55,959 nt of DNA from a virus (IMGVR_UViG_3300036791_000391:1-55959); one strand, 5' to 3'; shown: positions 1 to 55,959, counted from the first letter of the stretch. Program-made: numbers and translations. The notes: generated by a model from the sequence alone, not told the origin.

Positions 1-367
1 CGTAGTAGTACGCGCCGGGCCAGCCCCAGCCCCAGCCGCCGAACGCCTGGCCGGTGCGCTGAATCCAGCCGCCCTCGAACCACTGGTACTGCGACGGGTC
101 GAGCACGTCCCCGTCCCCGGTCGGGTCCGGGTTCTCGATCAGCACCTCGGTCACGGCGGTCACGTAGCGCGACGGCAGCATCACGATGCCCTGCGATCCG
201 GTCTGCAGCTTGGTCAAGGTCACCGTCTTGGACGGGAACAAGTGCCAGCCGCAGTACGTACGGATCGCCGTGCCCGCGACGCGGAGGTAGTAGTCCTCGT
301 CGCCGGTCTTGAACGCCTGCCAGTCCGGATCTTTGGTGCTGAGCAGGTCGGGGACCGTCTTCGGCAT
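1..367 (-). CDS. head-to-tail adaptor (3' end outside window)
   Basis: Manual translation MPKTVPDLL...AIRTYCGWHLFP...LPSRYVTAVTEV; IRxYCGWH motif typical of actinophage adaptors; downstream of capsid gene. Confidence 0.75.
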   Translation of the reverse strand, partial: MPKTVPDLLSTKDPDWQAFKTGDEDYYLRVAGTAIRTYCGWHLFPSKTVTLTKLQTGSQGIVMLPSRYVTAVTEVLIENPDPTGDGDVLDPSQYQWFEGGWIQRTGQAFGGWGWGWPGAYYY

Positions 368-370
368 CGG

Positions 371-874
371 TTACTCCGCTTCGGCTTGCTCCAACAGCGC
401 GACCAGGTCGGCCTTCCGTGAGCCCGGCGGGATCTCCACGCCCAGCGACTCTAGCTTGGCCCGAAGCTCGGCCACCGTGAACAATTCCAGGTCGGCCTCC
501 TCCTCCGCTTCGGCTTCCGGTTCCCCGCTCTCCTCCTCCTCCCCCTCGCTCTCGGCCTCCTCCGCTTCGGGCTCCGGCTCGGGGTCGGCCTTCAGCTCAT
601 CGGGCAGGCCGTCGAACAGCGACTGAAGATGCTCGGGCACCTCCTCACCCACGGCCCGGAACTGAGCGATAGCCACCCGGATCGACACGGCCCGCTCCGC
701 TTCCTGGTCGCGGACGTAGACCGTGCCTCTGGGGGCGGCCTGCTCCCGACCGTGGATGCCGTGCCCAGGCGGATCGGTGCAGGGCTCAACGTCCTCCTGA
801 TATCGACCGGCCAGAGCGTTGCGCTCGTCGTCGGTCAGTTCATCGGGCGGGAATGTGGTGCGTGTTTCGGCCAT
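371..874 (-). CDS. head-associated hypothetical protein with acidic linker and C-terminal SAP/HeH-like helix pair
   Basis: C-terminal TVAELRAKLESLGVEIPPGSRKADLVALL; leaderless TAGCAT-6nt-ATG. Confidence 0.65.
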   Translation of the reverse strand: MAETRTTFPPDELTDDERNALAGRYQEDVEPCTDPPGHGIHGREQAAPRGTVYVRDQEAERAVSIRVAIAQFRAVGEEVPEHLQSLFDGLPDELKADPEPEPEAEEAESEGEEEESGEPEAEAEEEADLELFTVAELRAKLESLGVEIPPGSRKADLVALLEQAEAE

Positions 875-949
875 GCGACGATGCTAAATCGCCGCGCGCC
901 GTCAGCGCGTCAGGCGCGCGTTACCGACTGTGATGAGCTACACATCCAG

Positions 950-1035
950 CTAATTGCTACCGCGCTATCAATACGTGCTATTCTGACAGGAGATCGGCAT
1001 AGGGCCGGTCATGAACACCCAGGAGATTCGCACGC
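950..1035 (+). promoter_or_regulatory. conserved cassette copy: operator-like box, extended -10, hairpin, RBS
   Basis: CTAATTGCTACCGCGCTA; TGC-TATTCT 979-984; GATCGGC-ATAGG-GCCGGTC 992-1010; CAGGAGATTCGCA. Confidence 0.85.
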
Positions 1036-1656
1036 ATGATCACCGTCAAGGTCTACCTCAACCAGGCCAGCCACTTCCGCGCCTTCAACGCGTTCCGCGC
1101 CGAGCTGCAGCTGGCCGTCACGTTCGAGATCGACGCCACCGAGCCCGAGTTCGTCGTGACCGACGACCCGAGCCTGAGCAACGCCGAGTTCGACGTTCGC
1201 TACCGTGCCGCCCGCGACGAGCACAACACCTGGGTCGACCCGATTCTGAACCACGTCTACGAGCAGCTGAACGTCGGCGGTGACGTCTTCCCCGCCGAGC
1301 CGTACACCGTGGAGTACCGGATGGCCGGTAACCGCTCGCTCTCGGTGGGCGACCTGGTGGTCCTCGAATGGGACCGGGAGCTGGCCAACGTGACCCGCGA
1401 CGGTCGTCCGGTGGTCGTTCACGAGGTCGAGCCGTTCGCGGTCGAGCCGGTAGGCTTCAAGCGCACTAGCTCGGTGGCGATCCGTAAGGGCGTCGAGAAC
1501 TTCACCAAGAACGCGAGCAACCCAGACCGCTTCGTGCCGGTCCCGCGCACCGACCTGGCCGTGAACGACGCGGGCATGTTCGTCCTGAAGAACGAGCGCC
1601 CCGAGCCCGCCTTCACCTTCGAGTTCGTGCAGGAGGATCTTCGCAACGGCCTGTGA
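1036..1656 (+). CDS. YodL-like domain protein (moron, opposite strand to head genes)
   Basis: NRSLSVGDLVVL...FAVEPVGFKR resembles the YodL signature; strong RBS. Confidence 0.6.
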   Translation: MITVKVYLNQASHFRAFNAFRAELQLAVTFEIDATEPEFVVTDDPSLSNAEFDVRYRAARDEHNTWVDPILNHVYEQLNVGGDVFPAEPYTVEYRMAGNRSLSVGDLVVLEWDRELANVTRDGRPVVVHEVEPFAVEPVGFKRTSSVAIRKGVENFTKNASNPDRFVPVPRTDLAVNDAGMFVLKNERPEPAFTFEFVQEDLRNGL

Positions 1657-1667
1657 GCCGCTGGTAA

Positions 1668-1692
1668 GCGCCCCCGGCCACGGTCGGGGCGC
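1668..1692. terminator. probable bidirectional intrinsic terminator
   Basis: GCGCCCC...GGGGCGC hairpin between convergent genes. Confidence 0.55.
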
Positions 1693-2040
1693 TTACCTAT
1701 CAGCAGGAGTGACCACGGTGTCGCCCTGATCGTGTGAGACCAGCCGACCCATCACGACGTACTTGCGGATCGGTCCCTCAGGTGGTCTAAGCAGGGTGAT
1801 GTAGCAGTCGTACACCCAGGTCCCTGCCGAGTCCGGTCCTCCAAGGGAGAGCAGTATTTCGCCAGTCTCGCCCGGTTGGTCAAGAACCTTGGCTCCCAGC
1901 TCGTCCAGCTCGGATTCCAAGTTGACGACATACAGCTTGACGAACTGCGCGTCGGTGCAGGGCTCACCCACCTCAACGCCGCCGTAGAGCAGGGTGCCAT
2001 CTTCAAGTGCGGTGGCGATGGGGAGTGGTTGATCTGCCAT
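1693..2040 (-). CDS. hypothetical protein
   Basis: Start moved to MADQPLP (2040); TATATT-6nt-ATG leaderless promoter. Confidence 0.65.
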   Translation of the reverse strand: MADQPLPIATALEDGTLLYGGVEVGEPCTDAQFVKLYVVNLESELDELGAKVLDQPGETGEILLSLGGPDSAGTWVYDCYITLLRPPEGPIRKYVVMGRLVSHDQGDTVVTPADR

Positions 2041-2056
2041 GAGGTGAATATAACGG

Positions 2057-2608
2057 TCACGGTGGGGGTTCCGGCGGAGGCGGGCCGGGCGGCGGCGGAG
2101 CCGGGGCGAGCCCGGGCGGGGGCCATTGGTCGGTGGGTGTCGGTCCCTGAATGGCCCACGGCACACCCATCCCGTCGGGAATGATGTCGGGGTCCGGGTG
2201 CGCCGGGTGATCCGGCTGGCCGGGGAACACCCGCCAGCAGTTCCAGATCTCCACGATCGGCGCGGCACCGCCCCACTCGCAGTGGACGTGCATAATCCCG
2301 AACGTGGTCTCCGTCAGCCTGACCGGGGTGAAGTCGAAGTCGCAGTAGCCGCCGCCCACGGCGAGGACAACACTGGCGGCGGCACCGACGCCGGGGCACA
2401 GGAAGATCGTCGCGGCGGCGGGCGTTAGCCCGGGCGGGCCGGGAGCGCCGAGACCCGGCCCCTGCCCGAGACCGGGATTGCCGCCGACGGGCACGATCGG
2501 CGGCGCCGGGACCGGCGCGGGCTGGGCGTCGGCGGCGGGACAATTACAGGCCGCGAGCATAACGAAGGACGCGCTGGCCAGGATCGCTCCGGCCAGCGCG
2601 CCCCTCAT
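2057..2608 (-). CDS. secreted Pro-rich, Cys-containing protein (mycobacterial exported type)
   Basis: Signal peptide, GGYCD...HCEWGG core, poly-Pro tail; TACCCT-6nt-ATG. Confidence 0.6.
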   Translation of the reverse strand: MRGALAGAILASASFVMLAACNCPAADAQPAPVPAPPIVPVGGNPGLGQGPGLGAPGPPGLTPAAATIFLCPGVGAAASVVLAVGGGYCDFDFTPVRLTETTFGIMHVHCEWGGAAPIVEIWNCWRVFPGQPDHPAHPDPDIIPDGMGVPWAIQGPTPTDQWPPPGLAPAPPPPGPPPPEPPP

Positions 2609-2695
2609 CACCGCAGGGTAAGACTGGCCCGGGTGGATCAGTGTGAGGCACGCCAGCGCTCGATCTAAACGAACTTAACGACGCCATGAACGACG

Positions 2696-3229
2696 TTAAC
2701 GGTGCGCAGCACGCCAGGCTCTCATCCGCTCATTCTGACAAACCCGGCAGCCGCGACCCGGCCTGCCGTTAGCATTTACCCGCATGATCGTGTTCTCCGG
2801 GGTGAACTCATGACCGCTCTTGCACCGCGTCTTATTTGAGTTGTGATTCCGGCCATTAGTAACGGCGTTGATCTGATTACCGGGCCGGGTATCCCAGGTC
2901 AGGTTGTCCAGGTGGTTGTTTAACGGGTCATCATCCCAGTGGCAGCCGTCTCTCATACGAGTCGGGCACGGCCCACGGAACGCTTCGAGTACGGCCCGAT
3001 GGATCAGTAACGTCTTATTACCCGGCATCTTGACATACAGGTAGCCGGGGCTGCCGTTGACCTTCGTCGTACGGCCCGGCTTAAGGACCCGGCCCTGGAG
3101 CCTGCGAGTTGTGAGACCGCCCCATCGGTCACGCTGTGTCACCGTCCGATCAATACTCCTGATCTGCCCATGATCGCTAACCTCGGCTATCTCCTCATAT
3201 CCGACGACCGGAAGCCATCGCTCAACCAT
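2696..3229 (-). CDS. NUMOD4-HNH homing endonuclease
   Basis: ERWLPVVGYE..EVSDHGQIRS (NUMOD4); IHRAVLEAFRG, CHWDDDPLNNHLDNL (HNH); C-terminal CKSGH..CRVC. Confidence 0.9.
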   Translation of the reverse strand: MVERWLPVVGYEEIAEVSDHGQIRSIDRTVTQRDRWGGLTTRRLQGRVLKPGRTTKVNGSPGYLYVKMPGNKTLLIHRAVLEAFRGPCPTRMRDGCHWDDDPLNNHLDNLTWDTRPGNQINAVTNGRNHNSNKTRCKSGHEFTPENTIMRVNANGRPGRGCRVCQNERMRAWRAAHR

Positions 3230-3323
3230 TCTCTAAACATAACGCACGGAGATGACATCGTAAACTACGGCCACCCTTGTCAGATGGCCGTAGTTTACTG
3301 TAACGTTCTGACCTGCTACTTCG

Positions 3324-4775
3324 TCACCATGTGGGTGCGGTCAGACCCGTGATCTGCACGACCGATTGAGGATACCTAGCTGCACTAAAGGCCAGATAAT
3401 TGTAGATCTGCAGCAGGACCGTCAGGTTCTGCGCCTTGGTCTCGGGAAGGACGCGAGCCCGAATTCCGGCCTCCCACAGCACGATGTCGCTGGCGCGCAT
3501 CACGAGCACCGGGTCCTCCGTGCCCGCGCCGCCGGTGACCGGCAGGTTTGGGTCGGTCACGACCGGGAGGCCCTGGATGCTGCCGACGACCTGCTGGGAC
3601 GCCACGTCGGTCAGCAGACCGGCGGCGTTCATCGGCCCGTAGGCGGTCGGCATGACCAGCGGACGCTGTTGCTGGTCGAGCAGCGAGGTGAACCAGCCCC
3701 ACCTGCGTGGGTGCATGACGATGACCTCGGGCGGCAGGAAGCGGGTCGAGTGGATCGTCTGGATCGCGTTCGCGATGGACGAGAAGAACCCCTTGATGTC
3801 GACCGTAGTCGCGGCGACGGACCCGATGTTCGGCGTCTGCAAGATGCCGAGGATCTGGCCGCTGGCCCCGGTACCGGAGATCACCTGGCCGTCCGTCTGG
3901 GCGGCGTGAGCCGCTACCAGGTCGCGGAACACCACGTCGTCGAACGCGATCGGCGATTGATCGATCAGCTGGATGGCCAAGCCTTGCTGGCCGCTGATCG
4001 TCCGGACCGGCGCGTTGATGAAGGTGTCCGTCAGGTCGACCTGAACGACGGGCTGGTTGTCGGCGGTCTGCACACCGACCTGGGTACCGGTGATCAGCTT
4101 CGGGATGTTGATCGAGTCGGTGCCGCCGGGCAGCGGTTGCCGCTGGACCAGGTTGGCCAGCGCGCGGCCCGGACGGGCCAGCTCGATGTACTGCGACATC
4201 AGCCAGGCGGGGGGTACCGCGTAGCCGCCGGAGCCGTCGACCCGGGATAGGTCTCGGAACTCCTTGTACTCGTCGCTGGTCTGCACCTCGGCGGCGTGCC
4301 GGAACAGCCGGTCGCGCGCCTCACCGGTGGTGTCCAGGTTCATCGAGTACTTGATGAGGTCCTGCAGGTAGCTCCGGTTCGGGTGGTTCTTCGGGTAGAC
4401 GTTCTGCTCCTTGACCCGGGTGATGACATCCCCGGCGGCGCGGATACGGGCCAGCCCCTTGCTGATCTGGCCGCTGCGTTCGACCTCGGCGCGGGTCTGC
4501 TCGATCCGCTCCTCCAGGCCCTTCAGCTCGTCGCCGATCTTGGCCATGTTGGTCATGTAGCCCCGGAGGTCCTTGTCCTCCTCGGCTTCCAGCGTCTCGC
4601 GGCCTGCGGCGCGGGCCTCCATGAGCACGGCCTCCGCCTTGCCCTTCAGCTCGTCGCGGTCCCGTACCAGCTTGGTGTGCCGCTTAAGCAGCTGGCCCAG
4701 GTATACGTCCAGCCCACCGGCTGGCTCCACACGTTGGTCGACCTCGCCGTTCAGCGAGTCAATTGTCGCGGTCAT
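3324..4775 (-). CDS. major capsid protein (HK97 fold, N-terminal coiled-coil delta domain)
   Basis: 483 aa; SGGYAVPPAW, GTGASGQILGI, IVMHPRRW, IQGLPVVTD motifs; head module position. Confidence 0.92.
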   Translation of the reverse strand: MTATIDSLNGEVDQRVEPAGGLDVYLGQLLKRHTKLVRDRDELKGKAEAVLMEARAAGRETLEAEEDKDLRGYMTNMAKIGDELKGLEERIEQTRAEVERSGQISKGLARIRAAGDVITRVKEQNVYPKNHPNRSYLQDLIKYSMNLDTTGEARDRLFRHAAEVQTSDEYKEFRDLSRVDGSGGYAVPPAWLMSQYIELARPGRALANLVQRQPLPGGTDSINIPKLITGTQVGVQTADNQPVVQVDLTDTFINAPVRTISGQQGLAIQLIDQSPIAFDDVVFRDLVAAHAAQTDGQVISGTGASGQILGILQTPNIGSVAATTVDIKGFFSSIANAIQTIHSTRFLPPEVIVMHPRRWGWFTSLLDQQQRPLVMPTAYGPMNAAGLLTDVASQQVVGSIQGLPVVTDPNLPVTGGAGTEDPVLVMRASDIVLWEAGIRARVLPETKAQNLTVLLQIYNYLAFSAARYPQSVVQITGLTAPTW

Positions 4776-4983
4776 CGCTCCGTCCTTTGTGAGAGTTGCG
4801 TGGTGAATCGGCGCGCGATTCGCGCCGATATCGGTTACCTCGCGGTCCTCTCACGTTGTCGGGTGCCCGCTGAATCCGTCCCGATGTCCTCTCGCGTTGC
4901 CGGGCGCTGCCGGAACGGACCTGGCGATCACTGTAAGGCCGCGCCTCCCCGGATCGGCGCTACGACACGCTTACGCTTCCCCG

Positions 4984-5694
4984 ATGGTGATTCGTCAGGC
5001 GGTTGAGAAGCTGGAAGGACCGGAGTTCGTCGCCGCGCAGGCCCGGGCGTGGACGGACATCCGGGAGTTTGTCGAGGAGGCGGTGCTGCCGGTCGTGCAG
5101 AGCGAGACGGGCGGCAGCGTCAACGGGCCGGGCTCCTCCTTGGGGTGCACCACGGGGCTGGTTGCCGACCTGCCCGAGTTTTGGAGGCGGCACGGTATCT
5201 CTTCACTCCTCGACGCGCCCTGCGGCGACTGGACGTGGATGCAGCACGTGGACCTGACCGGGGTGATCTACGTCGGCTGGGACTGCGACGAGGAGCTGAT
5301 CCGGCGCAACCGGGAGCGTTTCGAGCGGCGCGGTGATGGCCGGATGGCGTGGTTCTTCTGCCGGAACATCCTGACCATCCACAAGCTGCCGATCATGGAC
5401 GCGGTCTTCTGCCGGGACTTCCTCGCCCATCTCCCGACCGAGCACATCGTGGACGTGCTGGCCAAGTTCCAGGCCAGCCGCTGTACCTACTTGATGGCGT
5501 CGAACTATCCCGGCGTGAGCAATGAATTCGAGTACCACCCGGAGAACTTCGCCTGGCTGGGCTACTGCGAGCGCCCGCACGATCTTGAGGCGGCACCGTT
5601 CCACCTCTCCAAGATCGACGCCCTGCCCGAGATCGCGGGACCGGGCGGGGTCATCTCCCTCCCGCACGAGCTGGCCCTGTTCCGGCTGAACTGA
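4984..5694 (+). CDS. class I SAM-dependent methyltransferase
   Basis: GPGSS, SLLDAPCGDWTW, YVGWD, FCRDFLAHLP; start at 4984 (TACGCT-6nt-ATG). Confidence 0.85.
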   Translation: MVIRQAVEKLEGPEFVAAQARAWTDIREFVEEAVLPVVQSETGGSVNGPGSSLGCTTGLVADLPEFWRRHGISSLLDAPCGDWTWMQHVDLTGVIYVGWDCDEELIRRNRERFERRGDGRMAWFFCRNILTIHKLPIMDAVFCRDFLAHLPTEHIVDVLAKFQASRCTYLMASNYPGVSNEFEYHPENFAWLGYCERPHDLEAAPFHLSKIDALPEIAGPGGVISLPHELALFRLN

Positions 5695-5939
5695 TGGTCA
5701 AAGGCATCGTTATCGACGGACCGCATGCGGGCCGCGTGCTGGACCGGCTAGGAAATAACGCCTCGCCCCTGACGGTCATCCTGATGGACGGCGACTTCTG
5801 CTACCACGAATACGAGCGCGTCGAACCCGTCGGCGGCGTTCACCGCTACCGTTACCTAGCCCGGCTAGGCCGCCCTCGGTGGGCGATGTTCCAAACGAGA
5901 ACCGCCCCCGGCCCGAGAAGCGCGGGGGCGGTTCGATGA
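5694..5939 (+). CDS. hypothetical protein
   Basis: TGATG coupling to the methyltransferase; IDGPHAG motif. Confidence 0.55.
   Translation: MVKGIVIDGPHAGRVLDRLGNNASPLTVILMDGDFCYHEYERVEPVGGVHRYRYLARLGRPRWAMFQTRTAPGPRSAGAVR
5899..5934. terminator. intrinsic terminator-like hairpin
   Basis: GAACCGCCCCCG...CGGGGGCGGTTC 12-bp stem at convergent ends. Confidence 0.65.
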
Positions 5940-5945
5940 TTGGCT

Positions 5946-6146
5946 CTACGCGGTCGTCTTGGCGAGGGACGCTTCCAGCGCGGCCAGCAGATCCGCGACC
6001 TCGGCCTCGGCCTCCCGCTCGACCGGGGCCAGCTCGCCGCCGCTGGCCTTGGCGTGCACCAGCTCGGTCAACCGCTCCGTGTAGGTGTCGGTGTGCTCGG
6101 CGGGCTCGAAGTCGGCGTGCATCGACTCGACCAGCGCCGCCTTCCG
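5946..6146 (-). pseudogene. C-terminal remnant of Ku-like NHEJ end-binding protein
   Basis: RKAALVESMHADFEPAEHTDTYTERLTELVHAKASGG...VADLLAALEASL* matches the C-terminal pattern of bacterial Ku; in-frame stop upstream at 6162-6164, no Ku core. Confidence 0.7.
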
Positions 6147-6171
6147 GCTGTGAGGTGGGACTCATTGCCAC

Positions 6172-6263
6172 GAAACAAGAAACCGCCCCCGGTGGCAGGT
6201 CGGGGGCGGTTCTCCTTGCTCGCGCGAACGGGGTCACCCGACTAAGTCGCTCGGTCCGCGCAA
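6172..6263 (-). ncRNA. candidate structured small RNA
   Basis: Cassette promoter upstream; closing stem TTGCGCGGAC/GTTCGCGCGA enclosing two small hairpins; ends in terminator with T-tract. Confidence 0.45.
6174..6212 (-). terminator. intrinsic terminator
   Basis: AACCGCCCCCG...CGGGGGCGGTT followed by TCTTGTTT on the minus strand. Confidence 0.75.
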
Positions 6264-6267
6264 GGCT

Positions 6268-6295
6268 GACTCTACTCTACCGCGCTAGCAATTAG
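6268..6295 (-). promoter_or_regulatory. conserved cassette copy (box and -10 only)
   Basis: CTAATTGCTAGCGCGGTAGAG-TAGAGT on the minus strand. Confidence 0.8.
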
Positions 6296-6476
6296 CGTCC
6301 TTTTTGGCGTGCCGGGCTGTGCTCTCGGTCACAACCGGCTCGGCCTTGAGATCCCGGCAGTCCTCGTAGGCGTGGCTCCCATCGAGGTGCATCCAGACAC
6401 CCTTCGCCCCGACATACGGGGAGAACTTCCGGATCGGCTTCCCGCAATGTCGGCAGTCGGCGGTCTCGTCGCTCAT
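6285..6476 (-). CDS. small Cys/His zinc-binding protein
   Basis: CRHCGKPIR..WMH..AYEDCRD..AEP; paralog at 37947; ATGA overlap with upstream gene. Confidence 0.65.
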   Translation of the reverse strand: MSDETADCRHCGKPIRKFSPYVGAKGVWMHLDGSHAYEDCRDLKAEPVVTESTARHAKKDANC

Positions 6477-7060
6477 ACGAACGGCCCCACTCGCCCGCCA
6501 CGACGGTAGCCGTGCGGCGGCATCGTGGGGTCGGCCTGCTGAACGTTGAGGATCGCCTGCTCGGCGGCGAGTTTTTTGCCCAGCCCGCCCTCGCCACGGC
6601 TCGGGGCGTCCGGTCCCGCATATCGGCTCTTGATGTAACGGATCGAGGCCCGGATGTTGCTGACCGGATCTGTCAGAGTTCTCGGGTCGATCCCCACCCC
6701 GGCGGCGGTGCTGGGTGTGACCTGAGCCACCCCGACAGCCTCGTTGCCGCCCGTGTTCACGTCCACATAGCCGTGCTGGGTGACGGACGGTTCCCAGTAC
6801 CCGGTGACCTGGCCCCCGGATTCCCGACCGATCAAGATCCTGAGCGGCTGCAGCCAGATAGCCGGGTCCACGCCCTCCGCCCGGCACGCGGTGACGATGG
6901 CTTCGAGTTCATCGAATCCGCCCGCCCTCGGCCCGGTTGCCGGGGCGTTCACGGGTCCTCCCGGCTGGCGCCGGATCTCGGCCTCGATCTCGTATCCTTC
7001 CGGCGCCTCGATGGTGATGTCCTGACCGTGCCCGGGAATGGGCACATCGAACGAGGTCAT
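6473..7060 (-). CDS. lytic transglycosylase (SLT domain)
   Basis: Catalytic IGRESGG, AVGVAQVTPST, DPVSNIRASIRYIKSRY. Confidence 0.8.
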   Translation of the reverse strand: MTSFDVPIPGHGQDITIEAPEGYEIEAEIRRQPGGPVNAPATGPRAGGFDELEAIVTACRAEGVDPAIWLQPLRILIGRESGGQVTGYWEPSVTQHGYVDVNTGGNEAVGVAQVTPSTAAGVGIDPRTLTDPVSNIRASIRYIKSRYAGPDAPSRGEGGLGKKLAAEQAILNVQQADPTMPPHGYRRGGRVGPFV

Positions 7061-7254
7061 GCGCCCGGGATGGTCGGCGGGAGGACGTACATGACCCCGG
7101 ATTTGGCCTCGTTGGCATAGAGAGCCTTCTGCTGCTGGCGCGCGCTGTCAGGATCGGGATGGCAGCCAGCAATGCGGTCCCCGCTCGCGCCGCCGATCAC
7201 GGCCCACGGTCGGTCGGCGGGGCACCGGCTGGACTTCTCGACATTCCACGGCAT
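7057..7254 (-). CDS. small hypothetical protein of phage head modules
   Basis: PW...CPADRPWAVI...GCHP..ARQQQKALYANE; ATGA overlap; start 7254 or 7263. Confidence 0.6.
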   Translation of the reverse strand: MPWNVEKSSRCPADRPWAVIGGASGDRIAGCHPDPDSARQQQKALYANEAKSGVMYVLPPTIPGA

Positions 7255-7296
7255 GGCACTCATGGTGGCACAGCGGTAGCGATTAGCCTCGCAGGC

Positions 7297-7530
7297 ATGG
7301 CTACTCAGGCGGAACTTGATAATTGGTACACCTACCACTCCCCCTCCGTCATTCAGGCTCGGCACTATTCCGAGATCCGGGCCAAGGCGAAGGAGCTGGC
7401 CGAGCTGTTCGACCGCGCCGCCCCGGGTTGCCCGGACAGCACCGCCGCGCACCGGAAGCTGCGCGAGGCCGTGATGGCGATGAACTTGGCCATCGCCTGC
7501 AACACCAACGGGGCTCCGTCGTCACCATGA
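7297..7530 (+). CDS. Acb2/Tad1-like helical hairpin protein (putative immune-signal sponge)
   Basis: WYTYHSP...YSEIRAKAKELAEL...AHRKLREAVMAMNLAIACN pattern; TAGCCT-7nt-ATG. Confidence 0.6.
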   Translation: MATQAELDNWYTYHSPSVIQARHYSEIRAKAKELAELFDRAAPGCPDSTAAHRKLREAVMAMNLAIACNTNGAPSSP

Positions 7531-8090
7531 AGGTCGCGGACCTGGGCCACGTCACCTCGATGCGGGTGAACGACATCAGGCCCTACGAGAAGAATCCCCG
7601 CAAGATGCCCGACCGGGCCATCGAGATGGTCTCCGAGTCGCTGAAGCGGTTCGGCTGGCAGCAGCCCATCGTGGTCGACAAGGAGAACGTGATCGTCGTC
7701 GGGCACACCCGGTGGACGGCGGCGCAGCGGATCGGCCTGGATATGGCGCCGGTCGTCGTCGCGGAGCACCTGACCGACGACGAGATCCGGGCCTACCGGA
7801 TCGCGGACAACCGCACCGCCGACTTCACCACCTGGGACTACCCCGAGCTGATCGCCGAGTTGGAGATGATCCCCGACGAGTTCGCCGCCGTGCTGGCCCT
7901 GGAGGACTGGCAGGGCATCATCGACCAGTTCGAGGAGGAGTACGGCATCAACGTGTCACCCGACGTGCAGGCCGACGCCGAGGGCGGCTTCACGGTCAAC
8001 GTGGTGTTCGTGGACAAGGAGAGCGCGGAGGCGGCGCAGGAGTACCTGGTGGACCTGGACGGGGTGCTCGATGTTCGTTACAAAGCCTGA
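7527..8090 (+). CDS. ParB/Srx-like N-terminal domain protein
   Basis: IRPYEKNPRK, SLKRFGWQQPIVVD, IVVGHTRW, AYRIADNR; ATGA overlap. Confidence 0.9.
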   Translation: MKVADLGHVTSMRVNDIRPYEKNPRKMPDRAIEMVSESLKRFGWQQPIVVDKENVIVVGHTRWTAAQRIGLDMAPVVVAEHLTDDEIRAYRIADNRTADFTTWDYPELIAELEMIPDEFAAVLALEDWQGIIDQFEEEYGINVSPDVQADAEGGFTVNVVFVDKESAEAAQEYLVDLDGVLDVRYKA

Positions 8091-9063
8091 GCAGCGCGCC
8101 GGGCTGCTCGTCGCCGTCGTCACCGGGATGCGGCCCAAGCTCGAGGAGCGCCCGACCGCCGGTTTCCTGGACGGCCTGGACGGCTTCGGGGTCCAGGACA
8201 TCGTGTGGGTGGTCTCCGAGCGGGACGCGCCCAACTACGAGCGCGACGGCCACCCGCTCTGCGTCTACCCGAAGGACTGGTCCTACGAGTACGCCAGGAG
8301 CCACTGGATGCTCGCCGCCGAGCCCAACCCGCAGTTCCTCGGCGCGTTCCCGGGCCGGGAGTGGGCCTGCCGGGAAGCGGAGCGGCGCGGCTGCTGGGGC
8401 GTGCTGCAGTGCGACGACAACTTCATCCGGATGGTGATGCCGCGCGACGGCTGGGCGGGCCGTGAGGTGGTCGCGCGCAACGGCGGGATGGCCCTGTTCG
8501 TGGACCTGCTGATCGCGGTCGCGCTGAGCACCAACGGGCGCATGGTCGGCGCGCAGCTCAGCTCGATCCCGTACGTCAAGTTGCAGCTGGCCCGGTCCGG
8601 GTTCCCCTACTCGTTCTTCATCGAGAAGGTCGGGCCGGGGCGCGAGGACTGGTACGGGCCCTACGAGGACGACATCACGCACGCGTTCCAGTACGGGTGC
8701 CGGGCCGACGCGGGCAGCTCGACCGCCGTGGTCGTGCCGACGCTCCGGTACAAGAAGGAGCCCGGCTCCAAGTCCGCGATGCGCTCGTACTACGACCACA
8801 CCCGGGCGGTCAGCCTGCAGCGGATCTTCCCCGAGGCCGCGAACATCACCATCAAGAGCAGGCGCAGCAACGGGATGGGCACCCCGCGCGTCTACCACCA
8901 GATGAGCCCCGGCGCGATCCGCAACAAGATGGTCGTCAAGGACCGTGAGCTGTTCCTGCAGGTCAAGGCCCGGATCGAGGAGCTGCTGCCGGAGTGGCGC
9001 GCCCTGAACGACGCCCGGGTGCGTGAGAAGGTCGCCCGCCGGGCCGCCCTGGCGCACGGCTAG
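8071..9063 (+). CDS. GREB1/TET-associated-like glycosyltransferase (GT-A fold)
   Basis: IVWVVSERD, GREWACREA, VLQCDDN (DxD-like), YEDD; follows ParB gene. Confidence 0.55.
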   Translation: MFVTKPEQRAGLLVAVVTGMRPKLEERPTAGFLDGLDGFGVQDIVWVVSERDAPNYERDGHPLCVYPKDWSYEYARSHWMLAAEPNPQFLGAFPGREWACREAERRGCWGVLQCDDNFIRMVMPRDGWAGREVVARNGGMALFVDLLIAVALSTNGRMVGAQLSSIPYVKLQLARSGFPYSFFIEKVGPGREDWYGPYEDDITHAFQYGCRADAGSSTAVVVPTLRYKKEPGSKSAMRSYYDHTRAVSLQRIFPEAANITIKSRRSNGMGTPRVYHQMSPGAIRNKMVVKDRELFLQVKARIEELLPEWRALNDARVREKVARRAALAHG

Positions 9064-9194
9064 TAGTACACCAGCCCGCCCTGCACCACGGCGAACAGCA
9101 CCCCGATCAGCACCAGGATCAACCCGACCGGCCACAGGATGTGCCGAGCGGCGAAGATGCCGACGATCAGCAGGATGATGCCGAGCAGGATCAG
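9060..9194 (-). CDS. small two-TM membrane protein (DUF6131-like), apparent CTG start
   Basis: (L/M)ILLGIILLIVGIFAARHILWPVGLILVLIGVLFAVVQGGLVYY*; CTGA overlap with protease stop. Confidence 0.55.
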   Translation of the reverse strand: MILLGIILLIVGIFAARHILWPVGLILVLIGVLFAVVQGGLVYY

Positions 9195-10957
9195 GCGCGG
9201 AGCCCTTCCTCGAAATACTTCGACGCCAGCTGGCGCTGGTCGGCGTGGCGCAGGTAAGCCAGGCCGTCGCTCACGTTCTTGATGTCGGGGATGCCGGTCA
9301 TGTTGCGGAACGTGTGCAGCGCCCGGCTGACGTTGATCGGCCCGCCGCTGTTCAGCTCGATCAGGTCGTCGTCGATCTCGGAGTCGGGCACACCGTCCTC
9401 GTGCTCGTCCTCGTCGGAGTCCTCCTGGGCGGCGATGGCGCCCTCGACATCCTCGCCCTCGTAGTCGCCCAGCTCGTCGTCGGCGTCGGGGAACTGTCGT
9501 TTGGTCTCGTCGTCGTCCTCGTCCTCGTCGCCCTGGCCGCCGCCCTTCTTGAACGGTGGCGCCTTCTTGCCGCCGAAGTCGCGGAACCCGGACCCGGCGT
9601 CGGCGCTGGGCTGCGGGGCCGTGACCTCGTTCTCGTGGGCGTCGTCGTCGGCGTCCCCGGAATACACCTCGTCGTAGCCCGCGTCATGCGGATCCTGGGT
9701 GGTTCCCCGCCCGAACGGATCCCACACGTACGGGGCCAGCCCACCCAACCGGGCGTCCCCGGGCGCGGGCCGGGAACCCTGCTGCAGGGTGCTCGCCGGG
9801 CTGGATGGGAGCGGCGTGCGGCTGCCGTCGTACATCACGGCCCACAGCGTCGTCCCGCCATCCGCGTTGCGCACCATATCGACGTGGCTCACCCCGGCCA
9901 TCATCCCGTGGGTGTAGCTCGCGCTCGCGGCCTGCTTTCCGCTGTCCTCGCTCACGTCGTGTCCAGCACTCTTCATCGCGGCCTTGATCTTGCTCTTGAC
10001 CGCCGCGAGTTGGGTTGGGGTGTAACCTTTTTGGTTCTTCGGCATGTTGATGTAGCTCCACGCCGCCTGCACGTGCTTGGCGTCGATGGGGTAGCGCTTC
10101 ACCCCGTTGCCGCCCTTGGCCTGGTTCCCGCTGGCGTCCAGGTAGCCGGGGTCGGCGAAGTTGCCCACGTTCGCGTACGCCTTGGGCGTCTTAGCGCGCT
10201 GGTTCTCGCACGTCGCGCAGCGGCCGTCGGTCAGGTCGTGGTCGTCGTCGGAGCGCCACGCGCGCTTCGTCTTGGGCATTAGCCTGCCCACCGTGTCGGG
10301 CAGGCTGGCCAGCGCCACGGTGGCCCGGTGCACCAGGTCGGGGTCCAGCCTGCGCAGCTCGACCAGCTCCTTGTGGGAGAGCGAACTCAACGCCTCGACG
10401 CCCTGCTGCAGGATCGCCCTGGTGCCCGGGTTCATGCCGAAATTCACCACCGACACGTCGCCCTTGTGCAGGCTCACCTCGGTGATGGTCCGGTTGGTGT
10501 AGTTGTCGTCCCATACCTGGTCCTTGACCCGGAACGCGAACGACATCTCGTCCATGTTCGACCGGCCGTTGGCCTGCGGCTTCAGCTTCGGGGCCAGCGC
10601 CTGCACGTCGGGGTCGGAGCGGTCCAGGGTCGCCCGGATGCGCAGCCCGTGGCTGTCCCGGCTCAGGGCCAGCGTCCCGCTCTTGGTCCGGGCCAGGGGC
10701 AGGCCCTCGTGGTTGATCAGCAGCATCACGTCCGGGCTCTCGCCCAGTGTCCGGTCGAACGCGGTCGGGGTCAGGGTCTCCACCCAGCCGCCACGCTCCG
10801 GTCCCCCGTACACGTCGTACGGGGTGAACGTCGCCGCGTAGCCTTCCAGCACGTAGTTGCCCTCCGAGTCCTCGCGGAACTCGAAATGGGTGCCCTTGCG
10901 CTCCTCGCGAACATCGAGAATCCGGGCACGATTGCTGTGACACTCTTGGGTGGCCAT
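9191..10957 (-). CDS. HK97-type prohead protease fused to a DUF6582-like domain and acidic tail
   Basis: LEGYAATF, LLINH, SRDSHGL, MSFAFRV, DVSVVNF (S78 protease); FADPGY..KRYPID..HVQAAWSYIN. Confidence 0.85.
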   Translation of the reverse strand: MATQECHSNRARILDVREERKGTHFEFREDSEGNYVLEGYAATFTPYDVYGGPERGGWVETLTPTAFDRTLGESPDVMLLINHEGLPLARTKSGTLALSRDSHGLRIRATLDRSDPDVQALAPKLKPQANGRSNMDEMSFAFRVKDQVWDDNYTNRTITEVSLHKGDVSVVNFGMNPGTRAILQQGVEALSSLSHKELVELRRLDPDLVHRATVALASLPDTVGRLMPKTKRAWRSDDDHDLTDGRCATCENQRAKTPKAYANVGNFADPGYLDASGNQAKGGNGVKRYPIDAKHVQAAWSYINMPKNQKGYTPTQLAAVKSKIKAAMKSAGHDVSEDSGKQAASASYTHGMMAGVSHVDMVRNADGGTTLWAVMYDGSRTPLPSSPASTLQQGSRPAPGDARLGGLAPYVWDPFGRGTTQDPHDAGYDEVYSGDADDDAHENEVTAPQPSADAGSGFRDFGGKKAPPFKKGGGQGDEDEDDDETKRQFPDADDELGDYEGEDVEGAIAAQEDSDEDEHEDGVPDSEIDDDLIELNSGGPINVSRALHTFRNMTGIPDIKNVSDGLAYLRHADQRQLASKYFEEGLRA

Positions 10958-11039
10958 CTAGCTCTCCATCCGGGTATTAAAATTGCCAGGCTTGGCAAAA
11001 CTTGGCGTCATATCGACTGAGCTACCTCCTGCGCCGGGA

Positions 11040-12398
11040 TTATCCTCGCGCGTTGCCGTTTCGGGGAGCAGGCGCGCCAACGGGGGTGACCGGCTGGTTG
11101 TTGCCGGGTCCGAACTCCCCGCCGGTGATCGGCTTGCCTGGCAACGGCTGCGGGGGCGTGGTGCCCGGCCTACCGACCGGCGTCGAGACCGTGAGCGGCT
11201 TGGAAATGACGCCGCCCGCCATCGGCTCGAAGCCCAGCGGCACGTAGTTGACGGGCTGCAGCGGCTCGTCGCCACCCTCCTTCAACGGCTCCATCTCCTC
11301 CTGGGCGCGGACCTCGTTCGGGGTGATCCAGAAGCTCATCAGCGCGGTCTTGTAGGCGTCGAACCGGGCCTTGATGTCGCCGCGCAGCAGGGCGCTGAAG
11401 TCGAACTTGACGAACTGGCCACCCGGCAGCATGTTGCTGAACACGCTCTCGATGCAGGTCGTCCACGCCCGGAACGTGTACGCCACCGCCGCCAGGTTGA
11501 TTTGTTCGACACCGGTTCCCCAGGCGGTCGTCTCCTTGGTGTCCCCGATCAGGATCGGCGGCACCCCGTACATGATGCAAATCTCGGACCGCTGGAACTG
11601 CCGGGTGGCGAGGAACTGGGACTCCTCCGGCTTGATCGACAGCGGCGCGAACTTGAAGCCGTTCGCCAGCACGGCGGGCAGCTTCCGGCCCTGGTGGCTT
11701 TTGATCCACTGCTGCTGAGCCTGCAGCACGGCGCCGTCGTCCAGATCCTGGTCGGTGCACAGCATCCCGCTTGGATTCGCGGACTCCTTGAACCAGCGAT
11801 ACCCGTACTCCTCAGCGGCCAGGTTCATCCCGATCGCGACCGCAGCCTGGCGCACGGGGCTCAGGCCCCACGGCTCGCCGGGCATCGTGAAGCGGCGGAC
11901 GTGCAGCATGTCGTTGGTCGGGATGGCTTCGCCCATCACCCGGTACACCGGGTCGAACCAGCGCAGGATATCGGGCCGTCGTTCCAGGAACACCACGTCG
12001 GGATGCAGCGGCATCACGGCGGTCGGGTAGTCATTCGGGCCGCGCGACGTGATCAGACCGTAGAAGTTGCCGCGCAGTGCCAGGCTGGTGACCATCTGCC
12101 ACTTGTACTGAAACAGGTCGAACCCGGGCCACGGCTGGCGGATAATGGCGGGCTGCGGTCGGACCTCGACCGGAATCCCTTTAGCGTCTCTCCGGTAGAC
12201 CTTCCACGGCAGCGAGGCGATGGTGTCGGCGAGGAGCCGCACGCAGGCCATGACTGTCATCACAGACATTGCCCTATGCACACCGACGTAGTCGTCCAGC
12301 ACACCGACAGCCGGAGGCGGCACGAACGCGCTTTCGGTCAGGGTGCGCTTCTCGGGCTCCCCGGCACGAAGCGACCCAAGCCGGGCCAGGACACTCAT
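11040..12398 (-). CDS. portal protein (HK97 family)
   Basis: VMACVRLLADTIASLP, LALRGNFY, GLSPV, QFLATRQF..EIC..YGVPP, TPNEVRAQE; start MSVLARL. Confidence 0.93.
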   Translation of the reverse strand: MSVLARLGSLRAGEPEKRTLTESAFVPPPAVGVLDDYVGVHRAMSVMTVMACVRLLADTIASLPWKVYRRDAKGIPVEVRPQPAIIRQPWPGFDLFQYKWQMVTSLALRGNFYGLITSRGPNDYPTAVMPLHPDVVFLERRPDILRWFDPVYRVMGEAIPTNDMLHVRRFTMPGEPWGLSPVRQAAVAIGMNLAAEEYGYRWFKESANPSGMLCTDQDLDDGAVLQAQQQWIKSHQGRKLPAVLANGFKFAPLSIKPEESQFLATRQFQRSEICIMYGVPPILIGDTKETTAWGTGVEQINLAAVAYTFRAWTTCIESVFSNMLPGGQFVKFDFSALLRGDIKARFDAYKTALMSFWITPNEVRAQEEMEPLKEGGDEPLQPVNYVPLGFEPMAGGVISKPLTVSTPVGRPGTTPPQPLPGKPITGGEFGPGNNQPVTPVGAPAPRNGNARG

Positions 12399-12445
12399 CG
12401 CTAACAGCCCTCCCACAAACGCACGCCGTGACGGATCACTCACGG

Positions 12446-12838
12446 TTAGTCTCGCGGGCCACCGAGCTGATTCGAGGTCGCCACGCCGAGCAGGATCAGG
12501 CACAACCCGGCGACGATGAGACCCAGCCAGACGTGGATCAGCCAGAATCCCGCCGAGAATAACGTCAGACCGATGACTTCCAGGCCGGTGGACGACAGTT
12601 CCCGACGATTCGCCCGAGGTTTGCTGGGCGGCTTAGGTGCTGTTTGCTGTGGGGGCTGTAACGGCTGCTTCAGCGCGTTTGCCCGCTTCCGGCGACGGAG
12701 TTTGCCGATGTTCACCACCGGGCTCGGCTCCTCGGCCTCGATATTCCTTGGCTCGGGCTCATCGTAGAGCCGCTGCATGCCCAGCCGCTCACTCACCGGG
12801 ATGGTGTCGTCGTACGGGTCGAACGGTTCACCAGTCAT
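12446..12838 (-). CDS. small membrane protein between TerL and portal
   Basis: Two C-terminal TM helices; typical position. Confidence 0.75.
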   Translation of the reverse strand: MTGEPFDPYDDTIPVSERLGMQRLYDEPEPRNIEAEEPSPVVNIGKLRRRKRANALKQPLQPPQQTAPKPPSKPRANRRELSSTGLEVIGLTLFSAGFWLIHVWLGLIVAGLCLILLGVATSNQLGGPRD

Positions 12839-14525
12839 AGCGGTGTCGCTCCTCCATGATGCTGTCGATCATGATGACTTTCTGCTCGCTCCCGGTCCCC
12901 TGCTTCTGCTCCGCCTCCGCCTGCTCCGCCTCCGCCTGGGCTTCCTTCTCCCAGCGGGCGATCTCGTCGTCGTCGGGCCAGTCGTAGACCTTCGACTTGC
13001 TCGGCGGCGGTCGGCCTTCCAGCCACACGGCGGCGGCGCAGGCGACGATGGGTGACACGTCCACGGGCGAGTTGCGCCGGTCGAAGATCCAGGCGTCACC
13101 GGTGCGGCGCGACACCCCGCTGGCGGCGGCGCGGTCCATCACCCCGGAGGGCCGGTGGAAGATCGTGTGGTCGCAGATGCCGTCGAAGAACAGCGCGCAC
13201 CCGGTCTGAAGTTCCAGTCCCGGACCCCACTCCACGACCTTCACCCCGGCCCGTTTCAGCTCAGGGATCAGGCCGCTCGCCGGGGCTCCGGTCTTCTGCA
13301 CCGCCACCCCGACGTAGTTCTCTTTGCGCTCGGCCAGCCAGTCGACCACCCAGTCCGTCCCCCGCGCCGCCTGGATGATCTCGATGTGCAGATTCCCGTC
13401 TTCGCGTCGGGCCGCGATGGCGACGTAGCTGGTGGTGCGCTGGTAGTTCACGTCGAGAGCCGCGTACACAGGCGATGTTTCCGCCCTCCTGCTTGTTCCG
13501 TCCATGCCGTCCTGCCAGTACTCGGCGGGGATCACACCCGGGTCCAGCGCGTCCACCGTCTGGCACAGGTACTCGGTCTGCCAGCCCGGCATGTTCTTGT
13601 ACTGCATGGTCTCGAACCGGCCCTGCAGGTCCTCGATGGTGAACTCGTTCAGCAGCCCGACGGCGGGGTTGGCCTGCGGCCAGTACTTCGGGTTGCGCGG
13701 GTCGGCCTCCGGCGGTGCGCTCCACTCGAAGTACCCGGTCTTGGTGGTCCGGGTGTCCCCCGTGGTGATCCGCCGCTTCGCCGCCTGCTGCTGGGAGAGC
13801 AGCACGATGGAGCGGGCGTCCCCGGCGTTGCTCGTGCAGAGCACCTGGGAGCAGGGGCGGACGGTGCCGGTCGGGGTGATGGCGTCCCAGGCGTCCCAGG
13901 TGTGATGGGTGCGCAGCTCGTCCAGCCACACCAGGTCCACGGAGAGCGACCGGGCTCCCTTGGTGTTCGCCGTGCAGGCCCGCCAGTACCGGCGGTTGGT
14001 CAGGATGGCCCGGTGCTTGCCGTTGGTCTCCTTGTGGTTGACCAGCTCCGGGGCCAGCGCTCTCGTGTCGCGGATCTCGTCCACGACCTCCTTCAGCGTG
14101 GTCTCCGCGTAGTCGAGGGTCTGCGCCGCGACCACCGCCAGCTTCGCGCCCGGCATCTTCCCGTTGACCCGGCCGACCTTGCTGTAGAACAGCCGCCACA
14201 TGCCCAGGCCCCGGCCCCATTTCGTCTTCCCGTTCTGGCGCGCGACTAGGACGACCAGGAACTGGAACCGGAACCCCGTGTGGTCGGGTTTCTTCTCCAA
14301 CGCGTGCCAGTACAACCAAATCTGCCACGGCAGCAGCAGCCAGCGGCAGACCACGGTCAGGAACAAGATGCACTCGCCGCCCCAGGACGTGCGGTCGTTC
14401 AGGCCGCAGCCGCACGGGCAGGCCAGCTCGCCGGGCCGGGCATCGCAGTTCTCCGGCAGCGGAGGGGTGAACAGCCGGGGTTTCGTGCAGCCGGTGACCG
14501 GGACCGGTTCGGTGGCGGTCGTCAC
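12828..14525 (-). CDS. terL: terminase large subunit
   Basis: Walker A VARQNGKT, Walker B LVWLDELR, TSNAG, QANP, nuclease ALDV..VDVSP; GTG start overlapping upstream stop. Confidence 0.93.
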   Translation of the reverse strand: MTTATEPVPVTGCTKPRLFTPPLPENCDARPGELACPCGCGLNDRTSWGGECILFLTVVCRWLLLPWQIWLYWHALEKKPDHTGFRFQFLVVLVARQNGKTKWGRGLGMWRLFYSKVGRVNGKMPGAKLAVVAAQTLDYAETTLKEVVDEIRDTRALAPELVNHKETNGKHRAILTNRRYWRACTANTKGARSLSVDLVWLDELRTHHTWDAWDAITPTGTVRPCSQVLCTSNAGDARSIVLLSQQQAAKRRITTGDTRTTKTGYFEWSAPPEADPRNPKYWPQANPAVGLLNEFTIEDLQGRFETMQYKNMPGWQTEYLCQTVDALDPGVIPAEYWQDGMDGTSRRAETSPVYAALDVNYQRTTSYVAIAARREDGNLHIEIIQAARGTDWVVDWLAERKENYVGVAVQKTGAPASGLIPELKRAGVKVVEWGPGLELQTGCALFFDGICDHTIFHRPSGVMDRAAASGVSRRTGDAWIFDRRNSPVDVSPIVACAAAVWLEGRPPPSKSKVYDWPDDDEIARWEKEAQAEAEQAEAEQKQGTGSEQKVIMIDSIMEERHRYDW

Positions 14526-14764
14526 GGACGGAGCATGTCCCACCGGGCCCGCCATTCGTGCTCGGGCTCCCACACCTCGAACTGCTCCTCCATCGCCGCC
14601 AGGGTCGGTTCCAGGACGTGCACCGGCATCTCGACCTCGCGGGCGTCGACCACCAGCTCCCCGGCGGATAGCTCCTCTCTCAGCGCCTCACGCATGGCCT
14701 TGATGATCGGGGCCAGCGCCAGCCACAGCAAGGCGTCCAGCGCGTCGGCCACCAGCCGCTTCAT
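14522..14764 (-). CDS. hypothetical protein
   Basis: ORF coupled to terL. Confidence 0.6.
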   Translation of the reverse strand: MKRLVADALDALLWLALAPIIKAMREALREELSAGELVVDAREVEMPVHVLEPTLAAMEEQFEVWEPEHEWRARWDMLRP

Positions 14765-14831
14765 CGCTCAAGCCTCAAAAGTATTGCGCCCCAACAGAAT
14801 AGGGCGACTGCGAACCCGTCGACCAGGTAGT

Positions 14832-15365
14832 TCATCGGCTGGCCTCCTTCCGGTGTGCCCGGAGCCGGTACTTGGTGAGGTCGTCCAGCGACTGGTAGGA
14901 GGGGCTGTCCTCGTCCAGCATGTCCAGCTCGTCGTCGGACATCGGCGGCATCAGCGCCGGGGTACGCTCCTCGTTCAGGTCGTAGAGACGCGCGAACTGC
15001 TCTAGTAGCCGACGGCCGATCTCGATGGCCTTCAGGTCGCCCTCCGCAGCCTTCGGCGCCGCCCGCCCGTACAGGAACTCCAGCCGCTCGACGTAGACCG
15101 TCATCGCGTGCTCGGAGAGCAGGCCCTGTCGGGATGCCGCCGACTTCAGCTGCTCCGCGATGATCTGGTGCACCCGCTGCTGGCTCAGCTGCACTCTCGG
15201 GTGCTTCGCGATCCAGTTCTCCGGCCTGGCCGCCAGGTAGTACTGCATGATCAGCGCGTTACGCTCCGCGCGCTGCTCCTGGGTCAGCCGGATCTTGCGC
15301 CGGTCCAGGCCACCGTCGGTCGTCCGGGCTTCGGCCCTGGTTCGGGGTACCGTCCTGCGGGGCAC
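14832..15365 (-). CDS. probable terminase small subunit (HTH)
   Basis: HTH-like N-terminal half, GDLKAIE..RLLEQFARLYDL; upstream of terL; CATACT-6nt-GTG. Confidence 0.65.
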   Translation of the reverse strand: MPRRTVPRTRAEARTTDGGLDRRKIRLTQEQRAERNALIMQYYLAARPENWIAKHPRVQLSQQRVHQIIAEQLKSAASRQGLLSEHAMTVYVERLEFLYGRAAPKAAEGDLKAIEIGRRLLEQFARLYDLNEERTPALMPPMSDDELDMLDEDSPSYQSLDDLTKYRLRAHRKEASR

Positions 15366-15402
15366 CGACTGAGTATGGCGCCCCTACCGGCCCGGATCGG
15401 GG

Positions 15403-16500
15403 CTAGCTCTGCGGCGTGTCCCGCTGCCGGATGATCTCGCGCATCAGCCAGGGTCGGCCCTGGGCGACGCGGTAGATGTCGATGAGCCCCGCGTTCCGGC
15501 TCCGGTCCCGGGACCAGCCCTCGGAGTCCGCGATGGCTCCGTGATAGACCTGAGCGTTCTGGTTGTGCTCGAAGGCGTACGCGTGTCCCGTGAGCCGACG
15601 AGCCCGGGACAGTGTGGAGACGATCATGGTGAACGCGGTGTCCTCCCAGCCCCACCCGATGAACTCCGGCGGCTGGCCCCCGAGCCGCCAGTACTCCTCC
15701 TGGGTGGTGATCAGGCAACCACCGACCCCGAGCACGCCCGCCCCGTCCCAGGCGGTCATGTACGGGGCGTTCACCAGCGCGGCCATCGGAGTGTTCAGGT
15801 AGTCCGTGCTCAGGATGCGGTACTGGTTGAACGGCCACCAGACACCCCCGGGATCGGCCACCGACCGGAGCACGTTCAGCGGGTCGATCAGGGTGTCCGC
15901 GTCGGCGATGATGACAACGCTGGTTGTCGCTTTTCGGACGGCGTTGTTCCGGGCCTGGCTGAGCGAGAAGATCGGGGTTTCGGAGTCGGCGGTGACCATC
16001 GGCCAGCCGAACATGGCCCAGAACCGCTGCACCCGATCGAACGCGGCCTGTCTCGACGGCGTGGGCCGCCACGGAATGCACACCGTGGCGGCCAGGCGAG
16101 GTCTCAGCTCCGGCATCAGCAGCGCGGGCTGGGCCAGGTTCAGGGACCGCTTCGGGGTGGACCAGCCGCGCTTGCGCGCCTCCTCGTCGGTGGCGAACAG
16201 GATGAGGTTCTGCCGGATGGGCCAGTCGATGCGCTGGTCCCACCAGATCCGGTCCCGGATCAGGTCGTACGGCTGGTACCCGAAGGTGGCGAAGATGCGT
16301 GCCCACCAGCTCGGCCGGTGATCGCCCACCGTCGCGAACGCGACGACACCCCCGGGTCGGCATAGCGTCTCCACCCGAGCGCGCGCGGTCCGCCCGGTGA
16401 AGCGTTCCCCAGGTTTCAGGCAGTCGAGCGTGAACACCGGGCCGACCAGCTCATCCAGGATCGGCACCACGGCAGCCACCGAGCCCTCAGAGACCGACAC
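15403..16500 (-). CDS. glycosyltransferase (GT2/GT7-like) with degenerate methyltransferase-like N-terminus
   Basis: VCIPWR, FSLSQARNNAV, IIADADT, LGGQPPEFIGWGWEDTAF; start uncertain. Confidence 0.8.
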   Translation of the reverse strand: MSVSEGSVAAVVPILDELVGPVFTLDCLKPGERFTGRTARARVETLCRPGGVVAFATVGDHRPSWWARIFATFGYQPYDLIRDRIWWDQRIDWPIRQNLILFATDEEARKRGWSTPKRSLNLAQPALLMPELRPRLAATVCIPWRPTPSRQAAFDRVQRFWAMFGWPMVTADSETPIFSLSQARNNAVRKATTSVVIIADADTLIDPLNVLRSVADPGGVWWPFNQYRILSTDYLNTPMAALVNAPYMTAWDGAGVLGVGGCLITTQEEYWRLGGQPPEFIGWGWEDTAFTMIVSTLSRARRLTGHAYAFEHNQNAQVYHGAIADSEGWSRDRSRNAGLIDIYRVAQGRPWLMREIIRQRDTPQS

Positions 16501-17122
16501 CACCACAGTGCAGATACTTCCAGGGCCCGGCTCCGGGCTCGGCCCGCCACACCGACCGGATCGTGGGCACATCCACTAGTCGCCATCCGGCCTCCACCAG
16601 CCGGAAGCACACATGCACATCCGCACCCCAGTGCTGGTAGTCGCCGTGGCTGTAGGGTCGGGTGGCGAGGGCGTCGGTCCGGGCCGCGAACACCCCGCCC
16701 TGAATATGACGGTTGAACAGGTCGGCGGGGAAGCCGTACGACTCCGGCGGGCCGCTGTCCTGCAGGCAGCCGGTCATCGCCACCTGATCGTCGGTGAACG
16801 GGGCCAGTAAGTCCCCGATCCAGGTCGGGTCGAATGCTTCCCCGTGGTTAGCGCACACGTACACCAGGTAGCGATGCCGGGCCAGGCTCACGGCGAAATT
16901 GATACCCGGCCCGTACATCAGGTTGCCCGGCGTCCACACGTACCGGTACGGCAGGCCGTTACCGGCGACTGCGGTGGCGAGCCGCTCCAGCCGGTCGGGG
17001 CTGTTGTCGATGACGATCAGTTCCGCGCCGTCGATCAGCCGAAGCGCGGGCATCAGGTCCCGGTGCAGCCGGGTCAGCGCGGCGTCCTCATTGCCGAAGG
17101 GCACCATCACGGCGGTCAGCAC
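16487..17122 (-). CDS. glycosyltransferase family 2
   Basis: ELIVIDNS, NLMYGPGINFAV, HWGADVHVCFRLVEAGW. Confidence 0.8.
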   Translation of the reverse strand: MLTAVMVPFGNEDAALTRLHRDLMPALRLIDGAELIVIDNSPDRLERLATAVAGNGLPYRYVWTPGNLMYGPGINFAVSLARHRYLVYVCANHGEAFDPTWIGDLLAPFTDDQVAMTGCLQDSGPPESYGFPADLFNRHIQGGVFAARTDALATRPYSHGDYQHWGADVHVCFRLVEAGWRLVDVPTIRSVWRAEPGAGPWKYLHCGGVGL

Positions 17123-17649
17123 TTGACCGCCAGCCCGTAAATGTCGCCCGGGGTGTCGGTGTCGATCAGCACCACCCCGAAGTCGCGCAGCCAGCGCCGC
17201 AGGTCGTCCCGGCTGACATTGCGGTAGAACTCCAGCATCCCGTCGCTGTCGACGGCGCGCAGCGGACCGCCGTCGACAGCGCTATGTGGCGCCCGGCCCT
17301 CCCCGGCGGCGGTCAGCAGGAACACCCCACCGACTTTCAGCAGCCGGTGCGCGTTGGCGCAGATCGCCTCGGCGACGGGGGTGTGCTCCAGGGTTTCGCA
17401 GCACACCACGGTATCGACGTCCGTGAAGACGTAGAACGGCCAAATGGCCGCGTCGGCGACGACATCGACGTTGGGACCGGGCGCGATGTCCACCCCGACA
17501 TAGCTATCCACGTCGCCGAACAGCGGGCGCACCGGACCGGAATACGGCCAGTCACCGGCCACGGTTCGGCTACCCAGCTCGATCACCGAGTGCCGTGGAT
17601 CGAGCTGGGCCACGGTGGATTCGATGAACTTGAACGCGCCCTCATGCAT
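17116..17649 (-). CDS. class I SAM-dependent methyltransferase
   Basis: VIELGS, YVGVDIAPGPNVDVVADA, VVCCETLEH, LLKVGG. Confidence 0.88.
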   Translation of the reverse strand: MHEGAFKFIESTVAQLDPRHSVIELGSRTVAGDWPYSGPVRPLFGDVDSYVGVDIAPGPNVDVVADAAIWPFYVFTDVDTVVCCETLEHTPVAEAICANAHRLLKVGGVFLLTAAGEGRAPHSAVDGGPLRAVDSDGMLEFYRNVSRDDLRRWLRDFGVVLIDTDTPGDIYGLAVKC

Positions 17650-18211
17650 CCGACGCCTCCCGCCATGCCCGTTCCAGTGCCTTGCACTGGCTCTCGATGA
17701 TCGGCCTGTCGGTCTGGATCACCACCGACTCGCCTCCCCGCCTGGCGGCGACCACCCGGCCCATCTGGCGGCCGGTGACATCGACGGCGGTCCCGGTGTC
17801 GGTATCCACCAGCACCGCCTGCCCGTTGATGTTGGCGATGCCCCGGTAGTTGTCGTGCAGCACTGCGATCACCTCCCCGGCCCAGGTCTGGACGCGGATC
17901 TCGTCCCTTTTGAGCTGATCAAGGCGCGTCCTCATGGCCAGCGCCCGGACCTCGTTCGGGCCGAATAATTGAGCCGATCCTGGCGTGATAGAGACATTTC
18001 CGACCGTTTCCTTCAGGAATAGCGGTGGAATCGGTGGATCTCCGGCCGGTGTAGGGCCTCCTCGATAGACGCCATCAAACGGCTCCATTCGGTGCACACA
18101 CGGCTGGGGGACGAACCTGTACATGAGCCAGCCGGTCACCATCCAGCCGGTCAGGCCACCGCTGATCAGCAGCATGGCGATGACGAGCCAGCCCGGGTCG
18201 ATCACCAGCAC
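17642..18211 (-). CDS. membrane-anchored hypothetical protein
   Basis: N-terminal TM helix. Confidence 0.6.
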   Translation of the reverse strand: MLVIDPGWLVIAMLLISGGLTGWMVTGWLMYRFVPQPCVHRMEPFDGVYRGGPTPAGDPPIPPLFLKETVGNVSITPGSAQLFGPNEVRALAMRTRLDQLKRDEIRVQTWAGEVIAVLHDNYRGIANINGQAVLVDTDTGTAVDVTGRQMGRVVAARRGGESVVIQTDRPIIESQCKALERAWREASDA

Positions 18212-18360
18212 AGGATCTCGCCGCCCTCCGGTTCATGACTGACCGGCACCCACCCGCCGAGGTCGTATCGGTAGGTTCGACCCGGTTGGTTCACCCAGCA
18301 GTAATCAAGCACCTCGGCGTCCTTTGGCAAGTCCTCGACCGTCTCCACGTACCCGATCAC
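18202..18360 (-). CDS. hypothetical protein (52 aa)
   Basis: Manual ORF VIGYVETVEDLPKDA...EILCW; fills operon gap with overlaps. Confidence 0.5.
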   Translation of the reverse strand: MIGYVETVEDLPKDAEVLDYCWVNQPGRTYRYDLGGWVPVSHEPEGGEILCW

Positions 18361-18605
18361 TCGAAGTTCCCGGTGTGCTCACGGGCCTGTGCTTCCAGCT
18401 CGCCCTGGCGCTGCCACGTCTTGAGCGTGGTCGCGATCACGTCCAGCTCGGTCTCGTTCAGGTCGTTCGTGCTCATCACGCTCGGGTCGTGCAAGATCCA
18501 CCGAAACAGATTCAGCCGCTGCTGACGGTCGGTGATCCGGGCCTCCCGCAGCAGCGCGAAGACGTGCCGAGTTCGTCTCTGCCAGGCCAGGGTCTGATCA
18601 GCCAT
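18357..18605 (-). CDS. hypothetical protein
   Basis: ORF with coding-like composition. Confidence 0.6.
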   Translation of the reverse strand: MADQTLAWQRRTRHVFALLREARITDRQQRLNLFRWILHDPSVMSTNDLNETELDVIATTLKTWQRQGELEAQAREHTGNFE

Positions 18606-18623
18606 CTCGGTGATCCATGGGGC

Positions 18624-18989
18624 TCATGCCATGACCCGATTCCGTGGTCGTCGCTGACGGTTCAGCCGGGCCCGGATCACGCGGCGCTCCTTCTCGCTGG
18701 TGCCGCCCCAGATCCCGTACCGCTCATCCAGGTTGTGGTCCAGGCAGTCGGCGGTCATCGGGCACCGGCGGCAGATCCGGCGGGCCAGCTCGGCACCCGG
18801 GTTGTCGCCTTTGCTGGGGAAGAACGTCTCGGGATCGGACTCGGCGCACAGCGGCCGGAACTTCATCCAGCTGACGGGCAGCGGATCGCCGACCTCCTCG
18901 CCCTTCACGCCGCCCTCGATCAGCCCCGGCCCGGGCCGTATCAGCCGGTGAATGCTCCACGGCGGGTCGTCGTAGTCGTAGTAGCTCAC
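18624..18989 (-). CDS. whiB: WhiB family transcription factor
   Basis: LCAESDPETFFP..ARRICRRCPMTADCL..YGIWGGTSEKERR; GTG start. Confidence 0.92.
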   Translation of the reverse strand: MSYYDYDDPPWSIHRLIRPGPGLIEGGVKGEEVGDPLPVSWMKFRPLCAESDPETFFPSKGDNPGAELARRICRRCPMTADCLDHNLDERYGIWGGTSEKERRVIRARLNRQRRPRNRVMA

Positions 18990-19198
18990 AGCCGACCCTT
19001 CCAGTGCATCCGCATCGAGATCAGGGTGAGCTTCGGCCCCTCGACCGGGCCATCCGGCCCGCCATCCATGCCGCACTTGCAGGTCCGGTTGTGGTACTGG
19101 CGCAGGAAGCCGAGCGCGACGGGCTCGGGCATCGAGAGCACCAGCCGGGCGAACTCGGTAGCGGGGATGTCGGTCCGGGCGAAATTCGGCTCGCTCAC
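18986..19198 (-). CDS. hypothetical protein
   Basis: 4-bp overlaps on both sides. Confidence 0.55.
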   Translation of the reverse strand: MSEPNFARTDIPATEFARLVLSMPEPVALGFLRQYHNRTCKCGMDGGPDGPVEGPKLTLISMRMHWKGRL

Positions 19199-19530
19199 GG
19201 CACCGGCTCCTTCGTCTCCCGCCAGCGCTTGTGGAACTCCTCGTAGTCGTCCAGCGTGGGCGGGTGGCCGTAGACCAGCATCTGGCGGCGGTGCTCACTC
19301 CCCGCGTACTCAGCGGAGAACGGCAGCTCGATGGTCAGGTCGCAGCCGCCCGGGTAGTGCTCGGTGTCCTCGTGGGTGATGTGCAATCTCATCCCCCACG
19401 GGCCACGGCGCAGGGTGCTCTCATACTTGCCATTGCTGAAGTACTCCGCGATCTGCTCCATCGTGTCGAACCAGACCGGGACCGCCTGGCAGAACGGTGG
19501 ACGCTCTTCATACGGCGTGAACAGGGACAT
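19195..19530 (-). CDS. hypothetical protein
   Basis: GAGAGGAG RBS, operon packing. Confidence 0.65.
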   Translation of the reverse strand: MSLFTPYEERPPFCQAVPVWFDTMEQIAEYFSNGKYESTLRRGPWGMRLHITHEDTEHYPGGCDLTIELPFSAEYAGSEHRRQMLVYGHPPTLDDYEEFHKRWRETKEPVP

Positions 19531-19972
19531 CGGTCTCCTCTCGTTGTTTCAGCATCCGGCGGCGGCGCTCGGGCCTCTCGAACAGCCCGTCCATGTTTTT
19601 GGGCTCCCGCTTGGCACGGGGCGGTGAAGCCGGGGGCCCATCGAACGGGTCATCGCCACCGCCGCCGTCGGGGCCTCGGAACTCGATGCAGTGGAACCGG
19701 TCGCCCAGCGGGTAGGGGCCTTCACCGTCCCAGGTGTCGATCCACTCGGTCGGGGTTCGTCCGTTCAGCGCGCACAGGATCAGCGGGCAGCCGCCGGGGA
19801 AGTCCTTGGGCGGGGTCTTGCGTTTGCCCTCCTCGTAGCGCTGCCATGCCGTCTCGGCGGGATTTTGGCACGGCGCCCAGCACCAGTTCTCCATCCAGCC
19901 GTACCCTTCGGTCCCGTTACTAAAAGGACGCTCGTCTCGGGCGGTGGTGTAGATCTCGTCATAGCTGCGCAT
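19508..19972 (-). CDS. Cys-rich hypothetical protein
   Basis: PFSNGTEGYGWMENWC..C..GCPLI motif. Confidence 0.65.
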   Translation of the reverse strand: MRSYDEIYTTARDERPFSNGTEGYGWMENWCWAPCQNPAETAWQRYEEGKRKTPPKDFPGGCPLILCALNGRTPTEWIDTWDGEGPYPLGDRFHCIEFRGPDGGGGDDPFDGPPASPPRAKREPKNMDGLFERPERRRRMLKQREETDVPVHAV

Positions 19973-20097
19973 AGCGGCTCCCCTGTAGCAGGCCGATCAG
20001 GTTTCCGCCCCAGTCGAGGACTTCCCAGCGCGAATGATGATGCTCGTGCTCGGTGAGTGCCGCCGGGGAGTCGGTGAGCTGCCAGTTGACCAGCGCG

Positions 20098-20370
20098 TCA
20101 ATTCGCTCGATTACCTTCTGCTCGGTTGGTCCGAATCCGTCGGCGCGCCGAGCCGACCATCTCGTGGCAGCTCGGGCAGCGGTAGTCGACGATGACCGTG
20201 ATCGAGCTATCCGCAGACCGGGCACGCCACATCAGCCCCAGCGTGTTGAACGGATGCACACAGACCTCCGTGAGCAGTTCGATCTCGTCGGAGGGGAGAG
20301 TCACCACGTCCCGCCGGGCCTGCCGGTCGGCCATCATCGCGATGAACTCACCGAAGGTCATCCGCTTCAC
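20098..20370 (-). CDS. hypothetical protein
   Basis: GAGGAG RBS; C..H/CPSC. Confidence 0.5.
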   Translation of the reverse strand: MKRMTFGEFIAMMADRQARRDVVTLPSDEIELLTEVCVHPFNTLGLMWRARSADSSITVIVDYRCPSCHEMVGSARRRIRTNRAEGNRAN

Positions 20371-20381
20371 TCGGGCTCCTC

Positions 20382-20780
20382 TCAGTCGGGCCAGGCCGCT
20401 TCCCAGGTGTTCTTCTCGAAGTCGAACTCACGGATCCGGTACAGGATCGGGTCTCGTCCCACCGGCTCGACCCGCAGCATCGAGTCGGTGAAGCAGAACG
20501 GCGGCTCGCGGTACCTCAGCGCCGGATGGCACAAATGCTCGCCATGGTTCCCGACCAACGGGAACCACTCCCCGCTGCCGTCCTTCCGTGCGCCCGGTCC
20601 CCGGTCCCCGAGCAGCTTCATCCCGACCACCACGGTCGGCATGATGGTGTTCTTCCTGGTCATCTCGCACAGCACTTCGTCCGCGATGTCGATGAGCGGG
20701 TCGGCCCGGTCGACGGTGATGAAGCCGTTCGGCCAGCCGTCCGGTCCGGGGCAATGCCAGGTCGTGATCAGTTCACCCAC
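20382..20780 (-). CDS. hypothetical protein, C-terminal WPD family
   Basis: Ends LYRI...WEAAWPD*. Confidence 0.65.
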   Translation of the reverse strand: MGELITTWHCPGPDGWPNGFITVDRADPLIDIADEVLCEMTRKNTIMPTVVVGMKLLGDRGPGARKDGSGEWFPLVGNHGEHLCHPALRYREPPFCFTDSMLRVEPVGRDPILYRIREFDFEKNTWEAAWPD

Positions 20781-21187
20781 CGAAGCCCATCCCGGTATCG
20801 TTGGTGACCGGTTCCAGATGGGGTGCGTCGAAGAGCTTGCAGTCGTTCTCGGGCTTGGTGTTCACCGCCGCGCCTTCCTGTATTCCTGTAGTCCTCGCAC
20901 GGCCACGGCCTCTCGCACTCCGCGCATATCCTGATCGGCTTGTGCAACCGCAGGACGACCATGCGTTCCGACAGCCGGGCCTGGAACGCGAGGTAGGCGT
21001 CCAGGTCCGGGCGGTAGTAGAACTTGCGACCACTGCGGCGCTCGATTCGCACGGGCGTGTACTTCCTCCGGGCGTCCGGCAGCCGACGCGGGTTCGCCGG
21101 TGGACGATCCGTCCACATAGGCAGGCTCTCCGGCCGCCTCACCCCGACGTAGACCATCGCCTCACGTGTCGGCAGCCACTCCTCCAT
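20768..21187 (-). CDS. MerR/excisionase-like HTH protein
   Basis: WLPTREAMVYVGV...RKFYYRPDLDAYL; C-terminal CAEC..WPC. Confidence 0.5.
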   Translation of the reverse strand: MEEWLPTREAMVYVGVRRPESLPMWTDRPPANPRRLPDARRKYTPVRIERRSGRKFYYRPDLDAYLAFQARLSERMVVLRLHKPIRICAECERPWPCEDYRNTGRRGGEHQARERLQALRRTPSGTGHQRYRDGLRWVN

Positions 21188-21393
21188 CACTTCCCGTACA
21201 CGTCCTCGCCGCTCACGTACCGCTCGATCTTCTCGACCCGGCCCTCCAGCTCCTCGACCGTTTTGGCCAGCTCGGTCCCACCGAACCGGGCGCGCGCGAC
21301 CTTCACCCGTTCCATGACCTCCAACCAGCGCCAGGTGAGCAGTCCGAACACCACCAGCGCCACAAGCCCGCACAGGATGATGACGGCGGGCAT
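21187..21393 (-). CDS. small membrane protein
   Basis: N-terminal TM helix plus coiled coil. Confidence 0.6.
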   Translation of the reverse strand: MPAVIILCGLVALVVFGLLTWRWLEVMERVKVARARFGGTELAKTVEELEGRVEKIERYVSGEDVYGK

Positions 21394-21821
21394 CAGTAGA
21401 ACTCGATCGGTTCATTGGCGGCGTGGGCCGCCCGGAACCCGTCCACCAGCTTGCGGGCCTTGTCGGCGTAGACGCCGATGTGCCCGCCGCCGTCGAGCGG
21501 CAGCAGTGGGATCAGCTCCTCGACCCGGTCGGCGATCAGCTTCGCGTGATAGGGGTGCAGCACCCCGTCACCGTCGGAATGCACCAGCAGCAGCAGCAGC
21601 GGATCGAAGGTGCCGTCGCGCAGCGTGGGCAGCTTCTCACCCCACTCGCCCTCGATGTTGGCGCTGCTGACCGCGTTCCAGTCCACATCGACCGATTTGA
21701 CTCCCGGCATATCGGGGTCATCGACCAGCGGCAGCCCGGCTACCTCGGCCAGGGTGGTGCGGAACCGGGTGAACGCCGAGTAGGCGCCGTGCCATGCGTC
21801 ATGGCTCATATCCAGGCCCAT
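21393..21821 (-). CDS. hypothetical protein
   Basis: MGLDMSHDAWHGAYSAF..LLVHSDGDG; widespread phage-type motif. Confidence 0.7.
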   Translation of the reverse strand: MGLDMSHDAWHGAYSAFTRFRTTLAEVAGLPLVDDPDMPGVKSVDVDWNAVSSANIEGEWGEKLPTLRDGTFDPLLLLLVHSDGDGVLHPYHAKLIADRVEELIPLLPLDGGGHIGVYADKARKLVDGFRAAHAANEPIEFY

Positions 21822-21824
21822 GAT

Positions 21825-22790
21825 TCACCTCGGGATCTGGATGAGCGGGGTGCCGCCGATCTGCCCCCAGCACCCGGCCGGGTCGCGACCTGCCTTCACC
21901 GAGTCGTTGACGCAGTTCGACACCGCGATCCGCAGGTCCGGTGGTGGCTGCATGGCACGCTGTTCAGCGGCAAGGCGGTACTGCTCGGCCGTCTTAACAT
22001 CCTGGGCGGCGTTCAGCGTCTCCTGCACCTTCTGGTTGTAGGCGTCAATACGCTGCTGGGTCGGCTGGTCGTAGAAGATCCGGGGAATCCGCACGTCCAG
22101 GATCTCGATCTCGGTGCCCACCGCATCTTGGAGATCCTTCTTCACCTGGCCCGCCAGCGTCGGCAGGTCGGCGCCCTGCGTCGGGGCCATCGCCTGCGGC
22201 GGCGCGCCGGGCGTGTTGGCCTGGGCCGCGAGCATGATCTGCGGGTTGAACGTGGCGAAGGTCTTGGCCAGCGCCACCTGGGCCTGCCGGTCCACCAGCT
22301 GCTGCTTGATGGTCTCGAACACGTTCTGACCGCCGTAGTCCTGGAACAGCTTCGGGGCGGCGCCCTCGCGCAGCCGCCAGTTCAGGTTCTCCGCGACATA
22401 GGCGTTGGAGTTGTTCGCCAGCCGCACGCTGATCGCCGCCGCGTTGTTATCACTGCCCTGGCCCTTGGCGGCGTCGTCGTAGGAGTTCGACTCAAACGCC
22501 TGCAGCTGGATGGTCTCGGGCAGCTCGGAGAGCTTGCGCCACGGGTTGTGCCACGCGATGCCGGGGCCGTGGATGCCCACCGGCCTGCCGAACTCCGTGA
22601 TGATCCCGACGTTGCGGGTGTCCACCCGGTCGTAGCAGGAGATGATCACGAACACCAGGCTGACGAAAGCCAGTACTCCGGTGACGATCACGCCGATGCC
22701 TCTCGCGTCGGCCGACGCGAACACCGTGACCGCCGCCGCGATGAGCGCGAAGACGAAGAACACGAGGGACGCGATGAACCATCCGGGCAT
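21825..22790 (-). CDS. SPFH/band-7 membrane protein
   Basis: Two TM helices, VDTRNVGIITEFGRP..GIAWHNPW; GAAAGGA RBS. Confidence 0.88.
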   Translation of the reverse strand: MPGWFIASLVFFVFALIAAAVTVFASADARGIGVIVTGVLAFVSLVFVIISCYDRVDTRNVGIITEFGRPVGIHGPGIAWHNPWRKLSELPETIQLQAFESNSYDDAAKGQGSDNNAAAISVRLANNSNAYVAENLNWRLREGAAPKLFQDYGGQNVFETIKQQLVDRQAQVALAKTFATFNPQIMLAAQANTPGAPPQAMAPTQGADLPTLAGQVKKDLQDAVGTEIEILDVRIPRIFYDQPTQQRIDAYNQKVQETLNAAQDVKTAEQYRLAAEQRAMQPPPDLRIAVSNCVNDSVKAGRDPAGCWGQIGGTPLIQIPR

Positions 22791-22812
22791 AACCGATTCC
22801 TTTCGTTGGTGA

Positions 22813-23004
22813 TTACTCCCCGACCCGTTGCCGGGGAGTCGCCGCGCGCAGCAGCGCGAACGGATACGGCAGGGTGAGGTCGTAGCGCACCCGCCAGCGC
22901 ATCGGCCCGCACCACTCGACCCAGCCGTTGCTGGTCATCGCCAGCACGGAGCCCCGCCGCCAGCGCGGGTCAGCTGGCCCCTCGGGCTTGTGATGGCCGG
23001 TCAC
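22813..23004 (-). CDS. hypothetical protein
   Basis: GTGA overlap with upstream gene. Confidence 0.45.
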   Translation of the reverse strand: MTGHHKPEGPADPRWRRGSVLAMTSNGWVEWCGPMRWRVRYDLTLPYPFALLRAATPRQRVGE

Positions 23005-23192
23005 GGCACCAGCCCCTTGCGCCGAGCCCAGCTCACGATCTTCTGGTAGCAGTCGTCGCAGACCACGTCCACGTCGTCGGGGTCCTTCCCGAACGTCTTT
23101 CGGTACTCGTCCTCGATGTGCTCCTGGCTCCACCCGGGCTCGCGCTCGAACGTCCCGCCGCAGGCCGCGCAGGTGAACTCGTTCTCGCTCAC
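23001..23192 (-). CDS. small zinc-binding protein
   Basis: FTCAACG...VVCDDC. Confidence 0.6.
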   Translation of the reverse strand: MSENEFTCAACGGTFEREPGWSQEHIEDEYRKTFGKDPDDVDVVCDDCYQKIVSWARRKGLVP

Positions 23193-23665
23193 GACGGCCA
23201 CGGCCTCGGGTGTGCGGTGGCGGGCGCGTGCAGGACGTGCCGGGGTGAGCCGTCGTGGTTGGTGCCGATGCACATCAGCGGGAACACCCCCGGCAGTGGT
23301 GGGGCCGCCTCGACCGCCCGGGAGCGGCCCCAGGCCGCCACGGTGATCGGGTCGTCCTTGGCCCGGGACAAGTAGCTCAGGTTCTCCGGGCCGTACGGGT
23401 CGTCCACCCGCATCAGGTCGCCCGGGTCGGTCGCGCGGTACGCGAACCGGTTCCGGATGACGATCCCGGCGTAACCCCAGGCCAGCGCGTAGTTCACGCA
23501 GCGTTGCCCGGTCGCGCCGATCCGCACGTGCTCCGGGTCGTGATCGGCCGCGATCTCCTCCCGCGACGGGTTCAGCAGGATCCAGCCGCACACCGCGCCG
23601 GGAGCCCACTGGTACGTCAGCTCGTACTGGTACCGGTTGTCCTGCGACCGTGCGGCCCAAATCAT
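23189..23665 (-). CDS. DUF1643 family protein
   Basis: RYQYELTYQW, WILLNPS, NRFAYRATDP, VAAWG, GTNHDGSPRH. Confidence 0.85.
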   Translation of the reverse strand: MIWAARSQDNRYQYELTYQWAPGAVCGWILLNPSREEIAADHDPEHVRIGATGQRCVNYALAWGYAGIVIRNRFAYRATDPGDLMRVDDPYGPENLSYLSRAKDDPITVAAWGRSRAVEAAPPLPGVFPLMCIGTNHDGSPRHVLHAPATAHPRPWPS

Positions 23666-24156
23666 ATGTAGCCCAACGCATTTGACGGACCGAATTGGGT
23701 CACTGTCATGGTGATCTCGCCGGTCTCCTTGTTCTGGTCGTACTTGGTCACCGTGCCGACGATGATCTCCCCGTCCTTGGTCTGGAACCCCACCCGGGAG
23801 CCCTCGTGGATGCGTGGCATGTTCCGGAACGGCGTGGCGTCCTCGTCGGCGAACGGACGGCCCGATCGGGACTGGTGATCGCCGCTGTGACCGGCGGGCA
23901 GTGCGCAGGACGAGCCGCGCAGGGCGGGGAGCGCGCCGCTGTAGTGCGCCTCGCACGCCGGGCCGAAGACCGGGTTGGACGTGTGCCTCAGTGGCGCGCG
24001 CTCGATGTACTCCTGCGGGGTGACGATGGAGATACCCGGCCCCATGTACATCCCGCAGGAGTGACAGCCGATCCCGGTGCCCTCACGGATCATCTCGGCC
24101 CCGCAGTTCGGGCAGGTCATGTCCGTGCCACCCCGTCCCGCCGGGGTCCACGTCAT
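23662..24156 (-). CDS. Cys-rich hypothetical protein
   Basis: CPNC..CHSC; contains SIVTPQEYI; start 24156 or 24120. Confidence 0.55.
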   Translation of the reverse strand: MTWTPAGRGGTDMTCPNCGAEMIREGTGIGCHSCGMYMGPGISIVTPQEYIERAPLRHTSNPVFGPACEAHYSGALPALRGSSCALPAGHSGDHQSRSGRPFADEDATPFRNMPRIHEGSRVGFQTKDGEIIVGTVTKYDQNKETGEITMTVTQFGPSNALGYI

Positions 24157-24368
24157 CGCGCCCACAGCACGATGATGATGCCGACCAGAGTGATGAAGAT
24201 GCCGGTCTGCGCGATCAGCATCCCGAGATACATCTTGCGCAGGTTCTCCACGGCGATGCGCATGTCGCGCAGGCCGTCGGCCATCTGTTCGTCGGGCCAG
24301 CGCCGCCGTCCCGCGGCCCCGGCGATGTACTCCTGCGGCGTGACGATCGAAACCTTGTCGTCGGTCAT
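24153..24368 (-). CDS. small protein with C-terminal TM helix
   Basis: GAAGGAGG RBS; SIVTPQEYI. Confidence 0.6.
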   Translation of the reverse strand: MTDDKVSIVTPQEYIAGAAGRRRWPDEQMADGLRDMRIAVENLRKMYLGMLIAQTGIFITLVGIIIVLWAR

Positions 24369-24698
24369 CGCGGTCCCTCCTTCACTCGTCGCTCATCATG
24401 GCCACCACCCGAAGAACCGTAGGAACCGCTGCCACGGGCCGGGCCGCGCCGAGCGTTCCGTTTCCTCGCGCTCGCACGCGGGGCACCACAGCCCTGGCCC
24501 GTCGACCGGGTTGAACCCGTGCTTGCAGTTGCGCGTCACGTGCGAAGCCAGCCCGTGAACTCGGTTTTGTTGAGAATCGGCGCGATGCCACCCCAACCGC
24601 CCTCGCCGATGGTGCGGGCGAGCAACGCGTCCATGTACGTGCTGAACGGGCCGAGATGCTTACCCGTCTGCGAGTTGATCAGGTGGTAGGGCGGGTTA

Positions 24699-25085
24699 CT
24701 ATCGCCCATCTGAGCCATCGGGTCCGTCCCCCTCTCCGATGTCATTCGTCCTCTCCTCCGATATCCGGAAGCCGACCATGGAGAGCGATTCCAGGGCGCA
24801 GCGCGCCGCGATCCTGGCCCGGAACAGCCGGTACCCGGCGTCGCCGTCACCGTCGTCCAGTTTGTTGTGCGGGAACTCGGGATACGCCCCGGCGATGGCC
24901 GCCGTGGTGATGCCCCACGCCCGCTCGAATCCCTCCCGGCTGAGCCCCAAATCACGGGCGATCCGCACCGGGCACCCGTTGTGGCGCCACATCTCCCGTT
25001 GGATGGGAACGTCGGCGGACTGGAAGCCCAGCGAAACGCCGCACCCGTCCTCGTCGCAGAACACCTCGGTCATCTGGACGCTCAT
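24699..25085 (-). CDS. hypothetical protein
   Basis: ATGA overlap, operon packing. Confidence 0.6.
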   Translation of the reverse strand: MSVQMTEVFCDEDGCGVSLGFQSADVPIQREMWRHNGCPVRIARDLGLSREGFERAWGITTAAIAGAYPEFPHNKLDDGDGDAGYRLFRARIAARCALESLSMVGFRISEERTNDIGEGDGPDGSDGR

Positions 25086-25279
25086 AGCTGCGGCTTCGGT
25101 TCCAGCATCGTGTCGAACGTGGCGGCTTCCGGGTCGGTCGGCGGGCCGTAGGTGCTCAGCTCGATCCGCGCCGAGATCGCCCCGATGGCCGTCCGGAAGT
25201 CGCCCCGGAAGTCTTCGGCGGTCATCAGCTGCTCCACCACGACCCGGTTCCCGATCTCCATCGCGAGGGTCAGCTTCAT
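25082..25279 (-). CDS. hypothetical protein
   Basis: Start MKLTLAME. Confidence 0.5.
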   Translation of the reverse strand: MKLTLAMEIGNRVVVEQLMTAEDFRGDFRTAIGAISARIELSTYGPPTDPEAATFDTMLEPKPQL

Positions 25280-25298
25280 TTCTGGACTTGATCCAGAT

Positions 25299-25499
25299 TC
25301 ATCGGATCTCCCGGTCGGGGTCTCGGTCGGGCCGCATCTCGACCGGCGGCTCGGTGGGTCGCCGCCCCGACAATCGGCGGGCCTCCTCCTGCCGCCGGGT
25401 CCGGGCCATGTCCTCGGGCAAATCGCGGAGCCGCTTCTGGCCCTCGGCCACCCGTAGATCGTTCCGTTCCAGCTCGTCACCCGGTCGTTTCTTCGTCAT
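25299..25499 (-). CDS. hypothetical protein
   Basis: GAAGGAG RBS. Confidence 0.5.
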   Translation of the reverse strand: MTKKRPGDELERNDLRVAEGQKRLRDLPEDMARTRRQEEARRLSGRRPTEPPVEMRPDRDPDREIR

Positions 25500-25950
25500 T
25501 TCGGTTCTCCTTCACTCGTTGGGTGACCCTGTCCATCGCGGCCTTGAACCGATCCTGGAAGTCGGGGTCGTCGATCCGGCCCTCCACGATCTCGTCGGCC
25601 ACCCCGATCAGCTTCGCCGGAGGCTTCTGACCGGCGTCCACCACCGCGATAATCGGCTTATCCAGCATGATCATGAAGCCCAGCTCGGTCGCGAATTTCA
25701 CGTCGGGCTTGTTGTCCCTCGGGACCAGCGAGACCGTGACCGCGCTGTCGTCGACCATCGGGATCAGCTCCGTGCGCACACGCTCGGCGTACTCAAGGAA
25801 GTCCGCGCCGCGAAACGGGTCGTCACCCTCGCCAGGATGAGCGATCCACGACTTCGGCCCGCACACGGCGCACACCACGATCACTCGCTCCGTCGCCTTC
25901 GTGTCCTTGACGTGCGCCGTGAAGTGCGGGCAGAGCACCAGCTTGGTCAT
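25477..25950 (-). CDS. nucleoside 2-deoxyribosyltransferase-like fold protein
   Basis: DDSAVTVSLV..KFATELGFMIMLDKPIIAVV. Confidence 0.5.
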   Translation of the reverse strand: MTKLVLCPHFTAHVKDTKATERVIVVCAVCGPKSWIAHPGEGDDPFRGADFLEYAERVRTELIPMVDDSAVTVSLVPRDNKPDVKFATELGFMIMLDKPIIAVVDAGQKPPAKLIGVADEIVEGRIDDPDFQDRFKAAMDRVTQRVKENRNDEETTG

Positions 25951-26207
25951 CCCCTGCCCTCCTCTCGGCCCATCTCCTCGATCACCGAGTGCCGGGACAT
26001 CAGCCGGTGCGCGGTGATCCCCTCGATCCCGCTTGTTGGCTCGGCCTCGTGCTCATAGATGCTCTCCAAGAACGCCTGTAACAACTCGTAGATCGGGCCG
26101 TGCTCCGATACCTCGATCTGTTTGCTCCCGAACCGGTTGGCCACCAGGATGGTCACAGTCTCGTTCTCCTCGTCGTGCGTGATCGTGATGCTCATCGGCG
26201 TGTTCAT
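25947..26207 (-). CDS. hypothetical protein
   Basis: RBS, overlap. Confidence 0.55.
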   Translation of the reverse strand: MNTPMSITITHDEENETVTILVANRFGSKQIEVSEHGPIYELLQAFLESIYEHEAEPTSGIEGITAHRLMSRHSVIEEMGREEGRG

Positions 26208-26221
26208 GGTTTCCGTCCCCC

Positions 26222-26536
26222 TCAGTCCGGATCATGGTTGCCGTCCACGTGATTGATCAGCGAGTTCAGCGCGCAGCCCAGCGTGAAGAACGCGTGGCCG
26301 CCCATCGTGTCGCCATAGTTCTCCATCAGGTTCTGCGCGTTGCTCAGGTGCTCGCGGGCGTGCTGGACGCAATGGCACGTCTTGGTCTTGGTGATCCGCT
26401 CCGCCCACTCCTCCGTGGTCTCTCCCGTCACCGTCGGCGGCGGGCCGTGACGAACCGCGCAACCCCACGGACAGTCCTCATCCGGGGCCATATCCGTGCG
26501 GCTGCAGAAGATGCACGGCGAGAAGGTCTCACTCAT
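26222..26536 (-). CDS. Cys-rich hypothetical protein
   Basis: CIFC, CPWGC, CHC. Confidence 0.55.
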   Translation of the reverse strand: MSETFSPCIFCSRTDMAPDEDCPWGCAVRHGPPPTVTGETTEEWAERITKTKTCHCVQHAREHLSNAQNLMENYGDTMGGHAFFTLGCALNSLINHVDGNHDPD

Positions 26537-26775
26537 CGCGCTCGGTCTGGTGTCGCTTTCAGGCCCGGCCGGGCCTGAAAGGTGATCCCGGTCATGGCGG
26601 GCAGCACCGCGATGGTGATGTGATCCCCGGGCCGATAGACCGCGTTGGCGATGACCCAGTTGCGCATCCCCTCGTCGTCCACGCCCTCATCGACCAGCTC
26701 GACATCGAGCACGGTCCCGTCGGCGCGGTGCAGGCGCACCCCGACCGGCTTGGTCTGCTCCGGCGAGGGCTTCAT
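26533..26775 (-). CDS. hypothetical protein
   Basis: ATGA overlaps. Confidence 0.6.
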   Translation of the reverse strand: MKPSPEQTKPVGVRLHRADGTVLDVELVDEGVDDEGMRNWVIANAVYRPGDHITIAVLPAMTGITFQARPGLKATPDRAR

Positions 26776-26936
26776 CGGGTCGCCCTCCCGGGCCGTCCCT
26801 GCTGCATCCGCACCAGCGCGTACCGGACGCCGGTCTTACTCATCCCCAGCGCCTTCCCGATCTGCGCGTACGTGTAACCCTTCCGGCGCAGTTCCAGAAT
26901 CAGCCGGTCCTTCTCGGCGGCGGATCGCTCGGTCAT
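26772..26936 (-). CDS. small HTH DNA-binding protein (54 aa)
   Basis: Manual ORF: ILELRRKGYTYAQIGKALGMSKTGVRYAL. Confidence 0.7.
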   Translation of the reverse strand: MTERSAAEKDRLILELRRKGYTYAQIGKALGMSKTGVRYALVRMQQGRPGRATR

Positions 26937-27577
26937 CTCGGCCTCAATTGTCCGGCCAGCCGTCTGGCCTCGGCCATTTCCTCCGGCGTGATGTCCCCGG
27001 CTCGCACCCGCCGGAACGCCCGAATCATCGGCTCCATCACCTCACGCTCCTCACCGGCCTCGATGGCGGCGTCGATCATCTCCACCATCTCCGGCGGCAG
27101 GGTATGGCCCAGCGCCATACCCGAGTACATCGCGTGCGCGAAGCGACCGCTCATCCGCTCGTTTTCGCCGGTCACCCACTCGCCCAGCGTGACGGCACCG
27201 TTCTCCCGGATGACGGGTGCGCTGTGAAACTGTTGACCACCGTCGGCCCCGGCGTGGATCACGAAGACGGTCTCGGCGCGCGCAGGGTGCTCCTCGAAGT
27301 TGCGGTTGCCCCACTCGGCGCGCTCCTCGGGCGTTATCCCGAGCAGCGTCCAGGCCATGGTGCCGAACACCGCCTCGGTGGCGCGATGCATGGCCAACGA
27401 CGCCATCATCACCTCCGCGATGGCGTCGCGCGGCTTGCCGAACTCCGGCATGTCCAGGGCCATGTAGACCCTCGCCTTGGGGCCATCGAACAGCATGAAC
27501 GGCATGAAGTCGTCGTCGCCGTGCAGGTCCGAGACCTCTCGGGTGATCTGCTTTCGGGCATCATCGAGCAGGCTCAT
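26933..27577 (-). CDS. hypothetical protein (paralog of 51829..52491)
   Basis: Shared DDDxMP, LGxW, GRF, PPE motifs. Confidence 0.7.
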   Translation of the reverse strand: MSLLDDARKQITREVSDLHGDDDFMPFMLFDGPKARVYMALDMPEFGKPRDAIAEVMMASLAMHRATEAVFGTMAWTLLGITPEERAEWGNRNFEEHPARAETVFVIHAGADGGQQFHSAPVIRENGAVTLGEWVTGENERMSGRFAHAMYSGMALGHTLPPEMVEMIDAAIEAGEEREVMEPMIRAFRRVRAGDITPEEMAEARRLAGQLRPR

Positions 27578-27625
27578 GTCCCCTCCGGCAGTGGGTCCAG
27601 GTATCGGGCCGACGCCGCCAGAACC

Positions 27626-27844
27626 TCACTTCAGCTGCTCTTGAATCGCTACACCGAAGTCGACCGGCCTGCAGAACATCGTGTGCTCGACCGCGTAGCG
27701 CATCGCGGTCAGCTCGGACCCGAACAGGATGAAGTTCTCCCCGAGCGGTTTGTCGTAACAGCACCAGACCCGGCGCCGATCCTTGGTCTCGGGCGCGGCG
27801 GTTTTAGCCGTTTTACCAGCGGTTTTGGTGGGTTCCTCGGTCAT
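27626..27844 (-). CDS. hypothetical protein
   Basis: GAAAGGAG RBS; FGSELTAMRYAV. Confidence 0.6.
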   Translation of the reverse strand: MTEEPTKTAGKTAKTAAPETKDRRRVWCCYDKPLGENFILFGSELTAMRYAVEHTMFCRPVDFGVAIQEQLK

Positions 27845-28032
27845 GTTGTTCTTGGTTCTCCTTTCCCGGCAATCGGATCGCCGGTTACCTCCAACTCCCC
27901 GTACAGCACCGCGTCGAGCGCATGATGACGGTCGCCCCACCGCCAGCGCAGCGAGAGGCTGTAGGGGCAGTCGAACTTCAGCGTTCCGCTATGGCTTTCG
28001 CCCACTGGGAACGAGTAATGGGTGATCTTCAT
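27841..28032 (-). CDS. hypothetical protein
   Basis: AAGGAG RBS, overlaps. Confidence 0.5.
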   Translation of the reverse strand: MKITHYSFPVGESHSGTLKFDCPYSLSLRWRWGDRHHALDAVLYGELEVTGDPIAGKGEPRTT

Positions 28033-28262
28033 TCGCCGATCTCCTTGGGCATGAACGCGTAGGTCGGGGTGTGGCCGCACTGCGGGCACTCGGTCTCCGG
28101 TTTGTCCTCACGGAAGAACGGCACGCCCTCCTCGTTGGCCCCGTCCGGGAGTCGGTGCAGGTGGAACCGGTGATCCGCCGCCCATGTCAGCATCGCCCGC
28201 CACAGCGACTCGTGGACGATCAGGATCTGGCGCGGCTCGAAGTCGGGGGCGGGGTCGGTCAT
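28029..28262 (-). CDS. hypothetical protein
   Basis: CPQC; overlaps. Confidence 0.55.
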   Translation of the reverse strand: MTDPAPDFEPRQILIVHESLWRAMLTWAADHRFHLHRLPDGANEEGVPFFREDKPETECPQCGHTPTYAFMPKEIGE

Positions 28263-28723
28263 TCGACGGGAGCGATGTAGGCCGTGCTGAAGTCGACGGA
28301 GCCGGTCACCGTGTCCCCGGCGGTCACCGTGACCAGGCCGGTCAGCAGGATCGGGGTGGGAGCGCCCTCCCCGCCGTGCGTCTCGACCGTGGAGACGCTG
28401 ACGCTGCTGACGCCGGGCGCTCCGACGACGAAGGTGGCGCCCATCCCGTCGTCGGTGGGGGTGCAGGTGAGCACCGATCCGTCGCCGACCTCCCAGACCG
28501 GGGTCTCGTCCGGGGTGGTCGGGTTCCCCTCGGCGTCCTGAAACGTGACGGTCGCGGACAGGTGGGCTTCCGCCGCGTCAACGGTGATCTCGCCCATATG
28601 GGCCTCTCTTTCGGTTGTGAAGGTGATGACGCCACGGATTGTGTCGCCACCGGGGCTCGGGGGATGAATCTCGATCTGTCCCGAGACGTTGATAGTGAAC
28701 GTGACCCGCCACGGCGCGCTCAT
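28259..28723 (-). CDS. Ig-like beta-sandwich protein
   Basis: SATVTFQDAEGNP..PVWEVGDGSVL..; Thr/Val-rich; second in-frame start at 28597. Confidence 0.55.
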   Translation of the reverse strand: MSAPWRVTFTINVSGQIEIHPPSPGGDTIRGVITFTTEREAHMGEITVDAAEAHLSATVTFQDAEGNPTTPDETPVWEVGDGSVLTCTPTDDGMGATFVVGAPGVSSVSVSTVETHGGEGAPTPILLTGLVTVTAGDTVTGSVDFSTAYIAPVE

Positions 28724-28920
28724 CGACGGCTGGCCCACGTCTTCCCGCAGTTGCACTCGTGGTATGCGCCGGGACGCTGGAATGTGTTCTGCTCGAACAC
28801 ATTGATCAGCGGCTTGCCCGCCCCGTCCCGGATTACCCGGTCGGGCCTGATCGCCGGGTGGAAGACAATGTAGTGGCTCTTGACGTACTGGTGCCAGAGC
28901 CGGTTAAGCGCGCCGATCAC
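28720..28920 (-). CDS. hypothetical protein
   Basis: GGAGGAG RBS; HECNCG. Confidence 0.55.
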   Translation of the reverse strand: MIGALNRLWHQYVKSHYIVFHPAIRPDRVIRDGAGKPLINVFEQNTFQRPGAYHECNCGKTWASRR

Positions 28921-29267
28921 GGCTCCTCCATCAGGTCACGGTGCGCGGCGACCCAGCCCAGCACCTCGTCCCGGGACATCTCCCAGTTCTGGTTCGGGGG
29001 CAGGGGTGTGATCCGCTCGAACTTGAACTGCTGATAGAGCCGGGGATGGATGTTCTCGGCGGCGTCGCCTTCCAGCCCGAGCGCGTGGGTCAGGATGCTC
29101 CGGGCCAGGTCGGCGGGACCGGAGCCCGCGTAGCCCCACTCGAAGCCGTCCGGGGAATGGCGCTCGTTGTGTGGGAGCGCGAACGCGACCGCGCCGTCCT
29201 CGATCACCCCGACATAGACCCGGCCGGTCGGGTAGCGGCTCCCGATGTAACCACGCTGGACCGTCAT
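28917..29267 (-). CDS. DUF6166 family protein
   Basis: HSPDGFEWGYAGSGPADLARSIL..LYQQFK. Confidence 0.8.
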   Translation of the reverse strand: MTVQRGYIGSRYPTGRVYVGVIEDGAVAFALPHNERHSPDGFEWGYAGSGPADLARSILTHALGLEGDAAENIHPRLYQQFKFERITPLPPNQNWEMSRDEVLGWVAAHRDLMEEP

Positions 29268-29491
29268 CTCACGGTCACCTCGATGGCCTTGATCAGGGGC
29301 GCGTCTAAGATCTGCCGCGCGAACTTCTTGCGCCACGCGTCCCGAACGGCCCCGGGCACCTGACCGAAGTCGTGCACCGTGAAGCCGTGGGCCCGGCCCC
29401 AGCGCCGGAGCGCCTCGTTGTCCGGTGACCCGTCCGGCTTGACCGGGTATGGGTATGCGGCCCCGGCGCTGACCAGCATGATCCCGGTCAT
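29264..29491 (-). CDS. Lsr2-like C-terminal DNA-binding domain protein
   Basis: EALRRWGRAHGFTVHDFGQVPGAVRDAW versus Lsr2 IREWARRNGHNVSTRGRIP. Confidence 0.7.
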   Translation of the reverse strand: MTGIMLVSAGAAYPYPVKPDGSPDNEALRRWGRAHGFTVHDFGQVPGAVRDAWRKKFARQILDAPLIKAIEVTVR

Positions 29492-29922
29492 GGCCAGCTC
29501 GGGAAGACGAAGCACAGCCGGGCCTCCTTCCGGGCGGCGTCGTTGATCACCACCTCACAGGTCAGGCACGCGCACCCCCCGGAATGCCCGACCAAGGTGA
29601 TCCCGTGACAGTTCAGGTGTGCCGTCTTATAGCCCATCCCGATTGGGCGGCCCGGCTTGTCCTGCCGCACCAGTGAAGCCAACGCCGGTTCCCCGTTCTC
29701 CCCGTTCAGCTGGCCCAGCTCCGCGAGCGGCAGCCGCTTGTACCACCAGTTCCCGTTAGTCCGCGCACGCCACCCGAACCGGGCCCCCAGGGTGTCGTAC
29801 AGCTTCCCGTAAGTGATCGTCTTACCCCGCTTCGCGTACCCCACCAGCAGGTCATAGGTGAACATCAGCACCGGGTCCGTCCGGTCGATAGGTGGCTGCC
29901 CAGCCAGGAGTGGTGTGGTCAT
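29488..29922 (-). CDS. winged-helix-like protein, first gene of leftward operon
   Basis: LLVGYAKRGKTITYGKL..EPALASLV..G.PIGMGY. Confidence 0.6.
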   Translation of the reverse strand: MTTPLLAGQPPIDRTDPVLMFTYDLLVGYAKRGKTITYGKLYDTLGARFGWRARTNGNWWYKRLPLAELGQLNGENGEPALASLVRQDKPGRPIGMGYKTAHLNCHGITLVGHSGGCACLTCEVVINDAARKEARLCFVFPSWP

Positions 29923-29985
29923 CGATTCACCTTTCCGGGCGTGGCCCTGTGCCGTGCCCCAGCGCTTCAAACTCTACCCCACTAG
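29923..29985 (-). promoter_or_regulatory. degenerate cassette copy
   Basis: CTAGTGGGG-TAGAGT; GGGCACGGC-ACAGG-GCCACGCCC 29937-29959; GAAAGG RBS. Confidence 0.65.
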
Positions 29986-29989
29986 AACG

Positions 29990-30990
29990 AGCGATGGCAG
30001 CAAAGTTTGGGGGTGTGTCTCCCGCCGGTGGGCCGTGTGTACCCGAGCTGCGGTGATGGGGGATTTGCCGTTACCGCCCAGCAAACCCGGGCCTAGTGGA
30101 GATGCGTTGGGGGCGCGTGCATTTGGTGATCGGCGTGTGCGTGAAATGTGTTGGGGGAGCGGGGGATTCACGGCTAAGCCGATTTACGAAACGGCAACTA
30201 GTTCAGGGGAGAGATACCGAGACGTCCTCTCTCGATGCTCCGTCGGCCGCGTCGACTTTGCGGCCGACGATGCGGGGGTGGTCGCGGCTGGGATGTACGC
30301 GGGCGGCGGCGGTTTGGCGGTGCGGCGTCGGCGGCTCCCGCCCGAGCTGCGGACCGACGCCAAATGCCGTGTGCCCCAATCGGATTGGTCGGCACCAGAG
30401 GTGTTCGGGCAGTACGCATTTCGTCGTCGTGTGGTGCGGGCGCGCGGGCTCGCTGGCGAGCCGTGACCTGTGTAGCGGATCGCGGATCGCGTCACGCGGA
30501 ATCGGGCGGTCGGGTCGACGGCTAATGACCACCGACGCCAGTCCGACGACAGCCTCGGCACCTAGCTTCCCCAGGTCCGCTGGGAAGGGCACGGGGAGCG
30601 ACCGCAGGTAGTGTCCCGATGCGGTCCCGATCCGGGCGGACCACCCCCACGGCGTTTCGGCGGGTCGGGCGGGTCGCGGGTCGCGGACCGGCGCGGCGCA
30701 GCCGATCGGCTTGTCCACACGGCGTGAACCTCGCTCATCGAGGGCAGTAAGTCCCGCCGTCCCGGTGGGATCGTCTGCCCCACCCCTCGCGCCACTGCGT
30801 GTGGAGGACGGCGGGTTCGATCAATCCGGGTCGGGGGAGTACCTGTCCACGGCGGGAGTACCTGCCGTCAGGAGGCGGGGATTGTTGCCCTACCGGGGTC
30901 TCCTGGCCGGGAGGACCCTGCCCTTCGAGGGCAGGGAGCTTCCGGGATTGTGGGGAGGAGATCGGCTAGCGGGCGGGGAGTGTTGCCGGG
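29990..30990. other. ~1 kb non-coding divergent region, candidate genome-end (cos) junction
   Basis: No coding-like ORF; dyad GAGAGA-N13-TCTCTC 30209-30233; perfect 10-bp hairpin 30241-30269; GGGAGTACCTG twice. Confidence 0.4.
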
Positions 30991-30995
30991 ACTGG

Positions 30996-31076
30996 CTAAT
31001 TGTTAGCGCGGTAGAGTAGAGTCGTGCTCAGTACCCCGGCACCAGGCCAGGGACCAGCACACCAAGGAGATTCGCA
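30996..31076 (+). promoter_or_regulatory. conserved cassette copy
   Basis: CTAATTGTTAGCGCGGTAGAG-TAGAGT; CCCCGGC-ACCAG-GCCAGGG; CAAGGAGATTCGCA. Confidence 0.85.
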
Positions 31077-31166
31077 ATGAGCAAGCACCGAGCCAAGGCA
31101 CCGCTGTCCCGGGGCGAGAACTGGCAGCACCCGCACATGCTCGACTGGACCGGGATCGTGAACTGA
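31077..31166 (+). CDS. 29-aa peptide
   Basis: MSKHRAKAPLSRGENWQHPHMLDWTGIVN; consensus RBS; TGATG coupling. Confidence 0.6.
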   Translation: MSKHRAKAPLSRGENWQHPHMLDWTGIVN

Positions 31167-31456
31167 TGCCAACCCCAACGGGACTACCCAAGCCCGGTGA
31201 GATCTGGGAGAAACGGACCAAGCTGCCCGAACCAGGCGGCGGCGACCGGGTCTGGAAGGAATACGTGACCCGGTTCCAGGTGATTAGCCGAAGCCGTGGC
31301 GACTACTGGGCGATGCACGTCAAAGTGCTTAGCGGCGGCGGTATCGAGGAACGGGTCACCACGATGGGTGAGCGGGCTCGGCTCCAACACTGGGTGGACT
31401 GCGCCTGGTGGATGCGGAACGGCGAGCTGCACTACATCAAGGCGGGTGACTTATGA
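31166..31456 (+). CDS. hypothetical protein
   Basis: PKPGEIW; coupled. Confidence 0.65.
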   Translation: MPTPTGLPKPGEIWEKRTKLPEPGGGDRVWKEYVTRFQVISRSRGDYWAMHVKVLSGGGIEERVTTMGERARLQHWVDCAWWMRNGELHYIKAGDL

Positions 31457-31725
31457 CCGATCCCCAGCTGGAAGCGGCTGTCAGGGCCGAGGCCAAAAAG
31501 CGCAACGTTAATCCCGACGAAGTGTGGTGGATGGTGGACCACCCCGAAGCTGTCATGGCGGCCATCCTGGCTGATCCGGCGGTTGCGGACGCCGTGCATG
31601 ACGCGCTGCAGGAGGTTGGCGCTCGGGAGCGCCTAGCGAAGCACGAGAAGCGTCACCCTCAGTGGGCCAGTAACTGTAAGTATTGCGACGCGCGCCGGTA
31701 CTTCGATCGGGAGCAGCGACGATGA
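31453..31725 (+). CDS. hypothetical protein
   Basis: ATGA overlaps; H..H..CKYC. Confidence 0.65.
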   Translation: MTDPQLEAAVRAEAKKRNVNPDEVWWMVDHPEAVMAAILADPAVADAVHDALQEVGARERLAKHEKRHPQWASNCKYCDARRYFDREQRR

Positions 31726-32480
31726 GCGGCAACCTGCTGGTGATCGACTGGGATTACTTCTTTTACAACCCGCTCTACGCCGTCGATCACGAGGACAAGC
31801 GGTTCTGGCTGTTCGACTGGGGCCACAGCGAGACCGGCATGTTTACCGACCTCATCTGGCCGGTGCGCGGGGCGTCGTTCCTGAGCCACGACATGCCGCT
31901 GCCGGGTGTGGAGGTGCCGGAGGGCTGGTGGGACCGGTTCACCATCGCCGACGACGCGATCTGCGAGGTCTCCGACTCGAACATGTACTCGGGGGTGGTC
32001 GATGGCGGTCGAGCGTTCGATCACGTGTGGCTGTTCGACGCCCACCACGACCTGTACCGGATCACGACGCAGGAGCAGCTGAAGGAATACGCCAAGAAGG
32101 GCAACGTGACCTGCGAGGACTGGATGTTCGCGCATCACCTGCGCGGGTCGAAGCTGCACTGGCGCTGGCCGCGCTGGTTCAGCTACGGCAAGAAGATGCG
32201 CGCCACCGAGATCCCGAAATGGGTCGGGCTGGACGCCCGTAAGGACGATTTGGCTCGGTTCGATCCCCGGATGCGGTTCGACGCGGTGTCCATCTGCCGT
32301 TCCGGGGCGTGGGTGCCGCCATGGTGCGACGAGGAGTTCGAGCGGTTCTACACCTCCTGCCCAGCGGGTGAGATCGTCCAGGTGGACGACGTGGACCTGA
32401 AACGGCCGGTGGACATGGATGTTATGCGCGCCGACGCTGAGCGGATGAAGCAGGCGGAGGACGTGAGCGGTAATTGCTAG
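31722..32480 (+). CDS. arginase/deacetylase-fold (UPF0489-like) metallohydrolase
   Basis: LVIDWDYFF, LFDAHHDL, VTCEDW, ICRSGAWVPP. Confidence 0.6.
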   Translation: MSGNLLVIDWDYFFYNPLYAVDHEDKRFWLFDWGHSETGMFTDLIWPVRGASFLSHDMPLPGVEVPEGWWDRFTIADDAICEVSDSNMYSGVVDGGRAFDHVWLFDAHHDLYRITTQEQLKEYAKKGNVTCEDWMFAHHLRGSKLHWRWPRWFSYGKKMRATEIPKWVGLDARKDDLARFDPRMRFDAVSICRSGAWVPPWCDEEFERFYTSCPAGEIVQVDDVDLKRPVDMDVMRADAERMKQAEDVSGNC

Positions 32481-32552
32481 CGCGGTAGACAAACCGTGCT
32501 AGACTCACCATGAGCCCGGCAAAAGGCCAGGCCAGACCCAGGAGATTCGCAC
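32471..32552 (+). promoter_or_regulatory. conserved cassette copy
   Basis: TAATTGCTAGCGCGGTAGA; TGC-TAGACT; GCCCGGC-AAAAG-GCCAGGC; CAGGAGATTCGCA. Confidence 0.85.
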
Positions 32553-33182
32553 ATGACCGTTCGCGTGTTCACCACCACCGGCCCGGATTCGGGCCACCCG
32601 TTCCAGACCATCGAGGCCGCCGAGGACTGGCTGCGCACCGAGCGCTACGTGGCCCGCCGCACCCAGCCCGGCAACTGGGTGCTCGCCCGCCTGGAGGGCA
32701 ACCTGTTCGCCTCCGTCGTGAACGAGGACGACTCCCCCGCCTGGACGCCGAACTTCGGCAAGCGCGGCGCGGAAGTCCTCGCCGAGGCGAAGGTCATGGA
32801 GGCCCGCATCGCGGCGCTCGAAGCCGAGCCGGTCACCTTCCCGTCCACCGAGCCCGCCGTGATCGACCAGCTGGTCAACCGGGCCGTTCCGCTCAGCTTC
32901 GAGAAGGCGGTCGCGAACTTCCGGGCCGTCCAGGCGCAGTTCGCCAAGTTCGGCGCGGCCGACACCGAGCCCAACGCGGTGTTCGCGGAGCTGCTGTGCG
33001 AGATCTACGAGCGCCGCCGGTACTGGATCCACGCGTCCGCGAAGGGCTGGCAGCTGTACGGCTCGAACGGGGCGGGAACCGCCGCGAAGGAGCTGCGCCG
33101 GGCCGCGAGCCTGGTCGCCCGGGCCGGGCTGCGGGAGCGCGGCGCGCTGGTCCGCTACGTTCGCGAGAACGGGTGGGCGTGA
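32553..33182 (+). CDS. hypothetical protein
   Basis: Consensus RBS, strong GC3 bias. Confidence 0.75.
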   Translation: MTVRVFTTTGPDSGHPFQTIEAAEDWLRTERYVARRTQPGNWVLARLEGNLFASVVNEDDSPAWTPNFGKRGAEVLAEAKVMEARIAALEAEPVTFPSTEPAVIDQLVNRAVPLSFEKAVANFRAVQAQFAKFGAADTEPNAVFAELLCEIYERRRYWIHASAKGWQLYGSNGAGTAAKELRRAASLVARAGLRERGALVRYVRENGWA

Positions 33183-33427
33183 TGATCGCGTACGTGATAC
33201 CGGCCCGGGGCGACGCGGGCACGGTGATCACCGGCAACGGCGGCTACCCGGTCACGGTGGCGGGCGTCGGGTCGGGGGGCGTGATCTACGTCCAGCGGGA
33301 GTTCCCGAACGGTCCCATCGAGACCTACACCCGGCGCATGTCGGGGCGCTATATCCAGTCGGGGAGGCCGGTGAAGGGCGGGCCGGAGTTACGGGTCGAG
33401 GGGGGAATGGGTGATGAGGGTGCTTGA
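33182..33427 (+). CDS. hypothetical protein
   Basis: Start MIAYVIP, coupled. Confidence 0.55.
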   Translation: MIAYVIPARGDAGTVITGNGGYPVTVAGVGSGGVIYVQREFPNGPIETYTRRMSGRYIQSGRPVKGGPELRVEGGMGDEGA

Positions 33428-33584
33428 TTGGGCTCCGTGCGGGGCGTGCGATCGGCAGCTCGAACTCCGGGCCGGGGCGGACGCCTGGGGCGCCGAGGAC
33501 GACTGGGTGCACGTCGGTGCCGAGGGCGACTACGTGTACCGGGACCACCACCCGGTGCCGTTCAACGGTCGGGTGGCGATGTGA
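33414..33584 (+). CDS. small zinc-binding protein
   Basis: Manual ORF MRVLDWAPCGACDR..WVH..DHHPVP. Confidence 0.5.
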   Translation: MRVLDWAPCGACDRQLELRAGADAWGAEDDWVHVGAEGDYVYRDHHPVPFNGRVAM

Positions 33585-34066
33585 TCCCGTTCGCGATTCT
33601 GCTCGGCCTGGTGGGCTCGGGCGCGGTCGCCTACGCGGCGCGTGGGCTGTGGATCTCCCGGCCCCAGCCGCCGATAGGACCGTGTGACATGCTCTCCCCG
33701 GATGGGCAGCCCTGCTCGGGCACGATCGGGCACGTGGGCTGGCACCACAGCGACGAGGTGGAGTGGTTCGGCGACGCCTGGATGCTCCCCGAGCGGACGG
33801 TCGGGGCGCCCGTGAAGCCCGATATGTCGTGGATCGAGTTCGAGACCATCGGGTCGAGCCCGGCGAAGCTGATCGGCCTGATCCTGGGCATCCCCGCCGC
33901 CGCCCTGGCCGTCTTCGTCGGGATCGGCATCGCCATGAGTATCGCGAACGAGCCGCCGCCGCCCGACCCGCACGCGCACTGCGCGATGACCTCGGCGACC
34001 GTGAACGCCCTGAACCCGTACTGCCCGGACAGCCCGGACTATCACCCACGGAAAGGAAACAAGTAA
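33581..34066 (+). CDS. membrane protein (two TM helices)
   Basis: GTG start VIPFAILLGL; second TM LIGLILGIPAAALAVF. Confidence 0.6.
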   Translation: MIPFAILLGLVGSGAVAYAARGLWISRPQPPIGPCDMLSPDGQPCSGTIGHVGWHHSDEVEWFGDAWMLPERTVGAPVKPDMSWIEFETIGSSPAKLIGLILGIPAAALAVFVGIGIAMSIANEPPPPDPHAHCAMTSATVNALNPYCPDSPDYHPRKGNK

Positions 34067-34290
34067 TGGACATCGGGATCTACACCGACCGAGCCACCCT
34101 GCTGAAGATCGCCGAGCAGATCCGCAGCACGTTCGCGGATTCCAGCGGGCACACCGACACCCTGGTCTACGGCCAGACCAATGAGTTGACCGATCCCGAC
34201 GAGGTGCGCATCACCTTCTCCAACGACGATTCCGAACCCGAGGACGGCGGCTACCAGAACGGTGGCGTGATCGTGGAGGTGGAGAAGTGA
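34066..34290 (+). CDS. hypothetical protein
   Basis: GAAAGGA RBS; TAATG overlap. Confidence 0.6.
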   Translation: MDIGIYTDRATLLKIAEQIRSTFADSSGHTDTLVYGQTNELTDPDEVRITFSNDDSEPEDGGYQNGGVIVEVEK

Positions 34291-34685
34291 CCGACTTCGA
34301 ATACCGCCGGATCATGGCCGAGAACGGCGCGTTCGGCGAATCACCCTTCGACAAGCGTGACTGTGTGATCCAGGTCGTCAACCTCATCAACGGCGGCAGG
34401 AGCGCGTTCGACGGGCAGTTCGTGGTCTCGTACGACCCGAGCCATCCCGGCGTGGAGCCCGGCACTGGGCGGCCGATGCTGTGCCATCTGGTCACCACGC
34501 CGAACGTGGACGAGGCGACCCGGTTCACCAAGATCGAGGCGATGGAGCTGTGGCGGTCCGTCGACACGCGCAACCCGGTCCGACCGGACGGTAGGCCGAA
34601 CCGACCGTTTACCGCGTTCTCGGTGGAGATCGGGCCGCCCGACGAGAAGATGGCCCAGCTCATCCGGGACTTGCCGCCGCTATGA
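34287..34685 (+). CDS. hypothetical protein
   Basis: RPDGRPNRPFTAFSVEI motif. Confidence 0.7.
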   Translation: MTDFEYRRIMAENGAFGESPFDKRDCVIQVVNLINGGRSAFDGQFVVSYDPSHPGVEPGTGRPMLCHLVTTPNVDEATRFTKIEAMELWRSVDTRNPVRPDGRPNRPFTAFSVEIGPPDEKMAQLIRDLPPL

Positions 34686-34848
34686 GCTGTACCTGTAAGC
34701 CCAACCAGTGGCTCAAGTCTGATCCGGACTGCCCCGAGCATGGCCATGAGCACTGCTGGCATCCTCGCCACGCTCATCCCGGCTCGGACTGCTGTATCTG
34801 TCAGTTTGGCTCACGGCATGACACATGGCCGGAAGAATCGGGGCGGCT

Positions 34849-35241
34849 GTGAGCTACCCGCCCAGCTTCACCTGCACCTTGTGCTGGCGCACCAGCTTCC
34901 ACCCGAAGGACGTGGAGCACGGATTCTGCGGGCACTGTCATAACTACACGCCGGGCGTGATCGCCGAGGATTCGACGTACCAGCCGGGCCGCAACATCAG
35001 TTACCGAACCGCATCGGCACTCGTCCACCCGGACGGGTCGGTTACCTTCGCCGCGCCCCACGTCCCCCACGACGCCATCGAGGACTGGGAGGCGGTGCTT
35101 CGGGTCGCCAAGATGGAGTCGGCCCGCATCTGCCGACAGGGGCCGTTGGGCCTCTACCACGAAGCTCCCGGCACCGGGCCGGGGTTCCAACCGGAAGGAA
35201 CCACGCATGACGACCATACGCACACCGGAGACGATGGTTGA
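34849..35241 (+). CDS. zinc-ribbon hypothetical protein
   Basis: FTCTLCWRTSFHPKDVEHGFCGHCH. Confidence 0.6.
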   Translation: MSYPPSFTCTLCWRTSFHPKDVEHGFCGHCHNYTPGVIAEDSTYQPGRNISYRTASALVHPDGSVTFAAPHVPHDAIEDWEAVLRVAKMESARICRQGPLGLYHEAPGTGPGFQPEGTTHDDHTHTGDDG

Positions 35242-35530
35242 GCTGGACCTGGACCCGGCGACGCCGACCCGAGAGCAGCTGCTGGCTGTGGTGGACCAGA
35301 TGCAGCGGGACTGGGTGACGCTCAACACGTTCCTGAACGCCACGGCGTGCAGCTTCGGCTGGTGCGAGGAGTACGAGGAGCGGCTTGACGTGTACAACGG
35401 GTATTTCGAGGTGCTGAAGTTGGAGCCGCGCCCACGTCGCGACATCGGGAAGGCGGGCGGCAGGTACCTGATCCCGAACCTGGATCGGCTGAGCATCCGG
35501 AAGCTGCTGTTCCCCGAGGTCCGTGAATGA
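35207..35530 (+). CDS. hypothetical protein
   Basis: GAAGGA RBS; GWCEEYE. Confidence 0.65.
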   Translation: MTTIRTPETMVELDLDPATPTREQLLAVVDQMQRDWVTLNTFLNATACSFGWCEEYEERLDVYNGYFEVLKLEPRPRRDIGKAGGRYLIPNLDRLSIRKLLFPEVRE

Positions 35531-35808
35531 CCGACCGCCGGATGGACATCCACAAGGCCGAGCTGTGGTTCAACGCCAGCGTGTTCCTGGGCTGCGGCCC
35601 GCCGCCGATGGGTTGGGCGGTGGACTGGGACCGCATCGACCACACCACCAAGATCTGCACCGAGGCATGCGATCGAGAACGGTTGTGTGATGGTGGTTGC
35701 ATGGCCGGAATCCTGATCAAACACGTTGACTCGGGCCGTATTTGGCGATTAACTGGCGAACGCACCCGGCCACCCGATGAGATGTACCAGGGAAGGTGGC
35801 CGGATTGA
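35527..35808 (+). CDS. hypothetical protein, C-terminal WPD family
   Basis: Ends RIWRLTG...YQGRWPD*. Confidence 0.65.
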   Translation: MTDRRMDIHKAELWFNASVFLGCGPPPMGWAVDWDRIDHTTKICTEACDRERLCDGGCMAGILIKHVDSGRIWRLTGERTRPPDEMYQGRWPD

Positions 35809-36155
35809 TGACCTCAACCCCGATCTGCGGGTTCAACTGGAACCCGGGCGAGTGGCCCTACGCGGCGACGTGCTGCCAGGAGGCCGGGCACGACGGCCCG
35901 CACCGAACCCGGAACGGCAAGGAGACTCCCCAGCCGACCAGTACCATGCGCCGGTTCCTGCTGGACCGGCGCGAGGACGTGAGCGGCACCAGCGGGACCG
36001 GGCTCGTCGCGGAGGGTGTGGTCTTCACCGACGGCACGGCGGTGCTGCGCTGGACGGGCTCGAAGTGCTCCACCGTCATCTACGAGAACATTGTGGACCT
36101 GGTCGACGTGCACGGGCACAAGGGTAAGACCAAGGTCCGCTGGCTGGACGACTGA
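35808..36155 (+). CDS. conserved phage hypothetical protein
   Basis: DVSGTSGTGLVAEGVVFTDGTAVLRW..HGHKGKTKV. Confidence 0.7.
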   Translation: MTSTPICGFNWNPGEWPYAATCCQEAGHDGPHRTRNGKETPQPTSTMRRFLLDRREDVSGTSGTGLVAEGVVFTDGTAVLRWTGSKCSTVIYENIVDLVDVHGHKGKTKVRWLDD

Positions 36156-36204
36156 ATCGGCGCGCCTCTCCCGTTCGGCTCGCCGAGGCCGCATGATATG
36201 GGGC

Positions 36205-36375
36205 ATGGCCGAAGCCGAAGAACGGGGTGTGATCAAGCACCCACCCACCGCGCTGACACTGCCCTGCAGCCTGCTGCAGCTTCATAACTGGATGAAGGAC
36301 GCACACATCAGCGCATCCGGCGCAGGAGCAGGCGCTCAGGTGACCGGCACCGCAACAACCCTGAGCGTCGTGTAG
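36205..36375 (+). CDS. small protein (tandem paralog 1)
   Basis: LTLPCSLLQLHNWMK..VTGTATTLSV. Confidence 0.55.
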   Translation: MAEAEERGVIKHPPTALTLPCSLLQLHNWMKDAHISASGAGAGAQVTGTATTLSVV

Positions 36376-36387
36376 GAGGAGTCGGAG

Positions 36388-36561
36388 ATGGCCCAAGCCG
36401 AAGCACCCGAGGAGCAGCTGGTCACCACAGCGACCCCGCTGACCGTGCCCTGCACGCTGCAGCAACTCCGCGCGTGGCTCAAGAGCGTGGACATCGTGAC
36501 ACCGGGCAAGGAGAAGACCGTCACGGTGTCCGCGACCGCCACCTCGATCACGGTCGCCTGA
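36388..36561 (+). CDS. small protein (tandem paralog 2)
   Basis: AGGAGG RBS; LTVPCTLQQLRAWLK..VSATATSITV. Confidence 0.6.
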   Translation: MAQAEAPEEQLVTTATPLTVPCTLQQLRAWLKSVDIVTPGKEKTVTVSATATSITVA

Positions 36562-36597
36562 CCTCTGTAACCAGCGCCACAAGCCCGGTCAACCGGG

Positions 36598-36678
36598 CTA
36601 ATTGGTAGCGCAGTAGAATCCTGTGCTACCTTGGAGCCAAGATCGGCATAGGGCCGATCCCGACTCAAGGAGATTCCA
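36598..36678 (+). promoter_or_regulatory. conserved cassette copy
   Basis: CTAATTGGTAGCGCAGTAGA; TGC-TACCTT; GATCGGC-ATAGG-GCCGATC; CAAGGAGATTC. Confidence 0.85.
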
Positions 36679-36855
36679 ATGCGTCTTTCGCGCCCCAACC
36701 CGGCCCGTGGGCTCGCGCTCGTCGCGACCTGCCCGACCTGCCACAAGGACCGTAGGGTCACGTCGGTCTACGGCGGCAACATCGATGGCATCAAGGGCCG
36801 ATACGCCGTGCTCGCCGTCTGCGGCCACGTCGTCCCCCGGAGCGACGCCCGATGA
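36679..36855 (+). CDS. 58-aa zinc-ribbon protein
   Basis: Manual ORF: CPTC...CGH; cassette RBS. Confidence 0.6.
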   Translation: MRLSRPNPARGLALVATCPTCHKDRRVTSVYGGNIDGIKGRYAVLAVCGHVVPRSDAR

Positions 36856-37284
36856 GCGCATTGGAATGGGCGGCCAAGGACGTTCCCAGTGACACCTTCC
36901 CCGACTGCGTCAGCCACATCGCCTATACCCGGGGCGGCTATCCCGGTCCGTGGTCCTATCTGGACGACATCCCCCGAAGGTGCCCGTGGCTACTACATCA
37001 ACGACTGGACGGACCCGGGCGATGGCGAGCACTTCACCAACCTGCAGATGTCCACCTACCAGCACGACGGCTGGATCAACGCCGAGGGCGACATCGTCCA
37101 TGACGACGACGACCGCGACCCGGAGGTCGAGTGGCAGGAGACGTTCGAGTGGATGGACGTGGGCGCGCAGGTCTTCGAGGGACCGGACAGCCTCGCCGCC
37201 GCCCAGGCCCAGGCTGAGAAGTGGGAGGCCATGGAGGTCGAGAAGTCCTTCCATCGGGACAAGTGGGAGCTGGTGGAGACATGA
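36852..37284 (+). pseudogene. hypothetical gene split by a +1 shift at a C5 run
   Basis: MSALEW..YLDDIP joins EGARGYYIND.. if one C of 36971-36975 is skipped. Confidence 0.55.
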
Positions 37285-37532
37285 AGGCGCTGACCTGGGA
37301 CTCGGCCCCGCAGGGTGACTGGCTAGCCCGCAGCCCGAAGTTCCTCGCGCGGTCGTTCCTGATCCAGGGCCTTGAAGACGGGCGTCGTCAGCTTCTCACG
37401 ATCACCAAGGGCGACGGCCAGGGCTGGGTGCCGCTGGCTACCTACGGCGAGATGGCCGACGCTCAGGACGCCGCCGCGTATTACGACTTCTGGGGACGGC
37501 TGCCCAACCACATCCCGAGGAGCGAATCGTGA
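37281..37532 (+). CDS. hypothetical protein
   Basis: Start MKALTWD, ATGA overlap. Confidence 0.6.
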   Translation: MKALTWDSAPQGDWLARSPKFLARSFLIQGLEDGRRQLLTITKGDGQGWVPLATYGEMADAQDAAAYYDFWGRLPNHIPRSES

Positions 37533-37695
37533 AGATTGAGCTGGAAGTGACCGGTGTGGGCTTGCCTGAATGGTCGGCCCGACAGCAGTTGAGGCCCCGG
37601 GATGACGCATCCAACGATCTCGCCCGAGCCTTAGCGAACGCGGGCGAGCGGATGCTCCACACGATGGGCTTTGAGCATGCAACGGTGGTGCGCGC

Positions 37696-37950
37696 GTGAC
37701 CTTGACGACGAAGACGAGGCTGGAAGCGCTGGCCACCGCCGAGGGCTGGCAGGTCGTGGAGGCGAGCCGGTACACGAGCCGGTTCGCGCGCGACGACGAG
37801 GAGGTCACCGTCGGCTATCAGCTCGGCGTCCGTGAGGGACGACCCGCGCTGAAATGGATCGCCCTGTCCCGCTCGGGCCAGCCCATCGCGCGCTACGGAG
37901 GACGTTCAGGGAACAAGGCCAAGATCGTCACCGACTGGCTGACCCGATGA
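37696..37950 (+). CDS. hypothetical protein
   Basis: Operon packing. Confidence 0.6.
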   Translation: MTLTTKTRLEALATAEGWQVVEASRYTSRFARDDEEVTVGYQLGVREGRPALKWIALSRSGQPIARYGGRSGNKAKIVTDWLTR

Positions 37951-38114
37951 CCCGATTACCCGTGCAGGAATCGGTCTGCCGACATTGCGGGATACCCATC
38001 CGGCTCATGCACGGCTACACCGGAGATCAGTGGTTCCACGTCCCGAAAGTGCCTCAGGCCAAGGCATATCGTGCGTGCCGGGATGTTTACGCCGAACCGA
38101 GTAAGGAGACCTGA
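37947..38114 (+). CDS. small zinc-binding protein (paralog of 6285..6476)
   Basis: CRHCGIPIR..WFH..AYRACRDVYAEP. Confidence 0.65.
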   Translation: MTRLPVQESVCRHCGIPIRLMHGYTGDQWFHVPKVPQAKAYRACRDVYAEPSKET

Positions 38115-38232
38115 TGGGGCTGCGAGAGAAGTGGTCCACCGTGTGGCGGGTCGCGCTCAACATCCTGGCCGCGCTGATCGGCTCCCCGGAGCCGGTGATC
38201 CAGCCCGAGCCCACCGACGACGGGGACCGACC

Positions 38233-38574
38233 GTGAGCGAGTACTACTCCGAGCAAGCGTTTCTGGACGCCTGGCTGCGCGGCGTCCAGATGGCCGGGCC
38301 ACGATGGTTCGGCGACGGCGGTGTCCCGACGATCCCGACCCCAACCAAGTACGACCTGGCCCCGCGCTACGACGACATCATGGCGAACCTGGGCGTGCTC
38401 TCCTCCGGTGAGGCCGCGTTCCTGGTGGCGATGTACAGCTTCTACAACTCGTACGCCGCCGCCGGGATGTGGAAGCTGGCCAGCGCCGCGCCGATGGCGG
38501 GGCTGGCCTCGTGCCTGGACGAGCCGCGCCGCCGGATCATCGCCGATCTGCTCGTCTCCTACGAGGGCTGGTAG
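38233..38574 (+). CDS. hypothetical protein
   Basis: FLDAWLRGV..LSSGEAAFL..SFYN; GTG start. Confidence 0.65.
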   Translation: MSEYYSEQAFLDAWLRGVQMAGPRWFGDGGVPTIPTPTKYDLAPRYDDIMANLGVLSSGEAAFLVAMYSFYNSYAAAGMWKLASAAPMAGLASCLDEPRRRIIADLLVSYEGW

Positions 38575-38708
38575 GCCGGGATGATCGTGCGTTGCCGATT
38601 CTGCGGGATCGAGCGCAAGGAGACCAGCGCGCTGATGATCCGGATGACCGATGGACAGTACCGATGTAAGGGAGCTGTGATGTGCCGACGCAGGGTCCGG
38701 GCGCTGCA

Positions 38709-39080
38709 ATGACCCTCGGGATCATCCAGCCGCCCGGCGTGAGCGGCCCGTTTCAGGACTGCCCGCGCCTGTACTTCACCGACCGTTTCCTGTCCGACCC
38801 GCCGAAGTGGTGCCAGGTGGCGCTGCCGCCGGTCAAGGAGGCGCACGACTGGCTGTCCACGATGTGCGAGTGGGACGACACGACTCACCACCAGCTGATC
38901 GAGCTGGGCTACGACGCGATCCGGCGCAATCTGACGGACTACCAGGGCTGGTTCCTGTGGCCGCGCGGCACCAAGATCATCCACCAGTACCCGCACCATA
39001 AGCGCGCCGTCTGGCTGCTCTCCGGGCTGTACTTCCCGCTCACCCAATCGACCGTGTACGAGGGCAAGTGGCCCGATTGA
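38709..39080 (+). CDS. hypothetical protein, C-terminal WPD family
   Basis: Ends AVWLLSG...YEGKWPD*. Confidence 0.65.
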   Translation: MTLGIIQPPGVSGPFQDCPRLYFTDRFLSDPPKWCQVALPPVKEAHDWLSTMCEWDDTTHHQLIELGYDAIRRNLTDYQGWFLWPRGTKIIHQYPHHKRAVWLLSGLYFPLTQSTVYEGKWPD

Positions 39081-39526
39081 ACGCCGGGTACAGCGGCGAG
39101 GAGTTCGTCGGCTATCTATTCGAGGGCAGCCCGGAACGGCGGCCCCGGCTCTGGTTCCTGGACCGTCACCTGATCAGCCTGACCGTCTGGGGCCAGAGCA
39201 CCCTCCGGCCGGATGGATGCGCGGTGATGACCATCCCGGGGCTGCCGCTGGCCGATATCGACGTGGGCAAGTGGACCGTGAACATCCCGTGGCGGCTGCT
39301 CGACCCGAACAACTACCCACCCGATGACGCCACTGAGGTCGTGCAGATGGTGCTGCCGGGGCTCCACGTCCGATACGACCACGCGGGTGAGGAGCCGTGG
39401 TCGGCGGTGTGGGAGCTGACCGACGTGACCATCCCGAGCGACCTAAGCGACGCTCGGCGCGGATTCGGGGTCACCACGTTCGGGCGCGACGACGACGTGT
39501 GGCGGTTGGGGCTCTGGCCTGACTAG
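39077..39526 (+). CDS. hypothetical protein, C-terminal WPD family
   Basis: Ends AVWELTD...WRLGLWPD*; TTGA overlap. Confidence 0.65.
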   Translation: MNAGYSGEEFVGYLFEGSPERRPRLWFLDRHLISLTVWGQSTLRPDGCAVMTIPGLPLADIDVGKWTVNIPWRLLDPNNYPPDDATEVVQMVLPGLHVRYDHAGEEPWSAVWELTDVTIPSDLSDARRGFGVTTFGRDDDVWRLGLWPD

Positions 39527-39763
39527 CAGCAGCGCTCGACGCCGGGCTGCATGATCGTCCAGCGCGGGCCGAAGTGGAACCAGCGGCCCAGCAGGTAGAC
39601 GTGGACGCGGATGTGCCGGTGAACGAATCTCCTCAGCTTGACGATCACCGGCTCACGGTATCGGCCCGACGGCCCGACACGCCCGACCTATCACCGACTG
39701 TTCATCGTTCCCGCTGTGACCGAGAGCACAGCAAACATTTCGGCATCTCCTCAGCGCAACTGG

Positions 39764-39840
39764 CAATTGCTAGCGCGGTAGACTACTGTGGGCCATAGAC
39801 CCGGCAAGAGGCCAGGTCACGAACCCAAGGAGATTCGCAC
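39764..39840 (+). promoter_or_regulatory. conserved cassette copy
   Basis: CAATTGCTAGCGCGGTAGAC-TACTGT; GACCCGGC-AAGAG-GCCAGGTC; CAAGGAGATTCGCA. Confidence 0.85.
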
Positions 39841-40389
39841 ATGATCCACTCACCGAACCCCGCCCAGCTCGACGAGAACCGCGTCGATTGGGCCCGCAAC
39901 AGCAACGGGATGGTCAAGGCCCTCGTCGTCGTGGGCGACTACCGCGTCACCCTGACCGAGCGCCGCTTCTCGAACGCCAGCGCGCAGGACCGGCGCGAGT
40001 TCTACCAGACCACCCGCGTCTACGGCGCGATCGACGCGCTGGTCCCCGAGTTCGCCGCCGAGGAGCCGTACCAGGGCATCTCGATCCCGTTTGCGCCGGA
40101 GGAGCCGATAGACAAGATGCGCTCGTCGGTGTGGCGCGCGTGGAAGAACGCCACCACCGCCGAGGCCGCCAAGCGGCTCGCGAAGGTGCTCACCCACCTG
40201 TCCAAGTACGACGGCGTGACGGTGGGCGGCGACTCGATCCAGAGCATCAAGTTCAGCCAGAAAGCGGGCTGCACGATGTGCCCGTGCACGCCCGGCTTCG
40301 TGCTCGGCGGGACGGTCCGCAGCGACCGCGACGGCTTCACCGGCTACGGACGCAGCAACCCCGTCGACATCTGGATCGAGGTCGTGTGA
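39841..40389 (+). CDS. hypothetical protein
   Basis: KFSQKAGCTMCPCTPGF motif; consensus RBS. Confidence 0.75.
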   Translation: MIHSPNPAQLDENRVDWARNSNGMVKALVVVGDYRVTLTERRFSNASAQDRREFYQTTRVYGAIDALVPEFAAEEPYQGISIPFAPEEPIDKMRSSVWRAWKNATTAEAAKRLAKVLTHLSKYDGVTVGGDSIQSIKFSQKAGCTMCPCTPGFVLGGTVRSDRDGFTGYGRSNPVDIWIEVV

Positions 40390-40652
40390 TGAGAGTCGGA
40401 GTCGGAGTTGGCCTTGGTCGGTCCCGGGGCCAGGGGAATGTCCTGCACAGCGAAATGGTCGGCACCACGCTGGTCCAGCTGGTCACCGCGCTCACCCGGG
40501 GCACCCTCGGCTACGTGCTCACGGTGGACGGGGCCGAGGTGGGCCACTGGTGGATGTACCAGGCCCCGGACGCCTATCGGGCCTTGGCGCAGTGGCGGGA
40601 GTACCTCGCGCACGGCGGCACCGTCCAGGCATGGCGAGAATCGATCGCCTGA
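40389..40652 (+). CDS. hypothetical protein
   Basis: TGATG coupling. Confidence 0.55.
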   Translation: MRVGVGVGLGRSRGQGNVLHSEMVGTTLVQLVTALTRGTLGYVLTVDGAEVGHWWMYQAPDAYRALAQWREYLAHGGTVQAWRESIA

Positions 40653-40661
40653 CCCGCGTGT

Positions 40662-40743
40662 CACACCCCTGGACTAGCTTCAGGGGCGTGGCCCGGAGGT
40701 CAGGGGCAATCGGCCCCCAACCCCACATATCCGAAAGGCAATC
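40662..40743 (+). promoter_or_regulatory. promoter with alternative dyad plus cassette hairpin
   Basis: CCCCTG..TAGCTT..CAGGGG; GGGGC-AATCG-GCCCC 40703-40717; GAAAGG RBS. Confidence 0.55.
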
Positions 40744-41922
40744 ATGATGAACACATCCCTCCCCACCCTTCCCGAGCGCACCCTGCGCAAGGCGGAACTC
40801 GCCGATCTGGTCGCGCTGCTGGAAGCGCAGCACCGGCAGAAGATCGACCTTGTGGCCCCGCTCTCCTCGATCCGCTACAACGGCGGGCAGATGGAGATCG
40901 GCGCGCTGGACCCCGTCATCGACGAGTCCGGCGTCACCGACGTGAACGGCCTGTACCGGCCCACCCGCACCACGGACTCGCAGCTGGGCGACCAGTTCGG
41001 CATCCCGCTGCGCTACATGGACAAGATGCGCACGGAGCACGTCGCCCTGCTCGACACCAACATCAACGAGTGGGCGGCGCGCGCACCCGAGGGCAAGAAC
41101 GTCCTCATCCGCATGATCTACGGCTCCGACGAGCGTTACCCGGGCACCAGCGGGATCGTGCGGGCCGTCAAGAGCGACCGCTACGGGATCCGGGACAACC
41201 TGGACACCGTGCTCGCCGTGCTCGACGGGATGCGCGAGGCCGGTCTTGAGGCGACCAACTTCGCCGGGGCCGACATCACCGACGACCGGATGTGGTTCCG
41301 CATCTCCGCGCCCGAGATCTTCGTTTCCGCGCCGGAGCTGTTGGAGGGTTACCGTGACCCGCGCACCGGGCGCACGTCCCGCAGCGTCGGCGACGTGGTC
41401 TACGCGGGCGTCCGGGTGGAGAACTCGGAGACCGGCTGGGCCTCGCTCAAGGTCATCCCCGAGATCACGGTACTGGCCTGCACGAACGGCATGACGATCA
41501 ACAAGGCGGCGCACCGCCAGGTACACATGGGCGCCCGGATGGACGAGGGCTCGATCCAGTGGAGCCAGCGCACCCAGGAGGTCGCCAACGAGCTGACGAA
41601 GAACCAGGTCAAGGACGCCATCGCGTCGTTCATGACCACGGACTTCCTCACCAGCGCGGTCGCGGAGATCACCCAAACCGCCATCACCGAGCTGACCAGC
41701 CCGGAGAAGGCGATCGAGGTCGTCGCCAAGAAGCTGAGCTATTCCGACACCGAGAAGGACGGCATCCTGGCCCACTTCATCAAGGGCGGTCAGCTCACGG
41801 CGGGCGGCATCCTGCAGGCCGTCACGTCCTTCGCCCAGGACATCACCGACGTGACCCGGGCGAACGAGTTCGGTGCGACCGGCATCGAGGCGATGGAGCT
41901 GGCAGCGGCCTCCGTGCGCTAG
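40744..41922 (+). CDS. DUF932 family protein
   Basis: RAVKSDRY..DN, VENSETG, LACTNGM, RQVHMG, QAVTSFAQ. Confidence 0.75.
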   Translation: MMNTSLPTLPERTLRKAELADLVALLEAQHRQKIDLVAPLSSIRYNGGQMEIGALDPVIDESGVTDVNGLYRPTRTTDSQLGDQFGIPLRYMDKMRTEHVALLDTNINEWAARAPEGKNVLIRMIYGSDERYPGTSGIVRAVKSDRYGIRDNLDTVLAVLDGMREAGLEATNFAGADITDDRMWFRISAPEIFVSAPELLEGYRDPRTGRTSRSVGDVVYAGVRVENSETGWASLKVIPEITVLACTNGMTINKAAHRQVHMGARMDEGSIQWSQRTQEVANELTKNQVKDAIASFMTTDFLTSAVAEITQTAITELTSPEKAIEVVAKKLSYSDTEKDGILAHFIKGGQLTAGGILQAVTSFAQDITDVTRANEFGATGIEAMELAAASVR

Positions 41923-41935
41923 TCTCCCCCAGCCG

Positions 41936-41976
41936 CCAGCCCCGGGTTGTCCCTCGCTTCCCGGGGCTGGTCTCTG
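41936..41976 (+). terminator. intrinsic terminator
   Basis: CCAGCCCCGGG...CCCGGGGCTGG then TCTCTGT. Confidence 0.7.
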
Positions 41977-42014
41977 TGATCAAGGGCACAGCCGGGTTCC
42001 ACTGTGGGAACGTG

Positions 42015-42089
42015 CTAATTGCTACCGCGCTAGAGTAAGCTCAGGAGGAGCCCGGCAAAAGGCCAGGCCACAGCATCAAGGAGATTCGC
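42015..42089 (+). promoter_or_regulatory. conserved cassette copy
   Basis: CTAATTGCTACCGCGCTAGAG-TAAGCT; GCCCGGC-AAAAG-GCCAGGC; CAAGGAGATTCGC. Confidence 0.85.
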
Positions 42090-42932
42090 ATGAGCTACTA
42101 CGGAAACAGCTTCCAGTGGGGCGGCCCCGTTCGTCCGCGCCGCAACGGCCTGCACGACCGCAACGCCGCGTGGAGGGGCCAGCCGATGACCGACACCCAG
42201 GCCGCGAAGATCGTCAAGGAGCTGGGCCGCCGGGTGATCGAGCCGGTCGTCCGCGACGCGCTGCTCGCCTCCGTGAACTCGGGCGTGACCCGGGACGGTA
42301 ACCCGGCCACCAAGGGGTCCGCGTCGGACCTGATCGACTGGCTGCTCGCCAAGCCGTACACCTCGCGTACCGAGGTCAGCACCAGCGTCACCAAGGACGA
42401 CGAGCCCGTCCGGGTGGAGGGGTTCTACCGCTTCACCGACGGGCGGGTGTTCCGGGTCATGGAGAGCCAGCGCAACCCGGGCCGCTACTTCGCCAAGGTC
42501 GTCACGGCGCACGGCTGGGACTACGCGGGCGGCAGGGGCATGGTCTACCAGCTGACCGCCGAGATGCTGATGACTCCGGAGCAGATCGCCGAGTTCGGCG
42601 TCAACTCCGGGATCTGCGCGAACTGCTCACGTGGGCTTGAGGACCCGATCTCCAAGCACATCGGTTTGGGCACCAAGTGCGGCCCGGCCATCCTCGGGCG
42701 GGACAACTACAACGCCGCCCGCCGGGGCGCGAAGCTGAACCCCACGGTGGCGGAGCAGCTGGCCGCGATCCAGGCCGGGAAGGACGCGCAGCAGGCGCAG
42801 GCTGACCGGTTCGACGTGGACGAGTGGGCCCGGATGAAGGACGAGGCGGCCCGCTACGAGGCCGAGCAGGAGCGCAAGGCCGAGATCGCCAAATGGGAGT
42901 GGAAGCGGTCAGTCGAGAACTGGGACAAGTAA
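42090..42932 (+). CDS. DUF6011 zinc-finger domain protein
   Basis: GICANCSRGLEDPISKHIGLGTKC. Confidence 0.75.
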   Translation: MSYYGNSFQWGGPVRPRRNGLHDRNAAWRGQPMTDTQAAKIVKELGRRVIEPVVRDALLASVNSGVTRDGNPATKGSASDLIDWLLAKPYTSRTEVSTSVTKDDEPVRVEGFYRFTDGRVFRVMESQRNPGRYFAKVVTAHGWDYAGGRGMVYQLTAEMLMTPEQIAEFGVNSGICANCSRGLEDPISKHIGLGTKCGPAILGRDNYNAARRGAKLNPTVAEQLAAIQAGKDAQQAQADRFDVDEWARMKDEAARYEAEQERKAEIAKWEWKRSVENWDK

Positions 42933-43222
42933 GCCACCCCGCGTGCGAAAATCGGAATCGTGAACCTGAAGCAGATCGCCATGTTCGTGGCGCTGTATTT
43001 CCCGATCATGGCTGGTCTATACGACCTGGCATATTTCGCGGTGTACGGACACTGGGCGCCGTGGAAATGAGCGCGGGACCGGACTTTCGTACCAGCAGCA
43101 GCGGTCTGGGGATTACCCCGGGCCGGTTCTCTTTTGCCCGAGTCAGGGTCGGCGCGCCCACGGCAGCAGCTGGGCCAGCGCGATCAGGCCCACCTCGATC
43201 ACCAGGATGATCTCAAAGGTGT

Positions 43223-43846
43223 TCATCGCCGAACTGTATCGTTCTTTGACCACCAGCCATTGGCTCTCAGCTCCTCGTGTCGGCGTGCTTGACCTTTGCC
43301 GGTATTGCACGAATTGCAGCAGGGCTCAAGATTGTCCGGGTCATTGTTGCTGCGGTCATCATCCAAGTGGTCTGCCTGGATTAGCCGAGGATCGGCTTTT
43401 CTCGGGTCCACCACCATCCAAACGATTGTCTTACCGCAGCGGTAACACGGATGGGGCCCGGGGCCGATCTTGTCATAGAGCACCACACGGTGTTCTAGGA
43501 CGGTGCCGTTCTTTGTTGCCAGCGGATGAGCAGGCCGATGAACCCGACGGTACTTCCCGACCGGGGCACCGATGCCCGAGCCCCAAGCTGTCCTCTCGAC
43601 ACTGCCATGACGGTACTTCCGGTGGTAGTGCATCCCGCATAGGACGGAACCCTTGGTCCGAGCTAGCTTCCCGCAGCCATCGACTGAGCACGTCTGCTGG
43701 TCCTTCGGGAGAGCCGGATAGGGAGACCCGTACCGACGTTGATGCTCATAGTGCATCTTGCACATCTCACGAGCGCTCGCGGGCCGATCACAGCCGTCGA
43801 GGCTACAGGTCCCGAGCCGTTTTTTAGGTGGCATGTTCGGGAACAT
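43223..43846 (-). CDS. HNH homing endonuclease
   Basis: Two CSxDGC..CxxHY repeats; EHRVVL; DHLDDDRSNNDPDNLEPCCNSCN. Confidence 0.88.
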   Translation of the reverse strand: MFPNMPPKKRLGTCSLDGCDRPASAREMCKMHYEHQRRYGSPYPALPKDQQTCSVDGCGKLARTKGSVLCGMHYHRKYRHGSVERTAWGSGIGAPVGKYRRVHRPAHPLATKNGTVLEHRVVLYDKIGPGPHPCYRCGKTIVWMVVDPRKADPRLIQADHLDDDRSNNDPDNLEPCCNSCNTGKGQARRHEELRANGWWSKNDTVRR

Positions 43847-43873
43847 ACCCCTATAAGAGTTACAAAACTACTC

Positions 43874-44257
43874 TCACCAAATTTCTGACGGTTCACCCAG
43901 GTCAAGGGCAGGATCATCCGTTCCCCGACGAACATTGCAGTCAACGTGACTTGGTCGGAAGTTGGTGGGGTCCAGCATCAGGTCGGGGCGTTCCTTCACC
44001 GGGATGGCGTGGTCGGTGGAGAACGACAGCGGGTGCGGGTAGCTCAGCCGGTAGTCGATCGGGTCGCCGTCCAGCCAGCAGCGCGCGCCCATGGTCCCGT
44101 CCTTGTTGCGGTGCGTCTTGCATTCCAGCCGGAAACGGGCAACGGCGTCCTGGTACTGGTGAGACGACCGGATGCGTCTAATCTCAGCCGAGCGCAGTTG
44201 GGCGGGCGTGCGGACGACTGGGGCTGTCTCCGGCGTGTCGTCGTAGACATCCGTCAT
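43874..44257 (-). CDS. terminase-associated-type HNH protein (HK97 gp74-like)
   Basis: CWLDGDPIDY..SFSTDHAIPV..PDLMLDPTNFRPSHVDCNVRRG. Confidence 0.8.
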   Translation of the reverse strand: MTDVYDDTPETAPVVRTPAQLRSAEIRRIRSSHQYQDAVARFRLECKTHRNKDGTMGARCWLDGDPIDYRLSYPHPLSFSTDHAIPVKERPDLMLDPTNFRPSHVDCNVRRGTDDPALDLGEPSEIW

Positions 44258-45132
44258 GCGCTGCGCACCACGCGGAGACCGGCGGGCGCGGGCGGCTCCC
44301 ACGTCTTGGTGATCGGCGGCTCCCAGGGCAGCCGCGCCAGGGCCGGGTCGGTGAGGCAGACCGGGGTCGCGTCGGTCGGGGCCGGGAACGCCCACGGGGC
44401 CAGGATGCCCGGCCCGCCGTTGTACGTCACCTGGTCGAACGTCACGTCGTAGATCAGCTGGGTCGTCCCGGGCACCACCTGGGACAGGTTCAGCTCGGGC
44501 TGGTTGGCGTTGAGCTGGAAGCCCTGGGTGTTGTCCATGTCGATCGTGCTCAGCACGCCGTTCCAGATCCGGGCCTGTAGCGGCGGGATGGTGATGGCGG
44601 TGGGCGCCATGATCTGCGGCCCGCCCAGCGAAGTCCCGTCGACGGTGACCTCACAGCCCTGGCCCTGCGCGTTCAGCAGCGTGCTGAATTCGGCGTTCAT
44701 GATCGGGATCTCGGTGCCAGCCAGGTTGCCCGCGAACGCCACCTGGTAGCTCTGCGGGTTGGGGCCGTTCGACACGGTGATGTCGCCCGTCGCGGCCCCG
44801 GCGGCGGCGATCAGCGCGGCCTGCAGCGCGGCGTTGGTCACGTTGTACGGCAGCGCGCTCGTCCAGGTCCCGAGCAGCTGCAGGGTGTACGTGCCCTGGT
44901 TCGGGTTGTTGACGATGTTGACGATCTGCAGCGCGTCGTAGGCGGCCTGGATCAGGTAGTTGTCGACCCAGAACACGGTGCCGATGGGCAGTCTCGGGGT
45001 GAACAGCACCAGCCCGTTGACCGGCTGGATGATGGGCTGATTCTGCGTGCCGGAGACCGACGGGTCGGCCACGGCGAAGTTATCACCGGAGATCGGGAAG
45101 AACACCAGGCTGACGGGCGAGGGCGCGGTCAT
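44254..45132 (-). CDS. virion structural/minor tail-like protein
   Basis: GTYTL..TSALPYN..ALQAAL..GDITVS..YQVAF domain typical of actinophage tail proteins. Confidence 0.6.
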   Translation of the reverse strand: MTAPSPVSLVFFPISGDNFAVADPSVSGTQNQPIIQPVNGLVLFTPRLPIGTVFWVDNYLIQAAYDALQIVNIVNNPNQGTYTLQLLGTWTSALPYNVTNAALQAALIAAAGAATGDITVSNGPNPQSYQVAFAGNLAGTEIPIMNAEFSTLLNAQGQGCEVTVDGTSLGGPQIMAPTAITIPPLQARIWNGVLSTIDMDNTQGFQLNANQPELNLSQVVPGTTQLIYDVTFDQVTYNGGPGILAPWAFPAPTDATPVCLTDPALARLPWEPPITKTWEPPAPAGLRVVRSA

Positions 45133-45156
45133 GCGCCCCATCATCACCCCTGCGGG

Positions 45157-45420
45157 TCACTCAGCCCGGCAGCCACACCGGGGACAGCGCGGCGTGCCGG
45201 ATCGGGTGATGTGCCAGCCGCGCGACAACAGTTCCAGGGTGAGGAACACCTGACAGTCGCGGATCTCCATCGGGGTGTCGGTCCCCATCACCAGGTACAG
45301 CTGGCCCTCGCAACCGTTGCACCGGACCACGATCGGTTTCCTGTACAGCTCCGAGATACCCCAGACCTGGCAGAAGATCTGCAGCGTCCCGGGGTTATCC
45401 GCGAGGGTAGTGAGAACCAT
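45157..45420 (-). CDS. zinc-binding hypothetical protein
   Basis: RCNGC..RGW..RCPRC. Confidence 0.55.
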   Translation of the reverse strand: MVLTTLADNPGTLQIFCQVWGISELYRKPIVVRCNGCEGQLYLVMGTDTPMEIRDCQVFLTLELLSRGWHITRSGTPRCPRCGCRAE

Positions 45421-45440
45421 CAGATCGTCCCAATCAAGCG

Positions 45441-45689
45441 CTACGACGTTGCGCGCAGTTGGCCGATGGTCCGCATCATCGAAATGATGCGCGGCCCGGT
45501 GTCGCGGTCCTCGCGATCCTCAGTTGTCGGGAACACCGACACCGGGTAGTTCTCGTCAAGGAGCGCCATCAGATCATCCCAGCCAAGTTCGGACACCACG
45601 ACGTCGGCGATAACGGCGAACTGCGTGTGCGGGCCTAAAGGATCGAACTCGCGCTCAAGAATGCGGGCGATGTGCGCTCTGATGTCCAT
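45441..45689 (-). CDS. hypothetical protein
   Basis: GAAGGA RBS. Confidence 0.6.
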   Translation of the reverse strand: MDIRAHIARILEREFDPLGPHTQFAVIADVVVSELGWDDLMALLDENYPVSVFPTTEDREDRDTGPRIISMMRTIGQLRATS

Positions 45690-45721
45690 GTTTACTGTTT
45701 ACTGTCCTTCCAGTGGCGTGG

Positions 45722-46222
45722 TCACGAGTCGCCCCCGATCGGGCTGATGGGCGAGCTGGTCGGGCTGACGTTCTTCTGCTTTTCGGCGGCCCGGCGTCGG
45801 GCGGCGAACAGCGCCGCCTGCTTCGACGCCTCCACCCGCTCGTCGAACTCCTCGCGGTGAGCCTCGATCAGCCCGGCGATGGCGTGTAGCTCGGCGCTGA
45901 GCCGGTCCACCTTCACCACCCCGTAGGTGTTACTGGTCCGGTCGTAGTCGCGGTAGGTCATCATGCGGCCGCGCCGCATGTCCCGGGACAGCATCCCGGT
46001 CGGGTTGGTCTCCCACCGCGCCGAGTCCCGGGCCGCCGAAAAGCAGGTCATACACACCGTGAACGCGGTGCGCTGCTGCCCGTACTGTTTGAGCCGCCAG
46101 ACCAGTTGTTCCTTGGTGATGATGCTGGCCACGTCGCTGACGGCGCGTCCGCACTCGGTCAGCTCGTCGGTGCGCCACGGCAGCGAGTCGCGGATCACGT
46201 GGTCGCGCGGCTCGTCGGGCAT
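45722..46222 (-). CDS. hypothetical protein
   Basis: LPWR..LTECGR..VCMTC; start MPDEPRDH. Confidence 0.65.
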   Translation of the reverse strand: MPDEPRDHVIRDSLPWRTDELTECGRAVSDVASIITKEQLVWRLKQYGQQRTAFTVCMTCFSAARDSARWETNPTGMLSRDMRRGRMMTYRDYDRTSNTYGVVKVDRLSAELHAIAGLIEAHREEFDERVEASKQAALFAARRRAAEKQKNVSPTSSPISPIGGDS

Positions 46223-46400
46223 CACTCGACGCCCAACTGTTCGATGACCTCGTCGCGGGTGACCTGGCCGCTGTCGTACCGGCACAGGATGCACTCGCCC
46301 CGGTCGCCCACCGGCTGGCCGAGGAACCGGGCGGTGACGACGTGGCCCAGCATCTGGTGCAGGGTGGCGATGAACCAGCCGATGGTGTCGAGGCGCTTCG

Positions 46401-46766
46401 TCACGTGTACGCGTCCAGGTACGCGGCGGTGGACGTGGTCCACTGGTCCTTCCAGCCCCAGTCGTCCTTAACGTACTGCTTGAACTGCTGCTGGGTCAGC
46501 TCGACGGTGGTGTCGGTGGACCACTTCATCATGTCGATGGCGTCGTCGTAGTCGACGGTGTGGTTGTCGGGCGGCACGTTGCTGAGGATGCGGTGCAGCA
46601 TCTCGCCGCGATCCAGCTTCTCCAGCGCGGCCTCAAGCTCCTTGCGGGTCAGCTTGATGTACCCCAGCCGGGCCTTCTGGTAGGCGTCGGCGTGCTTGTC
46701 CCGGTTCTCCTCCAGGCGCGTCAGCAGCTCCTCTTTGTCGACCTGGATCGAAAATTCGCCTTTCAT
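46401..46766 (-). CDS. hypothetical protein
   Basis: GAGGAG RBS; LEENRDKH..DYDDAIDMM..YVKDDWGWK. Confidence 0.75.
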   Translation of the reverse strand: MKGEFSIQVDKEELLTRLEENRDKHADAYQKARLGYIKLTRKELEAALEKLDRGEMLHRILSNVPPDNHTVDYDDAIDMMKWSTDTTVELTQQQFKQYVKDDWGWKDQWTTSTAAYLDAYT

Positions 46767-46776
46767 GTCTCTCCTC

Positions 46777-47301
46777 TCAAATCGTCCCGAACCGACCGAA
46801 GTCGGGCAGTACCGGCTTGCCGTCCAGCCGACCGAACAGGTGCAGCACGTTGCTGGTGATGTTGATGTGCTCAGCGGTCGGCACGAAGCACTGGTACGCG
46901 TGCCCCTCACCGAACACGGCGTAGTGCATCAGCTTGAGATCCGCGTAGCCGGGTATCCGGGTGCGCATCTGGTAGCTGAAGCTGGCGTGCAGCCAGTCGG
47001 TTCCCGGGTCGCTCTCGAAGTCCAGGGTGACGATGATGCCCTTGCCGTTGCCGAGGATGAACCAGCCGTCCTCACCGAACGCCTGGGCCTTGTCCCACGT
47101 CCGGTCCCGCTCCCGCAGGCGGTGGTTGATGGCCTTGATGTCGATCAGCTCGGCGACCCGCCGCCCCATCGTCGGGTGGGGCCGATCACCCGCGACGTTC
47201 ATCTTGTAGATCAGCCAGTCGCGGAACTGCTCACGGCTCATGGTGGCCTTGGCCTCGGCGATCTCCGCGCGCCATCGGTCCCGGTCCTCGGGCTCAGTCA
47301 T
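46777..47301 (-). CDS. conserved phage protein (DUF7694-like)
   Basis: WLHASFS..P.YADL..AYQCFVP..HINI..VLHL. Confidence 0.6.
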   Translation of the reverse strand: MTEPEDRDRWRAEIAEAKATMSREQFRDWLIYKMNVAGDRPHPTMGRRVAELIDIKAINHRLRERDRTWDKAQAFGEDGWFILGNGKGIIVTLDFESDPGTDWLHASFSYQMRTRIPGYADLKLMHYAVFGEGHAYQCFVPTAEHINITSNVLHLFGRLDGKPVLPDFGRFGTI

Positions 47302-47457
47302 TGTGGGGCCTCGGGTACAGGTCCGGGTCGCTGGTATCCAGGCTGACGTACAGGGTGTCGATATCGGTGTCGGTGTGATGAGCCGCTTCGTGCAGCGGCT
47401 TGCACTCGTCCAGCGTCATGGTCGGATGCCAGGGGCATCTCATGTCGCCCAGTCTCA

Positions 47458-47868
47458 TCAGTCCATCCTTCCGATCTCGTCGTGCACCCGAGCGGCCAGC
47501 TGTTCGCGGAGCAGATCGACCTGATCGCTGTTCGGCACGTCGGGGTCCACGATCCCGATGCGCTGGTTGGCCCACGAGAACCAGCCGTCGACCAGCGCCG
47601 TCATCGGGATGTTGCCCCACGAGACCGGGCCGACGATCGCGGTCGCCTGGCCGATCCGGGTCGCCAGCCCTTCGCAGCGACCGGACCAGCTACCGCCCTC
47701 CTGCCACCGCTTCTGCGGCTGGCCGATCCACGTCGAGCCCAGGAACGCGTTGTAGGCATCCCAGAGCAGTCCCCAGAGATAGGTCAGCTCGTCCTTCACG
47801 AACTGCTCGGCGTCCCCGAGCTGGTTGGCCCGGTACATGGGTAGCTCGACCATCGGTATGTCGGTCAT
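47458..47868 (-). CDS. hypothetical protein
   Basis: Operon packing, GC3 bias. Confidence 0.65.
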   Translation of the reverse strand: MTDIPMVELPMYRANQLGDAEQFVKDELTYLWGLLWDAYNAFLGSTWIGQPQKRWQEGGSWSGRCEGLATRIGQATAIVGPVSWGNIPMTALVDGWFSWANQRIGIVDPDVPNSDQVDLLREQLAARVHDEIGRMD

Positions 47869-48122
47869 GCGATCATCTCCCGGGCCGCGCAGCGGAGGGT
47901 GTCGGGATCGGTACTGTCCACCGTGATCATCATCGACAAGCAGTGATGGCCGGGGCCGTACAGCTCGATGTTGACCAGGCCAACGGTCCCCTCGGCGAGC
48001 GGGTTACCGGTGTTGGTCTGCTCATAGACGAGCCATTCGCAGCCCTCGGGCAGCGGGGGCAGGCCGGTCAGTTTGAGTCGGCCGCCACCGATCCGGTCGA
48101 ACAGGTCGGTGACGAAACCCAT
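47865..48122 (-). CDS. hypothetical protein
   Basis: Overlaps on both sides. Confidence 0.6.
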   Translation of the reverse strand: MGFVTDLFDRIGGGRLKLTGLPPLPEGCEWLVYEQTNTGNPLAEGTVGLVNIELYGPGHHCLSMMITVDSTDPDTLRCAAREMIA

Positions 48123-48279
48123 CAGAACGCCCTCGATCCGAGCCGCAGCGACAGGGCGTCGAAGCCGGGTGTATCCACCAGCTCACGGTGCTCCGCACAG
48201 CCCTGGTACTTCGCCCCCGGGACCACCACGGCAGCGGTGCGTTTACCCCGGTTCAGGCAGATCACGCAATGGATTTCGA

Positions 48280-48462
48280 TCATTGGCCACGCCAGTGCGC
48301 CATCATCGCGTGAACTTCCGCGTCGGTCCCGTAGAACACGTCGTGCGGCATCAGGTCCGGGCTGTACCGGGTCGCTACCCACCGCGAGCCCACCTGGTCC
48401 ACGCGGAGCAACCGACCGTCCCGGGCGATGGCGTGCCCGGTGTGGTGCGGGCTGACGAGCAT
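48280..48462 (-). CDS. hypothetical protein
   Basis: GGAG RBS. Confidence 0.5.
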   Translation of the reverse strand: MLVSPHHTGHAIARDGRLLRVDQVGSRWVATRYSPDLMPHDVFYGTDAEVHAMMAHWRGQ

Positions 48463-48566
48463 TTCGGTCTCCGCTCATCACGGTAGATCTGGTTCACCGT
48501 GATCCCTTCCAGGCACGCCGAGGCTCGCCCCTAGAGACCAACCTCGGCGTGTCATCTGTCCCGGTG

Positions 48567-48902
48567 TTACTCGCCGCGCTCCTCGTACATCAGCGCCGTC
48601 TTCTCAAACGCCTCGGCCACAGCCTCGTCGTCCAGGCCGCGGTCCTCGTCCAGCGAATTCAGCGACTGCGTATACGTGCGGCCGGTGATCTCCTTCACCT
48701 TCTCGGCTACCGCCGTTGACATGTCTCGCAGCGCCGCTCTCCACTCAAAGTGTGAATCGGTGTTGAACTCGTTGAGGGTGACCTCTTTAAGGCTGCGCAC
48801 CATGTTGCGGGTCGGCGTGCAATAACACACCCGCTCGTCCTCCCGCCTGCCGAACCGTCGAACACTGACTGCTGCCTGCCGGATCATCTCTGACTTCTTC
48901 AC
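48567..48902 (-). CDS. hypothetical protein
   Basis: GAGGA RBS; GTG start. Confidence 0.6.
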   Translation of the reverse strand: MKKSEMIRQAAVSVRRFGRREDERVCYCTPTRNMVRSLKEVTLNEFNTDSHFEWRAALRDMSTAVAEKVKEITGRTYTQSLNSLDEDRGLDDEAVAEAFEKTALMYEERGE

Positions 48903-49138
48903 CTGTTCCTCTCCTCGGCGGCACCGTGCCGCCGTAGCTTCCAGACACGCCGTACCCAGCCACGGATCAGCCGGTACTTCCGTTTCGGCCACATGAGGTG
49001 CCACCAGAGCCGGTCCCCCGGCTCAGCCGGGGCGACCAGCCAGGGCGGCACGTCGTAGATCAGGCAGATCTCCCTCTTGTTCAGCCTCCGCTGCTCCTCG
49101 AAGTTCGCTGCCGTGGTCGGCGGCCTCTGCTTGGGCAT
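48899..49138 (-). CDS. hypothetical protein
   Basis: AAGGAGG RBS; EICLIYDVPPWLV. Confidence 0.6.
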   Translation of the reverse strand: MPKQRPPTTAANFEEQRRLNKREICLIYDVPPWLVAPAEPGDRLWWHLMWPKRKYRLIRGWVRRVWKLRRHGAAEERNR

Positions 49139-49784
49139 CGTCCTCCTTCTCTGATCCGCGCTCGTAGACGGTGATGTCGTCGTGCAGTCCCCACCACTGG
49201 ACCGGCCGGTGTTCCGCGACCGGATGCCACTCGGCGTTCAGCAGGTCGTGCAGCCCCTCGTCGCCCGTGCAGCCGCCGCCGCTCTCGCCGATGTAGATGA
49301 CCTTGTGCCCCTCGTACGCGCGCAGGATGTCCTCGCCCGCGCGCTGCGAGTACGGCGGCCAGGCCAGGAACAGCACCCGGCCGGGGTGCTTCCGCACGGC
49401 GTCGGTGCCGTCCATCTTCTCGACCGACACCCAGCAGGTCGCGCCGACGTGCCACGGGTTGCCCTTCGGGCTCTCCGTGTGGGGCGGGTACTGGTCGTAG
49501 CTGGCCACGTCCACCCCGACCTGGCCGAGCACATAGCCCCAGTAGCCGGTGCCCGCCATCGGGTCCACCAGCCCGTCCGCGAGGCAGTGCACGGCGACGA
49601 ACGCGACGGTCTCCGGGTGGGTCACGGTCCAGGCGTAGCGCGCCACGAATTCGTTCCGGTCCAGCACCGGCTCGTACTGGAGGTTCTCCCGGAAGTTGAA
49701 CCGCTCGATCTGCAGGCCGCGCTCCCACGGCCACTCGCCAGGCTTCGCGTGATCCCTCACGTCGTCCCAGTACGGGTTGTGCAT
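49023..49784 (-). CDS. SAM-dependent methyltransferase-like protein
   Basis: VDPMAGTGYW, VASYD, LFLAWPPY, VIYIGE..GCTG. Confidence 0.7.
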   Translation of the reverse strand: MHNPYWDDVRDHAKPGEWPWERGLQIERFNFRENLQYEPVLDRNEFVARYAWTVTHPETVAFVAVHCLADGLVDPMAGTGYWGYVLGQVGVDVASYDQYPPHTESPKGNPWHVGATCWVSVEKMDGTDAVRKHPGRVLFLAWPPYSQRAGEDILRAYEGHKVIYIGESGGGCTGDEGLHDLLNAEWHPVAEHRPVQWWGLHDDITVYERGSEKEDDAQAEAADHGSELRGAAEAEQEGDLPDLRRAALAGRPG

Positions 49785-50203
49785 CAGTCCCCCTTCAGGT
49801 CGGGATTCACCTCGATGAAGGGCATCGCCCCGGGCAGCGCGTTCCACAATTCGCGCGGCATGCAGAAGCTGGCCTGTTCGGTCCCGATGCCGAGCAGGAA
49901 CAGCTGCTCCATGACCAGGTGCTGCCCGGTCCACTGGTTGCCGTCCTTGTCGTCGCAGGCGTTCAGGAACGACCACCCGCCCCCACCGCCCGACTCGTGG
50001 GGCTGGAACTGATCGGGGAGTTGGGCCAGCATCCCACCGATCTCCCGGCGTCGGCGAGCTAATTTCTTCACGGCGAAGTGAGCGGTGTGCACGATGCCCT
50101 GCACGGTGATCGTCGGGTGGCTCTCCGCGCCGTGCGCGAGGCAATCCTCGAACACCCGGGTCACGTGCTCGGAGCTGAGCGGCGAGTCGCGGTGGTCGGT
50201 CAT
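49784..50203 (-). CDS. conserved phage hypothetical protein
   Basis: GGGWSFLNACDDKDGNQWTG.H..MEQL. Confidence 0.7.
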   Translation of the reverse strand: MTDHRDSPLSSEHVTRVFEDCLAHGAESHPTITVQGIVHTAHFAVKKLARRRREIGGMLAQLPDQFQPHESGGGGGWSFLNACDDKDGNQWTGQHLVMEQLFLLGIGTEQASFCMPRELWNALPGAMPFIEVNPDLKGD

Positions 50204-50508
50204 CGTGGTCACCCGGCCCCGGCGCAGTCGGGGCAGATCAGCTCGCCCCAGAACAGGTCTCGGACTCGGCAGTTCGGGCAAATTCTGTGCATTCCTCTCC
50301 TCACACTCGTCGTTGCGCTACGTCGCGCAGGTGATACTGCACGCCATCCGAACCCCAGCAGGTCAGACAGCCACACGCGTGGTCTCCTTTATGGCCCGGC
50401 CTCAGCAGGCACTCATGGGGACGGTCGATGGGTCGGATGGACCCACCGATGATGCATCGGTACTCCGACTGCCGCGTCTGAGCGCCGCAGATCATCAGGT
50501 CAGCCGGG

Positions 50509-50739
50509 TCACCACGACAGGATCTGTGTCGAATCCAGGTCGGCGACGGCGTCGGCCAGGCCCTCCACGGAGTCTCGGGCCTCGGCCTCGGCGTCGGGTA
50601 GCTCGGGGACGTTCACGCCCTGCTTCGCCCGGTCCAGCAGCAGCCGGGACGACGCCGCGATGTCCATCAAATCCCCCACGTAGTCGTCTTTGCCGTTCTT
50701 GTTGCGCTGCAATCGTTTTGGCATTTGGATCCCCTTCAT
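50509..50739 (-). CDS. hypothetical protein
   Basis: ATGA overlap. Confidence 0.55.
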   Translation of the reverse strand: MKGIQMPKRLQRNKNGKDDYVGDLMDIAASSRLLLDRAKQGVNVPELPDAEAEARDSVEGLADAVADLDSTQILSW

Positions 50740-51101
50740 CCGGACACCGCCGCGTGGGCGTGTGCCTTGAACAAGCCGTGGTCGGTTCGCCACATCAGCC
50801 CCTTGGCTTGCATGTGATACAGCCGGTTATAGGCGGTTTTCTTGTCCATCTCGAAGTACTCGGCCACCTCCAGCGCGGTGACTCCGTCCTTGGCCCGGGC
50901 CAGGTTGATGATCTGCTCGGCCAGGTCGGACGTGGGTGGCGCCTTGGGCACCTTTTTAGGCGGCGGTTTCTTCTCGGGTTTCGAGGACTCGATAGCTTTC
51001 ATCGACGGCCGCTTGCGGGCCGCCAGCGCGGCATCGATGTGCTTGAACGCGGCGACCTCTTCGGGGGTGCCCTCGACCGTCAGGTCCGGATACATCTTCA
51101 T
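50736..51101 (-). CDS. winged-helix DNA-binding protein
   Basis: GVTALEVAEYFEMDKKTAYNRLYHMQAKGLM. Confidence 0.7.
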   Translation of the reverse strand: MKMYPDLTVEGTPEEVAAFKHIDAALAARKRPSMKAIESSKPEKKPPPKKVPKAPPTSDLAEQIINLARAKDGVTALEVAEYFEMDKKTAYNRLYHMQAKGLMWRTDHGLFKAHAHAAVSG

Positions 51102-51325
51102 CGCTGTCCCCGTTGGCTGATCGACACCATCTGACCCATGTAGCCGGACCCGATGCCGGTGACCACGCCCCGGCTGTACCGTTCACGCTTCTCGGTCGTG
51201 TCGGCCCACCACGGCGGCGGCACAACCACGGTCTCCCCCACCACTAGTTCACCCTCGCCAACCCAGCGGTACGTTAGCTCCTTGCTGTCGCCGCCGATGG
51301 CGACCCGCACAATTTGCTCGGTCAT
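51098..51325 (-). CDS. hypothetical protein
   Basis: LTY..L.VGETVVVP..GVV. Confidence 0.65.
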   Translation of the reverse strand: MTEQIVRVAIGGDSKELTYRWVGEGELVVGETVVVPPPWWADTTEKRERYSRGVVTGIGSGYMGQMVSISQRGQR

Positions 51326-51603
51326 CGCCGCTTCCCCCAGATCGCCGTCTCGTGCCGGAGCGCGAACGCGACATGGGCGCGGGCGTTCTGCGCGCCGTAG
51401 TAGGTGCGGCCCAGCCGGGTCGCCATATCGAAGGTGGTGTCGTCGTGCTCGATCATCGACACCAGCATCGACACGTCGTCGTCGGACCAGACCGAGCCCA
51501 CGTTGAACGCGCCCTTTTTGGACTTCTCGTTGAGGTACGCGGCGACGGACTTGCCGTACTTGCGCGCCTCGGCCTGAATCGACACGGCCTTCCTAGCGGC
51601 CAT
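51322..51603 (-). CDS. Myb/HTH-like hypothetical protein
   Basis: WSDDDV..MATRLGRTY; AAGGAG RBS. Confidence 0.6.
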   Translation of the reverse strand: MAARKAVSIQAEARKYGKSVAAYLNEKSKKGAFNVGSVWSDDDVSMLVSMIEHDDTTFDMATRLGRTYYGAQNARAHVAFALRHETAIWGKRR

Positions 51604-51832
51604 CGTTCTCCTTATCCTCGGCGGCCTGAACCGCACCGATCACGGCGTCTGCCTGTTGCAGAATCAGCCTGATTTCCCGCTCCATGTGCCGCAGCATCTC
51701 GCTGGGCTTGGTCAGCCCGTGGGTGTCCGCCCGTTTAGCCAGCGTGCCGAACTGGGCCGCGAGCGAGCCCATCCCGGGTGTCATCGACGCCAGGCTGTCC
51801 CGGGCCATCTGGCATAGCCCCTCGGCGGTCAC
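51593..51832 (-). CDS. hypothetical protein
   Basis: GTGA overlap. Confidence 0.55.
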   Translation of the reverse strand: MTAEGLCQMARDSLASMTPGMGSLAAQFGTLAKRADTHGLTKPSEMLRHMEREIRLILQQADAVIGAVQAAEDKENDGR

Positions 51833-52491
51833 CGATCCGGCCCGCCCGGTCCGGTGAGATCCCGGTTGAACCCCTCCGCGACGTTCACGAACCGCTCGAT
51901 CAGGTTCTGCACCGCCTCCGGGCCGATCTCCCAGCCCTCCTCGATGATCTCCACCAGCTCCGGCGGCATCTCCCGGACGATCTCCAGGCCCAGCGCCATC
52001 GCCTCCCCGAACCGGCCACCGACCTTCGGGCCGACCTCCAGACGCGAATCGATCCAGTCGCCCAGCGTGGGCGGCTTATCCGGGTACCGAGTCAGCGGGG
52101 CGTGAACCATTCCGCCCCGGCCGCGCCGATCCGAGCACATCAGGATCACCGCCTCGGTCCGGTCGGGGCGTTCCCGGATCGGTGTGGTGACCGTGCCCCG
52201 GGAGACATCCACGTCGGGGTCGTCCCGGTCCACCATGGCCATGTACCCGGTGGTGACCGTGACGCACTCGGTGGCTTGACCCACGGCCAGGGTGGCGGTG
52301 ATCCACCTAGCGAGCTTGTCCTTGGCCTCGTCGTCCTTCATCAGCTCGCCCATCGACATCAGCCCGGGGCCGTGCGGCCCTAGCCACAGCAAGATCGGCA
52401 TGATGTCGTCGTCGGGGTCGGTCAGCCCCTCGACACACTCCCGGGAATGCGTCTTGGCGTGCTCGACCAAATCGGGCACGGATGGGGCCAT
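51829..52491 (-). CDS. hypothetical protein (paralog of 26933..27577)
   Basis: Start MAPSVPDL after GAAAGGA. Confidence 0.7.
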   Translation of the reverse strand: MAPSVPDLVEHAKTHSRECVEGLTDPDDDIMPILLWLGPHGPGLMSMGELMKDDEAKDKLARWITATLAVGQATECVTVTTGYMAMVDRDDPDVDVSRGTVTTPIRERPDRTEAVILMCSDRRGRGGMVHAPLTRYPDKPPTLGDWIDSRLEVGPKVGGRFGEAMALGLEIVREMPPELVEIIEEGWEIGPEAVQNLIERFVNVAEGFNRDLTGPGGPDR

Positions 52492-52562
52492 TTGGTTCCT
52501 TTCATCGGGACCGGCCTGTTGCCGATCCAGGGTCTGACTATAGCTAGCGCAGTAACAGTTGG
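52492..52562 (-). promoter_or_regulatory. cassette variant
   Basis: AACTGTTACTGCGCTAGC-TATAGT; GATCGGC-AACAG-GCCGGTC 52509-52527; GAAAGGA. Confidence 0.75.
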
Positions 52563-52636
52563 CTAACCGATTCGATGATCTCCCCTTCGCGCCAGGACCA
52601 CCGCCCTGGCGCTCAGGCAGACCACGATCATCTCGG

Positions 52637-52972
52637 TCAGCTGTACTCGGGGCAGAAGTGCCACTCCGCACCCATCACCATCGCGATGATCTGCTCGGCG
52701 GTGTAGTCGTCAGGTGAGTACGCAAGTTCGCGCTCCACCTGCCGCCTGCTGTAGCCCTCATACCGTTCCGCGCAGAGCCGTGAGCCGAGGTCAGCAGCAT
52801 TCCATTGATCCTCGTGGCGGAGGCCCGCGTACCTCAGCTCGTCCCGGTAGTTGACGGCGCTGTGGTCACCCTGGGCACCGATGGTCGCGATGGTGGCCCC
52901 TGCGGGTGACGCCATCGCGATACCAAGCGAGACCATTCCGGCGGCGAGACCGCCCAGGATCACCCGGCGCAT
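52637..52972 (-). CDS. secreted DUF732-like protein
   Basis: Signal peptide; LGSRLC..AEWHFCP. Confidence 0.7.
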   Translation of the reverse strand: MRRVILGGLAAGMVSLGIAMASPAGATIATIGAQGDHSAVNYRDELRYAGLRHEDQWNAADLGSRLCAERYEGYSRRQVERELAYSPDDYTAEQIIAMVMGAEWHFCPEYS

Positions 52973-53367
52973 CAGACCGTGCTCCCATTGCTCGGTGGGC
53001 CGATTGGTTCTAGTGCGTGTCCGATCAGCCAGGGGCAGTACGCCCCCTCCGCTGCGCCGACAAAATACAGCGAGTCCGCAAGCGGTAGGAATCCGCCATT
53101 TGAGGTGGACCACCGGCCGATCCTCCGGGCCTCATCCGGCACAGTGATCCCGGTGGACAGGTCCAAGCAGACGTTGTGCGCGGTATTGATCAGGGTGTAA
53201 TCCTCCCCGTGCAGGGCAGTGAGCCCGTCATCAGCCATCGCCGCCAGGAACGCGGCGTCATCGGAGTCAGCGTGTGCAACACCGATACCAGACCCCATCA
53301 GGCCTGAGAAAGGTAAGACCGCAATACCGACTGCGGCCACTACCTTCAGGATGGTTACCCGGCGCAT
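52972..53367 (-). CDS. secreted DUF732 protein
   Basis: AHADSDDAAFLAAM..AHNVC.DL..FVGAAEGAYCP. Confidence 0.8.
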   Translation of the reverse strand: MRRVTILKVVAAVGIAVLPFSGLMGSGIGVAHADSDDAAFLAAMADDGLTALHGEDYTLINTAHNVCLDLSTGITVPDEARRIGRWSTSNGGFLPLADSLYFVGAAEGAYCPWLIGHALEPIGPPSNGSTV

Positions 53368-53747
53368 CAGACGCTCCCCACCATGGTGGCGGGGCTCGGG
53401 GAGTCGATCACGGCCTGCCAGGCGGTGGGGCAGAACACGATGGCCGCGTCCTCCACCTGATCCAGCATGTTCTGGTAAGTCATGGGGAGGCTGGGCGACC
53501 AGTTGTAATTGGCGATCCGGTGGGCATCCCAACCGTTGTAGCGCATCTCAGCGCAGACCGTGCCCGCAAATCTAATGGCCTGTGACGTGTCGGTGACCGT
53601 GAGACCGTCGTTGTTCATCATCTGCAGATAGACCAGGGTGTCATGGTCGATGGGCGCAGCGCTCGCCGACCCGGCGAGGGTGATCCCGGTGGCCATCGCC
53701 CCCACGATCCCGAGGGCGGCGATACCGCCCCTGACACTGTTCTTCAT
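53367..53747 (-). CDS. secreted DUF732-like protein
   Basis: Signal peptide; YLQMM..AGTVC..AAIVFCP. Confidence 0.75.
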   Translation of the reverse strand: MKNSVRGGIAALGIVGAMATGITLAGSASAAPIDHDTLVYLQMMNNDGLTVTDTSQAIRFAGTVCAEMRYNGWDAHRIANYNWSPSLPMTYQNMLDQVEDAAIVFCPTAWQAVIDSPSPATMVGSV

Positions 53748-53789
53748 GTCGTGCTTCCTTTCAACCGGACCCGGCCCATTGCCGTGGTC
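53748..53789 (-). promoter_or_regulatory. cassette hairpin plus RBS
   Basis: GACCACGGC-AATGG-GCCGGGTC then GAAAGGA. Confidence 0.6.
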
Positions 53790-53848
53790 TCGCGCCCTGC
53801 CCCGGGCTCGCACCGGGGTCGCCGCTAACGCTCAGGGCTCCTGCGCTG

Positions 53849-54013
53849 TCAGGCCATCACCTCCTCCCGGTTCCGGCGCACCCACGCGGGGAGCTGCGCG
53901 GAGCCGACGCAGTCACACTGGTCGGAGGTATCGGCCTGCGATGGCCATGTCCATACGAGCGCCGATGCTGCGACAGCGGCGCTCGCCAACCACACCTTGC
54001 CCTTACCGTTCAT
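53849..54013 (-). CDS. small secreted or membrane peptide
   Basis: MNGKGKVWLASAAVAASALVW; ATGA overlap. Confidence 0.5.
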   Translation of the reverse strand: MNGKGKVWLASAAVAASALVWTWPSQADTSDQCDCVGSAQLPAWVRRNREEVMA

Positions 54014-54159
54014 CGGATAACGCTTCTGTAAAGCGCCTTGCACTCGTGCCCGAAGCCGATGGCTTCGAGCGGGCCGTCAACGATGACTCCGCAATGCTCG
54101 CACTCGTAATCCTCGTATACGACGTACCCGTTCGTAATCCAGTCTGCGGTGTCCACCAT
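54010..54159 (-). CDS. 49-aa zinc-binding protein
   Basis: Manual ORF ECEHCG..GHEC. Confidence 0.5.
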   Translation of the reverse strand: MVDTADWITNGYVVYEDYECEHCGVIVDGPLEAIGFGHECKALYRSVIR

Positions 54160-54185
54160 TCCAACCTTCCTTGTCCCGTTCCTTG

Positions 54186-54221
54186 TCAAGCACTAATCGC
54201 GTACTTGGTGACATCGATCAT
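54186..54221 (-). CDS. 11-aa peptide MIDVTKYAISA
   Basis: Directly follows consensus CAGGAGATTCGC RBS. Confidence 0.4.
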   Translation of the reverse strand: MIDVTKYAISA

Positions 54222-54303
54222 GCGAATCTCCTGGGGTTCTGGCCTGGCCCTGTGCCTGACTCTCCCCTGAGCTTAGCACAGCATTCTAGCGCGCTACCAA
54301 TTA
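54222..54303 (-). promoter_or_regulatory. conserved cassette copy
   Basis: TAATTGGTAGCGCGCTAGA; TGC-TAAGCT; GTCAGGC-ACAGG-GCCAGGC; CAGGAGATTCGC. Confidence 0.85.
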
Positions 54304-54350
54304 ACCCGCCGTTTGCTGTGTCTTCCCCATCACAGTCCTATGCTGGTGTC

Positions 54351-54617
54351 GTGGTTAGCTACCGCGCGATGCACGCCCGGCTGGCGGTCGTGAAGGGACC
54401 GGCCAGGGCGCAGCGCTGCGCGTGCGGGCGGCGGGCCTCGCACTGGTCCTACAGCCGAGCCTGCCCGGATGAGTACTTCTCCCTCTCCGGCCCCTACTGC
54501 GCGCACCCCGGCCATTACAGCCCGATGTGCGGGCGCTGCCACAAGCGGTACGACCTCCGGGCCGCCCAGCTCGATAAAGCGTTGCACCGCAAGCCGAACC
54601 AGCTTCTACTCTGGTAG
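54351..54617 (+). CDS. HNH-like zinc-finger protein
   Basis: YRAMHARL..GPA..CACG..HWSY..YSPMCGRCH; TATGCT-6nt-GTG. Confidence 0.6.
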   Translation: MVSYRAMHARLAVVKGPARAQRCACGRRASHWSYSRACPDEYFSLSGPYCAHPGHYSPMCGRCHKRYDLRAAQLDKALHRKPNQLLLW

Positions 54618-54626
54618 AACTCAGGG

Positions 54627-54893
54627 GTGACGAAGGGACTCCGAACCACCCATACCCTGACCCGGACGAGCAAAGGCGAGTGGGAGCTGTGCAGCGACCA
54701 TGCCCACGGGATCACCAAGCCGCTGACCACGATCCGGGCCGTGACCCCGGAGGTGGCGATGACCCGGGCCGAGGTGTGGCTCGACGTGAACGGGAACGGG
54801 GCCGTGCGCGGGGACTACTGGGCGAAGTCCCGGGGATGGTCCGACCGGTGGGCGTTACGGATCTCACAGCGACACGCCGACGGAGATGCTTGA
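54627..54893 (+). CDS. hypothetical protein
   Basis: Coding-like ORF. Confidence 0.55.
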   Translation: MTKGLRTTHTLTRTSKGEWELCSDHAHGITKPLTTIRAVTPEVAMTRAEVWLDVNGNGAVRGDYWAKSRGWSDRWALRISQRHADGDA

Positions 54894-54924
54894 CACGCGG
54901 TAACGGCAAACCAGGCTCGGGGCT

Positions 54925-55194
54925 GTGACCGAGCATTGGCGTCCGACCGGCTGGCGGGCCTACGAGGTCTCCGACGAGTACCGGGTCCGGTCCCGAAGCC
55001 GGGTCGTTCGTGGCAGGAACGGGAGCAGTCGCTTCATCGCGGGTCGGCTGCTTACCCCGGTGCTCCGGCACGGCCACGCCTGCGTCGATCTCTGGCGTGG
55101 CAATCACCGCGCTCGGGTCAGGGTCGATGCGCTGGTGCAGGAGGCGTTCGGGGGAACCCCGGCGGTCGCGTTCGCGAGGGCGTTGCGCCGATGA
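54925..55194 (+). CDS. NUMOD4-only protein (HNH catalytic part missing)
   Basis: EHWRP..YEVSD..RVRS..GRLLTP..LVQEAFG then ends. Confidence 0.7.
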   Translation: MTEHWRPTGWRAYEVSDEYRVRSRSRVVRGRNGSSRFIAGRLLTPVLRHGHACVDLWRGNHRARVRVDALVQEAFGGTPAVAFARALRR

Positions 55195-55439
55195 ACGGAC
55201 CCCGGCTGGCCCGGACCGTGCTGTACCGGCACCCGTGCGACTGCGCCAGCTCGAGCCGACCGCTGGAACCGGGCGAGGAGCCCGAGCACCGGTTGGAGAT
55301 CGACGGCGTCGCGTTCCCGTGGCATATCACCGAGGACGGGGCGACGATCACCAAGCTGGGCGACGGGCTCTACACGGTGCGGGTCGAGATCTTGGTCCAC
55401 GACGTGGATACCGACGGGCCGATAGAGATGCCCCAATGA
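55191..55439 (+). CDS. hypothetical protein
   Basis: IDGVAFPWHITEDG; ATGA overlap. Confidence 0.6.
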   Translation: MNGPRLARTVLYRHPCDCASSSRPLEPGEEPEHRLEIDGVAFPWHITEDGATITKLGDGLYTVRVEILVHDVDTDGPIEMPQ

Positions 55440-55717
55440 GCGGCGGCGGCATCCGCGCCGAGTGGTTGGTCGAATGCTCAAGCTGCGGGATCGACGTGGA
55501 GCCGGGCCGCTGGTACAACTCCAAGGCCGAAGCGATGCAGGTCCGCAACCGGGCGGTCCATTCCGAGAGCTGGGTGCTGACCACCAAGGGTGATCTAATC
55601 TGCCCGGACTGCGCGGAAGGGCGGCCCCGAGGTCCCTTCCCCGGGGCCGCCCTGATCGGTGACCACCTATCCAACCCGTACACGATCGACGGTGTGCTCA
55701 TCTTGCGTGACGGCTGA
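55436..55717 (+). CDS. zinc-binding hypothetical protein
   Basis: ECSSCG..W..ICPDC. Confidence 0.6.
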   Translation: MSGGGIRAEWLVECSSCGIDVEPGRWYNSKAEAMQVRNRAVHSESWVLTTKGDLICPDCAEGRPRGPFPGAALIGDHLSNPYTIDGVLILRDG

Positions 55718-55900
55718 TCAGTCCAGTCCCCAGCTGATCATCACCCCCTCCTCGACCGCCGCCTCCGCGATCACCCGAAGGATGTCCCGGGCCATGGGAT
55801 CGTCCTCGACCCAGATCGTGAAGTGGCCACGGAACGGCTTGTTCGCCGGATCGGTCCGTCGCTTCGCGGCGACGATCTTCTCACTCACGTCTCGCGCCAT
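55718..55900 (-). CDS. hypothetical protein
   Basis: Convergent ORF with GAAGGGG RBS. Confidence 0.55.
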   Translation of the reverse strand: MARDVSEKIVAAKRRTDPANKPFRGHFTIWVEDDPMARDILRVIAEAAVEEGVMISWGLD

Positions 55901-55959
55901 CACGCCCCCTTCCGTGTGATGTGACCCGAGTAGGCATCCCCGGCGGCGATCATCACCTG

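Follow-up and report, generated by a model that had tools for sequence, protein, structure and literature searches.

Leader hairpins in the phage window

The window, which is the whole stretch of 55,959 nucleotides of soil phage DNA analyzed here, contained 14 sites matching GGCANNNGGCC, compared to 6.38 expected (standard deviation 2.71; 14 was reached by 1 of 100 shuffles). Twelve of these sites were located 20 to 29 nt upstream of a start codon with a Shine-Dalgarno (SD) sequence, on the strand of the respective gene. The remaining two, at 38505(−) and 39063(+), were positioned within ORFs and look like chance matches. The hairpins were composed of a lower stem of 3 to 4 bp, a 1x1 mismatch or a pair, the upper stem GGC/GCC, and the pentaloop A-NNN-G. 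All 11 sites claimed by an earlier sequence-only reading of this DNA were present, the eight loop sequences it listed were correct, and its placement of the hairpin just upstream of the SD applied to 12 of 12 copies. The twelfth copy, at 35166-35184(+), added the loop ACCGG. The hairpins and their neighboring signals are listed below, with bit scores from the covariance model R1.

952..969 (+), operator-like box AATTG-TAsCGCGsTA, followed by a −10 box of the TGnTANNNT type ending 7 nt before the stem
30998, 32472, 36600, 39765, 42017 (+); 52560, 54302 (−), further AATTG-TAsCGCGsTA boxes
992..1010 (+), leader hairpin GATC-GGC-ATAGG-GCC-GGTC, before ORF 1036-1656; 26.2 bits
29939..29957 (−), leader hairpin with a 2x2 internal loop, before ORF 29488-29922(−); 27.7 bits
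31034..31052 (+), leader hairpin CCC-C-GGC-ACCAG-GCC-A-GGG, before a 29-aa ORF at 31077(+) that is coupled to ORF 31166-31456; 29.6 bits
32514..32532 (+), leader hairpin, loop AAAAG, before ORF 32553-33182; 35.1 bits
35166..35184 (+), leader hairpin, loop ACCGG, continuous stem, without promoter box, before ORF 35207-35530; 28.5 bits
36641..36659 (+), leader hairpin GATC-GGC-ATAGG-GCC-GATC, before ORF 36679-36855; 26.6 bits
39799..39817 (+), leader hairpin GACC-C-GGC-AAGAG-GCC-A-GGTC, before ORF 39841-40389; 30.6 bits
40701..40719 (+), leader hairpin GG-GGC-AATCG-GCC-CC, weak copy without promoter box, before ORF 40744-41922(+) (392 aa, homolog of Bipper gp49); 19.0 bits
42050..42068 (+), leader hairpin, loop AAAAG, before ORF 42090-42932; 31.8 bits
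52509..52527 (−), leader hairpin GGATC-GGC-AACAG-GCC-GGTCC, before ORF 51829-52491(−); 26.6 bits
53769..53787 (−), leader hairpin with a bulged A, weak copy without promoter box, before ORF 53367-53747(−) (DUF732 signal-peptide protein); 18.1 bits
54242..54260 (−), leader hairpin GTC-A-GGC-ACAGG-GCC-A-GGC, before an 11-codon mini-ORF starting at 54221(−); 30.5 bits
1021..1029, 31065, 32540, 36668, 39828, 42079 (+); 54224-54232 (−), conserved SD box AGGAGATTC, seven sites downstream of a hairpin

Promoter, SD, and terminator signals around the hairpins

The SD box AGGAGATTC occurred eight times in the window, with 0.14 copies expected, and seven of the eight followed a hairpin. The operator-like box was missing at 4 of the 12 hairpin copies, 29953(−), 35170(+), 40705(+), and 53783(−), and at one of them, 29953(−), a box resembling the one in the Bipper group took its place. 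Copies without the operator box exist, as claimed before, but they were three of the 11 sites and not two.

In the lineage of the window, a TANNNT sequence ended 11 to 14 nt before the GGC in 14 of 23 copies (background 0.0013 per position; binomial P = 2e-25), and in Cluster Y mycobacteriophages, a −10-like hexamer ended 8 to 10 nt before the first paired base in 28 of 41 distinct copies. Where a −10 box was present, its end was 7 to 10 nt before the stem. No −10 box was found within 16 nt of 11 of the 64 distinct copies (5 of 23 in the window lineage and 6 of 41 in Cluster Y), which means that the hairpin is not 5′-terminal on the primary transcript there; some of these copies sit just downstream of a stop codon. 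The distance from the end of the helix to the start codon was 12 to 28 nt. Scanning of positions 29800-43400 for a strict sigma-70 consensus yielded no promoters, so that the assignment of start sites leans on −10-only or extended −10 boxes and on the frequent absence of a −35 motif from mycobacterial promoters.

On the cassette strand between 29.8 and 43.4 kb, a single canonical terminator was found at 43102-43125, where it closes the plus-strand block, and the scan of 29800-43400 detected no terminator with a U tract between one cassette and the next. As an intrinsic terminator, the hairpin itself was rejected: a C/A-rich spacer and the SD follow it, and none of the five terminator-like sites in 29800-43400 coincided with a hairpin.

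This arrangement bears on two alternative functions. A host endoribonuclease may cut read-through transcripts beside the hairpin, leading to single-cassette mRNAs with a protective hairpin at the 5′ or 3′ end, similar to the splitting of T7 early RNA at RNase III sites. The promoter-less copies that follow the stop codon of a preceding gene by 10 to 30 nt and the tandem cassettes without canonical terminators in between agree with such a processing signal. It is nevertheless quite improbable, because a stem of 7 to 9 bp is too short for RNase III, which needs about two helical turns, and because most copies are immediately preceded by a −10 box of their own.

The other function is that of a boxB-like nut site, onto which a phage antiterminator would load at the nascent hairpin so that RNA polymerase passes downstream terminators. 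A pentaloop leader hairpin just downstream of promoters, stem-loops standing before several promoter boxes, and the plus-strand block between 31 and 43 kb with its tandem units ending in the terminator at 43102-43125 would suit this mechanism. However, 12 copies were present in 56 kb, each locked 20 to 29 nt from a start codon, also before single genes and without promoters, and the scan of 29800-43400 revealed no U-tract terminators to be passed between cassettes. The boxB pentaloop of lambda is purine-rich, starts with a G, and folds like a GNRA tetraloop, unlike the A-NNN-G loops of 4 to 6 nt found here. N-, Q-, or NusG-like proteins had no match among the 95 ORFs of the window (PHROGs), nor had antiterminator families among these 95 ORFs or 25 ORFs compared with Pfam, with the contig about 60% complete and N-like antiterminators being small and divergent. 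A pattern of one nut site per early operon was not seen, given 12 copies and the only canonical terminator (29.8 to 43.4 kb, cassette strand) at the end of the block. A nut site is very improbable, and the analogy to boxB/N antitermination drawn in the sequence-only reading is unlikely by copy number, tie to the start codon, loop type, and lack of an antiterminator-like protein in the 95 ORFs.

Fold and compensatory changes

The described hairpin folded in all 12 window copies (ΔG of −6.5 to −17.5 kcal/mol, 31 nt). When whole leaders were folded, the upper stem remained paired (probability of being unpaired at most 0.05), and the SD was mostly open. The leader copies had been picked without use of the lower stem. 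A lower stem fully paired over the three offsets adjoining the mismatch was found in 9 of 12 of them but in only 12 of 112 other GGCN5GCC sites of the window (Fisher's P = 3.4e-6).

An alignment of 50 distinct copies from six genomes and metagenome fragments contained 83.8% paired cells, compared to 66.7% in shuffles (reached by 0 of 500), and 62 double-sided changes instead of 18.8 expected. The covariation in homologs that had been proposed as a check was observed. Slid controls of this alignment displayed 15 to 50% pairing, and RNAalifold independently produced 3 bp, a 1x1 loop, 3 bp, and the pentaloop. The pair 10-26 was GC in 20, CG in 14, AU in 7, UG in 4, and UA in 1 copy. The third upper pair switched between C-G and U-A and was never broken. 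In these copies, which were selected in part by a pattern or model presupposing the upper stem, G13, G14, G20, C22, and C23 were invariant and A16 was conserved in at least 90%. The first loop base was A in at least 90% and the last one G in all copies, the middle bases varied freely, and loops were 4, 5, or 6 nt long. The 1x1 internal loop with its 3′ A was unpaired in 32 of 50 copies. In a plain stabilizer, the invariant positions G13, G14, G20, C22, and C23 and the A16 conserved in at least 90% would be superfluous.

The hairpin was also kept between orthologous leaders of the window and the uncultured relative G404, with differing lower stems. This included the G404 ortholog of the copy at 992..1010, which has another lower stem; the copy at 29939..29957(−) has its ortholog at position 1100 of G404. 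Counts of G-U versus A-C combinations were 7 versus 5 in the core lower stem, 0 versus 6 in the mismatch column, and 0 versus 8 in columns 8-28, which does not allow a choice of the sense strand. As stated in the sequence-only reading, the hairpin constitutes a structured element of its own, which shows compensatory changes and does not depend on the operator-like box. In different phages, it occurs with at least four promoter/operator types.

Occurrence in related phages

A search of relatives and of Rfam, also suggested before, revealed the hairpin in the five Cluster Y mycobacteriophages (Bipper, Cracklewink, Typha, Hilltopfarm, and Nadezda), with 9 to 14 copies per genome, and in the uncultured relatives G404, G406 (10 copies), and G405 as well as in soil metagenome fragments. 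The window itself was contained in a single sequencing run, one of DNA. The model R1 recovered 10 window copies at 26 bits or more, whereas the hairpin was not found in other prophage regions of actinobacteria (1.43 Mb), where no R1 score exceeded 22.6 bits. Comparison of the whole window to the 4,227 covariance models of Rfam yielded no match at the gathering score, and positions 29800-43200 yielded none at an E value of 1 or below.

Four promoter/operator types that are unrelated to one another precede this hairpin, the genes that follow it are unrelated as well, and it is present even in G405, which has almost no genes in common otherwise. None of the Bipper ORFs had homologs in all of the window, G404, G406, and G405, three hairpin-bearing contigs being 60 to 80% complete. 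The lack of a common phage protein agrees with an element that acts in cis or relies on a host factor. The hairpin appears to be an undescribed element that may stabilize or control these messages.

The pattern scan of IMG/VR also caught a repeat with the core GGGC-A-GGC-ACAAG-GCC-A-GCCC in G408, G409, L388, and L390. These repeats had a fixed CTAC flank, which we take to be the GTAG hallmark of REPs, occurred also in a phage of 44% GC, and formed head-to-head pairs. REP/RAYT repeats are marked by a conserved GTAG/CTAC flank, and their intergenic copies are scattered or come in pairs. An assignment of the hairpin to this class was rejected, with no CTAC flank in the window, Cluster Y, or G406 and all copies co-oriented with the downstream gene. 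In contrast to REP-type repeats, the actinophage hairpins are locked to −10 and SD signals, and it was probably the search pattern that produced the resemblance.

Alternatively, the element may act at the level of the DNA, as a short inverted repeat serving as a second operator, an extruded DNA hairpin, or a recombination junction of cassettes, with the RNA fold as a by-product. The wobble counts, which do not favor the sense RNA strand, would agree with this, as would the appearance behind four unrelated promoter/operator types and before unrelated genes, even in G405, which is what shuffled cassettes would look like. A parallel would be the promoter-early stem-loops (PeSLs) of T4, promoter/terminator motifs of composite structure to which modular shuffling has been attributed (PMC4122927). 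Against this, the lower stems vary yet stay complementary, which a dimeric DNA-binding protein would not need, 19 nt with a variable lower stem are a poor target for recombination, and orientation and distance to the −10 box and SD are fixed. A DNA-level element is improbable.

Possible function of the hairpin

The hairpin folds, covaries, keeps a fixed orientation and spacing, and is spread through a supergroup of Mycobacterium-type phages. The tentatively favored explanation is that accessory genes are expressed from modular promoter-hairpin-SD cassettes, in which the hairpin, as a cis-acting 5′-proximal stem-loop, would protect or insulate the mRNA. The hairpin would be the middle part of the cassette and the first structured element of the transcribed message, in the order operator-like box and −10 box, about 7 to 10 nt, hairpin, C/A-rich spacer of about 6 to 12 nt, strong SD, and start codon, and these cassettes would drive short operons of accessory (moron-like) genes. 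Because the −10 box ends 7 to 10 nt before the stem, transcription may start 0 to 4 nt before the stem, so that the message would begin with a stem-loop right at its 5′ terminus. Such a 5′-terminal stem-loop may hinder 5′-end-dependent decay, that is, pyrophosphate removal, 5′ sensing by RNase E, and exonucleolytic degradation by RNase J. It may also keep the SD clear of upstream pairing, so that expression of each cassette would be raised and equalized. Promoter-less copies could provide the same service to the downstream cistron after processing or read-through. Of the three functions considered by the sequence-only reading, 5′ stabilization or translation fits best, with a stem 7 to 10 nt after the −10 box that ends 12 to 28 nt before the start codon, and antitermination is not favored.

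According to a review, bacterial mRNAs are stabilized by 5′-terminal stem-loops, and the pyrophosphohydrolase requires at least two unpaired 5′ nucleotides (PMC3997798). In Mycobacterium smegmatis, longer half-lives accompany 5′ UTR structure outside the ribosome site (PMC11532794).

The invariant upper part, G-G-Y, the R...G loop ends, R-C-C, and the mostly unpaired 3′ A, suggests that the hairpin may also be recognized by a host factor. This leads to an RNA operator as a possible, albeit rather unlikely, main function: a host or phage protein would bind to the upper part and repress or activate translation, or time all cassette genes as a post-transcriptional regulon. Five invariant positions and one conserved in at least 90% across lineages with wholly different promoters and lower stems, the 1x1 internal loop with a 3′ A that the majority of copies retain (unpaired in 32 of 50), and the position of the hairpin base relative to the start codon (about −17 to −28), which would coincide with the border of a ribosome footprint, point in this direction. 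They have to be weighed against free middle loop bases, loops of 4, 5, and 6 nt, no protein common to all hairpin-bearing genomes (three contigs 60 to 80% complete), and no RNA-binding domain among the 95 window ORFs. In a doubtful but far-reaching version, one host or phage protein would switch a dozen independently promoted accessory genes together across the mycobacteriophage supergroup, with the hairpin as a portable plug-in. If so, such a regulon could switch genes, for instance, between lysogeny and lytic growth, and the hairpin would travel with shuffled gene cassettes.

Comparison with known systems

For the hairpin, the literature searched contained no description of such a system in mycobacteriophages, in agreement with the sequence-only reading; as to the cassette, the SAS/ESAS cassettes of Cluster K are a described analogue (PMC3203893, PMC11373665). 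As described in these papers and in PMC7302621, SAS/ESAS of Cluster K and of Microbacterium phages of Cluster EF are repeated intergenic cassettes before a subset of non-structural genes, the ESAS being a SigA-like promoter with an imperfect inverted repeat and the SAS an unusually conserved ribosome-site sequence, with a 13-bp consensus 3 to 9 bp before start codons. The cassettes of Adephagia (Cluster K) are described there beside the integrase and near the right end, which are the two zones of the Cluster Y hairpins. The window has an analogous layout, from the AATTG-TAsCGCGsTA box over the −10 box to the SD box AGGAGATTC, but the sequences are unrelated, so that the likeness is one of design and not of membership. 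Three window matches to the SAS with at most two mismatches were found, compared to 2.05 expected, none of them at a start site. In the window, a separate hairpin stands between promoter and SD. It covaries, whereas an RNA hairpin of the ESAS has little support according to its authors, since departures do not covary.

The PeSLs of T4-type phages are also conserved composite regulatory motifs, which flank variable small genes, recur before unrelated genes, and possibly promote modular exchange (PMC4122927; see also PMC2839356). Their stem-loop is described as providing the terminator in a motif that combines terminator and promoter, whereas the window hairpin is in the leader, downstream of the promoter. 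With boxB/N of lambda, the hairpin shares a small pentaloop in leader RNA just downstream of phage promoters and differs in copy number (12 here, two in lambda), the tie to the start codon, and the loop type.

The 5′-terminal stabilizers in the leaders of Escherichia coli ompA and papA and Bacillus subtilis aprE are single cases with no common sequence, and the T7 late leaders are further examples of such stem-loops. In comparison to ompA, papA, and aprE, one motif is reused here 9 to 14 times per genome in diverged phages, with invariant upper-stem and loop-end bases and some copies internal to transcripts, and its stabilizing effect is predicted.

Leader hairpins in the window

The pattern GGCANNNGGCC occurred 14 times in the window compared to 6.4 expected occurrences, with two copies inside ORFs and 12 in leaders. 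Each of the 12 leader copies was on the same strand as its gene, with a start codon 20 to 29 nt downstream and a Shine-Dalgarno (SD) sequence before this start, and all 12 shared one fold, composed of a lower stem of 3 to 4 bp, a C-G pair or C.A mismatch, a GGC/GCC upper stem, and an A-NNN-G loop. The sequence-only reading had listed eleven such hairpins as boxB-like elements just upstream of the SD; all of them were present at this place, and a twelfth was added at 35170-35180 (+). The lower stem was fully paired in 9 of the 12 leader copies compared to 12 of the 112 other GGCN5GCC sites of the window (p = 3.4e-6), and it had not been used as a criterion in picking the leader copies. Folding of the whole leaders predicted a pairing probability of about 1 for the upper stem and a mostly open SD.

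An AATTG-TAsCGCGsTA box was located ahead of eight of the 12 leader hairpins. Copies without this operator box exist as had been claimed, their number being four among the 12 and three, not two, among the eleven listed before. The SD box AGGAGATTC was found eight times, with 0.14 copies expected, and seven of these came after a hairpin. Three further sites were recorded:

39625-39633 (-): eighth AGGAGATTC copy, without a hairpin and without an obvious start codon after it
54186-54221 (-): very short first ORF of 11 codons in a hairpin-led leader
31077-31166 (+): very short first ORF of 29 codons in another hairpin-led leader, overlapping the following start via a TGATG junction

The two short ORFs could encode leader peptides or be merely tiny genes.

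Covariation and conserved positions

Base pairing exceeded that of shuffled alignments in all sets of sequences. The 27 seed sequences had 81.5% paired cells compared to 66.7% after shuffling (0 of 500 shuffles), and the 23 ungapped copies of the window lineage alone had 75.4% compared to 63.0%, with a covariation score of 0.300 compared to 0.106. All model matches from the window and Cluster Y (46 distinct sequences) reached 97.5% compared to 87.0%, in an alignment that was fitted to the model. For the 50 distinct ungapped copies from all lineages, anchored on the invariant GG..CC and many of them picked with a search pattern or model in which the upper stem is already assumed, the values were 83.8% and 66.7%, with 62 double-sided changes compared to 18.8, and slid controls of this alignment were paired to 15 to 50%. 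In this set, pair 15-21 (alignment numbering) was C-G in 36 and U-A in 14 copies and never broken, while pair 10-26 was GC in 20, CG in 14, AU in 7, UG in 4, UA in 1, and another combination in 4 copies. RNAalifold arrived independently at 3 bp, a 1x1 loop, 3 bp, and a pentaloop. Orthologous leaders differed in the lower stem and kept the pairing, for instance, GATC/GGTC at 992-1010 of the window versus GCC/GGC at 17635 of G404, an uncultured viral contig. The shuffles and the orthologous leaders bear out that the lower stem varies yet pairs.

Positions G13, G14, G20, C22, and C23 were invariant. Of the two loop ends thought to be invariant, this was true across lineages for the last G (G20), and the first A (A16) was conserved to at least 90% in the 50 copies; the GGC/GCC stem of the window copies was not invariant across lineages, being mostly GGT/ACC in Bipper. 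The mismatch column was unpaired in 32 of the 50 copies, usually with an A on its 3' side. The middle of the loop was free to vary, and its length could also be 4 or 6 nt. The invariant upper part suggests that a factor recognizes the hairpin in addition; alternatively, the hairpin may be the RNA operator of a translational regulon. A comparison of G-U with A-C counts, as a wobble-pair test for the strand, did not single out the sense strand, and a role at the DNA level or in recombination, similar to that of the PeSL elements of phage T4 (PMC4122927), is a further rival explanation.

Distribution among phages

The window, an entire IMG/VR virus record, was linear, about 60% complete according to CheckV, and had 66% G+C in its 55,959 bases. 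The sequencing runs listed for it comprised one of soil-metagenome DNA and none of RNA. The minus strand between 3.3 and 14.6 kb contained a head-and-packaging module (major head protein, protease, portal, and large terminase by PHROG assignment), and the remainder consisted mostly of small genes without assigned function in three strand blocks. Searches over the window for tRNAs and for Rfam families yielded no match. The nearest cultured phages by protein similarity were Typha, Hilltopfarm, Nadezda, Bipper, and Cracklewink, together with two Mycobacterium abscessus prophages, and the terminase and a 392-aa protein were about 54% identical between the window and these relatives. Bipper (77,832 bp, 67.3% G+C; PMC4939774) and Nadezda (PMC12699233) are assigned to Cluster Y. 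Only 8 of 106 rough window ORFs had a Bipper homolog, which indicates a distant and mosaic kinship. One window hairpin precedes the gene for a DUF732 protein that has a signal peptide, which fits a mycobacterial host. Other genes of the window were as follows:

5083-5691 (+), 8308-9060 (+), 15403-16479 (-), and 17116-17649 (-): DNA-modification-type genes amid the head genes, comprising a TET-associated glycosyltransferase domain, a galactosyl transferase, and two methyltransferases
14832-15365 (-) and 26772-26936 (-): members of the PHROG family "Rnase E," as is Bipper gene 8

The first set hints at modified phage DNA. The "Rnase E" proteins contained only an N-terminal helix-turn-helix similar to sigma-70 region 4, and in Bipper and the window alike a gene with this label adjoined the large terminase gene on its upstream side. 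This is the usual place of a small terminase subunit, which is the more likely identity, and the label seems wrong; on the same grounds, the protein was dropped as a partner of the hairpin.

The Cluster Y phages reuse the hairpin in 9 to 14 copies per genome. In Bipper, the same architecture was located ahead of genes 42 to 46 and 49, which are positioned between the lysis cassette and the integrase gene, and ahead of genes 111, 113, and 120. It was composed of a conserved promoter, about 7 to 9 nt, GGGGC-A-GGT-ACCAG-ACC-A-GCCCC, a C-rich spacer, the SD, and ATG. The upper stem there, mostly GGT/ACC instead of GGC/GCC, has changed in a compensatory manner. A covariance model built on the 27 seeds, a check proposed by the sequence-only reading, regained all seeds; no other window match was convincing, the highest-scoring one (20 bits) being antisense within a gene. 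At E<=1, the model gave 10 to 16 matches per genome in the five Cluster Y phages, located in two zones (33 to 38 kb and 62 to 71 kb), and only two chance-level matches in 82 loci (1.43 Mb) of other actinobacterial prophage regions. When a single Bipper cassette was compared by blastn with 50,697 phage records, only the five Cluster Y phages matched.

Uncultured relatives came from pattern scans. G404 (63.7 kb), with 70 to 88% identity to the window across 15.3 kb, contained three context-checked copies, and box, hairpin, and SD of the window type were also present on five soil-metagenome fragments. Ten copies followed the same AATTGCTAGC box and an extended −10 on the 97-kb contig G406, two followed a quite different palindromic operator on the 94-kb contig G405, which shared almost no genes with the others, and one good copy was on G407. 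This indicates that at least four promoter or operator types precede the hairpin.

Other searches remained at the level of chance or without result. A scan of IMG/VR for hairpin plus SD box yielded 51 single-match loci, all chance-like except L034; among the matches listed for the pattern GGCAGGTNNNNGACCAGCC, most were single chance matches; and a search for related loci with a 280-aa ORF gave only fragments of 21% identity. In the family to which Nocardia belongs, 70 of the 401 genomes sampled had a match to the pattern GGCAGGYRNNNGRCCAGCC, which is limited to the A.A-mismatch form; these matches were never clustered and arose about as often as those of a reversed-pattern control, so the hairpin was not found in the sampled hosts. 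The 82 prophage-region loci mentioned above came from searches with the gp49-like protein (2 + 80, from Nocardia, Streptomyces, and others); the hairpin was in none of them, so they served as a negative control, and it was also absent from the 14.8 kb examined of the M. abscessus prophage prophiGD43A-5 (locus L065). This prophage region had a perfect palindromic GTATAGCGCGCTATAC-type box at about 11900-12000 and 11420-11470, before the gp49-like gene and a neighbor; the box is related to the TAsCGCGsTA core of the window.

Promoter geometry

In Cluster Y, a −10-like hexamer ended 8 to 10 nt ahead of the first paired base in 28 of the 41 distinct copies and 12 to 13 nt ahead in 7, with no hexamer in 6. 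In the window lineage, TANNNT ended 11 to 14 nt before GGC in 14 of 23 copies, which is 7 to 10 nt before a 4-bp lower stem, compared to a background rate of 0.0013 per position, and several copies possessed a TGn extension. Transcription is initiated about 7 nt past the −10 site, and transcripts would therefore start 0 to 4 nt ahead of the hairpin. A strict scan for E. coli-type sigma-70 −35/−10 pairs found no promoter, so the predicted start site rests on −10-only promoters, a type common in mycobacteria. No −10 was located near 11 of the 64 distinct copies, and some of these 11 lay 10 to 30 nt past a stop codon, which indicates that the hairpin also functions within transcripts or is at least retained there. 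An RNA processing signal is another rival explanation. The following sites concern the boxes themselves:

29958-29990 (-): TCTAGTGGGGTA box, not the window-type box, before the hairpin at 29953 (-), as at 1060-1099 (+) before its ortholog on G404
6165-6293 (-): ninth AATTGCTAGCGCGGTAGAG box, with no hairpin after it, followed by a strongly structured RNA of 111 nt (dG −50.2, z −2.5) with a canonical terminator and U tract at its end
36575-36599 (+) and 41992-42016 (+): short G+C-rich stem-loops without U tracts directly ahead of several promoter boxes, as on L345, L352, L353, and L356

The TCTAGTGGGGTA box is similar to GTCTAGTGAGCTATAA, the promoter box of Cluster Y; it seems that lineages have swapped promoter types and retained the hairpin. 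The 111-nt RNA is a candidate for a small RNA or attenuator.

Proposed function

The hairpin is a real, conserved leader RNA motif, apparently undescribed, the function of which we infer as follows. The most economical reading is that of a cis-acting 5'-proximal stem-loop, one part of a cassette that is portable and serves the expression of accessory genes. The stem-loop would shield the 5' end of the message against decay and would keep the SD region free. Background on 5'-end stem-loops and on mRNA half-lives in Mycobacterium smegmatis is provided by a review (PMC3997798) and by PMC11532794, respectively. No phage protein was common to all hairpin-bearing genomes; any factor is therefore more likely host-derived, or encoded in regions that the contigs lack. 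The proposed boxB-like antitermination was rated lowest of all readings because copy number is unfavorable, the copies are tied to start codons, the loop type is unlike that of boxB, and no candidate antiterminator was found among the 95 ORFs scanned.

Little is understood of how mycobacteriophages regulate their genes other than by repressor and stoperators, and SAS and ESAS, the ribosome-site box and promoter repeat of Cluster K and Cluster EF phages, still have no defined roles. The hairpin is a compact, covarying motif of 19 nt in cultured phages that grow on M. smegmatis mc2 155, so its function is directly testable. As a message stabilizer or insulator, it would provide mycobacterial expression cassettes with an off-the-shelf part; if read by a protein, it would mark out a post-transcriptional regulon new to actinobacteriophages. 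An Rfam family would be warranted as well.

Comparison with known systems

In the searched main texts that mention Bipper, Typha, Nadezda, or Cluster Y, with subscription journals covered in part, no description of the hairpin was found. The repeat GGGC-A-GGC-ACAAG-GCC-A-GCCC plus CTAC, present in unrelated viral contigs (G408, 9733-9767 and 13811-13845 (-); G409, 4664; L388; and L390, there as a head-to-head pair), one of which is a complete 36.9-kb genome with 44% G+C, looks like a REP-type element caught by the search pattern by chance. The order of stem-loop, promoter, hairpin, and SD seen at several promoter boxes is reminiscent of the PeSL cassettes of T4. The nearest described actinobacteriophage system is SAS/ESAS (PMC3203893, PMC11373665, and PMC7302621), which precedes genes near the integrase gene and near the right end; ESAS is now taken to be a promoter of SigA-like type that includes an inverted repeat, and SAS a conserved box at the ribosome site. 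The cassette design is the same but the sequences are unrelated, and the SAS consensus was not enriched in the window. The hairpin cassettes carry a covarying RNA hairpin, whereas the Cluster K authors explicitly found none in ESAS.
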